Origin: Octopus sinensis
Taxonomy: Eukaryota
Assembly (NCBI RefSeq): GCF_006345805.1
Contig: NC_043022.1
Location: 22,258,001 to 22,322,000 of the forward strand
Length of the DNA stretch: 64,000 bases
Direction of reading: 5' to 3'
Shown here: positions 1-64,000 of the stretch, one piece after another
How positions within the stretch are numbered: position 1 is the first letter of the stretch
Layout of the letters: every line of letters starts with the position of its first letter
Program-made: the position numbers and the translations under genes
Notes under the pieces: model-generated
The model's input: only the letters and a program-made list of their open reading frames with translations
What the model was told of the DNA's origin: nothing
The model's database searches: none

Positions 1-1017
1 GCCGACCAAACCCTTGTGAGTGGATTTGGTAGATCCTGCGGTATAGATACACACGTGACTTTGTTTACATTTCTGAAGATAACAAAAACCCTTTTCTCCC
101 ACCCCTAACACAAACCCTAATCCTATCCCTAACCCCCCATATATAAAAAAAAAAGCACTTTCTTGAAATGTATCCCGTACTTATACCGAAGTTACGCCTG
201 TGCTAGAAAGAACATCCAAATTTCCTTTAAATCACAGACCTTTTCGTGTGAAAATATTTACAAAAATTCCATGTGCGTAGTGCAAAAAAGAAATTACCCA
301 CAGTCGGTCCGAAGGGGACTAAAGTGAAAAAAAAATTATAAACTTTCAAACATTTTTTTTCTGTTTTCATAAAATAGATACCACCCATCCTTTCGAAAGC
401 CGGGCAGAGAAAAAAAATGGGAAAATCCTCAGCAAAACAGAGAAAATTCAACTTATGTAGGTGTCTTGTACCGAAACTCCGCTGAATAAGTTATTCTTAC
501 ATGAAAAACTGGTAAAGGAGTGACAAGAAACTATTTTGATGATATATTCGTATAACCCATGCTAGCATGGGGGTAAAAAGAGAAAAAAAAAACCAAACGA
601 CGAACAAATATAAAGACGTGTGCGTCTGCTAACGTAGCGGGATGTTCTTTACATCAGGTTCTATTTATCAGTTTACACCGTGGAGTCTCATTGCTTGGCG
701 CCACATTCAATATTATGTTGTCAATACGGAATATAATTCGTGAGAGAAGGACGTTGAATTTGATGGTTAAGAGAGAGTTAACGTTGTTTCAAAGGGAGAT
801 GTTATTAAACAGTGGGAGTTGAAGTATATTTGTAAGTATGTCTTAGTTATTCTTTTAGTAGCAACATACATATATGTGCACGTTTTTTTAGCCTGCCAAC
901 CGTGATCGAGCAGACTTTGGTATTTATGTCTGTTTGTGGATCAATTGGAAGTTGAAATATCAACACTGTTCAGGGCAAAGTCCAGACAGAGGCACTCCCT
1001 CATTTCTTTTTTCTTTT

Positions 1018-1457
1018 GGGCGTAACTTCGGTATAAGTACCGGAAGTACCGGATACATTTCAAGAAAGTGGGTTTTTTATATATATATATGGGGGGTTAG
1101 GGTTAGGGTTGGGAGAAAAGGGTTTCTGTTATCTTCAGAAATGTAAACAAAGTCACGTGTGTACCTATACCGAAGGATCGCTTTTGGCGATCTTTCGGTA
1201 CGAGATACATAGCTGTCACGTGGGTTTATTTACATTTCTGAAGAAAAAGGAAACCGTTCCCCCACCCCTAACCCTACATATATATATATAAAAAAAAAGA
1301 AATTGGCGTAACTTCCAGAAGTACTGGATACATTTCAAGAAAGTGTTTTTTTTAAATATATATATGGGGGGTTAGGGGTGGGAGAAAAGGGTTTCTGTTA
1401 TCTTCAGAAAGGTAAACAAAGCCACTTCCGGTACCCTACGTATACCGAAGGGTCGCC
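1018..1457. mobile_element. Cluster of Merlin-like MITE fragments with CCCTAA motifs (related piece at about 35-198)
   Basis: GGCGATCTTTCG and GGCGTAACTTCG-type termini. Inverted copies of a shared internal segment. Confidence 0.55.
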
Positions 1458-1648
1458 AAGAAATTTTACGGAAAGTGACGATCTTCTTGACATGTAAACA
1501 AATACACGTGATATAAAGGGTACTCGTATCGAAAGAATGCCCTGTCTCTTTATACACATTGATATGTTTATCGAACACTTTATAATCGTAATGTATGCCG
1601 TGAAAAGTATTTTAATAAAATTTTAATAAAAATAAAAACACAATTTCC

Positions 1649-1975
1649 GGTGATCTTTCGTTTTAACTCGAAATAATGTAAACTTTGAATTGGGAAGAGA
1701 AAGCTAATGGGTTGTGCGTACGTGCTTGTTCCTCAGTGTGTGTGTGTGTGTGTGCGTGCGTGCGTATTCTTGTTTGTTTCTCTGTGTGTTATTTCTACAT
1801 TCCACAACATATAAATACAAAATACAAAAAAAAAAACAGAATAGACACACATACAGAAGAAAAAGCACGCACAACCCATTGGCTTTCTCTTCCCAACTGA
1901 CAATTGACAAGACGTGGTCGCGGAAATCACCGAATTCAATGTTTACATTATTTCGAGTTAAAACGAAAGATCGCC
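1649..1975. mobile_element. MITE with about 35-bp TIRs (GG(C/T)GATCTTTCGTTTTAACTCGAAATAATGTAAAC)
   Basis: Inverted terminal repeats are visible, with an internal inverted segment and (GT)n. Confidence 0.7.
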
Positions 1976-2782
1976 CAAGGGAGAAACTCGGATCTTGTAA
2001 ATTTTCCGAAGTCCTCTCCCCACTCCCTTGGAACAGATTTTCCCCATAAATTTCTTTATAATCGTCATGTATACCGTTTGAAAGGTATATCTATAAAATT
2101 TCGGTGAAAAAAAAACCCATTTTCCTAAACGTTATGAGGGAAAAACTCGGATCTCGTGAATTTTCCGAAGTCCTGTTCCCACCGTTATAACATTAGATAA
2201 CATTATACGTAATGATACCAGTGGTACCTGCCCCAGATATGGAAACAAAAACTGGAATAGGATACAAAGAACTTGTGACAAAGCAAACGGCGAACACGTG
2301 ATATAAAACCAACAAATATCAATGAGTGATATATTATTTTGCTTGGAAATAGGTAAAGGCTAGCAACAAGAAGAGCATGACAGAAGAAAATCTGCCTCTG
2401 TCCGATCCATGCAAGCATGGAGAAGTGGACCTTAAAATGATGATAAATTCTATATCACTTGTCCAATACACGTGGACATATTTACAAAGTCAGAAAACAG
2501 CACAGCTCCCATAACTTTAGGAAACATTTTTTCACGCTGAGAGTTGCATGGAACAAACTGTTGTTAGTTGTCGGAGCACTGCATCCTTCAAAACTTCCAT
2601 GCTTTCTGAGATTCGCCAACACTACACCTGATTTTCTCCCCTCCATACACACACAAGCTTGTATCTGACTCATACATTGTTCGCTTTCCAGACATTTGTA
2701 CATTACTGCATACACCTTATACGCACTTTCTGGCAAGTTGTGGTGCCCCTGAGCACTGTATACAATAATTTCATTATCTCTC

Positions 2783-3292
2783 TATATATAAACGGCAGTT
2801 TGTCTGTCTGTGTGTCTGTCAGGTTGTACCCTCACCCTGACCACGGCTTTCAACTGATTCTGATGAAACTTGACACACACATAGCCCAATGTCATAATTC
2901 AAAACTAACGTAGCGAAAAGTTTGAAAAGTTCCCCCAGTTCTGAAAAAAATCGATAAATTCGACATGGGGTCGAGAATCTAAGCTTTTTATTTGCAACAC
3001 ATTTTCTGTTGTAGTTTTCGCAACTTGCAATCGATTTTCACCAAACTCATTGTGAAGCTTAATGTTACCCTAAGAAACTTAATTCTGACGTTAGTTTTCC
3101 ATGCAATACCTTACCATCAGAAAAAATCGATAAAATCATGCCATTTTGGGAAATCGCGTTCAAATTCAAGATGATATATTTTCGACAATATCTTTCACAA
3201 ATTGGCAGGAATTTTTTTTAAATTCACAGCGAGCATCATGTCTGCTCCAGAGGCTCTTACATACCCGGGCAATGCCGGGCTATGCTGCTAGT
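2783..3292 (-). mobile_element. Helentron/DINE-1-like non-autonomous element (HINE)
   Basis: ACTAGCAGCATAGCCCGGCATTGCCCGGG start, GACA microsatellite and TATATATA end. Related to 28444 and 59004. Confidence 0.6.
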
Positions 3293-3392
3293 CGTTATTA
3301 TATCCTGCTTCATTCATTAATTCATTCATTCATTTTTCCATTCTATATTATAGAATAAACACTTCTTTTGGTTATTACTGTTACCTACAGTC

Positions 3393-3531
3393 ATGATTAA
3401 TTCTGAATCAGAAGATACGGACTTGGTATTTTATGATGAAAATCTCTGTGGATTGGACCCCTTGTTTCATGTACATTGCAAACTGTTCATTGTTGATGTC
3501 CTGAATCTTTCACCTTACCCAACACTTCCAG
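3393..3531 (+). CDS. STN1: STN1 (CST complex subunit, OBFC1) coding exon 1
   Basis: ATG at 3393, just after acceptor tacag. MINSESEDTDLVFYDENLCGLDPLFHVHCKLFIVDVLNL matches the STN1 N-terminal GLDPxF...KLxIxDxL motif. Donor G|gtaggt. Confidence 0.9.
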
Positions 3532-3549
3532 GTAGGTGATACACCCTAT

Positions 3550-3785
3550 ATTTGTTTCTTTACTACCCACAAGGGGCTAAACATAGAGGGGACAAACAAG
3601 GACAGACAAACGGATTAAGTCGATTACATTGAACCCAGTGCGTAACTGGTACTTAATTTATCGACCCCGAAAGGATGAAAGGCAAAGTCGACCTCAGTGG
3701 AGTTTGAACTCAGAACGTAACGGCAGACGAAATACGGCTACGCATTTCGCCCGGCGTGCTAACGGTTCTGCCAGCTCACCGCCTC
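3550..3785 (-). mobile_element. tRNA-derived SINE family B (GGCGGCGAGCTGGCAGAA head). Other copies at about 8475, 13700, 31400, 33305, 34300, 43485, 61725
   Basis: Recurrent ~230-bp sequence with A/B-box-like head and a CTTTGCCTTTCATCCTTTCGGGGTCGATAAA core. Confidence 0.85.
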
Positions 3786-4394
3786 AACACCCTATATTAC
3801 AACCATTTCACTCTTTGTTTTGTAACCAGCACTTCCAAGTGGGTGACATACCCTGATTCATTTCAATTCTTCACTTTATAGTTTTTGTTGGTAGTGTTGA
3901 TTAGATGCTAATCCAGCAGACCTATGATCAAAGACGTTCCAACCATGACATCTCTTTTAATCAGACATAATATATCCAGTGTATCCTTTTCTTAAGATGT
4001 GAAGTTTTAGTGATAAGTTAAGTTAAGTTAAGTTAATATTTTGACTCAAAAAGCAAAAGCAAGGCCATGTAGGGGTACATGGAGTTATGTACAGGGGGTG
4101 GGGTCATACAAAGAGTTCAGACCATTTCTGGTCAAGGAATACATAATCTAACCTGTCCTTTCCTAAGATATAAAGTATGATTTAAGGAAGTCTGATTGTT
4201 ATTTCTAGCAGTGATCCAATCACCTACTCTTTGTTAGAGGTAGTGTTAGCTGTGCTCAAAACCTGATGGAGAGGAATAGGGGATGGTGTGAATGAAAGGT
4301 TTGATAAACTAATTAACCTATAATACACTTTATGAAGCTGAAATCTTCACAAATGACCCCAATCACTCCATCTTTCTTTTACACATGTCACTCT

Positions 4395-4990
4395 GCTTTT
4401 AATTTAATTTTTATTGGCTCAAAAAACAAAAGCAAGGCCATGTAGGGGGACAGGGAGGGTGTTCATACAAAGAGTTCAGGCCATTTCTGGTCAAGAGAGA
4501 CTTTGAATTGAGCAGTCATCGGTATCTTCACTATCTCGTTCGGCAGCTTATTCCACGGATCCGCAACCCAGACGGAGAAAGCCCCCTCTCCTTCGATTGA
4601 GATGAAATCGTCGCAGATAGAGCTTTTCGGAGTGACCCCGCAGCCCACGCTCTGGAGCAGGAGTGAAGAACAGCTCTTTCAAGAGGTTACACTTTCCGCT
4701 TATGATGTTCTGAGCGAGAATGAGATCACCACGGCGTCATCGTTTTTCTAGAGAATAAAGGTCAAGCATCTTCAGCCTTTCTTCATAAGACAAATGCTTG
4801 AGAACAAGAACCATGCGGGTAGCCAGCTTCTGGACTCTTTCGAGATGATGTATGTCTTTGAGGAGATAAGTAGTAGAGGCTTGAATCCCGTACTCCAATA
4901 TGGGTCTCACCAGCGTAACATAGAGCGGTAGGAATATGGCTGCTGTGAGCATTCCGAATGACCGTCGATGTTTGTCTACTGTTTCTAGCA
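4395..4990 (-). mobile_element. 5'-truncated CR1-like LINE 3' end
   Basis: LVRPILEYG...LERVQKLATRM...SYEERLKMLDLYSLEKR and WNKLP motifs, with an AATTA-type tail. Confidence 0.85.
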
Positions 4991-5310
4991 GGTCGAGTAA
5001 CCCTGTTTAAGCCTCTCTTCTCACGCTATCCATTTATTTACTTTCCCCAGATGGAGTCTTTATGGCTTAACCTCAGCAATGGTTGCAAAACTATCTCTAA
5101 CGTGGCTCAGTCATATATTACAATTTAATCTCATTCCTTCCATGTCACTGCTCTCCATTCCAACAGTTCTGTCATAGTACTGCACTACTATGTAGTCCAC
5201 TCCCTCTCCTCCATTCCTACAGCCCTGTCATAGAACAGTACTATGTGGTCCTTGCCCTCTTCTATTTCACTTATTTTTACATCCTTCACATAGTACTTTG
5301 CTACTTTTCT

Positions 5311-5675
5311 GGATCTTTACCTTTTGACCGACAGATTTAGAAAATAATTTTTTGTAACTAAACACTTTCAAACTTCGGACACTGGTAGAATGTGTCATAT
5401 AAAACATCTTTTACTCTTAGTATTTTTGAGAAAAACTTATATTTACGAAGTACAACGGCAGTAATTTTATTCAGCTGAATACACGTCATTGATTGGTTGA
5501 AGTTACCGAAATATGAGAACTTTAAGGTGAAATTACTTTGTAAATATAAGTTTTTCTCAAAAATGCTAAGAGTAAAAGATGTTTTATATGACACATTCTA
5601 CCAGTGTCCGAAGTTGGAAAGTGTTTAGTTACAAAAAGTTATTTTTTAAATCCGTAGGTCAAAAGGTAAAGATCC
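5311..5675. mobile_element. Palindromic MITE (GGATCTTTAC termini, ~135-bp TIRs)
   Basis: Long inverted repeats visible at both ends. Confidence 0.8.
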
Positions 5676-5878
5676 CTATTTTAACTATTTTGTACCACAC
5701 TTCATGATGGCTAATTGAATGAATAGACAGGTAGTTAGATAGATGGTCTGACAGATTGTCAAGCAGAGAGTCACTGACAAACAGAGGCAGACACAGATGC
5801 AAACAAACAGAAATAGATGAACTGTTAAACAGATACTGAGGTACAATAAAATGACTGAAAAATATCTTTTATTTACAG

Positions 5879-5974
5879 GAGCTTATTGTTATAAAAACCA
5901 TCCTATATTCAAAGTTGATATCATGGGAATAATTGCAAGTTGCCAAGAAAAACAAAAAAACTTTATACTCGGAG
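5879..5974 (+). CDS. STN1: STN1 coding exon 2 (OB fold)
   Basis: tttacag|...|gtaaac. GAYCYKNHPIFKVDIMGII resembles human GVFLYNGHPIKQVDVLGTV. Phase 1-1. Confidence 0.92.
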
Positions 5975-6325
5975 GTAAACTATTTATTCTGTAATTATTT
6001 GACACTTCTTTGACTTTACTGTCAGACATAAAATATCTATTTTGGTCATATTCTGTCCTTGGGCCCAAATGCACTTGTGTCAGTGCTGCGTAAACGCACT
6101 CCTGCCTGTGCAGTTTGGATGCGTTCATGATGGTGGCATGAAAAATGTACCCAGCACACTCTAAAGTGGTTGGTGGTCAGAAGGGCATCCAGCAATAGAA
6201 ACTATGCCAAAACACAGCTAGAGTCTGGATAGCTCCCTGGTTGGCCAGTTCCGGTCAAACCGTCCACTCCATGCCAGTATGGAAAGCAGACATTAAACAA
6301 TGATGATAATGATTTATTATTTGGT

Positions 6326-6694
6326 ATTACTCTTTTATTTGTTTCAGTCATTTGACTGCAGCCATGCTCCAGCTTTTAGTCAAGCAAATCGACCCCAGGA
6401 CTTATTCTTTGTAAGCCTAGTACTTATTCTATCGGTCTCTTTTGCCAAACCACTAAGTTACAGGGACGTGAACACTCCAGCATCAGTTGTCAAGCGATGT
6501 TGGGGGGACAAACACTCACATATATACATATATAGGACGGGCTTCTTTCAGTTTCCGTCTACCAAATCTACTCACAAGGCTTTGGTTGGCCCGAGGTTAT
6601 AGTAGAAGACACTTGCCCAAGGTGCCACACAGTGGGACTGAACCCGGAACCATGTGGTTGGTAAGCAAGCTACTTACCACACAGCCACTCCTGC
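6326..6694 (-). mobile_element. tRNA-derived CORE-like SINE family A. Other copies at about 11641, 16285, 21934, 25790, 27201, 37349, 49686, 51830, 59390, 62737
   Basis: GGCGTAGGAGTGGCTGTGTGGTAAG head, GGCACCTTGGGCAAGTG CORE-like segment, internal (TA/TG)n and GTAAAAGA tail. Confidence 0.85.
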
Positions 6695-6988
6695 GAAATT
6701 TTTGTTGCACCAACTGCAATTTCTTTTTATTTAAACAAATGAGATGCAGTGGAATAGCATCAATGATCAGGTCACAGTTGATGCAACAACAATTTTAACA
6801 TCAAATAATAAAAGTAAATTAATAGTTATCGCCATACTAATATGGCAATCTTATAAATATAAGACTAAAGCTGTCGATGATTAGCTCCAAGAGGCCATCG
6901 CCTCAAGCTAGCTATTTGACACACAATCTGCGTCCATTATAGACTTTCGAACAGGGGAGGTCAGCCGCTTCATACTGCTAGTCAGACA

Positions 6989-7031
6989 GCTGCAGACACG
7001 TTTCAGGGTAGTTGCCCTTTATCAATGCAGC
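6989..7031 (-). ncRNA. Type I minimal hammerhead ribozyme motif with U3-A8 core variant
   Basis: Minus strand reads GCTGCA-TTGATAA-AGGG(CAACTA)CCCT-GAAAC-GT-GTC-TGCAGC: 6-bp stem I, 4-bp stem II, short stem III and a GUC cleavage triplet. Confidence 0.72.
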
Positions 7032-7344
7032 GTAGTCACACCCAGCAGGTGTCGCTACTGACTGTCCCTGTTCGAAGAATCTATTTACCTAGTTTTAGTG
7101 GAATACATCCACTTGTTTTCAATAATAGAAATATTAAAATTACTAAGACTTAGTAATTTTAATAATTTCTATTAATAAAAGTAAAGTTAACAGTCTATAT
7201 GTGTTTTTGAATGGCTAAGTTACAGGAACGTAAACACTCCACGCTATTTGTTTTAGTTTCAACATACTGTCTCAGATTAAATTACTTGCTTGGGAAGTAC
7301 ACCTCTGCAATTTATTTGTATTTTTGTTTAAACATTTAATATAG

Positions 7345-7404
7345 TTGATGATGGTACTGGTATAATATCTTGCTGTGTTTGGAAGGAAAAAGTGGAAACT
7401 GGAG
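7345..7404 (+). CDS. STN1: STN1 coding exon 3
   Basis: aatatag|...|gtaagt. VDDGTGIISCCVWK resembles VDDSTGVINCICWK. Phase 1-1. Confidence 0.92.
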
Positions 7405-7894
7405 GTAAGTTGGTTTGTTTGCAACTTTGATTTTAACATTTTTAGCAGTTACAGCTCCTATATGTAGGTCTGCCTCTGTTTCTGGCTAACTGAGATATAG
7501 TTAACTGTTGCCCTTGTTTAGGCTTTTAGGCTTGGGTCAGCCCTGATCAAGCAGACATAGGGAAATAAGATATTCCAGCCATGAACGTCCTGTTTTTGTT
7601 TTTTTTTCCTGTGTGTAAGGAACCCAGGAACACATAATCTAACCTATCCTTTCCTAAGATATAAGGTATGATTTAAGGAAGTTTGGTTGTTATTTCTAGC
7701 AGTGATCCAATTACCTACTCTTTGTTAGTGGTAGTGTTAGCTGAGCTTAAAACCTGATGGAGAGGAATAGTGGATGGTGTGAATGAAAGGTTTGATAAAC
7801 TAATTAACCCATAATACACTTTATGAAGCTGAAATCTTCACAAATGACTCCAATCACTCCATCTTTCTTTTACACATGTCACTCTGCTTTTAAT

Positions 7895-8285
7895 TTAATT
7901 TTTATTGGCTCAAAAAACAAAAGCAAGGCCATGTAGGGGGACAGGGAGGGTGTTCATGCAAAGAGTTCAGGCCATTTCTGGTCAAGAGAGACTTTGAATT
8001 GAGCGGTCGTCGGCATCTTCACTATCTCATCCGGCAGCTTATTCCACAGATCTGCAACCCGGACGGAGAAAGCCCCTCTCCTTCGATTGAGATGAAATCG
8101 TCGTAGATAGAGCTTTTCTGAGTGACCCCGCAGCCCACGCTCTGGAGCAGGAGTGAAGAACAGCTCTTTCAAGAGGTTACGCTTTCCGCTTATGATGTTG
8201 TGAGCGAGAATGAGATCACCACGGCGTCGTTGTTTTTCGAGAGAATAAAGGTCAAGCATCTTCAGCCTTTCTTCATAAGACAAAT
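7895..8285 (-). mobile_element. CR1-like LINE 3' end (second copy, sharing its flank with the 4395 copy)
   Basis: ORF 7954..8283 encodes the CR1 C-terminus. Confidence 0.85.
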
Positions 8286-8786
8286 GCTTTAGTTAACACT
8301 CTTGTTACACAACACTAAATACTTGGCTATAAATCATTTAAACTCTAACCTTACTAAAGTATAACTTGAGAGAGACATTTGGGAGACTTAGTTTTGTCTC
8401 TTGTACAATCCAGTGTGAAGTTCAGCAATATGTTCAGCACTACAGGGTGGTGTATTGGCAGAATTTCTAGAAGGTGGCGAGCTGGCAGAGACGTTAACAC
8501 GCCGGGCAATATGCTTAGTGGTATTTTGCCTGCCGCTACGTTCTGAGTTCAAATTCCGCCGAGGTCAACTTTGCCTTTCATCCTTTCGGGATCGATTAAA
8601 TAAGTACCAGTTACGCACTGGGGTTCGATATAATCGACTTCATCTGTTTGTTTGTCCCATCTGTGTTTAGCCCCTTGTGGGCAATAAAGAAATAAGAATT
8701 TCTAAAGCATTAGATGAACTGCCTTCCTGGGTTTGAACTCTGGATGCTACCATATCAAGTAAACAAGGTTTATCTTATATTTTCAG

Positions 8787-8933
8787 ACAATGACTTCAGG
8801 AGTTTTCTTCCAGAAAGTTTACGCTTGAAAACACATACGTTGCATCCAGAGTTTAGTCTTGGAGAAATGGTTCACATTCGAGGAAAAATAAAGTCTTACA
8901 AAGGTGTCAATGAAATAATGATAAACTACATCA
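8787..8933 (+). CDS. STN1: STN1 coding exon 4
   Basis: tttcag acceptor. LGEMVHIRGKIKSYKGVNEI resembles IGDTIRVRGSIRTYREEREI. Ends at a GTATCCTTT donor. Confidence 0.92.
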
Positions 8934-10026
8934 GTATCCTTTTTCAAAAGTCTTTCAATTTTCTTCTTTTACTGTTTGCGGATCTTTTCAGTTTGAACGG
9001 CAGTTTTTTTTTATAACTTCCACGTAACTAAAAGATTTTAAACTTTGTATACTGGTAGAATGTGTTTATAAAACATTTTTTTCTCTTGGCTCTATTGAGA
9101 AAATTCTATAGTTTGTAAGATATTTGCTGGGTTTTTTTTCAATTTCTGCAATTTCAACCAATCGGTGACGTCCATTGATTTAAAAAACATTCTGTGCCGT
9201 ATGAATATGTCCCTTGTTTAAGAAACAGATTGGGTTTATTTACATCTGTGAAGAGAAAAAGATACCCTTCCCCCCACCCCTAACCCTAAAACAGACTGAA
9301 ATGCAATAGATCGATACTAGGGTCATAATTATGGGTGACAATTTCATATGACACCGCTAGAAAAAACTGCCGTTCAAACCGAAGAGATCCGTGTTTGCAG
9401 TCATTCAGATTTTTTTTTTTTTTTAGTATTGATCTCCTCTTCACTACATATTTAGTTTGGTAATTACTGAATGGATAAATTACTCGTTAATAGAGAAGAG
9501 ACACAATTTGATGCACTGGTCTATTCTAACACAAGCATACACACACACATTTGTCTATCTGCCTAATGGATACTGGAGGAAAAGCAGAGTACATTGATGT
9601 TAATGCAGAAAAAGAGTACATGGAGATTAGGGCATGAGAGGTAAGTTACATTAACATTGGGGGCAGGTGCATAGGGTATGATGTAAGGAGTGGCCAGTTT
9701 AGGTAGACTGACTTTAGTGGGTGTTGCGGTACATGGATATTAGTTGGGTATTACAATACTGGGAGATTATTGGGAAAGTAAAGTACAGGTACATTAGGTG
9801 TAGGTTTACAGGGTATATATGGAGGTGGACAGTTATGTTACACTGGTGGGGTACTAAGTACATAGACATGAAGGGTGAATTAGATGTGTATTAGGAGGAA
9901 AGTAAGAGACTTAGACATTAGGGGTCAGTTTGGGCAAAAGAGTGTGCTAGGTTATAGTTTCTTCTGTATCATGTTACATTTAGTTTTGAAAAACTGAAGC
10001 AAGTTCCTTAACTCTTGTCCCACCAG
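8934..10026 (+). other. U12-type (minor spliceosome) GT-AG intron in STN1
   Basis: 5' splice site GTATCCTTT. Branch consensus TTCCTTAAC at 10004-10012, ending 14 nt before the end of the CAG at 10026. Splicing keeps the frame. Confidence 0.85.
8980..9390. mobile_element. Merlin-like MITE inside the U12 intron. Family copies at 35630-36070 and 41728-42142
   Basis: GGATCTTTTC...GAGATCC TIRs. 8-bp TSD ctgtttgc/gtgtttgc. The 35630 copy has ataaacaa/ataaataa. Confidence 0.8.
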
Positions 10027-10178
10027 CACCAGTATCCAGTGTTTCTGCTGAACTCACTCATATGTTACAGAGTCCATATTTGTACAAGACTGTCTACGAC
10101 CAAACATTAGTATTGGCATCTGAAGTTCAGAAGTTGCAGCTGGAAGCAAATGAGATAAGAACCGGATTGAAACCATTG
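10027..10178 (+). CDS. STN1: STN1 coding exon 5
   Basis: PVSSVSAELTHMLQSPYLYKTVYD resembles PVWNIQIARMLELPTIYRKVYD. Donor TTG|gtaacc. Confidence 0.88.
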
Positions 10179-10411
10179 GTAACCATTTAGATGTTATTTA
10201 TGTGTAGAATGACTTCTGCACAAACTGGAATGGTTTAGAACTGTGTTACCCAAAGTGGGTGATACTGACCCCCTGGGGAGTCGGGTGGTAAGATCCTGCA
10301 GGGTGTTGAAGAAAATTGGAGTGATGGATGGCAATGCCCCACTTCTATTTTTCAATGGTACACTCAAGTTTTGAAATATTGTGTAAAAATCAATCTGAAA
10401 GAAGTTGCCCT

Positions 10412-11190
10412 TCCTAACGCCAACCACTCCGAGAGTGTAGTGGGTGCTTTTATGTGCCACCGGCACGAGGGCCAGTTAGGCGGTACTGGCAACAGCCACG
10501 CTCAAATGGTGCATTTTATGTGCCACCTGCACAGGAGCCAGTCTAGCGGCTCTGGCAACGCCCTCGCTTGAATGTTTTTTCATGTGCCTCCAGCACAAGT
10601 GCCAATAAGGCAATGCAGGTAACAATCACACTCGAAAGGTGCTTTTTATGTGCCACTGGTACGGAAGCCAGTTTGTTGCTCTGGCAACGATCACGCTCGG
10701 ATGGTACTCTTAGTGCTCCACTAGCACGGATGCCAGTCATCGAATTTGGTTTCAATTTCGATTTCACTTGCCTCAACAGGTCTTCACAAGCAAAGTTTAG
10801 TGACCAATGAAGGAAAGGTACGCATTATATAAGTGGGCTGGTTACACCCCTGGCATAGGCCACGAAGTTATGGTCTCACTTGGCTTGACGAGTATTCTCA
10901 AGCACAGCATATTTCCAAAGGTCCCGGTCACTAGTCATTGCCTCGGTGAGGCCTAATATTCGAGGGTCATGCTTCACAACCTTATCCCAGGTCTTCCTGG
11001 GTCTACATCTTCCACAGATTCCCTCAACCACTAGAGCGTGGCACTTTTTCACACAGCTATCCACATCCATTCTCGCCACATGGCCATACCAGTGCAGTCG
11101 TTTCTCTTGCACACCACATTTGATGCTTCTTAGGTCCAACTTTTCTCTCAGGGTACTTACACTCTGTCGAGTATGCACACTGACATAGTT
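10412..11190 (-). mobile_element. RTE-clade LINE 3' end with long repeat-containing 3' UTR
   Basis: RLHWYGHVARM...GRCRPRKTW is an RTE C-terminus. The UTR matches short (GAT)n-tailed copies at about 6130, 21495, 38085, 39737, 54085, 57650, 63455. Confidence 0.75.
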
Positions 11191-11404
11191 TATCTAGAAC
11201 TACATTATCTAATGTGTCGGTCCCCATTTTCATGGTAAAGTGTTATTTGAAGGATATTTTACTGTTATTTTTAGCCGGGCAGGAGGCTATATTAGAGTCT
11301 CTAGTGTTGGTTCACCAGAAACAATGGAACAAATTGATTACCATCACACATCAAAATAGAAACTCCTTTATTATGTATTGTGTTAAGTGTTGTTGTTATT
11401 CCAG

Positions 11405-11512
11405 GAGAATGTTATGAGAGAACTACTGGCCAAGATAACAGTGTTTAATATTGAAACTATCAAAGAACATGACATTATGCACAGAATCCAAGATAGTCTT
11501 GGTGTTCATGAG
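11405..11512 (+). CDS. STN1: STN1 coding exon 6 (winged-helix region)
   Basis: ttccag|GAG...GAG|gtatgc. 36 open codons, phase 0-0, consistent with neighbouring exons. Confidence 0.8.
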
Positions 11513-12639
11513 GTATGCCATAATCATCTTCACCATCCTTATCACTATCATCATCATCACCATCTTTGCCATTATTGTTTTTACATCTGTTTTTTTCTAT
11601 GCTGATATCGCTTGGATGAGACTTACTGAGAGAATTTTTTAGTCATTTGACTGTGGCCATGCTGGAGCACCGCTTTTAGTCGAGCAAATCAACCCCGCTG
11701 AACTGCTAAGTGATGGGGATGTAAACACATCAGCATCGGTTGTCAAGTCATGTTGGGGGGGACAAGCACAGACACACAAACATATACACACACACACATA
11801 TACGACGGGCTTCTGTCTACCAAATTCACTCACAAGGCTTTGGTCAGCCCAAAGCTATAGTAGAAGACACTTGCCCAAGGTGCCACGCTGTGGGACTGAA
11901 CCCAGAACCATGTGGTTCGTAAGCAAGCTATTTACCCCACAGCCACTCCTACGCCTATATAACCTTTCTTCATTAACCCTCACTTGTTTACCAACTAATG
12001 TTCTACAGGAGTTGCAATGTTTACAGAGGACAAACAAATATTGGAAATGGGAAGTCACTCATGCGTTAGGAAGGGCATCCACTGTAGAAACTCTGCTAGA
12101 TCAGATTGGAGCTTGGTGCAGCCATCTGGTTCCAGGTTCCAATCTTGATCTGGCAGGATTGGCCAGATCGATAATGGTTTCAAATTTTGGCACAGGGACA
12201 CCAATGGGGAGGGATAAGTTGATTACATTGACTTCAGTGTTCAACTGGTTCTTATTTTAATGACTCCAAAAAGATGAAAGGCTAAGTCAACTTTAGCAGA
12301 ATTTGAACTCAGAATGTAAAGTCAGCTGAAATACCGCTAAGTATTTTGTCCAGTGTGAATGAGAAGTGTTAACTAATTACTTTTATGTTACCAAATTTAA
12401 TTCTTTAAAGTAAGTTATTTTGTTGTCTCTTCCTATGACCTTTTCTCTTTGCTTTCAAGATTGGTGGGAGGAATTTTTCATGTCAGAGACCTGGTTTCAG
12501 GAAAGCTTGCACCATTCCTCGCTTATGATGACAGTGTTAAACCAGACAATAAAGTTAACCATTCGAGGAATACAAAATTACTCATAATTCTGCTCTACCT
12601 AACACTGTATGGATGTTGCTCTTTTATTGTCTTTTCCAG

Positions 12640-12741
12640 TCCTTGGAATACGTGGAGAGTATGTTGAACAAAGTCTTAAAACAAATGGAACACCAAGGCT
12701 TAATATGTTCTCGTTCTGATCTTGGAAATTCAACATATGAG
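12640..12741 (+). CDS. STN1: STN1 coding exon 7
   Basis: ttttccag|...|gtatgt. LNKVLKQMEHQGLI resembles FKNAIQLLQEKGLV. Confidence 0.85.
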
Positions 12742-14144
12742 GTATGTTTCATCATTCTACTCTAAGTGGCTGCTGCTTCTTTTTCTGACAAGTGAGACTT
12801 TATCTTCATTTTTCATTTATTTATATTTTCTTTAGATTCTCCTTTGTTCAACTGTTACCACCAATAACCCAGACAACTGCAATGAAAGATCTTCCGTTAA
12901 ACCAAGATTTATTATTCTTTGGTTCCTCAGTGTTCTTAGATTCTATACCACCAGTGATATGTGTGTCGTTAGTAAATTTCACAAGAAATGATGTTTCTAA
13001 TCATTATAATTCCCAAATTCCCCAGTCTTGACCACCGTACTTATAATAATCGTGGCAGCTAGAAGGACAGACATACTGCAGCAGAGTTTGTACCTAAATA
13101 GGTCAGCTCCTGTCCAGTTGAACTTCGCCTGACATGGCTGAGGTCGTAGGTCAAAGGGAGATGACCAATCACTTTTTGACAGGACAAAAAAAACCTTTTT
13201 TCGCACCTGTTGATCATGGTGGTTTGGACGACCTAGAACTCTTAGATTTGGTTTTGAATCTAGGCTTGGAGAAGGAAGTGTCAATTTTTACATATTTATC
13301 ATCCTACAAAGATCCATTGACTTTATGGTTCTGTGTATCATCATCATCATCATTTAATGCCCATCTTCCATGCTGGTATGATTTGGTTGATTCAACAGGA
13401 TCCAGTGAGTGGGAGGGCTGCATTCTGCTCAAATGTCTGCTTTGACATTTTACAGAGTAATTTTTCTTTTTTGTGTCGTATCAATGAACTGGTGAGGTCA
13501 CCATGTAACTCACACGACTAAGGTCCTCCTTAAACTGAGTGTGGCTATAGTAGAGAGGGGAGTGACTTTATGCTACAGGTTGAAAAGTGAAAGCAGTGGT
13601 TCCCAAAGTGGATGGAACTACCCCATGGGGCTGGTGGAAAGATCCAGGAGGGTGTTGAAGAAAAGTGAGGTGATAATTGGGTGGCCAAAAGGGGGCAATG
13701 GATGTAAAAACAACTAAATAATGGATTAAGTCGATTATATCGACCCCAGTGCGTAACTGGTACTTATTTAATCGACCCTGAAAGGATGAAAGGCAAAGTC
13801 GACCTCAGCGGAATTTGAACTCAGAATGTAATGGCAGACAAAATACCACTAAGCATTTCGCCCAGTGTGCTAACGTTTCTGCCAGCTCGCCGGCTTTGGT
13901 TGGCCCAGGGCTATAGTAGAAGACACTTGCCCAAGATGCCATGCAGTGGGACTGACTATGTGGTTGGGAAGCAAACTTCTTTACTACATAGCCACACCTG
14001 CTTCCTTCTGTTTATTGTCGGATGTTTGCATTACATAAATTCTGCATCACCTCAGCTCTGTCTTCATTGAGTTATTTAGATGAGATGAAGTTACCAAATT
14101 GTTTCTGCAAAAGATATTGTTTTGTCTGGAAAATTTTTCTCAAC

Positions 14145-14950
14145 ACTGACTGGAGTGGAGTCCTGTCCTATGGATACTTATAATTCTCATCTAGTGTATA
14201 ATACAACATTGACTAAAGTGTGGGCCCAGTCCCATGGATATTTGAAATTCTCATTTAATGTATAACACAAAATCAACTAGAGTGAGGGCCCAGTCCTATG
14301 AATATTTGAAATTCTCATTTAATGTATAACACAAAATCAACTAGAGTGAGGGCCCAGTCCTATGAATATTTGAAATTCTCATTTAATGTATAACACAAAA
14401 TCAACTAGAGTGAGGGCCCAGTCCTATGAATATTTGAAATTCTCATTTAATGTATAACACAAAATCAACTAGAGTGAGGGCCCAGTCCTATGAATATTTG
14501 AAATTCTCATTTAATGTATAACACAAAATCAACTAGAGTGAGGGCCCAGTCCTATGAATATTTGAAATTCTCATTTAATGTATAACACAAAATCAACTAG
14601 AGTGAGGGCCCAGTCCTATGAATATTTGAAATTCTCATTTAATGTATAACACAAAATCAACTAGAGTGAGGGCCTAGTCCTATGGATATTTGAAATTCTT
14701 ATCTAAAGTATAATACATCAGTGTCTTGAGTGAGAGCCCTATGACATGGAGACTTGTGGTTCTCGTCCAGTGTACAATACAATAGTGACTAGAATGAGTG
14801 CCCAGTCCCATGAAATACTTGGAATTCTCATCTAGAGTATAATACTATCTTGACTGCAGTGTTAGCCTAGTTATAAGCATGATATTAATTTTCATCTACT
14901 GCATAATTCAAAATCAATTAGAGTAAAGGCCCTGTCCTATAGATACTTGC
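14145..14950. repeat. 64-bp minisatellite, about 12 copies (about 7 near-identical in the centre)
   Basis: AACTAGAGTGAGGGCCC recurs at 14275, 14339, 14403, 14467 and onward. Confidence 0.95.
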
Positions 14951-15021
14951 GGTTCATGAAAGAAATAGATTTCATATTGGTTGACTTTGTGAATTAATTT
15001 TGATATTTTTGCCTCTTGCAG

Positions 15022-15097
15022 TCATTATTGAACCCCAAAGCTGATCTGAAATTATTAATTATGGATATTATCAAGAAAGAAGTATATAATGGCAATG
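15022..15097 (+). CDS. STN1: STN1 coding exon 8
   Basis: cttgcag|...G|gtaagt. DLKLLIMDIIKKE resembles DLHRKIHRIIQQD. Confidence 0.82.
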
Positions 15098-15229
15098 GTA
15101 AGTTGTTTTTTTTTTGTTGGGGTGAGTGGTGGAATCATTAGAGTATCTGCTGTTTGGCCATTTGGTATTTGTTCTGAGTTCAAATCATGCCAAGTTCAAC
15201 TTTGTCTTTCATTGTTCCAGTGTCATAAG

Positions 15230-15545
15230 GAAATCACTGTGACTGACCAGGCTATCAGATGTTGCTACACATCGCTGGTCACAATGTGCTTCACATTATT
15301 TTAGCCTTCAAATGATGCCACCCTGTTGGCTAAGCGAGCAGGCCAACAGAAGAAAGAGTGAGAGAAAGTTGTGGCGAAAGAGTACAGCAGGGATCGCCAC
15401 CACCCCCTGCCAGAACCTCGTGGAGCTTCAGGTGTTTTCGCTCAATAAACTCTCACAATGCCCAGTCTGGGAATCGAAACCGCAACCCTACAACCACGAG
15501 TCTGCTGCCCTAACCACTGGGCCATTGTGCCTCCACCATTGCACC
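15230..15545 (-). mobile_element. tRNA-derived SINE family C (GGAGGCGCAATGGCCCAGTGGTTAG head)
   Basis: Homologous to 30908-31215. Confidence 0.8.
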
Positions 15546-15843
15546 ATAAGGAAATACTAGTCATTAAATCAACAGTTTCCTTTCCTAAATTTGAGCCCTT
15601 ATGACTTTGTAAGAAATTATTAATTTGTTTTTAATCTACATGTTTGATACAATCGCTTGCTGGGTCAGAGCCAACACCCTCAGGCAAGTGAAGGGAACAC
15701 ATACGCTATTGAAACCGGGCCCATGAGCCTGGCTAGGCTTTAAAAGGGTGCAAGAAGAAGAAGATGTAGTTAGTAATTGAAAGCACCATATTCTCTTGTG
15801 AATTATCTCCTTACCTTTAATTTTTTTTTTTTTTTCCCTATAG

Positions 15844-15998
15844 AGTATGGGTGTTCATTGATGACTCTGAGAAGTTCCCTGGAGAAGACAAGTCAGTATA
15901 CTGACATATCAGATGTCGCTGTTAACTGGTGTCTTGACCAACTGGAAACCAGTAGCAGCATTATTAAAATCACAAACACTTGTTTTATGCCCTCTTAA
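15844..15998 (+). CDS. STN1: STN1 last coding exon
   Basis: ccctatag|. YGC...VNWCLDQLETSSSII resembles KGC...LQQVLELLEDQSDIV. TAA stop, AATAAA at 16044. Total CDS is 1035 nt (344 aa). Confidence 0.88.
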
Positions 15999-17335
15999 CA
16001 TTTTCATAGAATTATAAGTCATTAAAGTTATTATGTATGTTTTAATAAAAATGATCATTTTTCTAAACTGTTTGGCCTCATTTATAAATGAAAGTTCAGA
16101 CATGGCTGTGTGGTTAAGGAAATTATTTTACAACCGTGTAGTTTTGGGTTCCATCTCACTGCGTGGCACCTTAGGCAAGTGTTTTCTGTCTATAGCTTCA
16201 GGCTGACCAGAAGCTCATTGTGTGTGTACACACATGTAAGTACATAAATACAAAACAAGGTGGAAAAAATAGTACTCTCTCTTTTTCCTCTCTTTTACTT
16301 GTTTCAGTCATTTGACTGTGGCCATGCTGGAGAACTGCCTCTAGTCATGCAAATTGACCCCATGACTTGTTCTTTGTAAACCTAGTACTTATTCTATCGG
16401 CCTCTTTTGCTGAACCGCTAAGTTATGGGGACGTAAACACACCAGCATCTGTTGTCAAGCGATGTTCGGGGGACAAACACAGACACACAAACATATACAC
16501 ACACACACTATATATATACATATATACGACGGGCTTCTTTCAGTTTCCGTCTACCAAATCCACTCACAAGGCTTTGGTCAGTCTGAGGCTATAGTGGAAG
16601 ACACTTTGCCCAAGGTGTATACATATGTATACTCACATATACACGTTTCTACATATATACACACACACTCACACACATATATATATATATATAATATATA
16701 TAAATGCATATGTACATGCCCACCAACACATGTACATACTTATGTGTCCATATGTACACACAGATAGACACAACTATAAATATATATACGCATATGCAGT
16801 CACAAGAGAAAAAGGAGAAAGAAAAAACAATAATTAATAATCTTGTAGCCATTTGACAGTATCATAACACTGTTGGAGATGGGGGTTTAGCTATGGAAAA
16901 GGGAAAGAGAAAAAAAAAGAGAGAAAACTAAACATGCATATACATATGTACACACAACTATGTGTACATATACATGCACATATATGCGTGCCCATGTGTG
17001 TATAATGTGTATGGATAGAAGAGGACTGGTACATGTATGTAGTCACACATTCATATACACATGGATATATGCACTCACATATGCACATGCAAATACCAGT
17101 ACACGTTCATATATACTTGCACACAAATTCGCATGTAGTCACACACATGTTCCTACAAACATAAACACCCATATATATAGATATAGATATTACTAAATTT
17201 TTATGTTTGTATTTATATGATATATTTATATATTACTAAATTTTTAAACGTCGAAAATAAAAGGCTGTAATTAATTATGCCCCACTCTAATGATCCAGCC
17301 AAACAACTACATTTTCTAACATAGAATATTAATAA

Positions 17336-17581
17336 AGTGGTTGTATACTGTCAACTTAACGTGACAGTCCTGTAAGGGAATTACACCACCGCTGTTTAGC
17401 CCTAGGAAGCATCAACGCTTCCTGTCAGCCTTGACACATTTCCTGTGTCCTTATATATTTAACAATGTGCACAGAAAATGTGTCAAGGCCGACAGGAAGC
17501 GTTGATGCTTCCTAGGGCTAAACAGCGGTGGTGTAATTCCCTTACAGGACGGTCACGTTATGTTGACAGTATACAACCACT
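17336..17581. repeat. Near-perfect 246-bp fold-back (hairpin MITE-like element)
   Basis: About 108-bp arms are reverse complements with few mismatches. Confidence 0.92.
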
Positions 17582-18684
17582 CTATCGCTCCACCACCATA
17601 CATATCTCTATGAGATATTTAGAAATTTAATATTTCTAATATTAATAAAGCCTAATGCTAAAAGTAATAACAGATTGTAAACTTAACCTTTGTTATTTAG
17701 ATTTAAAATTAAATTTCAACTATATTACATTATAATAGTAAAAAAAAAACTTTTCTAAAAAATATATTATGGGAAAATATTGAAAAAAAGCACTTTTAAA
17801 AAAACTTTTAATAGTTTTATTTGCATTATTTTTATCTTGTCTTTTACATTTTTTTTTTTTCACGAAATGCATTTTTCAGACAAACACATAAATTAATTAT
17901 ATGCTATTTAAAATGTTAGAAAATAACTGGAAAATATATATTTAAGAAATACAAAATAGTGGAAAACATGGCTGGAATTGTTTCGAAATTGGTAGCAGAG
18001 AATTTATACATACATAGTCACACACACACACATACAGCCACATAAATAGTCATATACATAAAACTACACACACTGATGTACTTACAAGTGCATTTACACA
18101 CACATGCAATCAACCACAGAAATTCAAACATCCACACAGATTTAAAACAAAAATTCACAAGATATTCACACACATTCACAAAATTCAATGTGTAACTACA
18201 CACATACAAGAACTCTCATATGTTATCTATATCCACACACACAAATGTACACACTATTCCGCACACATATTTACAAATATATAACTATACATCATTACTT
18301 ACATCCACATACACATTCATTTTTATACACACATACATACTCCTTTATAGTCACATCCAGATACACACATACACACGCATGCACACACACACACACACAT
18401 TCCCATGCACAAATTCACATTTATGCAGATGCTCATACATTCACATCCACACACATATTCACACACACATTCATACCTACGTTTACACCACATCTACACA
18501 TACATTAGCACTTAAACACATACCTACACATTCAGACATACTCATATCCACATCTACATAATAGACTCATACAGCCACACATACATTCGTACTCATATCT
18601 AAGCACACATACATTAATATCCACATCAATACGCACTCACCTTCACTCATACATGCACACATACACAGACACACACACACACAT

Positions 18685-18860
18685 TTACAAACAAATCATG
18701 AAGTCAAGATCTTCAATCTGATTCTGTAAGACTTTCAGTTCTGCAAAATGGCTTTCTCTGTTGCCATTTGTTTCAGTGTTGTTGTTGTCATTGTTGTGTA
18801 GGCTGAAAACAGATTCTATGGAACCAGCATCACCGATATCAGGAACATTCAGGTTTCCTT
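18685..18860 (-). CDS. CW-PWWP-ARID gene last exon
   Basis: ctgttag|AA...LQNQIEDLDFMICL-TAA. The summed CDS from the ATG at 43366 is 2145 nt, divisible by 3. Confidence 0.65.
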
Positions 18861-19169
18861 CTAACAGGATCAGTAGATATAGATGATTAGATATGGAGAA
18901 AGATAGAGAGAGAGAGACAACATAAACAAGGAGAAATAAAGAGAGAGAGATATCTTCATCATTGTTTTAACCACTACTTTTCCATGTTTGCATGATTCAG
19001 AAGAAATTCAGTGAGACAGAATTTCTGAGGCAGGATGCTATTCCTGTTGCCAACCCTCACACAGATAGTGACATATCAATTATAAATGCAGATACTTGAG
19101 GAAAAAATTGGTAAACAGAGATTAAGTAAAACAGTGCAAATAGTGTGTGGTGTAATAGACGATAAATTA

Positions 19170-19690
19170 CATTTCATGGGCAAAACATTTTGAGGAGAGA
19201 TATGCAAGGCAAATAATTTTTTGTGGATAATACAGTCAATCTGTTTGGCACAGATTGGTTAGAACTATTTTATTTATGGCAACTCCCCATAAATCTTTAC
19301 TGCAGTAACATAAATGGTTGTCCTGTTAAAAACAAGTCTTCGGAAGAACTGAAGAAAAAAATTGAAAAAAATGTCCCCACAAGTGTTATCAAAGGATTTA
19401 GGTCTATGTAGAAAGATGGAAGCCTATTTCCAAGTAGGTGAAAACGCTGTGCCTGTACTTAGAGCAAACAAAAAAGTGCCATTCGCAGCAATTGAAACCG
19501 TAAATGGTTGGACAGACTTGAAAAGGGCAGAGTCATCAAAAAGGTGGATTACTCAAGGTGGGCAGCTCCCACAGTATGTATTAAAAAAAAAAAGATTAGA
19601 CTGTGTGCCAATTTCTCTACAGGATTGAATGACTGCTTAAAAACATACTGCAGAAGACATTTTTTTCAATTTGCAAGAGAAATGAGCAGC
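19170..19690 (+). mobile_element. Degenerate Ty3/Gypsy pol fragment (protease-RT)
   Basis: NLFGTDW, KVPFAA and KKVDYSRWAAPTVCIKK..IRLCANFSTGLNDCL across frameshifts. Confidence 0.75.
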
Positions 19691-19699
19691 AGTACAGCT

Positions 19700-20050
19700 A
19701 CAGAATGAAGGCAGCACTGGCTAAGAAAGAGTTACTTGAGCCAGAACCATTAACACTTATTTGTACTGTGTAGGAACAGTATTCTGCATTTAGGACATAT
19801 ACTAAATGCAGAATTGACAATACAATTGAAAGTGACACTTGCAAGGTGTGTGGTGATAAAGGTGAGATTGTAAGGTATATTGTGAATGAGTACACAAAGC
19901 TGGCCCCAAAAGAAGACATGATAGTGTTGCAAAAGTGATTCTTTGTGAGCTGCGTGACAAGTATAGATTGAAGAAGGCAAATATGTGTTACAGGAAACTC
20001 AGGAGTAATTAAGGATGACAACGTAAAGATACTGTAGGCTGTAGTGTCTA
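19700..20050 (+). mobile_element. Degenerate R4/NeSL-like non-LTR C-terminal zinc-knuckle fragment
   Basis: CKVCGDKGEIVRYIVNEYTKLAPKE, then HDSVAKVI after a frameshift. Confidence 0.5.
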
Positions 20051-20407
20051 AAATGATGATGAAATTCAACATGCAAAGCTGGATATAGAGGTTGTGAATA
20101 AAGAGGGGGGGCGTGTTTAAACATAAATATTGCATGCCCTGCTGATGCCGGTGAATTAGAAAAAGAAGAAAATCAGGTCAGACATGATGTGATAGGGAAA
20201 TATAAAGACTGTGGTCATTGAAAGTGAATGTTATACTGTAAGTACCAAGATTACAAACTTGCTTGAAAAGAGAAGGGTAAATGTGCATGAATCCTCCACG
20301 GAATTCTTGAAATCTGAATGAAGAGTGTAACCTAAGTCCACTGGTTATGGACAGCTGACCCTTTATTACATTTTCCACTGAAGTTGCAGTAAGTACCAAG
20401 ATTACAA

Positions 20408-20862
20408 GTAGAGACTTCAAACTTGAAATCTTCAAAGCCACAGTCGAACCAATTCTACTATATGGCTCAGAAACCTGGACGTTATCAAAGAAGCTTGAGA
20501 GGCATTTGGATGGAACCTACACTCGCCTCCTTATGAGAGCTCAAAATCTCTTGTGAAAGCGCCATCCAACCAAAATGCAAATATATGGGAAACTATCACC
20601 TGTGTCATCTCTTGTGAAAGGTAGGAGAGTCCAGTTTGCTGGACATTGTTGTAGAACTGAAAAAGAGGTAATTTCTACTCTCCTCCTCTGGAAGCCATCT
20701 ACTCGCAATGCCAGAGGGCGCACACTCTCCTACCCTGATGTAATCTCCAGGGATACAGGCATCCAGCAACAGAACCTCCGCAATGCCATGATGGACCGTG
20801 AAGTCAGGCGTAGCATGGTAAATTCCATTGTCTCAACCACGGTCGAACAATGATGATGATGA
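20408..20862 (+). mobile_element. RTE-type LINE 3' end with (TGA)n tail. Family copies at 27528-28020, 36530-36776, 52384-52895
   Basis: IFKATVEPILLYGSETW...FAGHCCR. TSD agattacaa. Confidence 0.88.
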
Positions 20863-21108
20863 AGATTACAAACTTGCTTGAAAAAAAAAAGGGAAAATGT
20901 GCATGAATCCTCCACAGAGTTCTTGAAATCTGAATGAAGAGTGTAACCTAAGTCCACTGGTTATGGACAGCTGACAACTTTATTACATTTTCCACTGAAG
21001 TGCTGTATAATGATGATTGATGATGATTGATGGTTTACATAATGATGATTGATGATTTACAATAAAAGACTGAATCAATGATTTGAATACAAGTAAAATC
21101 TCTCTCAC

Positions 21109-21252
21109 CTTCTGTATAAGTTGTAAAATTCTCTATAGATGTTATGTCCCCTAAAAGGATCTGGTAGTCAGTGTCAGGAGTGCGGTAAGAGCTGGGATCA
21201 ATGTAGTCTCTTAAATTTGCTCTTACTTTGTTTTCAGTTTCTTGAAATATTT
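21109..21252 (-). CDS. CW-PWWP-ARID gene C-terminal exon
   Basis: ctttcag|AA...G|gtgaga. Open within ORF 21035..21481. Confidence 0.65.
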
Positions 21253-22440
21253 CTGAAAGACATAACTTGATGTTATTTAAATTTAACACTGGACAAACAT
21301 TCATTTCTACCAAATACAGATGGGACTGTTGACATCTCCCCCTTGTGAAGCCAACTTCACACAGGAATTTGAACTCAAAGCATAAAGTAGTGGAGCTAAA
21401 TGCCTTGGAATCTACCCTGAAATCCAATTCACTCATCTCCCTTTCTCTTGTACAGTATGTGTGCCCTACCCTGGGGCCCACACTAATTATAATAGATCGT
21501 TACCACTATCGCCTTACTGGTACCTGTTCATCATTACCACCATCGCCTTACTGGCACCTGTGCCGGTGGCATGTGTAAAAAGATTCGAGCGAGGTCGTTG
21601 CCAGTACCGCCTGACTGGCCCCCGTGCAGGTGGCACGTAAAAGCACCCACTACACTAATGGTTGGCATTAGGAAGGGCATCCAGCTGTAAAAACTCTGCC
21701 AGCTCAAGATTGAAGCCTGGTGCAGCCATCTGGTTGGCCAGCCCTCAGTCAAATCATCCAACCCATGCTAGCATGGAAAGCGGACGTTAAACGATGATGA
21801 TGATGTTATCATTTTAATCAAAGTCAATGTCATGGTCATCACCGCCAAAAAGGACCTGCAGCAGCAATGACACCATCATCAAAGTTACTATCACATCCTC
21901 ATCATCATCATTTTATATTTTTTCCATACTGATAGGCGTAGGAGTGGCTGTGTGGTAAGTAGCTTGTTTACCAACCACATGGTTCCGGGTTCAGTCCCAC
22001 TGCGTGGCACCTTGGGCAAGTGTCTTCTACTATAGTCTCGAGCCGACCAAAGCCTTGTGAGTGGTTTTGGTAGACGGAAACTGAAAGAAGCCCATCGTAT
22101 ATATGTATATATATGTATATGTGTGTGTATATGTTTGTGTGTCTGTGTTTGTCCCCCCAACATCACTTGACAACCGATGCTGGTGTGTTTACGTCACCGT
22201 AACTTAGCGGTTCAGCAAAAGGGACCGATAGAATAAGTACTGGGCTTACAAAGAATAAGTCCTAGGGTCGATTTGCTCGACTAAAGGCGGTGCTCCAGCA
22301 TGGCCACAGTCAAATGACTGAAACAAGTAAAAGAGTATACAGGCTGGATGTGTCACCCACAATGGTCCTGTCTTCCATTCCGCTATGGCAATTCGTCTTG
22401 CAGTGTGTGAATACAAAACAAACTACCAGTGGCAACTTAC

Positions 22441-22509
22441 CATATTCAAACTGATAAGAGGTACTGTATTGATCCACCAACATGAAATGTTCCAATATGG
22501 CTGGAGTAT
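22441..22509 (-). CDS. CW-PWWP-ARID gene C-terminal exon
   Basis: atttcag|AT...G|gtaagt. Phase 1-1 and open. Confidence 0.65.
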
Positions 22510-22552
22510 CTGAAATAACTGTAACAGAAAACAATAACAAGATTATGTTTAA

Positions 22553-22772
22553 CCCTTTAGTGTATAAACTGGCCAAATCCGGCCCAATATATTTACATAT
22601 TTTATATTCAAACTGGCCATATCTAGCCTCTCACACCAAACCTACATTGACAGTCTAAAAATAAACAATCACATCATTGAAACCTCAAAGCTATAAGGTA
22701 ATGCATGATTAATTCAAAACAATTTAAATAAAAAAGCATTACATTTAACAGAGTAATCTGAACACTAAAGGG
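22553..22772. mobile_element. piggyBac-type MITE. Others at 31323-31762 and 40077-40297
   Basis: TTAA|CCCTTT...AAAGGG|TTAA termini. Confidence 0.8.
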
Positions 22773-22994
22773 TTAAAGAATAATGATATAATCACATATG
22801 TAATGCGGAAGGGATCAAATAAATCATGGCAAATTAACTTGGAAGCACCTCCACATATCTTTGGCTAAACAGATTACTCCGAAAGAATGTATTCCAGCTA
22901 GTTCAACTGATCAGTACAGCAGTCCATACAGAGGCAAAGAGTTGTTTACTGGTCTTGTCATGGGTATAATGTAAACCTGAGTATACTTCAAAGG

Positions 22995-23340
22995 TGGTGG
23001 TGGTGACCCCCTTCGGTCAGACACTGACCATGGGTTTGCACCTAGAGAGTTACTCTCTGAGGCACAAGTCTGGGCAAGGTTGTTTTATGGAAGACCAGCA
23101 GTCGCCCATGCATACCGGCTTCCCCTCTCCACGTCACCGATGTTGTCCAAGGGAAAGGCAAAGGGGCCGATACAGCTTGGCACCTGTGACGTCGCAACTC
23201 ATTTCTACAGCTGAGTGAACTGGAGCAACGTGAAATAATGTGTCTTGCTCAAGAACACAACACGCAGCCCGGCCCGGGATTCGAGCTCACAACCTCACGA
23301 TCGTAAGCTCAACGCTCTAACCACTGAGCCATGCGCCTTC
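22995..23340 (-). mobile_element. tRNA-derived SINE family D (3' part also at about 29885-30055, + strand)
   Basis: tRNA-like head GGCTCAGTGGTTAGAGCG...CTCGAATCCC and a CTTGAGCAAGACAC CORE-like segment. Confidence 0.8.
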
Positions 23341-23699
23341 ACATCAAAGGTATTATGCAGTATATCATTTATTAAACAAAAACAAATGGATAATTCAAAA
23401 CATCACTACACACGTTTCAGTAGCATAGTTTATTCTCAAATATTAAGTCAATTACATAACTTATTAGATTACATTAAATAAATCCTATTGTTATATAACC
23501 ACTCAATTTCATCAGGTGATATTCTGTCAAATATTTTGGTGAAATACAATGAATCTATGAGGGAAGAGACAGTCGCCCAGCAACAAAATTTGCTAAGGGG
23601 GTGCAAACTCAGGTCCTAATTTTTTTATGAAAAATGTGGATTTTTTCCAATGTTAAAATTAAAACAAATACAGGTATAATAATAATTTTTATTATTATG

Positions 23700-24100
23700 A
23701 GGGTCGGCTGAAATGTTCATAATCTGAGCAAGACACTCTCAATGGAATGTGACGAAATGAAGTTTATTTTCAAACATAGTTCCTCTTACTGTCCACACAC
23801 TTCCATTAGTAGTTGCAGTGCTTGGGTCGCACTGGTGAAGAAGCTTTTCTCTTGATCAAAATGGTCATCAACAACAGATAATATGTTCTCATCATAGTGA
23901 TACTGGTGCTCAGCTGAGTGTTTTTCTATGGTGGGAAACAGATGATAACCAGAAGGAACCAAATTTCTAACATAGGGAGGATGATCAACCAGTTCAAAGC
24001 CAGTCACACACAGCAGCCATTGAAACCAAGGACTTGTGTGCTGAAGCATTGTCCTAATGAAACAAGACCCCATTCATCAGTTTTTCTGGGTGTTTGGTCT
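23700..24100 (-). mobile_element. Degenerate mariner transposase fragment
   Basis: VDHPPYVRNLVPSGYHLF resembles HPPYSPDLAPSDYHLF. Confidence 0.7.
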
Positions 24101-24505
24101 TGATAGCCTTTCATAACTGCCTTAGGAAGTTGGTATTGAAATTTTCCATTGATGGTGTGATCATTTTGAAGATAGCCAATAAACACAATATTTTTTGCAT
24201 TAATGCATAGTATATATAATAATGTGAAGTATATTTTGCATATTAAAATGTTTAATTTTGGAAATGTATCAAGCAGAGCTAAAATAAGCAGTAAAAATAC
24301 AAATTGCAAGTATTTCAAAATGTGGGACACTACATAACAAAAATGAACAAAAAAAAGGGGGAAGAAAATAGTGGTGTTTGTGTTCCAAAGGTATAATGAG
24401 AAGGCTCAGGAGAAGGATAGAGAGATGGGGTAGAGGGAAGGAAGTTAGAAGGAATGAAAAGTGAAAAGATAAACTGGGGATCTGAAATGAGTACAAGGCA
24501 GGAAA

Positions 24506-24543
24506 TTGGCCCCTGTGCCAATATATATATATATGTATATATA

Positions 24544-24620
<77 letters not shown>

Positions 24621-24623
24621 ATA

Positions 24624-24663
<40 letters not shown>

Positions 24664-24705
24664 TATATATATATATGTGTGTGTGTGTGTATGTATATAT
24701 ATATC
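24506..24705. repeat. (TA)n/(TG)n microsatellite block (similar blocks at about 30057-30210, 32445, 50760)
   Basis: Directly visible in the sequence. Confidence 0.95.
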
Positions 24706-24717
24706 CAAAAAATGGAA

Positions 24718-25113
24718 CAAGAACGCAACAGACGATAATAAAACATCAAGACAGATAGACAATACAAAGACAGATAGGAAAAACCAGGGACAGGTCATTC
24801 GCAACCTCCTCTCATCAGTCGAGTTACCAAATTATCCTTACAGTTTTGACCAGAGACTTCAAATGTGTCTGGCCCCAAAAATCTAAGTTAAGAGCATTAA
24901 ATTTTTGGGGAGAAAACATTTAATGCTCTTAACTTAGATTTTTGGGGCTAGCCAGATTTGAACAGTCTCAAGTGTAACCGGCCGAAACTGTAAGAATAAT
25001 TTGGTAACTTGACTGGTGAGAGGAAGCTCCAAATGACCCATCCTTGTTTTTGCCTGTCCGTCTTTGTATCATCTATCTGTCCGGTTGTTTAATTATTGTC
25101 TGTTGCGTTCTTG
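24718..25113. mobile_element. About 400-bp imperfect fold-back element with a 31-bp perfect central stem
   Basis: CAAGAACGCAACAGAC...GTCTGTTGCGTTCTTG ends. Central inverted repeat at about 24872-24948. Confidence 0.75.
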
Positions 25114-25356
25114 AGGTGTTGACTCTAAATTCTATAGAATATCAATAGAGATAAACTTATATAGATATGAGAGACAGGGAGAAATATAAATATATCTATA
25201 AAATTTATAAATGTTTCATATGCAAAAATCTGGCAGAATAATGAAATAAAAGATGTGAAAATAATGATGAAGCTGATGATGAAGATTGTGGTGATGGTAG
25301 TAGCGGTGGCAGTGACTAACATAGAAGTAAGAGGAATAGGAAGGTCTTTGCCTTAC

Positions 25357-25502
25357 CATCTGAAGCACTGTATTTAGTAAGGTTGTTGTTATTGTTCAAC
25401 CATCCTGCAGGTACTTTTCTTTTACTTTTTGTCTTTGGCTGTGTAGTATCATGTCGGATTTTAACATTTCCAGATTTGTAGATTTCATATGCAAGGAGAT
25501 TC
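25357..25502 (-). CDS. ARID domain end plus basic stretch
   Basis: (R)NLLAYE completes the ARID domain. KTKSKRK is an NLS-like basic patch. Donor G|gtaagg. Confidence 0.8.
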
Positions 25503-25624
25503 CTGATAGTAGATGTGGTAAATGTACTGGTAATTATCGCTGACATAACATTAGGGACAATGTCAGTAAGAAAAAAAATCCATGGAAAATGAAGATGACA
25601 CACTTCTAGCAAAAACTGTAGTTA

Positions 25625-25658
<34 letters not shown>

Positions 25659-25991
25659 AGAACAATACTAAGAAAAGACTGAGAATGCATCAAAATTTTT
25701 TAGATACACATATCTGTTTTTGTACTTAAAACATGTTCAATTTTTTAACATAAGGGAAAATAATTTTGTTTTATATATTAATATGTATACTCTCTTTTCC
25801 TTGTTTCAGTCATTTGACTGTGGCCATGCTGGAGCGGCGCCTTTAGTCAAGCAAATCAACCCCAGGACTTATTCTTTGTAAGCCTAGTACTTATTCTATC
25901 GGTCTCTTTTGCCGAACCACTAAGTTACGGGGATGTAAACACACCAGCATCGGTTGTCAAGCAATGTTGGGGGGACAAACATAGACACACA

Positions 25992-26047
<56 letters not shown>

Positions 26048-26805
26048 CAACTGGCTTCTTTCAGTTTCCATCTACCAAATCCACTCACAAGGCTTTGGTT
26101 GGCCTGAGGCTATAGTAGAAGACACTTGCCCAAGATGCCACACAGTGGGACTGAACCCGGAACCATGCGGTTCGTAAGCAAGTTACTTACCACACAGCCA
26201 CTCCTATGGCTATGGAAATAAAAATACAAAAGCTTAACTGAAAATATATTGGTATATACATCCATATGATAAGTTTGACTCAGAATTTGAACTCAGAACG
26301 TAACAGCAAACAAAATACCGCAAAGCATTCCGCACAGCGTGCTAACGATTCTGCCAGCTCGCCGCTTTACTAACTAATCCTCTAAATATTACTACAGTGG
26401 AACATTCACTGATCCCATTATCCAACTGGTAGAGGGCTGTGAGTGCCTGATGATACTCTTGATGGGCATTACAGTGACCTAACCTGAAAATAGATGTGAA
26501 CACAGCCAGTTTCCAAGTAATGATAGTTGACTCTATAGAATGCTTCAGACTGATCCAAATTGATCAGAGCCCCACCAAAGCCTGCTTTCATCGCTGCCCT
26601 CTCTATGATGTTTCACATAAGGTGGAGGTTGTCAAGGGTAGATCTGTGTGAGATCATACACATTTGTGCTTCCCCAACGGCAGTTTTCCATGATTTATAC
26701 ACAATTTCTTTACAAAAATAACAGAACTGATGTCAAATGTGGCTTAGCCAGCCATAACAACAACAACAACAACAACAAAAAGGACAGGCAGAAATAATAG
26801 GGTAC

Positions 26806-26900
26806 CTTTCATAATAGCTTCGGGCAACACGACCTCTGTTTTTCTGTAAAGTATTTGTTACCTCACGGTATATAACAGCCCACTTCATTTTTTCTGTTAC
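26806..26900 (-). CDS. ARID domain, middle exon
   Basis: VTEKMKWAVIYREVT...RSYYER matches the ARID W and YxxY motifs. Junctions ttacag|...AG|gtaccc. Confidence 0.85.
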
Positions 26901-28195
26901 CTGTAATGGTAGATATTGGTAGAACAGTAAGTAAATGAAGCACACACATACAGGTGGTATCAGAAAAATCCCAGACTAGTTCTGTAGTGTACTAAAAGGT
27001 GGCAGCACACAGTTGCATGTGCAGTGAGAGCTAGCAGTGACCTTCAAAAGGGTGTTTTCCGAGTGGCATCACTGTGATTACTTTGCAAATTGTGAAATTT
27101 GTTATTTTGTTATCATATGTATGCGGTAGTCTGTGATTTTGTCATGGACAGGAAGTTGGAACAAAGAACCAACATGAAATTTTGCATTAAACTTGGAAGT
27201 ATAGGCGTAGGAGTGGCTGTGTGGTAACTAGCTTGCTTACAAACCACATGGTTCCGGGTTCAGTGCCACTGCGTGGAACCTTAGGCAAATGTCTTCTACT
27301 ATAGCCAGGAAGTTTGCATTGGTGTCAAAAGGATTAAAATAAGGAAGAATATATTGATAATGGCAAATGTCTTCTACTGACCAAAGCCTTGAGTAGATTT
27401 GGTAGATGGAAACTGAAAGAAGCCCATTGTATATATATATATCATCATCATCATCATCATCAATTAACGTCCGCTTTCCATGCTAGCATATATATATATG
27501 TATAGAAAGGGTATGGCCTGGTCAGCCTGTAATGACATGCATAAGATCTAGTCATCAAATCTAAGTAGAGACTTCAAACTTGAAATCTTCAAAGCCACAG
27601 TCGAACCAATTCTACTATATGGCTCAGAACCCAGGACGTTATCAAAGAAGCTTGAGAGGCGGTTGGATGGAACCTACACTCTCCTCCTTATGAGAGCTCA
27701 AAATCTCTTGTGGAAATGGCATCCAACCAAAATGCAAATATATAGGAAACTACCACCTGTGTCATCTCTTGTGAAAGGTAGGAGAGTCCAGTTTGCTGGA
27801 CATTGTTGTAGAGCTGAAAAAGAGGTAATTTCTACTCTTCTCCTCTGGAAGCCATCTACTCGTACTACCAGAGGGCGCACACTCTCCTACCCTGATGTAA
27901 TCTCCAGGGATACAGGCATCCAGCAACAGGACCTCCGTAATGCCATGATGGACCGTGAAGTCTGGCGTAACATAGTAAATTCTATTGTCTCGACCACGGT
28001 CGACACAATGATGGCGATGATGTATATGTGTGAGTATATATATATATATGTATGTGTGTATATATGTTTGTGTGTCTGTGTTTGTCTCTCCAACATCGAT
28101 TGACAACCAATGCTGGTGTGTTTACGTCTCTGTAACTTAGCGGTTCGGCAAAAGAGACCGATAGAATAACTACTAGGCTTACAAAGAATAAGTCC

Positions 28196-29880
28196 TATAC
28201 GACAAAGTTGCACAGCATGACAGAGGAAGGTACATCAGTACCAATGAGGCATTTTGGTGCATCTTCAATTTTCCCATTCATGAGAGGCACTCAGCCGTCA
28301 TTCATCTGAGTGTCCATCTAGAGAATGGCCACAGGGTTATTTTTATAAAACAAACAGCCTTGCAACAAGCACTTTCTCCAAAAGAAACTAACCTTTTAAG
28401 TTGTGTGAAGTAGATGAAGATGCAAGAAAACTCCTTTATCTACAACTAGCAGTATCGCCCGGCATTGCTCAGGTTTGTAAGGGAAATAACTATATAAGCA
28501 TTTTTAGAGAGTTATTTCCCTTATATAAACCGAGCAAAAATGCATTAAAAATGCGATAAAATGATGGTAAATTTTTTTTTTAAATCGTAGACTCATCGTA
28601 GACGCAAGCTAATGCCCAGAAGGGCTCGATATGAATCACGACTATAAGATACCCGCTTTTGGTTAAACTGCACTGCAAAATGTGGGAGTAGTTAGGAATC
28701 TAAATTGGAGGAGACAGACTCTCACACACACAACTTCAGTTTTATATATAAAGATTACCCAAGTATTACACCTGGAAAAACAATAAATGGCACAAGAGGA
28801 AATGTGGAGCTGACATTCTTGCAAGAGTTTACAGTGTCTACCCAAGCCAAGCAGAATGTTACTACTTACGGCTCCTTTTGCATTAAGTACGCGGTCCCAA
28901 ATCATTCCAAGATTCAAGGAGGGTAAATGGTCATGTGTGTGAAATTTATAGGGCAGCCTGCTATCAAAAATGTTTTCAGAAAATGATGAGAATTGGGACT
29001 TTGCATTGACTGGAGCATCAGTATCAGATTCTCCAAGGAAACTTTGTAACTTTTTTGCAGTTATACTGAACATGTGTCAACTTTGCAGATGAAACATCAT
29101 GAGGATATAGCTGAAGATTTAAAGTATGCAATTCAATAGGCAAACCCAGATATCAATATTCAGTTCTCTGAAACAATTTTAAACCAAGCACTGATTGAAA
29201 TTGATGATCAAGTTCTGGCTATGGGAGGCAAAAATTTGCAAGAGTTTGGCTCTGGACTGCCAAAAACAAATTGTCAAATTAGTGATTTAATTTCAAGACA
29301 TAGCAAGAGAGAAAAATTATGAAATCACACGTTGGCTGCATTTGTGAATGAACATGAACCTAATCTTCTTCCAGAACAATGTTGTACATATGATAAAATT
29401 ATTTCGTCAGTCAGAAAAAAAAGCAGAGGAATTTTGTTTTGAAGCGCCTGGTGGCACAGGTAAAACATTTGTAACATCATTGCTTCTCTCCAAGGTGAGG
29501 CAACAAAAAAGAATTGCAGTTGCTGTAGCATCATCTGGTGTTCCTTCCACCTTTCTCCCAAAAGGAAGAACAGCTCATTCTGCTTTTAAAATCCTGCTAA
29601 ACCTGGTCACAAATGACAGTCCAATTTGTAACATAAGCTAAGGTTCAGGTTCAGCAGAAGTGTTGTGCCAATACCACCTGATCATTTGGGATGAATGCAC
29701 CGTGTTACATAGAGATGCAATGGAAGCTCTTGATAAGACCTTACAGGACATAAGAGGCAATAATAAATCTATGAGAGGAGTTGCATTAGTTTTATCAGGA
29801 AACTTCAGACATTACCAGTCATTCTGAAACAAACAAGATCTGATGAAATAAAAGCATGCATTAAGTCTTCATACCTATGG
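28196..29880 (+). mobile_element. Degenerate Helitron RepHel (PIF1 helicase) relic
   Basis: GRYISTNEAFW..FPIHERH..HLSVHLENG, APGGTGKTF (Walker A), GRTAHSAFK and IIWDEC, with stops and frameshifts. Confidence 0.85.
28444..28755 (+). mobile_element. HINE/DINE-1-like element nested in the Helitron relic (related copy at 59004-59385)
   Basis: AACTAGCAGTATCGCCCGGC start and TTTATATATAAAGAT end. Confidence 0.65.
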
Positions 29881-30089
29881 CAAGCTGTATCAGCCTCTTT
29901 GTCTTTCCCTTGCATAACACTGGTGGTGTGGAGAGGGGAGGCTGGTATGCATGGGCAACTGCAGGTCTTCCATAAACAACCTTGCCCGGACTTGTGCCTG
30001 GGAGGGTAACTTTCTAGATGCAATCCCATGGTCAGTCATGACCGAAGGTCTCAGCATATATATATATATATATAATATATATATATATA

Positions 30090-30208
<119 letters not shown>

Positions 30209-30303
30209 TACACACTATATTCATATTCACATACACAAAAACAGGTGCATATATATTCAACCCTTCATACATGTCCACCACAGTCATGCTTAGATCTACT
30301 TAC

Positions 30304-30456
30304 ATTGTTATAACCGCCTGCATCTAGTACCACACAGTAGAACTGGTATGGATCAATAGTGATATTTTCCCACACTGCGACCTCAAGGTCCATATTGTTG
30401 AAAGTCAGGAACTTTTTCAAATCCACTGAAAAATCTGCTTCATGTCTGTGGTAATT
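30304..30456 (-). CDS. ARID domain, N-terminal half
   Basis: FSVDLKKFLTF...IDPYQFYCVVLDAGGYNN matches the ARID pattern FxxxLxxF...IDLYxxYxxVxxxGGY. Junctions ttatag|...|gtaagt. Confidence 0.85.
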
Positions 30457-30907
30457 CTATAATGATAATAATAATTATTATTTCTACTATAGTAACAAGG
30501 CTAGGAATTTTCAGGGGAGGTGGTTTAGTCAATTACAACAATTTCAGTACTTGCCTGGTACTTTATTTTATTGACCCCTGAAGGACAAAAGGCGAAGTTG
30601 ATCTAAGTGAAATTCAAACTGAGAACATAATGATACAGAAGAAATATTATTAGGAAATTTGTTTGATGCTCTGATTCTGCTGATTTCCTGTCTATACAGA
30701 TAATAATCACCCTAACTGTCTGTAACATAAATATTTTGAAGATTATGAAGAGTTTAGTAAAATAACTAAGTCATTATTGAGCTGCTGGTGTTAGAAACAT
30801 AAATTACCATGAAGTTTTGATGGAAGATTTAAATTGTAATCGCTTTAAAACAAGAAGTTTGCATTGGTGTCAAAAGGATTAAAATAAGGAAGAATATATT
30901 GATAATG

Positions 30908-31215
30908 GGTGGAGGCGCAATGGCCCAGTGGTTAGGGCAGCAGACTTACGGTCATAGGATCGCAGTTTCGATTCCCAGATCGGGCATTGTGAGTGTTTAT
31001 TGAGCGAAAACACCTAAAGCTCCACGATGCTCCGGCAGTGGGTGGTGGCGTTCCCTGCTGTACTCTTTCGCCACAACTTTCACTCTTTCTTCTGTTGGCC
31101 TGCTTGCTTAGCTAGCGTGGTGGCGTCATTTGAAGGCTAAAACAATGTGAAGCGCATTGTGACCAGCGATGTGTAGCAACATCTGATAGCCTGGTCAGTC
31201 ACAGGGATCACGGTG
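30908..31215 (+). mobile_element. SINE family C, full length, with 12-bp TSD
   Basis: TSD atattgataatg on both sides and a tRNA-like head. Confidence 0.88.
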
Positions 31216-31927
31216 ATATTGATAATGTAACCCCTAGACAAACAATGCATGAAAAAAATTGATGGTATGGTTATGGTCAGAATGCTTATGACTGATGGTT
31301 TAGGGACCTGATAGAGGGTTAACCCTTTAGCATTCAGATTATTCTATCATATTTATTCACATTGCTTTGAATTAATCTTGCATTATTTTGTAGCTTCAAG
31401 GCAGCAAGCTGGCAGAAAGGTTGGTACACTGGGCGAAATGCTTAGCAGTATTTCGTCTGTCTTTAGATTCCCAGTTCAAATTCCACTGAGGTCAACTTTG
31501 CCTTTCATCTTTTCGGGGTTGATAAATTAAGTACCAGTTGCATACTGGGGTCAATCTAATTGACTGGCCCTCTCCCCTAAAATTTTAGCCCTTGTGCCTA
31601 GAGTAGAAAAGATTATTTTGTAGCTTCAAGATTTTGATGATGTGATTGTTTATTTTTAGAATGACATGGTAGGGTAGGTGTGAAAGGCCAGATCTGGGTG
31701 GTTTAAATATAAAACAAGTAGAATATTTTTGGCCAGATATGACCAGTTTTAAAGCTAAAGGGTTAAACAATAACAAAACCAACATCAAGAGCTGCACCAA
31801 TAACAGCAACAACAATACCAATAACAACAAGAAAAACAGAGGGACAGCTGAATAGAAAAAAAAGAGAGAAAATAGGTGGGGGGAAGGGGAGAGAAGGGTA
31901 ACCTTATCACCTGATAACAGAAGTTAC

Positions 31928-32097
31928 CTCTATATCTTGTGTCAGTTTTTCTTCCAAACTCATGCTTAGTGTAGGGTTCTTTGTAAAGCGAGTCATTACT
32001 GTTGTACTGTTACTCTGATTCACCTTGATGTTCGGGTCACTACACGGGCGCCGCGGGGTCTTTGGGTAGCCAGATGCCTCATAGACTGTAGAAGTAC
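31928..32097 (-). CDS. CW-PWWP-ARID gene linker exon
   Basis: atctgtag|GT...GAG|gtaact. 56 open codons, phase 1-0, fits both neighbours. Confidence 0.7.
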
Positions 32098-32439
32098 CTA
32101 CAGATAGATGGATAGATAAGTAGGTACTTAGTTTCGTAGGTAGCTATATAGGTAGGCAACCAAGCAGATAGACACACACACACATAAATATATAATCATA
32201 ATCATAATCATATATGAATATCATCGTCATTGTCTAACACCCACTTTTCCATGCTTGCATGGGTCAGATGTCCTTTCTGTCTCCAGCCTCTACCCATTTC
32301 CCAGAAAGGTAATATTTCTCCATTGCCAGACATATTTTTGTGGAAGACTGGAAACAAATTACATTAACTGTATGACAGTGATGCTCATTTACAATCATCA
32401 CATGATGTCAAGACAAGGCTACATACAAACACAACACAC

Positions 32440-32487
<48 letters not shown>

Positions 32488-33714
32488 GAGTTTGTATATG
32501 TGTATGTGTGTGTGTGCATATGTTCCTTATGGATTCAAAAACTGAGTTGCCAATTTTGATGTATGAGGTATCAAAAGATTCAGTAATCATTCAGCTATTA
32601 AATAAAGTATGTTTTTTGCACAACACTTTTTTACTACAAAAATAACCTCAAAAACAAAGTCAGGTTGCACAATTTTGAAGTCTTTAGCTAAGGGAGGCAA
32701 CTACACCCGAACCATCTTTGTCTCAGATAAAGCATAAGAAAATGTTTAAAACACATGGAGTTTTGCCAGGGAATGAAACTTCAAAGATACACCGTCAACT
32801 TTATTGGTATTATTTAGTAGATAATCTTTTAATGTGAAGTATGTTTGTCTGTGTTTTGTTTACCCTACACTCATGCAACCTTTACTCACCCAACCTTCGT
32901 GATCTTGCCCCCACACTCTCTTCTAAATCACCTTCTTCTATTTTGAGGATATGCTTTAACACTTTATTTCCACCCCATTTACTCATAACAATCCTCATTT
33001 GATGTGAACTCGCCATGTATTTTCTCTCCAACAGACCTGTCCCTTTTTATCATACTTTTTATCATACATCTCAACATCTGATTTAAAGCCACCTTCTCTT
33101 TTAATATATCTCCTCTCAGTTCAACAGAGGCTCTTTAGATTTGTGAGTTGCATGGTGACATCATAAGTGCTGGTTCCATGTAAAATGTTCCCAGTACATT
33201 CTGTAAAGTGGATAGCATTAGAAAGAGCATCTCACCATAGAAACCAAGCCAAAACTGAGACATTGGAACAAGACACAGTCCTCATATCTGTTGGATTCTG
33301 TCAAACCTATTTCTTTACTACCCACAAGGGGCTAAACACAGAGAGGACGAACAAGGACAGACAAACGGATTAAGTCGATTATATCGACCCCAGTGCGTAA
33401 CTAGTACTTAATTTATCGACCCTGAAAGGATGAAAGGCAAAGTCGACCTCGGCGGAATTTGAACTCAGAACATAATGGCAGACGAAATACCGCTAAGCAT
33501 TTCGCCTGGCGTGCTAACGTTTCTGCCAGCTCAACGCCTTCTGTCAAACCATCAAACCCATGCCAGCATGGGTTGGATGGTTTAATGAATGTAATGGATT
33601 GCTTTCACACCACCCCAACTCATCACAACTAGCATCACACATCACTATACACAACTACCACCCACACCACCACAACACAATTTCCACCAGTACCACACAC
33701 TTTCTTCAACTCAC

Positions 33715-34195
33715 CTGATCCAACAGAACTACTCTCTATATATTCAGAGACAATGTTTTCTTCACTATCAAAGAAATGTTGCCTCTTAACAAGAGAGTGA
33801 CTACAATGGGTATAGCTTTCTTGTGCTCCTGTGTCCTGGAATTTTGCCGCCACGGTAACTGCAGCTGTTGTTGTTACTACTGGTGCTGTTGTTGTTGATG
33901 GTGCTGTTACTTGTGTCAATCTGGAGAGTTTGGGGTTATCACAACTAGATTCCAATATAGATCTATCATAGAAACTATGTTCTCCTTTTCTGGTGCTTGA
34001 AGTCATGGCCCTATTGTTATTGATGTTATTGTTTCCTATTTTGGTATTGTGTTCACTTCCAGTATAATTGAAGACACATCTTTTCAGTCTGACAGACTTG
34101 GACAACTTCTGAAAGATCTCTGCTTCTTTTAGGGCTCCTTGAATGCTGTTTCCTCTGAATGTGCTTTTATGACCCTTACTTTTAGGCATATACTT
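33715..34195 (-). CDS. PWWP C-terminal helix plus low-complexity linker exon
   Basis: IQGALKEAEIFQKLSKSVRLKRC resembles YKSALQEACLLYGYSHEQRLEMC. Junctions aaacag|...G|gtgagt. Confidence 0.8.
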
Positions 34196-34844
34196 CTGTT
34201 TGACAATGTAATAAAATAAGTTATAAATACAAATATAATAAAATAAAATATAAATACAAATATAAGAAGGGAAATTTTAGATTGTTTCTCATATATATTT
34301 CTTTACTGCCCACAAGGGGCTAAACATAAAGGGGACAAACAAGGACAGACAAAGGGATTAAGTCGATTACATCGACCCGAGTGCGAAACTGGTACTTTAT
34401 TTATCGACCCCGAAAGGATGAAAGGCAAAGTCGACCTCGGCGGAATTTGAACTCAGAACGTAACGGCAGACGAGATACTGCTAAGCATTTCGCCCGGTGT
34501 GCTAACGATTCTGCCAGCTCGCCGCCTTATTGGTTCTCATATAGTCACAAGACCAGAAATTTAGATGCAGGATCATTTGTCTATTGAACTGACTCCAGTA
34601 TGTATTGGTGTTTCATTTTATAGAACCTGGAAGACTGAAAGCAAAGTGGACCTCAGTATGTAAAGAATTGGAGCAAATAAAGCAAGGCATTTTGCCAGAC
34701 ACGATAGCAATTCTACCAATGCACTTCTTTTATAACAAGCCACAGGTATATATAAATATGATAAAATAAAACGACACAGTTCTATATTTAAGAGATGAGG
34801 AATCATGTACATTATTTACATTTGATGGATATTTCTCCTCATCT

Positions 34845-35080
34845 AGGCGTAGTGGTTAAGAACGTGGGCTACTAAACCCAAGATTCTGAGTTCAGTTCCA
34901 GGCAAGGAGGAGGAGGAGAAGAACGCTGCCACCGCTGAAATATATCTAGGAATGAGACCCGAGGTTCGAAATTTCCCCAAGATACCTGATGAAGGTGGAG
35001 GGTATATCAGCTGAAATGTTGTGTTAACAACAAACAACATGAGGACAAATATCTGTCCAATGTAAATAATGTAAATTTAA
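34845..35080 (+). mobile_element. tRNA-headed SINE with a degenerate hammerhead-like tail
   Basis: GGCGTAGTGGTTAAG head. CTGATGA...GAAAT at 34986-35017. Confidence 0.55.
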
Positions 35081-36157
35081 CTAGTCTGGGAATTTTTTGA
35101 TACACCTTGCACATTTACTTTCAATGCTGGCTTGGGCTGGACAGGTCATTTCTGCCCATCTAGATGGGTTGTGGGGCCACATCTTGCTCCTAAGTTTCAT
35201 TTTGGTTTCTGTTCTACAACTACATACACTTCCTAACACCAATCATTTTACAACATGTACTGGATGCATTTTTGTGCACTAGAAAAGTTATCACATTTTC
35301 AACAAGACACTAGGTAGACTTTTGAAATGCTAGTCCTTCATTGGAAGTTTATAGAAATAAAAGAGGAGACTGACAGAGAAAGTGGCTGGAAAAAGATAAA
35401 AAGAACATCTTCCAACCTGAATCTTAACTCCTCTCTTTCTCTACTGAAGAGAGAAGCGAGGTATATAAATATTATGTTAAGATTGGAAAAGTCTGATCTT
35501 TGTTTTCAAACAAAAATGAACAACTGCAGACATAGTCTACTCAACCTCCATTGATCAGTTTAGCAAAGACTTTTACTTAGAGAAAACAAATGACAAATAA
35601 TTTTGAGCCAATATAATTTGAATAAACAAGGATCTTTTCGGTTTGTACAGCAGTTTTTTAAAATAATTTCTAGGTAACTAAAAAATTTTAAACATCGTAT
35701 ACTGGTAGAATGTGTTTATAAAACATCTTTTTCTCTTGGCTTTCTTGGGAAAATTCTATAGTTTGTAAGATATTTGTTGTTTTTTTCTTCAATTTCTGAA
35801 ATTTCAACCAATTACTGACGTCTATTGAGGTAAAAAAAACATTCTGTGCCATATGAATAGGTCCCTCGTTTAAGAAACAGATTGGGTTTATTTACATTTG
35901 TGAAGAAAAAAAGATACCCTTCCCCCCACCCCTAACCCTAACACTAACCCTAACTAACCCTAGCCCTAAAACAGATTGAAATGCAATAGATCGATACTAG
36001 GGTCATAATTATGGGTGACAATTTCATATGACACTGCTAGAAAAAACTGCCGTTGAAACCGAAAAGATCCATAAATAATAAAAAATGATGGGAGTTATAG
36101 AAAATAACCCAAATGTTTTCCTTTCTGTTGTATTGTTGTTACTGTTGTTTTTCTTAC

Positions 36158-36362
36158 CTTTAAAACTAATGATTGAGGGTTGCTATCTAACAAGTGAATA
36201 CAGCTGCTTGAAATCCAAGCATGAGAGTGAGGGGTGCCCAAGAACTCCACATGGTAACTGTCTACAACAATCTCTTCCATGTCCTTGTGTTTCCTTTGCT
36301 CTTCTTCCTGGTACTCAACGTATGTGTTATAGAATGGATCAAAACTTACAACAGCTGGCCAC
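36158..36362 (-). CDS. PWWP domain exon
   Basis: WPAVV...YHVEFLGTPHSHAWI resembles ZCWPW2 WPGIL...YHIEFLGDPHSRSWI. Junctions tttcag|...|gtaaga. Confidence 0.9.
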
Positions 36363-36429
36363 CTGAAATAATAACCCAGAATAAGAAAAGTTTTCATCCT
36401 TGCACTCCATCAATTAGCACAGCTATCAC

Positions 36430-37035
36430 TTCACACTCGCTCACAACATCATAAGCGGAAAGTGTAACCTCTCGAAAGAGCTGTTCTTCACTCCTGCTCC
36501 AGAGCGTGGGGTGCGGGGTCACTCCGAAAGGTAGGAGAGTCCAGTTTGCTGGACATTGTTGTAGAGCTGAAAAAGAGGTAATTTCTACTCTTCTCCTCTG
36601 GAAGCCATCTACTCGCAATACCAGAGGGCGCACACTCTCCTACCCTGATGTAATCTCCAGGGATACAGGCATCCAGCAACAGGACCTCCGTAATGCCATG
36701 ATGGACCGTGAAGTCTGGCGTAGCATGGTAAATTCCATTGTCTCGACCACGGTCGAACAATGATGATGATGATGATGTCACTCCGAAAAGCTCTATCTAT
36801 GACGATTTCATCTCAATCGAAGGAGAGGGGCTTTCTCCGTCCGGGTTGCGGATCCGTGGAATAAGCTGCCGGACGAGATAGTCAAGATGCCGACGACCGA
36901 TCGGATCAAAGTCTCTCTTGACTGGAAATGGCTGAGCTCTTTGTAAGACCGTCCTCCCTGTACATAACTCCCTGTCCCCTTACATGGCCTTGCTTTTGCT
37001 TTTTGAACCAATAAAAATTAAATTAAATTAAAAAT
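36430..37035 (+). mobile_element. CR1-like LINE 3' end interrupted by an RTE insertion
   Basis: 12-bp TSD gtcactccgaaa at 36518 and 36777. (AATTA)n tail. Confidence 0.85.
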
Positions 37036-38884
37036 TAAAAGTCATTTCAATAAACTTCAGTACCATTTTGATAAATTCAAGTTCCACTTCAATAAATATG
37101 AGTCAGTTCAATAAACTAGTGTCTGTTATATTGGTAAACAGGAACACCACTTCAATAAAGAAAGCACCATTTCAATGAATATGAGTGCCTAAATTTTGAT
37201 AAACTTGAGTGCCACTCCAAAAGACATAAATGTCAACTTCTGAGTATCAGTAAGTACCCCAGTTCTACAGACACATCCACACTCAAATGTACACAAAATA
37301 TTGCATACACAGATACATAAGCAGCAAACACAAAAATTGGATACACATAGGCGCAGGAGTGGCTGTGTGGTAAGTAGCTTGCTTACCAACCACATGGTTC
37401 CGGGTTCAGTCCCACTGCGTGGCACCTTGGGCAAGTGTCTTCTACTATAGCCTCGGGCCGACCAAAGCCTTGTGAGTGGATTTGGTAGACGGAAACTGAA
37501 AGAAGCCCGTCATATATATGTATATGTATATATATATGTGTGTGTGTGTGTGTGTCTGTGTTTGTCCCCCCAACATCGCTTGACAACCGATGGTGGTGTG
37601 TTTGCGTTCCCGTAACTTAGCGGTTCAGCTAAGGAGACCGATAGATTAAGTACTAGGCTTACAAAGAATAGGTCCTGGGGTCGATTTGCTCGACTAGAGG
37701 TGGTGCTCCAGCATGGCTGCAGTCAAATGACTGAAACAAGTAAATGAGTAAAAGAGTAAAGAGTATATAGAAACAGTAAACAAGTGTTGAAAATGGATAG
37801 TTTTGAAGGTAAGAACTGTTAAGTAATTTGAAGTAGTGCTTTGTCCAGTATCTACACTAAAGTAATAAGAAGCACATTGTTTACAAAGTACATTTTACAA
37901 TTTTTACGGTGCTTATAGCCTTATTTTGAACTTTTTGTTTTATTATTGTTGATATAATTCATTAACTGAATAATTGACATCATTTCACACCTCAAAGCTT
38001 AAATACACAGATATATATATATGTAATGTAATATGGTATACTACATTACATGTCACTGTTTTTAAATTGGGCATGACACAAAATCGAAATCAATCAACAT
38101 CAATAGCTGTGATACCAGTGCCGGTGGCACGTAAGAGAACCATCCGAACGTGGCCGTTGCCAGCACTGCCCCAACTGGCCTCCTTGCTGGTGGCATGTAA
38201 AAAGCACCATCCGATTGTGGCCGTTGCCAGCCTCGTCTGGCCCCCATGCCGATGGCACATAAAAAGCACCAACTGATCGTGGCCGTTTGCCAGCCTCGTC
38301 TGGCACCTGTGCAGGTGGCACATAAAAAGCACCCACTACACTCACGGAGTGGTTGGCATTAGGAAGGGCATCCAGCTGTAGAAACACTGCCAGATCAGAC
38401 TGGGCCTGGCGCAGCCTTCTGGCTTCCAAGACCCCAGTTGAACCGTCCAACCCATGCTAGCATGGAAAACGGACGTTAAACAATGATGATGATGATCCTC
38501 AGAGTTTTAGCTGATGGTACTGTAGAAATTGAAGTTTGTTGGTCTTGTTGCTGTCTTCATTATTTTTGCTTTTGCCTGCCTTTCTAGTTCTTTAGAGCAA
38601 GAGCTCTGAGGGGATTCTTACAACAATAAGAGCAACAACAAGACTTTTTGTACTCACATGTTGAACAGGGCACAGTTCCAATATGGCTTTATGGCTTTCA
38701 GCATTATTAATTTGTAGTGTGATGGAGGAAAGGGACAACAGAAAAAGAAGCAAACAGGAGAAAGAAATACAAAAGACCTTACCTCGGCGAAATCAGCAGT
38801 CTCTTTCACCAATTCAACATGTCTTGTCACTCTGCCGTCTGTGCTAGAACTGACCACACTTCCTCGCTGACCACGTGCTTCCTC

Positions 38885-39270
38885 CCACACATGCGCCTTT
38901 CACTCTTCTGCCGGCCCCTGCAAACCTTACTTCTGCCCACCTCATCTGTCGTCCTCTCCACCAACACCACATAGCTCATCACAGCCCATAACACTGCCAA
39001 CACCACACTTCCTGTCCATGCATGCGCCTTTCACTCTTCCGCCGGCCCCTGCAAACCTTACTTCTGCCCACCTCATCTGTCATCCTCTCCACCAACACCA
39101 CATAGCTCATCACAGCCCATAACACTGCCAACACCACACTTCCTGTCCATGCATGCACCTTTCACTCTTCCGCCGGCCCCTGCAAACCTTACTTCTACCC
39201 ACCTCATCTGTCATCCTTTCCACCAACACCACATAACTCATCACAGCCCATAACACTGCCAACACCACAT
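38885..39270. repeat. 131-bp tandem repeat, about 3 copies
   Basis: GC(G/A)CCTTT unit starts at 38893, 39024 and 39155. Confidence 0.92.
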
Positions 39271-40308
39271 AATTCTTGCAAATTCATTCTGTCACCCCCT
39301 CTTAGCCCTATTTTAACCACTCACCTATACTGCAATACAAAACTTATTACTAACCAAACATTTACATGGTTTCTGATCTCTCTTATCATCACTCTTCTAT
39401 TTCTTTGTACCATGTATTGGGACACAAATGTATAGAGGGAGGTATTCAGCTTAATCTGGTGAAAAATCTAGATCCTGTTTATTTACTCTAGTCATCAGGC
39501 TGTCTCACTGCATATCATGGAATGGTTGCTCCATGTAATATGCAGTAAGAGTGCTTAATGATTGAAGTAAACAGTCTTTGTTTTTATGCCAAAGTAAATG
39601 TCTCTTTAACATGAAACTAGAGTTGCTGTTTAAATTACCAAGTTATTGTATTTAAGACACACACACATTTACTACATATTAAAAACAAATATCACACACG
39701 GATAATGCAATTTCTTACAAATATCACACATGAAATATCATCATCATCACCTAATGTCCATTTGCCATGTTGGCATGGGTTGGCTGGTTTGACTGAGGTT
39801 GGGAGAGCCAGTAGCTGCACCAGGCTCCAATCTGATCTGGAAATGTTTCTACGGCTGGATGTCCTTCCTAATGCCAACCACTCTGAGAGTATAGTGGGTG
39901 CTTTTTACATGCCACTGGCACAGGAGCCAGTCAGGCAGGTCTGGCCTCGATCACATTCAGATAGTACTTTTTACATGCTACCGGCACAAATGTGTATAAC
40001 TGTGTATGTGTGTGTATGTGTGTGTGTGTGTGTGTACATATTTATACATACATGCATGATATGTAATACATTTTAACCCTTTTGTTACCAGCCCGGCCAA
40101 AACCGTCTCTGTCTCTGTAGTATAAATGTCTTGTTTTCATTAGTTTTTCATTAAAATATACCACCAAACCCTAGTCACAATTTATGATCCTAACACTAGC
40201 TTAATGATAACTAAGTTATTTTACTAAATTCTTTGTTATATTTAAAATAATTGAAAGAAACACAGAGCATCTCAAAATGAAAACGGTAATGAAAGGGTTA
40301 AACCTTAC

Positions 40309-40568
40309 CAACAGTAGCCTGCCATTATGGCCATCACCATATCTCCTGGGGTTAAATATGGATATACAAACACAATTCCCTTTTTACACATAGTTTCCTC
40401 AATGGATTCAAAATTATCTTCTTCGATATTGCAGTTATTCTTTGTCTGATCTTTGTTGAATTTGCAAATCCACTTCTTGTCATCACCACACCATCTGTGA
40501 ACTTCCTGCTTGCTCACACATCTCCATTTTAAGCAGCTATCACATTGGATCCAAGACATTCCTATGAT
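40309..40568 (-). CDS. zf-CW domain and start of PWWP domain exon
   Basis: WIQCDSCLKWR...WICKFNKDQTKNNC is a CW zinc finger with the cage Trp residues present. Followed by GDMVMAIMAGYCW. Donor TG|gtaagg. Confidence 0.9.
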
Positions 40569-40739
40569 CTGGGTTGGTAAATGACAAACAGAGATGACGG
40601 TTAATTAGTGACATAAATGATAGTGTTGGTGGAGGATGTGTTAGTGATAATGGGGATGGGAATGATGGTTGTATGTGAAGGTAGTAGTGCCGTTGTAACT
40701 GTTGTTGTTAGTGGTGGTGGAACAACATTAATACATATT

Positions 40740-41160
40740 GGGCGGCGAGCTGGCAGAAACGTTAGCACGCCGGGCGAAATGCTCAGCGGTATTTCGTCTG
40801 CGGCTACGTTCTGAGTTCAAATTCCGCTGAGGTCAACTTTGCCTTTCATCCTTTCGGGGTCGATAAATTAAGTACCAGTTACGCACTGGGGTCGATATAA
40901 TCGACTTAATACCTATGTCTGTCCTTGTTTGTCCTGTCTGTGTTTAGCCCCTTGTGGGTAGTAAAGAAATAGGTATTTCGTCTGCGGCTACGTTCTGAGT
41001 TCAAATTCCGCTGAGGTCAACTTTGCCTTTCATCCTTTCGGGGTCGACAAATTAAGTACCAGTTACGCACTCGGGTCGATATAATCGCCTTAATCCATTT
41101 GTCTGTCCTTGTTCGTCCCCTCTGTGGTAGTAGCCCTTTGTGGGTAGTAAAGAAATAGGA
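40740..41160 (+). mobile_element. SINE family B dimer (similar dimer at 51420-51830)
   Basis: The second unit starts after the AAAGAAATAG|GTATTTCG junction. Confidence 0.85.
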
Positions 41161-41191
41161 ACAACCTTAATACATATTTCATCAAACATAC

Positions 41192-41394
41192 CTCTTTTTC
41201 TTCCAACCCTTTCAGAGATAATTGTCTTCTCAGCTTTAATCCAGAATCTTTATCATTCTTACTTGAGTTTTTGACAATTGGGGCGTCACTCCAAGCCACA
41301 TTTTCGCTTGATTCTTCAGCAGCTGGAAGCAAATTAAGAATCTGTTCCTGGAGCTCATTGTTGAGATTTTCAAATATTTTCGGACTAGATAAGA
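41192..41394 (-). CDS. CW-PWWP-ARID gene exon (LSSPKIFENLNNELQEQILNLLP...)
   Basis: Open frame within ORF 41090..41404. Donor GAG|gtatgt. Phase fits the CW exon. The acceptor (aag) is less certain. Confidence 0.65.
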
Positions 41395-42622
41395 CTTGTT
41401 TCATGAAAGTAGAAAAAAAAAGAGATAATAAAAATGATTAGTTAGTTAGTTAATTTTTTGGCTCAAAAAGCAAAAAGCAAGGCCATGTAGGGGGACATGG
41501 AGTTATGTACAGGGTGGTGTTCATGTAAAGAGTTAGTCCAGGAGTAGTACAAGGGAGAGGTGTTTAGTCATGCTATATTAAACACCACCTCAGTATCTGA
41601 TTGGTGTTTATTGTATTGACCATCGGATCCCAAAGAAAGGGTGAAGGATAAAAAGGTGATGTTGATTTGAACTTAACATGACAGAAAGAAAGTAACTAAA
41701 TACTGTAATGTATTTAGTGCAATTCTTGGATCTTTTCGGTTTAAATGGCAGTTTTTTAAAATAATTTCCATGTAACTAAACACTTTTAAACTTCGTATAC
41801 TGGTAGAATGTGTTTATAAAACATCTTTTTCTCTTGGCTTTATTGAGAAAATTCTATAGTCTGTAAGATATTTGTTTTTTTTTTCTTCAATTTCTACAAT
41901 TTCAACCAATTAATGATGTCTATTGAGGTGAAAACATTCTGTGCCGTATGAATATGTCCCTCGTTTAAGAAATAGATTGGGTTTATTTACATTTCTGAAG
42001 AAAAAAGATACCCTTCACCCCACCCCTAACCCTAACCCTAAAACAGATTGAAATGCAATAGATCGATACTAGGGTCATAATTATGGGTGACAATTTCAGA
42101 TGACACTGCTAGAAAAAACTGCTGTCCAAACCGAAAAGATCCCTTATCTAGAAGGGAAGCTGCAGGCTGGACATAGACATAATGTTATATGAAAATGATG
42201 ATAAATGAGGGCAACAAGCAATGCCTGCCAATTGCTGCTTACCCAAGAACATTGCTCTTTTATATTTCATTTACAAGGCAACAAACCACTTACATTTTTC
42301 ACAATTCAATAACAAAAATGAGGCACTAAGCCTCTTACCTTTATTTTGAACTTTCATGCCTGACCAGGCTCCTCCTCTCATTCAAACACCTGGACAGTGC
42401 CAAGTCGGGCCACTTTAACATAAATCTAAAAGTGTCCTCGGGGAAGGAATTCATCACCCTGCACAAATCGGTTTCCCATATGACCTCCACAGCCACCTAT
42501 GAAAGCCAGTCAGGGTCGTCAGTGCAGGATAGAATCCCTTCCCTCCGGCCTTTCTTTTTAAACTTCTTAACGAAGCTTTCTAACGACCCTCCCTTATGGC
42601 AGAGGATCACAAATTCCTCATC

Positions 42623-43182
42623 CTTAGCATGGGAAGGGACTACAGTTTCTACCTTCGGTGACACAACTCCCACCAAAGGTGCCATGAGGCTTCTACCAAC
42701 CTGCAGCTACTAGCATGGGAAGGGCCTACAGTTTCTACCTTCGATGGCACAACTCCCACCAAAGGTGCCATGAGGCTTCTACCATCCTGCAGCTACTAGC
42801 ATGGGAAGGGCCTACAGTTTCTACCTTCGGTGGCACAACTCCCACCAAAGGTGCCATGAGGCTTCTACCAACCTGCAGCTACTAGCATGGGAAGGGCCTA
42901 CAGTTTCTACCTTCGGTGGCACAACTCCCACCAAAGGTGCCATGAGGCTTCTGCCAACCTGCAGCTACTAGCATGGGAAGGGCCTACAGTTTCTACCTTC
43001 GGTGGCACAACTCCCACCAAAGGTGCCATGAGGCTTCTACCAACCTGCAGCTACTAGCATGGGAATGGCCTACAGTTTCTACCTTCGGTGACACAACTCC
43101 AACCAAAGGTGCCATGAGGCTTCTACCAACCTGCAGCTACTAGCATGGGAAGGGCCTACAGATTCTACCTTCGGTGGCACAG
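42623..43182. repeat. 86-bp GC-balanced minisatellite, about 6.5 copies
   Basis: CTGCAGCTACTAGC recurs at 42701, 42787, 42873, 42959, 43045 and 43131. Confidence 0.95.
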
Positions 43183-43323
43183 CCACATTAGTTTGTGATA
43201 AAAAAGTGTTTTGAATATTTTTTAAACACTTAAGTGTTAATATTAATTAACATAAACCTGGAACTAACTTAATTTTTCTTTTTCTTCAAGGACTAGTCAA
43301 GGGAGGACATATTACAGACTTAC

Positions 43324-43406
43324 CTGTTTTCTTCCAAAATCGAGTGACAACTTTCTTAAGATCCATATGTTCACAGCTCACTGTACTATAATATCCCGAC
43401 TGATCT
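43324..43406 (-). CDS. CW-PWWP-ARID gene, putative exon containing a candidate ATG at 43366 (MDLKKVVTRFWKKT)
   Basis: ttctttgtag acceptor and G|gtaagt donor. Frame-compatible with the next exon. An upstream exon was not identified. Confidence 0.55.
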
Positions 43407-43819
43407 CTACAAAGAAATTGAGTGAAATATTAAGATATCATCATTGTCATTGACATCAGATTCACCGCCATCATCACTACTATCTATTTCTTTACTACCC
43501 ACAAGGGGCTAAACACAGAGGGGACAAACAAGGACAGACAAACAGATTAAGTTGATTATATCGACCCCAGTGCGTAACTGGTACTCATTTAATCAACCCC
43601 GAAAGGATGAAAGGCAAAGTCGACCTCTTTCACATACATATTGACAGCATACAGCCCAAACTCTCTGATTTGAAGATAACTAAAAAACTTCAAGCACAAC
43701 TTCCTATTGTATTGACCTATGAATCATGGTGTCTCTCTTGCTCTCTCTCTCTCTCTCTCTCTACTCTCCTCCACCACACATCACCCTGTCACAGAGGTTC
43801 AATAAAAGAGGTCATGTAA

Positions 43820-44605
43820 AGGTGGCAAGCTGGCAGAAATGTTAAAGCGACGGGTGAAATGCTTTGCGGTATTTCGTCTGCCGCTACGTTCTGAGTTCAT
43901 ATTCCGCCGAGGTTGACTTTGCCTTTCATCCTTTCGGGGTCGCTTAAATAAGTACCAGTTATGCACTGGGGTCGATATAATCGACTTAATCCCTTTGTCT
44001 GTCCTTGTTTGTCTCCTCTGTGTTTAGCCCCTTGTGGGTAGTAAAGAAATAGATATTTCGTCTGCCGTTATGTTCTGAGTTCAAATTCCGCCAAGGTCGA
44101 CGTTGCCTTTCATCCTTTCGGGGTCGATAAATTAAGTACCAGCTACGCACTGGGGTCGATGTAATCGACTTAATCCCTTTGTCTATCCTTGTTTGTCTCC
44201 TCTGTGTTTAGCCCCTTGTGGGTAGTAAAGAAATAGGTATTTCATCTGCTGTTACGTTCTGAGTTCAAATTCCGCTGAGGTCAACTTTGCCTTTCATCCT
44301 TTCGGGGTCAATAAATTAAGTACCAGTTACACACTGGGGTCGATGTAATCGACTTAATCCCTTTGTCTATCCCTGTTTGTCTCCTCTGTGTTTAGCCCCT
44401 TGTGGTTAGTAAAGAAATAGGTATTTCGTCTGCCGTTACGTTCTGAGTTCAAATTCCGCCGAGGTCAACTTTGCCTTTCATCCTTTCGGGGTCAATAAAT
44501 TAAGTACCAGTTACGCACTGGGGTCGATGTAATCGACTTAATCCTTTTGTCTGTCCTTGCTTGTCCCCTTTATATTCAGCCCCTTGTGGGCAGTACAGAA
44601 ATAAG
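43820..44605 (+). mobile_element. SINE family B tetramer (184-bp units)
   Basis: Units start at 43869, 44053, 44237 and 44421. Confidence 0.9.
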
Positions 44606-45699
44606 AAATAAAAGGGTCATGTGATGATACATGAACCCTATTCCTTCGCTTACTCTTTCTACATCACAAACAACAATGAAATCTCCTTTAAATCGCAGTT
44701 TCCTCTGAAAATATTAAATGGTTTTTTTTAACCGAAAAGGTTTCTCTCGTGTTTTTTAAGTGCATAGTGCAAAAAATAAATAAATTGTTTGTCAATGCGG
44801 TGTCTACTCGGTTTGTGAGTTATTTATGAGAAAAAAGATACCTTCCCCCCATCCCTAACCCCTAACCCTAACACCACATATATAAAAAATTAAAATTTTA
44901 CGGAAAGTGACAATTTTCTTCAAATGTAAACAAATACGTGTGTGGCCATAAACTGAGGGGTCACTCGTAAGCAGAGATAGATAACAAAACCGTTCCCTCA
45001 TTTACTGTCCACCCATAATTATGACCCTAATATCGATCTATTGCATTTCAATCTGTTTTAGGGTTAGGGGTTGGGGGAAGGGTATCTTTTTTCTTCAGAA
45101 ATGTAAATAAACCCAATCTGTTTCTTAAACGAATATATAATATGTAATGCGTGTATCTGTGCAACAGAGAGGAAAATTAAAACTGCATATGTTGTGAACT
45201 TAAACTATGTGTTTATTAATAAAAGTTTAATAACGATAATCTTTTATTCATACGAACGTAACTGATATGAAATATGTCATAAATAACAGTGACAAACTGA
45301 GTAGACACCGCATTGACAAACAACTGCAGAAATTGTATTCACCTCAATAGACGTCATTGATTGGTTGAAATTGCCGAAATGCAAGAAATTTAACAAGAAA
45401 TAGCTTACAAACTACAGAATTTTCTCAAGAAAGCCAAGAGAAAAAGATGTTTTATGTAACACATTCTACCAGTATACGAAGTTTAAAAGTGTTTAGTTAC
45501 AAAGAAATTATTTTAAAAATCTGCCGGTCAAAGTGAAAAGATCCCTTTTAACTTCTGTCATTTTTGTTTTTTAGTTCATTATGCCCAGGAAATCTTTCTA
45601 AAAAAAATAAGTACAAGGCTAATACTAAATACTGAATGCATATTTCTTTCATTATTTTTATGGATGAATGGATGGCACATCGGAATTTATGGAGTCATG

Positions 45700-47478
45700 G
45701 ATTCCTGCATTGTGTCATTTGTGAATGAAGTCACAGGTGTCCACACAAATCACATGGAAGCAATGTTAGCTCACGCCAAACGAAAGTATCGCCAGCTTTA
45801 TGGTACCACCTCAGATTTGTTTCCTACATATATGCAGCTGGCAAACTTCCAGGAAAACTGAAGGAAGGTAAAATATGCCCCATTCATAAAGGAGGTAGCA
45901 GAGCGGAAGCCAAGAACTATAGACCTATCTCTCTGACCTCACACATCAGCAAGGTCATGGAACGAATAGTCAGAAGGAAGCTGATCACCTTCCTTGAAGA
46001 GAATGACTTGCTGCCCGACACCCAACATGGTTTCCGACCAGGGAGAAGCTGTTTAACTCAGCTCCTACAACACTATGACTGGGTGCTGAAACGGCTGCTC
46101 AACCACTCAAATGTGGAAGTGATATATCTCGACTTTGCAAAGGCCTTTGATAAAGTCGATCATGGAATGATATGTCACAAACTGCGTGATCTCAACATAG
46201 TTGGAAAACTGGGAGAATGGCTTCATGACTTTCTGAAGGATAGAAGTCAGGTGGTAGTAGCAATGGGGCCACCTCCATTAACACACAAATAGTGAGCGGT
46301 GGTTCCGCAGGGCACTGTTCTGGGACCACTACTGTTCATAATGGCCCTCTCAGACATGCCCTCAGCCACGCAGAGAGCCACGATCACAAGTTATGCAGAT
46401 GATACAAAAGTTTCACAGGCAATACAGAACCCTGAGGACACTAAACACCTGCAATGTGAGCTGGACGAAATATACAAGTGGGCTGAAAAGAATAGCATGC
46501 AGTTCAATGCTGGAAAGTTTCAAGCTTTATACTATCAGCATGCAAAACTGAATGCAATACCCAATGAATACACTGGACCCGGAGGGATTGCAATCCCAGA
46601 GGCACAATCAGTGCGTGACCTGGGTATTCACATGAGTGATGACGCGACCTTTCATGTACATGTTGCTAAACTGACAATGAAATGTAGACGGCTGGCTGGA
46701 TGGATTCTTAGAACCTTTAGAACAAGAGAACAAGAAACCATGATGGTCCTCTGGAAGACACTTGTCCTAAGCTACTTTGACTATTGCTCTCAGCTATGGT
46801 CACCATCCAGTGTCAAGTTGATCACAGAACTTGAGGCGATCCAACGAAGCTACACAAAGAAGATAGCCTCTATGCAGAATGTAAGCTACTGGGAAAGACT
46901 CAAGAGATTAAAATTATATTCCCTGGAGCGTAGGCGGGAAAGATATGCCATAATATACATCTGGAAGATCCTGGAGGGAAGTGTCCTGAACTTTGGCATC
47001 GAGAGTTACGCAAATGCCAGAACTGGGCGCCACTGCGTGGTGCCTAGGACTCCAAACCTGCCATCAAGATGTAGGACAAGATTCTGTGATAGCCTGGGCT
47101 TCCGAGGCCCACAGCTCTTCAATATCCTCCCGAAGAACCTGAGAGACCTGCATGGGGTGGATACAGATGTCTTTAAAATGAAGCTGGATCTCTTCCTGTC
47201 AGGTGTCCCAGATGAACCAACTTCACGGCAGGAGGGGCAGATGAGGGCAGCTGCATCGAACTCTCTCATGCACCAAATAGCAGTTGCTAGAAAGCCTCCA
47301 TGAAGTGAAACCAAGTAGCAACACCAAATGGCGGTGCCCCAGCATGGCCACAGCTCATAAGCTGAAACTAGAATCAATCAATCAATCAATCAATCATATG
47401 AGTCCATGTGTCAGATGAGGTTCTGCAATATTGAAAGCATTTGAAAATTTACTCGTTCACATAGCTGAGCAAATATAA
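45700..47478 (+). pseudogene. Merlin/ISXO2-like transposase C-terminal relic (about 45700-45861 and 47431-47478) split by a LINE
   Basis: [24 protein letters not shown]...LFPTY before the LINE and AFENLLVHIAEQI-stop after it. Confidence 0.65.
45873..47396 (+). mobile_element. 5'-truncated CR1/L2-group LINE with near-intact RT (one frameshift near 46262)
   Basis: NYRPISL, QHGFR, LDFAKAFD, VPQGTVLGP and YADD motifs. (ATCA)n tail. Confidence 0.92.
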
Positions 47479-47539
47479 ATTCCAAATTCATAACGTACAC
47501 TTATGCATTGACACTTCTTTTTTTTAAATTTAAATTTTC

Positions 47540-47976
47540 GGCGATCTTTCGTCTCTAGTAGACCTTTCCGTCGATTTCCGTTAAAAATTTTTTTTTACAT
47601 ATGGGCTTGCGGGAACTTTTGAAGTAATATACATACATATACACATACACCGAGTAAAAAATTTCAGTTATCTCTCTCTTTCACACATTACTCTGTCTCT
47701 TCACACACACTAACAGAAGCACTTCACTTACACAACATACTGTCTGTCTCCCACACCCCATCAAACACACACACACACACACACACGCACACACACACAC
47801 GTACATCAATGCTTCCCATGCACGGTAACTTCAAAAGAATTTCCCTCGTCATACAATCGCTTTCTCTTAGTCTCTTTCGCTCTCATTACTTCAAAAGTTC
47901 CCGCAAGCCCATATGTAAAAAAAAATAAATTTTTACGGAAATCGACGGAAAGGTCTACTAGAGACGAAAGATTGCC
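47540..47976. mobile_element. Merlin-type MITE copy 1
   Basis: About 90-bp TIRs GGCGATCTTTCGTC...GACGAAAGATTGCC. Perfect 8-bp TSD aaattttc. Confidence 0.9.
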
Positions 47977-48726
47977 AAATTTTCATTTTTGGGGGGAAAA
48001 TATCATTTTCAAATGTAAAAATCACACCTTTACTTTCAACTTATTTGTTTGTACCACCTTGTGCCTAGGAAATCTTTGTAAAAAGTTAAGTACAATGCTA
48101 ATACTAATTACTGAATATGTATTTCTTTCATTATTTTATCGCAGACTTAATCTCTCTCTCTTTTTAACAAACTCAAAAGGTAACCCATCCTGTACGCAGT
48201 CATTTCACACGCTAGAAATAGTAGGGATCACATGGTTATATTCCTAAGGTTTATAGCGTATCAGAAGCAGGCCATACCAACCAATTCATCTCTGGTCTTT
48301 TTTCACATTATTCTAATAATGATACAGTTTACTTCTTCCAATCACTGAACTGTGGCCATGCGGAGGCACCAACTTTTAGTCGAACAAATTAACCCTAGGC
48401 TTTATTATTTTTTTTAAAGACCGGCACTTCAGATCAGATCAGGAAGAATAACTTCCAGAAATGGTTGAGTTCTCCAACAAAGAACAGATGCAACCAGTGA
48501 AAATTTGACAAATAGTTCAAGGATTCTCCATTTGAGTATCCCGAGTGAGCATGTGCACACATATGGAATCTTTATTACGATCATGACGATCTTATATAGA
48601 ATGGGACAATACAGGACAAACACAAGACAAAAATGTTACATGAGTTCGAATGAGTTACATGTTAAAAATTTATTTAAAAAATATTTTATATAACGATTAA
48701 ATTTTCCTTTAACTAGAACTTTTTTT

Positions 48727-49153
48727 GGCGATCATTCGTCTCTAGTAGACCTTTCCGTCGATTTCCGTAAAAAATTTTTTTTTACATATGGGCTTGCGGG
48801 AACTTTTGAAGTAATATACATACATATACACATACACCGAGTAAAAAATTTCAGTTATCTCTTTCTTTCACACATTACTCTGTCTCTTCACACACACTAA
48901 CAGAAGCACTTCACTTACACAACATACTGTCTGTCTCCCACACCCCATCACACACACACACGCACAGACACACACATGTACATCAATGCTTGCCATGCAC
49001 GGTAACTTCAAAAGAACTTCCCTCGTCATAAAATGGCTTTCTCTTAGTCTCTTTCGCTATCATTACTTCAAAAGTTCCCGCAAGCCCATATGTAAAAAAA
49101 AAATTTTTTCTACGGAAATCGACGGAAAGGTCTACTAGAGACAAAAGATTGCC
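48727..49153. mobile_element. Merlin-type MITE copy 2
   Basis: Near-identical to copy 1, with its own perfect 8-bp TSD cttttttt. Confidence 0.9.
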
Positions 49154-49840
49154 CTTTTTTTTTTTTTTTACAATAAAACGAAAACAAAGAAAGAAAAACG
49201 AACAAAAAGTTTAGAAGATCGAACCCGGCAGCGTATAAGGCCCAGCAACGATCTTTCCCTTTCATCAATGATTAAGCTGGGTTACTGACACCCACCTTTC
49301 TCATCACATCCTTCCATCATTTCTCGTATTCTCTCGGTGGCAGGGTCCTCCTCTCCAACCCCATCTTGCTCTTCAGGAGTTATCTGAAGTAAGACAGTAA
49401 ACCGGGGCCAGAGATGAAGGACCCTTTCACCGAACCTTCCATTCTCATTCTCCAAACACACTCTTTCAGTACTGCAACCGTACAGTAATATAAATAGTAA
49501 AGCACATTTGTTCTCTCATGACATGCACACCTAGGACTACGATATATCAATCAGTTCAGATAAGAACAAACAATAAGAGCTGTTTTCATTTAAACAAAAC
49601 AGCCTTGCAACTTTGTTAGTGACTGGCTTCAATATTGCAAAAGGGAAAACTTTGGGAAAATAAATCCCAAAGAAACATATTATATGTGCAGGAGTGGCTG
49701 TGTGATAAGAAGCATGGTTCCGGGTTCAGTCTTCCTGCGTGGCACCTTAGGCAAATGTATTCTACTACATAGCCTTGGGTCAGCCAAAGCTTTGTGAGTG
49801 GATTTGGTAAACGGAAACTGAAAGAAGTCGTGTATATATA

Positions 49841-50568
49841 CAGGGTGATTGGAAAGTAACTCCCTATTTTAAAATGCTTATAATTTATTTAACTATAATT
49901 TTTTTCTCAAATTTGTTGTGTATGTTCTTTAATGTATGGGAATTGATTCCATGTTGCTTTTTTTTTCAGATTGATAATTTTGTTTGAAATTTAGAAGCTC
50001 TACAAACATGGCTGGGTGTTTTACTGTGCAGGAGCGTGCCCAGCTAGCTACACATTACGAAGTTTGGAGATCAGTTGTTCAAGTGCAAAGATGGCGGAGG
50101 ACCATTAGAGGAAGACATACTCAAGTTGACGTAAAAAGATAATCAAGAATTGCCATGCAAAATTCATAACTACAGGATTTGTAGCTGGTACTTGAAGTGG
50201 TCGTCCTTCCAATTCATCAAGGTCCGCATGACTGGCTGGCCAGAAGCCCTGATTTAACACCCTGCAACTATTTTCTTTGGGGTTGGTTAAAGGAAGAAGT
50301 CTTCTCTACCAAACCAATGACTTTGGAAGAAATTGAAGGGTGAATACGAGAAGTTATGTCTTTCATTCCACAAGACTTCCTGATGAAATCAGTTGATGTG
50401 GTTCCCAGGTGGTTTGAGAAGCTGGTGGTGAATGCTGATGCCTATATCAAATTTTAAATAAAATTCCATGCTACACACTTTCTTTACATATTCGTTTTTT
50501 CTAAAAATTATAGTTAATAAATAAATTACTAGTATTTTAAAATAGGGAGTTACTTTTCAATCACCCTG
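49841..50568 (+). mobile_element. Internally deleted Tc1/mariner-superfamily element
   Basis: TA|CAGGGTGATT...ATCACCCTG|TA TIRs. Internal WLARSPDLTPCNYFLWGWLK. Confidence 0.85.
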
Positions 50569-50775
50569 TATATATATATATTTTATCGAGTAGCCGGCGT
50601 GTAAACCAATTAAGGAAAACATTAATACAAGGTATCTAATTTTTTCCTGTATGTATAAAATACCTTATAATATCTAGGGCTATTACTATTTATTGAAGTA
50701 GTTTGACTTTAAAGTCCCATTAAAGTGTGTGGCTTTTAAGTAGTAGCCCTCGATATTATAATATATATATATGTG

Positions 50776-50810
<35 letters not shown>

Positions 50811-53800
50811 ATGTATATATATATATATACATACACACATACATACATACATACATAGGAGAATAGGAATTAAAGTTAACTCTTATTCAATTGGCTTTTC
50901 CAAAGATGCATTTATTAAAACATAAGTAAATATTTATATAAACACTACGAACTTACTGTGGTCGTCTGCAAAATTACCCGCCATTTGCCTTCAATAACAC
51001 ACGCACGCATTCCCGCTCTTTCTCTCTCAACTTTACTCTCTTCCTCTCTTCTCTTACCCACCTACATTCATTCTGATTTTGCTTTACTCTCTTTTCCTTT
51101 CTATTTTCAATACAGAGTATTTACCTCTCCGTTTCTCTATCTCTCTCTTCATCTCACTTTCGCTCACACACGCGCGTACACCTTCTCTACTTCTTTCACT
51201 TTTCCTTCTCTTGGTCTCTTTTACTCTCCATTTTATTCCCTTCCATTTCAATCACCAACTCCTCTTTCTCGTTTTCTCTTCATTCTCTTTTCCTTTTCTT
51301 TCGACTTCCATCGCCGACACTTCCCCTCCTGCTCTCTTCTTGTCATCTCTTTCTTCCTCTATCTGTAACTCACTCAGAATCGTTTGCATGCCCGAAAAAA
51401 TGCTTCGTGGTATTTCGTCTGCCGATGGCCGCAAGCTGGCAGAATCGTTAGCACACCGGGCGAAATGCTTAGCGGTATTTCGTCTGCCGTTACGTTCTGA
51501 GTTCAAATTCCGCCGAGGTCGACTTTGCCTTTCATCCTTTCGGGGTCGATAAATTAAGTACCAGTTACGCACTGGGGTCGATAAAATCGACTTAATCCAT
51601 TTGTCTATCCTTGTTTGTCGCCTCTGTGTTTAGCCTCTTGTGGGTAGTAAAGAAATAGGTATTTCGTCTGCCGTTACATTCTGAGTTCAAATTCCGCCGA
51701 GGTCGACTTTGCCTTTCATCCTTTCAGGGTCGATTATATAAGTACCAGTTACGCACTGGGGTCGTTATAATCGACTTAATCCTTTTGTCTGTCTTTGTTT
51801 GTTTCTTCTGTGTTTAGCCCCTTATGGGCTGAACTGCTAAATTACGGGGATGTAACACACCAGCATCAGTTGTCAAGCGATGTTGGGGGGGGGGACAAAC
51901 ACAGACACACAAACGTATACATACACACATACATATTTACAATGGGCTTCTTTCAGTTTCCGTCTACCAAATCCACTCACTAGGCTTTGCTCAGCCCAAG
52001 TCTATAGTAGCAGACACTTTCTCAAGGTGCCACATAGTGGGACTGAACCCAGAACCATGCGGTTGGCAAGCAAGCTACTTGCCACACAGCCACTCCTACG
52101 CCTGTGAAGTTTATATTTACAAAACATTTCAGTGAAGCTATCTTGGAAAACATGAAAACCAATAATGTTTCAAATCAACATGAGATCATTCAACAGTTGC
52201 AAAAGAAAAAATTGTTGTTCACTCTGGCTAGTATTCAACTCCAACTTGCTGTTGGAGATGTCCCAGCATGTGGCGTCCAAGATGAGGTGGGCTACCACCG
52301 TGGAATGTGAAAACTGTCATACAGTCTGGACTTTTACCATGCCCTCTGTCTAGCCATGCTGGCTCAAGCTGGGAAGGAAACCCTGTGGCGTCTAAGCTTT
52401 ATGACATGCATAAGATCTGGTCATCAAATCTAAATAGAGACTTCAAACTTGAAATCTTCAAAGCCACAGTCGAACCAATTCTACTATATGGCTCAGAAAC
52501 CTGGACTTTATCAAAGAAGCTTGAGAGGCGGTTGGATGGAACCTACACTCGCCTCCTTATGAAAGCTCAAAATCTCTCGTGGAAGCACCATCCAACCAAA
52601 ATGCAAATATATGGGAAACTACCACCTGTGCCATCTCTTGTGAAAGGTAAGAGAGTCCAGTTTGCTGGACATTGTTGTAGAGCTGAAAAAGAGGTAATTT
52701 CTACTCTTCTCCTCTGGAAGCCATCTACCCACAATACCAGTGTGCGCACACTCTCCTACCCTGATGTAATTTCCAGGGATACAGGCATCCAGCAACAGGA
52801 CCTCCGTAATGCCATGATGGACCGTGAAGTCTGGCGTAGCATGGTAAATTCCATTGTCTCGACCACGGTCGTACAATGATGAATGATGATGATGACCTTG
52901 TTATCATGGCATAGAAGGCAGGGCTGTGTGGAGGCTGAAAGAATCCACTGTAGATCTGCACTGACATTCAGTGGGGCTTGTATATCTGGAGACCATACCT
53001 CAGGGGAAACGCCAATGTGCAGGCAGTCACTAAGAAGCTGAGTACGTGTTGCAAGGAATGGCACCACATTGAGCTATATTCTGCTGTGTGGCTCAGACGC
53101 TAAACAGAAACATGCCAGACTGTGCTGTTCAAGTCAGCACACTAGCTCATCCACAGTTATGCTACACTGGATGGTATCCTACTTCCTTTGAGAGGACCAA
53201 ACATTCACAGAAGAGGGTGGACATCAGCTGAGTGCAGGGCGAGTTGGTTCCATGTTGTGTCGGCCACTTCACATTCCCCAATTGCAGATGTGAAAAACCC
53301 TATTAATGAGGACATGGCAAGGGGTCACTGACAAGAGAAAAGGTGGTAGGGCCAGTGAGACCGGAGATCAAAGGTTGAGGCTGCAATATTTGATGGATAA
53401 AGTTTCCTGTTGCCACAAAAACACCAACAAAATCACAATTATCTTCAAAACCAGCAAAAAGTAAAAACATACTCAGAATCATCATGAAAAGTACCAATAA
53501 ACAGCAACAAAATCATAATCAACTTCAAAACCAGCAAAAAACACTAAAACATGTTCTCACCCACCCACTAAAAAACCAGCAGCAACATAATCATGATCAC
53601 CATAAAAACCACTGAAGACACCTACATTATTATAATCATTATCGATACAACCACAAAACACCAACACAACCATAATCAGCACCAATACCAACAAAATACA
53701 CCAACACAATCGTAATTATCATGAAAAGTACCTAAAGACACCAACAGTATCAGAATCGTTATCAAAGCCACCAAAAAACTTTTAAGAAAATCATAATCAT

Positions 53801-53994
53801 CATCAGTACTGCTGAAAACACCAACACAATATGAATCATAACCAAAATCACACAAAAAAAAGAAAAATAATAACATACCCATAATCATCATGAAAACCAC
53901 CTTAAGATAATTATAATCAACAAAACCACCAAAACCACTGACGCAATGGTAATCCTCATCATAATTACCAAAATCACATACACAATCATAATTA

Positions 53995-54946
53995 TTGGGT
54001 TGTCTAGAAAGTTTGTGCCGATTTTTAAAAGAAAGAAAAAGGTCAATAAATACGTGCCATTACATTTTTAATCAACCAAATATGAGGCACGTAAAAAGCA
54101 CCATCCGAACGTGGTCAATGCCAGCACCACCTTGACTGGCTTCCGTGCCAGTGGCACATAAAAAGCACCATCCGAACGTGGCTGATGCCAGCGCTGCCTT
54201 GACTGGCTTCCGTGCCAGTGGCACATAAAAAGCACCATCCGAACGTGGCTGATGCCAGCGCTGCCTTGACTGGCTTCCGTGCCGGTGGCATGTAAAAAGC
54301 ACCCACTACACTCACAGAGTGGTTGGCGTTAGGAAGGGCATCCAGCTGTAGAAACACTGCCAGATCAGACTGGGGCCTGGTGCAGCCTTCTGGCTTCCCA
54401 GATCCCGGTCGAACCATCCAACCCATGCTAGCATGGAAAACAGACGTTAAATGATGATGATGAAATATGAACTATTTTGTTGCACAATGCATCTCCAGCA
54501 TTCCTTTAACTTGAAAAATACCCTCTTCCCAGAATTGGGGTGGTTTCATGGCAAAGAATTCATCAAGGTATCTTTTTACGTCATCCAAGAAATTGAAATT
54601 TTTACCATTAAGATTATTCTGCAGAGACCTGAATAAGTGGAAATCCGAAGGAGCAATATTTGGTGAATATGGAAGGTGGGGTAACACATCCCAGCCGAGC
54701 TGCAGCAATTTTTGTCTGGTTTCCAAAGCATCAAGTGCCGAAAATGAACTTTCTTATCTTCCATTTTAAAGGGTTACAGAATTAACACAGGTTATAGGAA
54801 CATAAACATTCTTCCGGAAAAAGATAGCTTAAACTGTGCTCTAAATAGAGGTGTAGTCAAATCCTATTTTATGGACTCTACCATGTTCTAAAATAAGTCG
54901 AATGGTAAGCTACTATAAATTGACACAAACTTTCCGGACAACCCAA
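53995..54946 (-). mobile_element. Internally deleted mariner with a nested RTE-UTR-type insertion (about 54085-54465)
   Basis: TA|TTGGGTTGTC...GACAACCCAA|TA TIRs. WDVLPHLPYSPNIAPSDFHLF. Confidence 0.85.
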
Positions 54947-55013
54947 TATAATTATTATGGAGATGTACTTGCATAGCGAGTGACTTGATCTGAGATCGTA
55001 TGCTGGAACGAAA

Positions 55014-55262
55014 ACAATTGCAGCGTGGAAGGTGTTTATAAGCCATTTAAGAAATGCACGTTAGATTCACTTCAACATTTAAATTTAATTTGTCAAAATA
55101 TGTTCGTTGCTTTGAGACCGCAGTATGAAGTTTTGTCAGTAAACAGGTCATGGTCTCAAAGCAATGAAAATATTTTGACAAATTAAATTTAAGTGTTGAA
55201 GTGAATCTAACGGTTTTTGTGTGTTTCTTAAACGGCTTATAAACACCTTCCACGCTCCAATA
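55014..55262. mobile_element. Palindromic MITE-like element
   Basis: AGCGTGGAAGGTGTTTATAAGCC arm and its reverse complement, about 100-bp arms. Confidence 0.75.
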
Positions 55263-55454
55263 TAATTAGAAACAAACAAAAGAAATCAACATACTCATGA
55301 TCCTTATCAATACCACCATAAACCATGAACACAATCATAATCATTATCGATATCACCAAATAACACCAGCATCATCATAATCATCCTCAAAACCACAGCA
55401 ACGCAATCCTGATCACCATCAAAACCACCAAACCAGCAGAACTGAGAAAAACAT

Positions 55455-56413
55455 CACAGATGTGCTTGAATTTTTTGTTGTTTGTTCCTTCCCGAGCCAT
55501 CCCAGTTTCCTTGGCGTATAGGTTCCCCACCTGGACGGGACGCCGGTCCATCGCAAGTGAGCTGCAAGATGCAGGAGGAAAGAGTGAGAGAAAGTTGTGG
55601 CGAAATTGTCAGCAGAAGTTCGCCATTACCTTCTGCCGGAGCCGCGTGAAGCTTGGGTGTTTCGCTCATAAACACACACATCACCTGGTCTGAGATTTGA
55701 ACCCGCGATCCCTCAACCGCTTCTCTAACCACTAGGCCATGTGCCTCCACAGATGTGCTTGAATTTTTTGTTGTTTGTTCCTTCTCGAGCCACACCTGGT
55801 TCATTAGGACCGGTTTCCCAGTTTCCTTGGCGTATAGGTTCCCCACCTGGACGGGACGCCGGTCCATCGCAGGTGAGCTGCAAGATGCAGGAGGAAAGAG
55901 TGAGAGAAAGTTGTGGCGAAAGAGTCAGCAGAAGTTCGCCATTACCTTCTGCCGGAGCCGCGTGGAGCTTTGGTGTTTTCGCTCATAAACACACACATCG
56001 CCCGGTCTGAGGTTCGAACCCGCGATCCCTCGACCGCAAGACGGCTGCTCTAACCACTAGGCCATGTGCCTCCACAGATGTGCTTGAATTTTTTGTTGTT
56101 TGTTCCTTCTCGAGCCATGCCTGGCTCATTACGGCCGGTTTCCCAGTTTCCTTGGTGTATAGGTTCCCCACCTGGATGGGACGCCGGTCCGTCGCAGGTG
56201 AGCTGCAAGATGCAGGAGGAAAGAGTGAGAAAAAGTTGTGGTGAAAGAGTCAGCAGAAGTTCGCCATTACCTTCTGCCAGAGCCGCGTGGAGCTTAGGTG
56301 TTTTGCTTATAAACACACATATCGCCCGGTCTGAGATTCAAACCCGCGATCCCTTAACCACGAGACCGCTGCTCTAACCACTAGGCCATGTGCCTCCACA
56401 GATGTGCTTGAAT
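55455..56413 (-). mobile_element. Head-to-tail SINE trimer bounded by a repeated 17-bp target sequence
   Basis: CACAGATGTGCTTGAAT at 55455, 55748, 56073 and 56397. Confidence 0.9.
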
Positions 56414-56879
56414 CACCATCCATGAGTTATCAGAGGATGTGCAGATTAGTTATGGTTCAGTTCAGTCCATTATCACTGAAGAATTTGGGTATGAGACACG
56501 TATCTGCCTTGATTGTGCCAAAACTGCTTTCAGCTGACCAAAAAGACACTTGGGTTTCAGTTGCACAAGATCTTGATTGTGTCAAGAATGATGAAAACAT
56601 CTTGAAAACTTTGCGTAGGCCTCTGAGCAGGTATCGCAAAGCTTTTGGTAAAATTTGATGCAGATTCTCCACTCAACTTTCTCTGTCATAGTTAATGTCA
56701 CGATTACGTTACACACCTTCTTTCCAAGTGCTGCTGTAAACAGCAGAAATGAGCTAAAATGTTAAAACTTAGTGCACAAGCACAACAGAGTTCAAAATGA
56801 CTCTACACCAATCAGCTTCACTCTGTGCACTTTAGCTTTGTTACTATGGCAACAGTCCGGATACTTATTGATCAGACAG

Positions 56880-57075
56880 GGTTGCAGATCTGTGGAATAA
56901 GCTGCCGGATGAGATAGTGAAGATGCCGACGACCACTCAGTTCAAAGTCTCTCTTGACCAGAAATGGCCTGAACTCTTTGCATGAACACTCTCCCTGTAC
57001 ATAACTCCATGTCCCCCTACATGGCCTTGCTTTTGCTTTTTGAGCCAAAAAATTAACTTAACTTAACTTAACTAA
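56880..57075 (+). mobile_element. Short CR1-like 3' end with (TTAAC)n tail
   Basis: Same family as the 4395 and 7895 copies. Confidence 0.8.
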
Positions 57076-57448
57076 GTCCATGTATATGTGTGTGTGTGTA
57101 TGTATGTATAAACATAAACACCCATTATAAATTTTGATTTGTTCCTGTAATTATCAGTAGAACCCCTACCTATATTTAGTCAAGTCTTCCTCCTTTGCCT
57201 CACACTGCTATATCTACTGTTATTCAAACCTGACACAGACTTCACCACCATCGCCCCAGCTAATCTGTGGGATTGCATGAGAGAGACCATCTGCTGTTTC
57301 ACCATTCTCTATATACAATCAATAAGTGAGGACATATTTTTACCATGTAAGCTATTACAAGTATTTGCTTTTGCTTTATATACATATATGAACGTGTGAG
57401 TGTGTGTGTGTGTATACAGGTGTGATGGTGATTCTGGAATATGGCTTT

Positions 57449-57560
57449 GTTCAGGGGTTTTGATGTTCAGGGGTTTTGATGTTCAGGGGTTTTGATGTTC
57501 AGGGGTTTTGGTGTTCAGGGGTTTTGATGTTCAGGAGTTTTGATGTTCAGGGGTTTTGAT
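57449..57560. repeat. 16-bp minisatellite (GTTCAGGGGTTTTGAT) x7
   Basis: Directly visible in the sequence. Confidence 0.95.
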
Positions 57561-57949
57561 GTATAATTACATGTTTAAGTAAAAGAAATGGTGGGTGTGT
57601 GTATATGTAAATGTAGTCTATAACCTTTTTTAACATAAAATTCATATACCATCATCATCATCATCTTCATCATTGTTTAACGTCCGTTTTCCATGCTAGC
57701 ATGGGTTGGGTAGTTTGACCGGGGTCTGGGAAGCCAGGAGTCTGCACCAGGCTCCAGTCTGATCTGGCAGTGTTTCTACAGCTGGATGCCCTTCCTAACG
57801 CCAACCACTCCATGAGTGTAGTGGGTGCTTTTTACATGTCACCGACACAGACACCAGTTAGGTGACGCTGGCATCATTTATATATATATATTTTTTAAGA
57901 AAGGAAAGGAAACCTTTAGGTTGTACAAGGAAAGGAAACCTTTAGGTTG

Positions 57950-58300
57950 TGCCTATTGAACAAACATCCTTAACTGTGTATCTGCCTGAAGTGCTTGTCT
58001 ACTATCCTAAGGAATATCCTCCCCATACAAGTTTTAACATTGAGGGAAAAGGGTGGGGCAAACGAAATGACCTTCCAGTGGCACTTCTTTTGTGAGTGCT
58101 AGGGCCTGGTATATAGGAGATGCAGCCCTTAAACCCACTGGATGATAGGGCTTTGTTATATTAGGGAGTCATGATATCAAAAATTTCTTGATTTGAGGAC
58201 AGGTTTGAAGTCCACTTGTTAACATTCTTCTCTAGGTTCCTGAACAAGATCAGTGGGCAGCAGAAGGCTGTGTTGATGTAGGGTAGCCTCTCGTTTGGTT
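57950..58300 (-). mobile_element. Penelope-like element relic
   Basis: RNLEKNVNKWTSNLSSNQEIFD...YNKALSSSGFK resembles the Penelope RT C-terminal region. Confidence 0.55.
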
Positions 58301-58458
58301 TGCAATAGGGCCAGCCAGTACGGACTGGAGCCCAAGTCTAGCATGATGTTCCCACTAATTTGCTACAACTACCATCACTACCATCATATCCCTATCCACC
58401 ACACTCTCTATTCTTGTCTGTTTTCTTTTTTTGTTTCTCTCTCACACAGCCACAAGGT

Positions 58459-58735
58459 ATGACAGTTCTACCCGTCATCTGCAGTCTTCCATTTGGTTGG
58501 CAGAGGTCATCTTTCATGCTGCCACCAGCTCCACCATCACCATCGCAACCATTCCAGTTGGTACTTACAGTATTGCTGCTGCTGTTACCGCACATGTCTT
58601 GGTGCCAAACAAAAGCAGCAGAAGACCACTTAATTTCTGAACTGGTACATTCTATAGAGAAAGCATCAGTTTTCTTTGACGAATACCAAAACAATATCAA
58701 TGTAGACGGTTTATTTGGAATTCAAGTAGGACAAG
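58459..58735 (+). CDS. C16orf89/UPF0764-like secreted protein, coding exon 1
   Basis: Hydrophobic signal-like LVLTVLLLLLP. SIEKASVFF...INVDGLFGIQV resembles ALERATVFL...INLDGMVGVRV. Donor G|gtgagt. The start codon is uncertain. Confidence 0.8.
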
Positions 58736-59835
58736 GTGAGTATAAACTATTTTATACTCAGTAATTATGCTGAATATATTCATAGTTAAAAGCATCCTTA
58801 ACCTTCAGTACAAAACAATGGCAATGTAACGTAGTAATCAAACTTTCGCATAGGTACAGGCATAGCTGTGTAGTTAAGAAGCTCGCTTTGCAGCCATAAG
58901 GGTTTGGGTTTAGTCACACTGCACAGCATCTTTGGCCAGTGTCTTCTGCTATAGTCCTGTGATGACTGTCTTGAGAGTGAATTTCATATCTATTTTTATT
59001 TATAGCTAGCAGTATCGCCCGGCGTTGCTCGGGTTTGATTCGACCCTTTAGAATTGGAAATTTTGAAAAGTAAAAGTTTTGCATTATGTAGCTTGTTGTT
59101 CTCTTTAAGTGAACATTTTTCTGGTTGAATTACACCGAAATATGGTGACACAGCAGTCAAAGAATCGTAAAAAATAGGGATTTTCATAGAAAAAAAGCAC
59201 CTTTTTGATGTAAATGATTTTTGGTGTTAACATGGTCTGATTTGAATTTTTTCTTCTACAGAATGAAGAGCAAGCCTTCTATCATACTCTCAATTTTGGT
59301 CAACTTGCGCCGCAGGGTCTCGGAGATAGTATTAGTTGAATGCTACCAAACCTGTCACACACAGACAAATTCAGCTTTATATACTCTTTTCTCTTTTACT
59401 TGTTTCAGTCATTTGACTGCAGCCATGCTGGAGCACCACCTTTAATCAAGCAACTCGACCCCGGGACTTATTCTTTTTGTAAACCCAGTACTTATTCTAT
59501 CGGTCTCCTTTGCCGAACCGCTAAGTAACGGGGGACATAAACACACCAGCATCGGTTGTCAAGCAATGCTAGGGGGACAATCACAGACACACAAACATAC
59601 ACGCACACACATATATATATACATATATACGATGGGCTTCTTTCAGTTTCCGTCTACCAAATCCACTCACAAGGCTTTGGTCGGCCAGAGGCTATAGCAG
59701 AAGACACTTGCCCAAGGTGCCACGCAGTGGGACTGAACCCGGAACCATGTGGTTGGTAAACAAGCTACTTACCACACAGCCACTCCAGCGCCTATATATA
59801 TAGATTTGCTATTTATTTATTTATTCATTGTGCAG

Positions 59836-60148
59836 GTCAATTGCTCAGTATTGATAAATTATTATCCAAGATTCATGCGGATGAGAAACTGAAAGAGAAG
59901 ATCCAACAGATCATAGCAAGGATGGAAGTGGTTATCAAGTTGATTAACAACAGAAACCAGAAGAGCATGACATCCTACAGCCAACGTTTCAAGCAGCTGG
60001 TTACAGAACCAATGGAAATACCCTGGGTACCACGGTGGCTGGTTGACAACCAAAAACCGATATCCTTTGAAAAGCTGCAGGTTTACAATGAAGAATTTGG
60101 TGACACTTGCTTGGCCCGTGTGTTAGGTAGCTATGTACCGGAAGATGA
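59836..60148 (+). CDS. C16orf89-like exon 2
   Basis: gtgcag|GT...GA|gtgagt. YNEEFGDTCLARVLG resembles FSEERSDVCLVQLLG. Confidence 0.82.
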
Positions 60149-60279
60149 GTGAGTTTTTGTATGTTGGGTGTTCTTGTCATCACTGACAAAACCACTTTTT
60201 TTACTATTCTCATCATCACCTTTGCCATCATCATCATTGCCATCTTCATCTTTTTTCTTCTCCTCTTGCCCCTCATCAT

Positions 60280-60713
60280 CATCATGCCTATCATCACCAC
60301 CATTATCACTGTTGTCATTGTTATTGAGCTGCCACTGTCATCATCAACTTGTCCACTTCCTTTGTCCTTCTTACCCACCACCTCAATTGTCATCATCATC
60401 ATCATCATCATTCCTATCATCGTTACCATTGTCTTTGAGCTGCCAATTCCATTGTCATCATCATCATCATCATCATCAACATCATTCTTATCATCGTTAC
60501 CATTGTCTTTGAGCTGCCACTTTCATCGTCATCATCATCATCATCATCGTCGTCGTCGTCATCATCATCATCATCATTCTTATCATCGTTACCATTGTCT
60601 TTGAGCTGCAACTTTCATTGTCATCATCATCATCATCATCGTCATCATCATCATCATCATCATTCTTATCATCGTTACCATTGTCTTTGAGCTGCCACTT
60701 TCATTGTCATCAT

Positions 60714-60744
<31 letters not shown>

Positions 60745-61405
60745 ATCATTCTTATCATCGTTGCCATTGTCTTTGAGCTGCCACTTTCATCGTCATCATC
60801 ATCATCATCATCATCGTCGTCGTCATCATCATCATCATCATTCTTATCATCATTACCATTGTCTTTGAGCTGCCACTTTCATTGTCATCATCATCATCAT
60901 CATCATTCTTATCATCGTTACCATTGTCTTTGAGCTGCCACTTTCATCGTCATCATCATCATCATCATCATCGTCGTCGTCGTCATCATCATCATCATCA
61001 TTCTTATCATCGTTACCATTGTCTTTGAGCTGCCACTTTCATTGTCATCATCATCATCATCATCGTCATCATCATCATCATCATCATTCTTATCATCGTT
61101 ACCATTGTCTTTGAGCTGCCACTTTCATTTTCATCATCATCATCATCATCATCATTCCTATCATCGTTACCATTGTCTTTGAGCTGCCACTTTCATTGTC
61201 ATCATCATCATCATCATCGTCGTCGTCATCATCATCATCATCATCATTCCTATCATCGTTACCATTGTCTTTGAGCTGCCACTTTCATTGTCATCATCAT
61301 CATCATCATCGTCGTCGTCATCATCATCATCATCATCATTCCTATCATCGCTACCATTGTCTTTGAGCTGCCACTTTCATTGTCATCATCATCATCATCA
61401 TCATT
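60280..61405. repeat. Composite minisatellite: ~47-bp core plus variable (CAT/CGT)n
   Basis: CATTCTTATCATCGTTACCATTGTCTTTGAGCTGCCACTTTCA recurs more than 12 times. Confidence 0.93.
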
Positions 61406-61508
61406 TACATTATCATTGATACTATTGTCGGTGTTATTAGTGTCAGTGCGTTCACAACACCCTTTGATTCCAACCGTTTCACAATGGCCATTCTATTGTC
61501 CATTCCAG

Positions 61509-61623
61509 GGATCAACTACCAAAGTGCAACGTCACAAAAGAATGTCTGGACTTTATGACCAAACAAAACACCACCGGTTATTACCTTTCACACCAACTTC
61601 TATATTTCAATTGTATTCAAATG
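61509..61623 (+). CDS. C16orf89-like exon 3
   Basis: ttccag|. CNVTKECLDFMT...GYYLSHQLLYF resembles CGLSDLCRSLMT...GYCLSHQLLFF. Confidence 0.88.
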
Positions 61624-61924
61624 GTACATTGTCTCTTCTATTTCTTACTGTTTTTTCTCATTTAGGTAAAATAACCAGCAGTTTTTGAGGGGAGGGGTCC
61701 AGTTATTTCACTGTTTTTATTGGCAAGCTGGCAGAGTTGTTAGCATGCTGCACGAAATGCTTCGCAGCATTTTGTCCATCTTTATGTTCTGAGTTCAAAT
61801 TCCACTGAGGTTGATTTTGCCTTTCATCCTTTCAGGGTCAATGAAATAAGTATCAGTTGAGCACTGGGGTCGATGTAATCGACTTACCCCATCCCCCCAA
61901 ACTGCTGGCTTTGTGCCAAAATTT

Positions 61925-61991
61925 GAAACCATTATTATTATTATTGTCATTATTATTATTATTATTACTATTATTATTATTATTATTATTA

Positions 61992-62034
<43 letters not shown>

Positions 62035-62560
62035 GAGTGAAAGAGTAGTGCATGCCATCAAAGTGACACTGGGGTACAAATATACAAAGCCCAGTATACA
62101 CATCTTGACAACCTGTCTGATAAGGGTACACTAGGCACATGCATCACAACCATATGCGTGTGACATGGTGATCTCATATCAAGATAAACAGCAAATGACC
62201 TTGCAGGTGGGTCCCACTTAGAATTTTCTTCAGGCTGAGTAGCCCATCTCATTCAAAAGGTTCCTGAATAAGGGTTGTTTAAGGATGTTGAATGAAACAC
62301 CCATGTTTCCAATGGCGAAATATCCAAACTCCAAAGAATCCCTCTCAACACATGGCTATGATGCTCCCCCACTACTTCTGCTCGTGATCAGAGATGCACA
62401 TATCGTCAGCCACTAAGGGACATGCTCAACTGGTTATGGTCAAACAACTGACAAGCAAATCTGTGGTATTGAGCAGAATATTTGCTGTAGCCCATCTTTT
62501 ATACCAAGACAAAACAATGTACATGATAACACTCCAATCAGTTAAGAAGAGAAGCCATGA
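61925..62560 (-). mobile_element. Interspersed repeat ending in a long (TAA)n tract (possibly a Dong/R4-like 3' end)
   Basis: (TAA)n tail with a non-repetitive body. The family assignment is tentative. Confidence 0.35.
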
Positions 62561-62987
62561 AAGCCACTGCATTATTATTATTATTATTAGTAGTAGTACT
62601 ACTACTACTACTGCTGCCGCCGCCACCATCACCACCACCACCACTACTTAACTCTCAGCTTATTTGCTGGGTATGATGGAAAGTGTCAGCTGACCCAGCC
62701 AGCAGACTAAAGACCTCACTTGTGCCAGACCAATAAAATAAGTACTAGGCTTGCAAAGAATAAGTCCTGGGGTCGATTTGCTTGACTAAAGGTGGTGCTC
62801 CAGCATGGCTGCAGTCAAATGACTGAAACAAGTAAAAGAGTAGGTGCATGTTTGAGATAGCATTGTCCTTTTAGTACCATCAGCACCATCAACTTGAGTC
62901 AGACAGAAGGAGGAAGTGAGACAGACGGACAGACAGACAGAGCAAGGTAGAGACAGAAAGATTCATTATTGTTGTTTATTGTTTCAG

Positions 62988-63147
62988 AATGACTGTGCTG
63001 GCAGAGCAGGCTTTGAAGAATTCCAAGAGCGACCAACTGTAGTGGACATCCAGAGACAACTATGTGGCAAGATGTACAACGAAGCAAAACAACTAGCCAT
63101 ACATGGCTACGTGGACCTCTCCTTCCAGGATCTCTTTGCTGAACACA
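62988..63147 (+). CDS. C16orf89-like exon 4 (gene appears to continue beyond the window)
   Basis: tttcag|. LCGKMYNEAKQL...QDLFAEH resembles FCANMMDLNRRA...RDIFMEN. Donor A|gtgagt. Confidence 0.85.
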
Positions 63148-64000
63148 GTGAGTCACTTCATATTGTTGTTGTTGTTGTTGTTTTACTCCAAGTCAGTCTT
63201 TCACTCACAAGAACGCTGTCTTTGCTTTAGGAATATTCTTTTACTTGTTTCAGTCTTTGGACTGTCACCATGGTAGGGCACCCACCTTGAAGGGTTTATT
63301 TGAACAAACTGACCCAGTTTAGTACTTTATTTGATTGTTCATTGTTGCCAAACCACTAAGTTACAGGTACATAAACGAATGTGATGCTGGTTGCCAAGCT
63401 GGTTGCCAAGAATGTGATGCTGGTGGAGACAAACGCAAAGACACATACACATATCATCATCGTCATCGTCGTTTAACGTCCGCTTTCTATGCTAGCATGG
63501 TTTGGACGGTTTGACTGTGGGCTGGCGAACGAGATGGCTGCACCAAGCTTCAGTCTTGATCTGGCAGAGTTTCTACAGCTGGATGCCCTTCCTAACGCCA
63601 ACCACTCCGAGAGTGTAGTGGGTGCTTTTACGTGTCACCGGCACGGGGACCAGTCAGGCGGTACTGGCAACGACCTCGCTCGAATTTTTACACATATATA
63701 TACATCAATTACGTCTGTTAAAGATTTTATTATATTTACAGTCCTTTGAATGTTTCATGGAATTAATAGTAAACCTGCAGCGTTATTCCTGTAAACTTTA
63801 TCCAAAAAAACTGAAAGCGTAGCCTGTGTTATATCTGTATCAAAAGATAGTTACTTGTCTGCTATTCATAAAAAAGTAATGGAAATTGGAATAAAATGAT
63901 TACTTAATGAACCATATATATATATATTGGGTCGTCCGGAAAATTCATGCCGATTTATTGTAGCTTACATTTCGACTTATTTTAGAACATAGTTGAGTTC

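What the first reader, a model, noticed from the sequence alone, without database searches (positions are those of the whole stretch)
18685..43406. ZCWPW-like chromatin reader fused to an ARID DNA-binding domain (CW-PWWP-ARID)
Seen: 12 frame-consistent GT-AG exons encode a CW finger (WIQCDSCLKWR), a ZCWPW2-like PWWP domain (YCWWPA...YHVEFLGTPHSHAW) and a full ARID domain spread over three small exons not obvious from the ORF track (FSVDLKKF...IDPYQFY...GGYNNVTEKMKW...YYERNLLAYE). Known: vertebrate ZCWPW1/2 read H3K4me3 and H3K36me3 at PRDM9 meiotic hotspots, and as far as I know they have no ARID domain. Inference: this protein combines dual histone-mark reading with its own DNA-binding domain. 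It may be an ancestral or lineage-specific architecture relevant to recombination-hotspot or germline chromatin control in molluscs.
Basis: partly seen in the sequence, partly recalled or inferred. Interest (0 to 1): 0.8.

Follow-up and report, generated by a model that had tools for sequence, protein, structure and literature searches.

The report
Octopus ZCWPW2 gene with ancestral ARID domain
This is a real 12-exon octopus gene for a histone-mark reader of the ZCWPW2 type that also carries an ARID DNA-binding domain. That three-domain layout is an old, widespread animal form of ZCWPW2 that lampreys and jawed vertebrates lack, not a mollusc invention.

Summary
Twelve GT-AG exons on the minus strand (43366..18685) splice into a 716-717 aa protein. 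It is identical to RefSeq 'uncharacterized protein LOC118768051 isoform X2' of Octopus sinensis, apart from a 3-nt alternative acceptor at exon 12. Pfam finds zf-CW, PWWP and ARID, all above the curated cut-offs. The ARID lies on exons 7-9, and its AlphaFold model superposes on the KDM5A ARID at 1.6 Å.

The layout is neither new to databases nor mollusc-specific. Named CW-PWWP-ARID proteins occur in cnidarians, annelids, a nemertean, other molluscs, echinoderms, hemichordates, amphioxus and the hagfish Eptatretus burgeri, where the protein is named ZCWPW2.

In a CW-PWWP tree, all 21 ARID-bearing proteins group with vertebrate ZCWPW2 and away from ZCWPW1 (94.5% bootstrap). The gene is therefore best read as the octopus ZCWPW2 orthologue in its ancestral long form. 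The ARID is absent from lamprey and jawed-vertebrate ZCWPW2.

I found no paper that describes an ARID in ZCWPW2.

Histone and DNA binding, and any meiotic or PRDM9-linked role in octopus, are inferred and were not tested. Interest is moderate.

The parts
43324..43406 (-). Exon 1. The acceptor is at 43406 and the ATG at 43366. It encodes MDLKKVVTRFWKKT.
   Evidence: Matches the N-terminus of P0001.
41192..41394 (-). Exon 2, N-terminal region (aa 15-82).
   Evidence: AG/GT boundaries, phase 1 in and phase 0 out.
40309..40568 (-). Exon 3: the CW zinc finger (WIQCDSCLKWR...WICKF...NNC; Pfam zf-CW aa 88-133) and the start of the PWWP (GDMVMAIMAGYCW).
   Evidence: The four Cys and the KWR motif are invariant in family alignment A1.
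36158..36362 (-). Exon 4: the PWWP core (WPAVVSFDP...YHVEFLGTPHSHAWI).
   Evidence: Pfam PWWP covers aa 157-263.
33715..34195 (-). Exon 5: the conserved helices after the PWWP (ALKEAEIFQKLSKSVRLKRCVF), then a low-complexity linker.
31928..32097 (-). Exon 6: linker plus the first half of a conserved long helix that precedes the ARID (LSMSLEEKLTQDIE).
   Evidence: The long donor at 31928 is the one used in P0001. The helix is predicted with pLDDT above 90.
30304..30456 (-). Exon 7: ARID part 1 (NYHRHEADFSVDLKKFL...IDPYQFYCVVLDAGGYNN).
26806..26900 (-). Exon 8: ARID part 2 (VTEKMKWAVIYREVTNTLQKNRGRVARSYYE).
25357..25502 (-). Exon 9: the end of the ARID (RNLLAYEIYKSG) and a basic tail (KTKSKRK).
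22441..22518 (-). Exon 10 (VISDTPAILEHFMLVDQYSTSYQFEY). It enters in phase 1, like exon 6, so skipping exons 6-9 keeps the frame.
   Evidence: The O. vulgaris model P0002 joins exon 5 directly to this exon.
21109..21252 (-). Exon 11. Read-through of its donor gives the alternative end GERDFTCIQIIDSVFYCKSSIIIM* (down to about 21035).
18685..18860 (-). Exon 12. It has tandem acceptors at 18860 and 18857. It encodes the conserved 'VPD' motif and the C-terminal helix HFAELKVLQNQIEDLDFMICL, then the stop codon.

Best explanation
The region is the octopus (most likely Octopus sinensis) orthologue of the histone-mark reader ZCWPW2, in an ancestral long form. Its layout is: N-terminal region, CW finger, PWWP, linker, long helix plus ARID, then a C-terminal 'VP[DE]' motif and a terminal amphipathic helix.

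Shown here: the gene structure, the three domains, the ARID fold, the wide distribution of the same layout across animals, and the grouping with vertebrate ZCWPW2 rather than ZCWPW1.

Inferred mechanism: a multivalent nucleosome reader.
- The CW finger binds H3K4me3. The aromatic residues W/W/F line up with those of human ZCWPW2 CW.
- The PWWP binds H3K36me3 and nearby DNA. The Y, W and F cage positions are kept.
- The ARID adds direct DNA contact through its helix-turn-helix, which would raise affinity or dwell time on marked nucleosomes.
- The conserved C-terminal helix recruits partner proteins.

By analogy with mouse ZCWPW2, the likely setting is meiotic chromatin marked by PRDM9. This was not tested for octopus.

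The ARID is absent from lamprey and jawed-vertebrate ZCWPW2 and retained in hagfish. ARID-less models in Lottia, Nucella and O. vulgaris suggest that a short isoform made by in-frame exon skipping may also exist.
For: - Gene model: 12 GT-AG exons with consistent phases, identical to RefSeq P0001.
- Domains: zf-CW, PWWP and ARID are all above the Pfam cut-offs.
- ARID fold: the AlphaFold model has mean pLDDT 86.7. Its best PDB match is the KDM5A ARID, rmsd 1.6 Å over 91 columns, followed by other ARIDs.
- Same layout elsewhere, confirmed by Pfam: Saccoglossus, Branchiostoma, Montipora, Nematostella, hagfish ZCWPW2, Mizuhopecten and Acanthaster.
- Same layout elsewhere, by family HMM and source names: Ptychodera, Amphiura, Apostichopus, Tubulanus, Owenia, Capitella, Haliotis, Physella, Elysia, Bulinus, Patella, Babylonia and Potamilus.
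- Transcript-like evidence: a 2201-nt Logan contig from Montipora carries one uninterrupted ORF with all three domains.
- Phylogeny: in an NJ tree on 154 CW-PWWP columns with 122 representatives, the split between {all 21 ARID+ proteins plus vertebrate ZCWPW2} and {ZCWPW1-like} has 94.5% of 200 bootstraps. There is no ARID on the ZCWPW1 side.
- Profile searches: the family profile retrieves only proteins named ZCWPW2. It scores the ZCWPW2 CW structure at 1.6e-17 and the ZCWPW1 CW at 4e-10.
- Conservation: CW and PWWP key residues are conserved across the family, and so are the C-terminal motifs.
- Function in mouse: ZCWPW2 reads H3K4me3 and H3K36me3 at PRDM9 hotspots, is needed for break formation and binds HORMAD1, IHO1, MEI4 and REC114 (bioRxiv 10.64898/2026.05.22.727067).
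- PRDM9 in invertebrates: PRDM9 with fast-evolving fingers is reported in Nematostella, Lottia and Capitella (PMC2779102).
Against: - No octopus transcript was seen here. The octopus fusion rests on the RefSeq model, the frame logic and cross-species conservation.
- The O. vulgaris model lacks the ARID exons.
- The tree is distance-based, on a short alignment, and uses only sequences recovered with the octopus query. Inside the ZCWPW2-side clade the support is low (vertebrate ZCWPW2 monophyly 14%), and octopus sits on a long branch.
- Histone binding, DNA binding and germline expression were not tested.
- Whether octopus has PRDM9 or a ZCWPW1 paralogue could not be checked with these tools.
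- The C-terminal resemblance to jawed-vertebrate ZCWPW2 is by eye only. The family C-terminal HMM did not reach them at E < 0.01.
Confidence: 0.78

Rival explanations
1. Annotation chimera: the ARID exons (6-9) belong to a separate gene, or are only computationally joined to the CW-PWWP exons.
For: No octopus transcript was examined. The O. vulgaris model P0002 omits the ARID exons. The Argonauta model P0008 starts shortly before the ARID and has no CW-PWWP.
Against: The same CW-PWWP-ARID order is predicted independently in more than 20 species from 8 phyla. In Montipora it sits on a single uninterrupted 2.2-kb ORF contig. The phases are compatible at every octopus junction. A conserved helix spans the exon 6/7 junction. 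The conserved C-terminal motifs that follow the ARID in octopus also follow it in all relatives.
Confidence: 0.04
2. A mollusc- or cephalopod-specific domain-shuffling event that added an ARID to a ZCWPW gene.
Against: The layout is present in cnidarians, ambulacrarians, amphioxus, hagfish, annelids and a nemertean. The ARIDs of these proteins form one family that a single HMM recognises at E values of 1e-17 to 1e-51.
Confidence: 0.02
3. The protein is a ZCWPW2-clade member but works as a general, not specifically meiotic, chromatin or transcription co-regulator in octopus. In this reading the ARID targets it to promoters or repeats, independently of PRDM9.
For: Nothing here ties the octopus gene to the germline. 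ARID and PWWP proteins are mostly general chromatin regulators. NCBI named two gastropod orthologues 'ARID4B-like'. A 2026 NAR paper (PMC12828234, title and abstract only) also assigns mouse ZCWPW2 a role in transcriptional regulation.
Against: In vertebrates, ZCWPW2 presence tracks PRDM9 (PMC8892340). Its knockout phenotype is meiotic. PRDM9 has been reported in three of the invertebrate genera that carry this family: Nematostella, Lottia and Capitella.
Confidence: 0.25

Closest known systems
Vertebrate ZCWPW2 (zinc finger CW-type and PWWP domain containing 2)
   Same: It has a CW finger immediately followed by a PWWP, with the aromatic-cage positions kept. The octopus CW's best solved match is the human ZCWPW2 CW (4o62). 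It lies on the same side of the ZCWPW1/ZCWPW2 split (94.5% bootstrap). Hagfish ZCWPW2 has the same CW-PWWP-ARID layout.
   Different: Lamprey and jawed-vertebrate ZCWPW2 (about 300-410 aa) have no ARID. The octopus protein is 716 aa, with a long low-complexity linker, a pre-ARID helix, an ARID and extra C-terminal exons.
ZCWPW1
   Same: The same CW-PWWP dual-reader module.
   Different: It falls on the other side of the main split in the tree. None of the 73 ZCWPW1-side representatives has an ARID. The family profile scores the ZCWPW1 CW (2e61) much lower than the ZCWPW2 CW.
KDM5/JARID1 ARID domain
   Same: It is the best sequence and structure match for the octopus ARID. Sequence: 2jrz 1.8e-9, 2jxj and 5ceh. 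Structure: 5ceh rmsd 1.6 Å at 32% identity.
   Different: The octopus protein has no JmjN, JmjC or PHD domains. With the family profile, ARID5B, Dead ringer, ARID3A and ARID4A score as well or better, so there is no specific subfamily link.
ARID4A/B (RBBP1) PWWP-ARID cassette, PDB 7v8n
   Same: A PWWP followed by an ARID in one chain. The family profile's match to ARID4A also covers part of the helix before the ARID. NCBI named the Physella and Patella orthologues 'ARID4B(-like)'.
   Different: There are no Tudor/RBB1NT or chromobarrel hits. The ARID4A PWWP is not matched by the family profile; only the ARID stretch is. Identity in the structural alignment is 17-18%. ARID4 has no CW finger.

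Membership tests
ZCWPW2 (ZCWPW family) | CW-type zinc finger with four Cys and the conserved Trp residues | tested here: met
   Pfam zf-CW scores 33.9 bits against a cut-off of 27.5. C9, C12, C35, C46, K14, W15, R16 and W33 are invariant in A1. The best solved match is the ZCWPW2 CW, 4o62.
ZCWPW2 (ZCWPW family) | PWWP domain directly after the CW, with an aromatic cage | tested here: met
   Pfam PWWP scores 50.3 bits against a cut-off of 25.6. GY..WP and YHVEF.G are conserved. The assignment of cage positions by analogy with LEDGF and NSD2 is from my own knowledge.
ZCWPW2 (ZCWPW family) | Groups with ZCWPW2 rather than ZCWPW1 | tested here: met
   The NJ split has 94.5% of 200 bootstraps. The family profile retrieves only proteins named ZCWPW2. 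ZCWPW2 CW scores 1.6e-17 and ZCWPW1 CW 4e-10. The method is distance-based on 154 columns, and no synteny was checked.
ZCWPW2 (ZCWPW family) | Binds H3K4me3 and H3K36me3 | not testable with these tools
   Needs peptide or nucleosome binding assays.
ZCWPW2 (ZCWPW family) | Germline or meiotic expression and co-occurrence with PRDM9 | not testable with these tools
   No octopus genome or transcriptome search was available. PRDM9 is reported in Lottia, Capitella and Nematostella (PMC2779102) but was not checked for octopus.
ARID/BRIGHT DNA-binding domain | Sequence match to the ARID profile | tested here: met
   PF01388 scores 47.0 bits against a cut-off of 24.1, covering profile positions 3-89 of 89.
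ARID/BRIGHT DNA-binding domain | ARID helical fold | tested here: met
   AF2 pLDDT is 86.7. The top 16 Foldseek hits are all ARID domains, the best at rmsd 1.6 Å.
ARID/BRIGHT DNA-binding domain | Binds DNA | not testable with these tools
   Needs EMSA or nucleosome binding assays.
ARID4A/B (RBBP1) | Tudor/RBB1NT and chromobarrel domains, and an ARID4-type PWWP | tested here: not met
   No such Pfam hits. Only the ARID part of 7v8n is matched by the family profile.
KDM5/JARID1 | JmjN, JmjC, PHD and C5HC2 domains around the ARID | tested here: not met
   None was found at E <= 1.

The most novel reading that the evidence does not exclude
The ancestral eumetazoan ZCWPW2 was a three-way nucleosome reader (H3K4me3, H3K36me3 and DNA through its own ARID) with a conserved C-terminal partner-binding helix. 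It was produced as ARID-containing and ARID-skipping isoforms. In invertebrates that have PRDM9, the ARID helps hold the protein, and through it the break-forming machinery, at hotspots. Lampreys and jawed vertebrates kept only the short form.
Probability: 0.25. Interest if true: 0.65.

Novelty: new variant of a known kind. Interest (0 to 1): 0.45.

Why it matters
ZCWPW2 has recently been proposed in mouse as the link between PRDM9's histone marks and the machinery that makes meiotic breaks. The studies read or text-searched here treat it as a CW-PWWP protein.

This work shows that the long CW-PWWP-ARID form is the widespread form outside lampreys and jawed vertebrates. It runs from corals to hagfish and carries conserved C-terminal motifs. 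That gives three things:
- a concrete hypothesis that ancestral ZCWPW2 had its own DNA contact;
- a marker for ZCWPW2 orthology in invertebrates, where the proteins are now named 'uncharacterized', 'ZCWPW1' or 'ARID4B-like';
- testable constructs (with and without the ARID) for asking how dual-mark readers engage nucleosomes.

It does not by itself show anything about recombination in octopus.

Tried and rejected
- My first gene model used a short exon 6 (donor at 32024) and went from exon 9 straight to exon 12. I replaced it after comparison with P0001: long exon 6 with the donor at 31928, plus exons 10 and 11.
- The search for homologous proteins with the ARID alone returned nothing. With the full protein it returned only 2 hits, and with the profile only 8. 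These look like limits of the word index. The exhaustive representative search gave the family.
- A paper search using 'ARID' was swamped by climate papers.
- The look-up of encoding contigs has no record for P0001, so I obtained no octopus contig or transcript.
- The Biopython NJ run with bootstraps timed out. I rewrote it in numpy.
- I considered and rejected membership of ARID4 and of KDM5.
- I considered and rejected a mollusc-specific origin.
- A tRNA scan of the window found nothing.
- The family C-terminal HMM did not reach jawed-vertebrate ZCWPW2. That similarity remains an impression only.


Full report
**What is in the sequence.** The window is AT-rich and repeat-laden, with short exons separated by long introns, which is typical animal DNA. 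A first 10-exon model already gave Pfam hits to zf-CW (aa 88-133, 33.9 bits), PWWP (157-263, 50.3 bits) and ARID (47.0 bits, profile positions 3-89 of 89). All three are above the curated cut-offs. The best database match, P0001, is RefSeq 'uncharacterized protein LOC118768051 isoform X2 [Octopus sinensis]', 716 aa, whose precomputed domains are the same three.

**Final gene model.** Comparison with P0001 showed that exon 6 uses a more distal donor (31928) and that two small exons, 10 and 11, lie between exon 9 and the last exon. The final model has 12 coding exons from 43366 to 18685. Every internal junction is AG...GT and the phases are consistent. Its translation equals P0001 except for one extra Glu. 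That difference comes from a tandem acceptor (TAG|AAG) at exon 12, 18860 versus 18857.

**The three domains.**
- CW finger. Its best solved relative is the human ZCWPW2 CW (4o62, 3e-7). The two Trp of 'W.QC' and 'KWR' and the Phe after 'EED' line up with it.
- PWWP. It is closest to the NSD2 and NSD3 N-terminal PWWP domains. It keeps GY..WP and YHVEF.G, the positions that form the methyl-lysine cage in other PWWPs. The cage assignment is my own knowledge, by analogy with LEDGF Y18/W21/F44.
- ARID. It is encoded by exons 7-9. As a single sequence it is closest to KDM5/JARID1 ARIDs (1.8e-9). An AlphaFold model built with a 25-sequence family alignment has mean pLDDT 86.7. It shows a long N-terminal helix, a beta hairpin and five helices. 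Its top 16 PDB matches are all ARID domains, led by KDM5A at 1.6 Å rmsd over 91 columns.
- ARID subfamily. With the family profile, ARID5B, Dead ringer, ARID3A, ARID4A and KDM5 all score between 1e-15 and 1e-20. The domain is a bona fide ARID with no clear subfamily link.

**Distribution of the layout.** An exhaustive HMMER search of 1.84 billion cluster representatives gave 274 hits. Scanning the best 150 locally with the octopus segments, and with a family ARID HMM, showed 22 or more representatives that combine CW and/or PWWP with the ARID. Source names place them as follows:
- Hemichordates: Saccoglossus and Ptychodera.
- Echinoderms: Acanthaster, Amphiura and Apostichopus.
- Cephalochordate: Branchiostoma.
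- Hagfish: Eptatretus burgeri, named 'Zinc finger CW-type PWWP domain protein 2'.
- Molluscs: Mizuhopecten, Potamilus, Pinctada, Haliotis, Patella, Physella, Bulinus, Elysia, Babylonia and Argonauta.
- Annelids: Owenia and Capitella.
- Nemertean: Tubulanus.
- Cnidarians: Montipora and Nematostella.

Pfam confirmed all three domains in Saccoglossus, Branchiostoma, Montipora, Nematostella, the hagfish, Mizuhopecten and Acanthaster. A bat ZCWPW2 has only CW and PWWP. A 2201-nt assembled contig from a Montipora sequencing run carries one uninterrupted 564-codon ORF with all three domains. That is what a spliced transcript looks like. The fusion is therefore real and old, not a prediction artefact and not a mollusc novelty.

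**Which ZCWPW it is.** I extracted the CW-PWWP region of 122 representatives and kept 154 aligned columns. I built a neighbour-joining tree with 200 bootstraps.
- The main split has 94.5% support. One side has 49 sequences: octopus, all 21 ARID-bearing proteins including the cnidarian ones, and vertebrate ZCWPW2 from lamprey, hagfish and gnathostomes.
- The other side has 73 sequences with no ARID. It includes P0073, whose CW matches the solved human ZCWPW1 CW at 1.4e-19.
- Independently, a profile of the family retrieved only proteins named ZCWPW2 from the 5.8-billion-protein index. It scores the ZCWPW2 CW structure seven orders of magnitude better than the ZCWPW1 CW.
- Resolution inside the ZCWPW2 side is poor, and octopus is on a long branch.

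I conclude that this is the octopus member of the ZCWPW2 clade and that the ARID is an ancestral feature of that clade. Eptatretus keeps a full ARID. One Myxine isoform keeps only its first half. Lamprey and the 19 gnathostome representatives show none.

**Other conserved parts.** The family alignment shows three further conserved elements:
- helices after the PWWP (A..EA..L..LS.EERL..C.F);
- a conserved stretch before the ARID (SKEEKF..D.Q.Y..NE.AFE.D...FM), predicted as one long helix; in octopus it spans the exon 6/7 junction;
- at the C-terminus, a 'VP[DE]' motif followed by a terminal amphipathic helix. Examples are HEMQALQ..ID.L in gastropods and annelids, and HFAELKVLQNQIEDLDFMICL in octopus.

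Jawed-vertebrate ZCWPW2 ends in a similar-looking helix (KFNEIDALISEL in Myotis). A family HMM did not detect it, so that point is only an impression.

**Short forms.** The O. vulgaris model joins exon 5 directly to exon 10, which preserves the frame (phase 1 to phase 1), and ends by reading through the exon 11 donor. The Lottia and Nucella models (362 and 365 aa) have CW-PWWP and the family C-terminus but lack the ARID block. Lottia aligns to Haliotis at residues 7-299 and 561-646. These may be real ARID-skipping isoforms, about the size of vertebrate ZCWPW2, or incomplete predictions. I could not tell which.

**How it most likely works.** The domains and their conservation are shown here. 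Everything below is inferred. The CW finger would bind H3K4me3. The PWWP would bind H3K36me3 and nucleosomal DNA. The ARID would add a helix-turn-helix DNA contact. The C-terminal helix would dock partner proteins.

In mouse, ZCWPW2 reads both marks at PRDM9 sites, is required for double-strand break formation at hotspots, and binds HORMAD1, IHO1, MEI4 and REC114 (bioRxiv 10.64898/2026.05.22.727067). In vertebrates its presence tracks that of PRDM9 (PMC8892340). PRDM9 with rapidly evolving fingers was reported in Nematostella, Lottia and Capitella (PMC2779102). Zcwpw1 and Zcwpw2 were recently found in nearly all of 28 cnidarian genomes (bioRxiv 10.64898/2026.09.07.749791). A meiotic role for the octopus gene is therefore plausible but untested. 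I could not check whether octopus has PRDM9.

**Literature.** No paper in the library contains both 'ZCWPW2' and 'ARID domain'. The three ZCWPW/PRDM9 papers I text-searched do not mention an ARID, and the search counts show none in the 2012 survey of PWWP genes either. The cnidarian study searched with CW and PWWP profiles only. The layout is therefore visible in databases but apparently undescribed.

**Verdict.** It is a new variant of a known kind, of moderate interest.

Noticed in passing
window 29348-29827 (+), inside intron 7: Two adjacent ORF fragments match the PIF1-like helicase family (PF05970, 1.9e-17 and 2.3e-10). This is probably a decayed Helitron-type element lying antisense to the gene.
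   Followed up: partly
window 45957-47303 (+): A reverse-transcriptase ORF (RVT_1, 1.6e-22) interrupted by stop codons. It is a non-LTR retrotransposon remnant just upstream of the gene.
   Followed up: partly
window 20575-20853, 27663-28103, 36506-36763, 52307-52879 (all +): Four copies of the same retroelement 3' end (peptide ...RTLSYPDVISRDTGIQQQDLRNAMMDREVWR...). All are in the same orientation, and three lie in introns antisense to the gene.
   Followed up: no
window 40788-41159 and 43868-44500, plus further copies across the window: A repeat unit of about 184 bp, sometimes in tandem (2.0 and 3.4 copies). Its core GTTCTGAGTTCAAATTCCGC occurs 16 times in the window against 0 expected. It looks like a SINE, but ARAGORN calls no tRNA.
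   Followed up: partly
window 42625-43181 (intron 1) and 38890-39269 (intron 3): Clean minisatellites: 86 bp x 6.5 copies (97% matches) and 131 bp x 2.9 copies (97% matches).
   Followed up: no
window 18857-18860 (-): A tandem acceptor (TAG|AAG) at the last exon gives products that differ by one Glu: 717 aa versus the 716 aa of isoform X2.
   Followed up: yes
window 21035-21108 (-): Reading through the exon 11 donor gives GERDFTCIQIIDSVFYCKSSIIIM*. This is exactly the C-terminus of the O. vulgaris model P0002, so it is a possible alternative 3' end. P0002 also contains a second CW copy that has no counterpart in this window.
   Followed up: partly
window 23786-24073 (-): An ORF with ...HPPYVRNLVPSGYHLFPTIEKH... 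resembles the C-terminal part of mariner-type transposases, from memory. Pfam gave no hit at E <= 0.01.
   Followed up: partly
P0019 (Lottia) and P0022 (Nucella), relatives and not in the window: Gastropod models of about 360 aa have CW-PWWP and the family C-terminus but lack the ARID block cleanly. Lottia aligns to Haliotis at 7-299 and 561-646. They are the size of vertebrate ZCWPW2, and are either short isoforms or incomplete predictions.
   Followed up: partly
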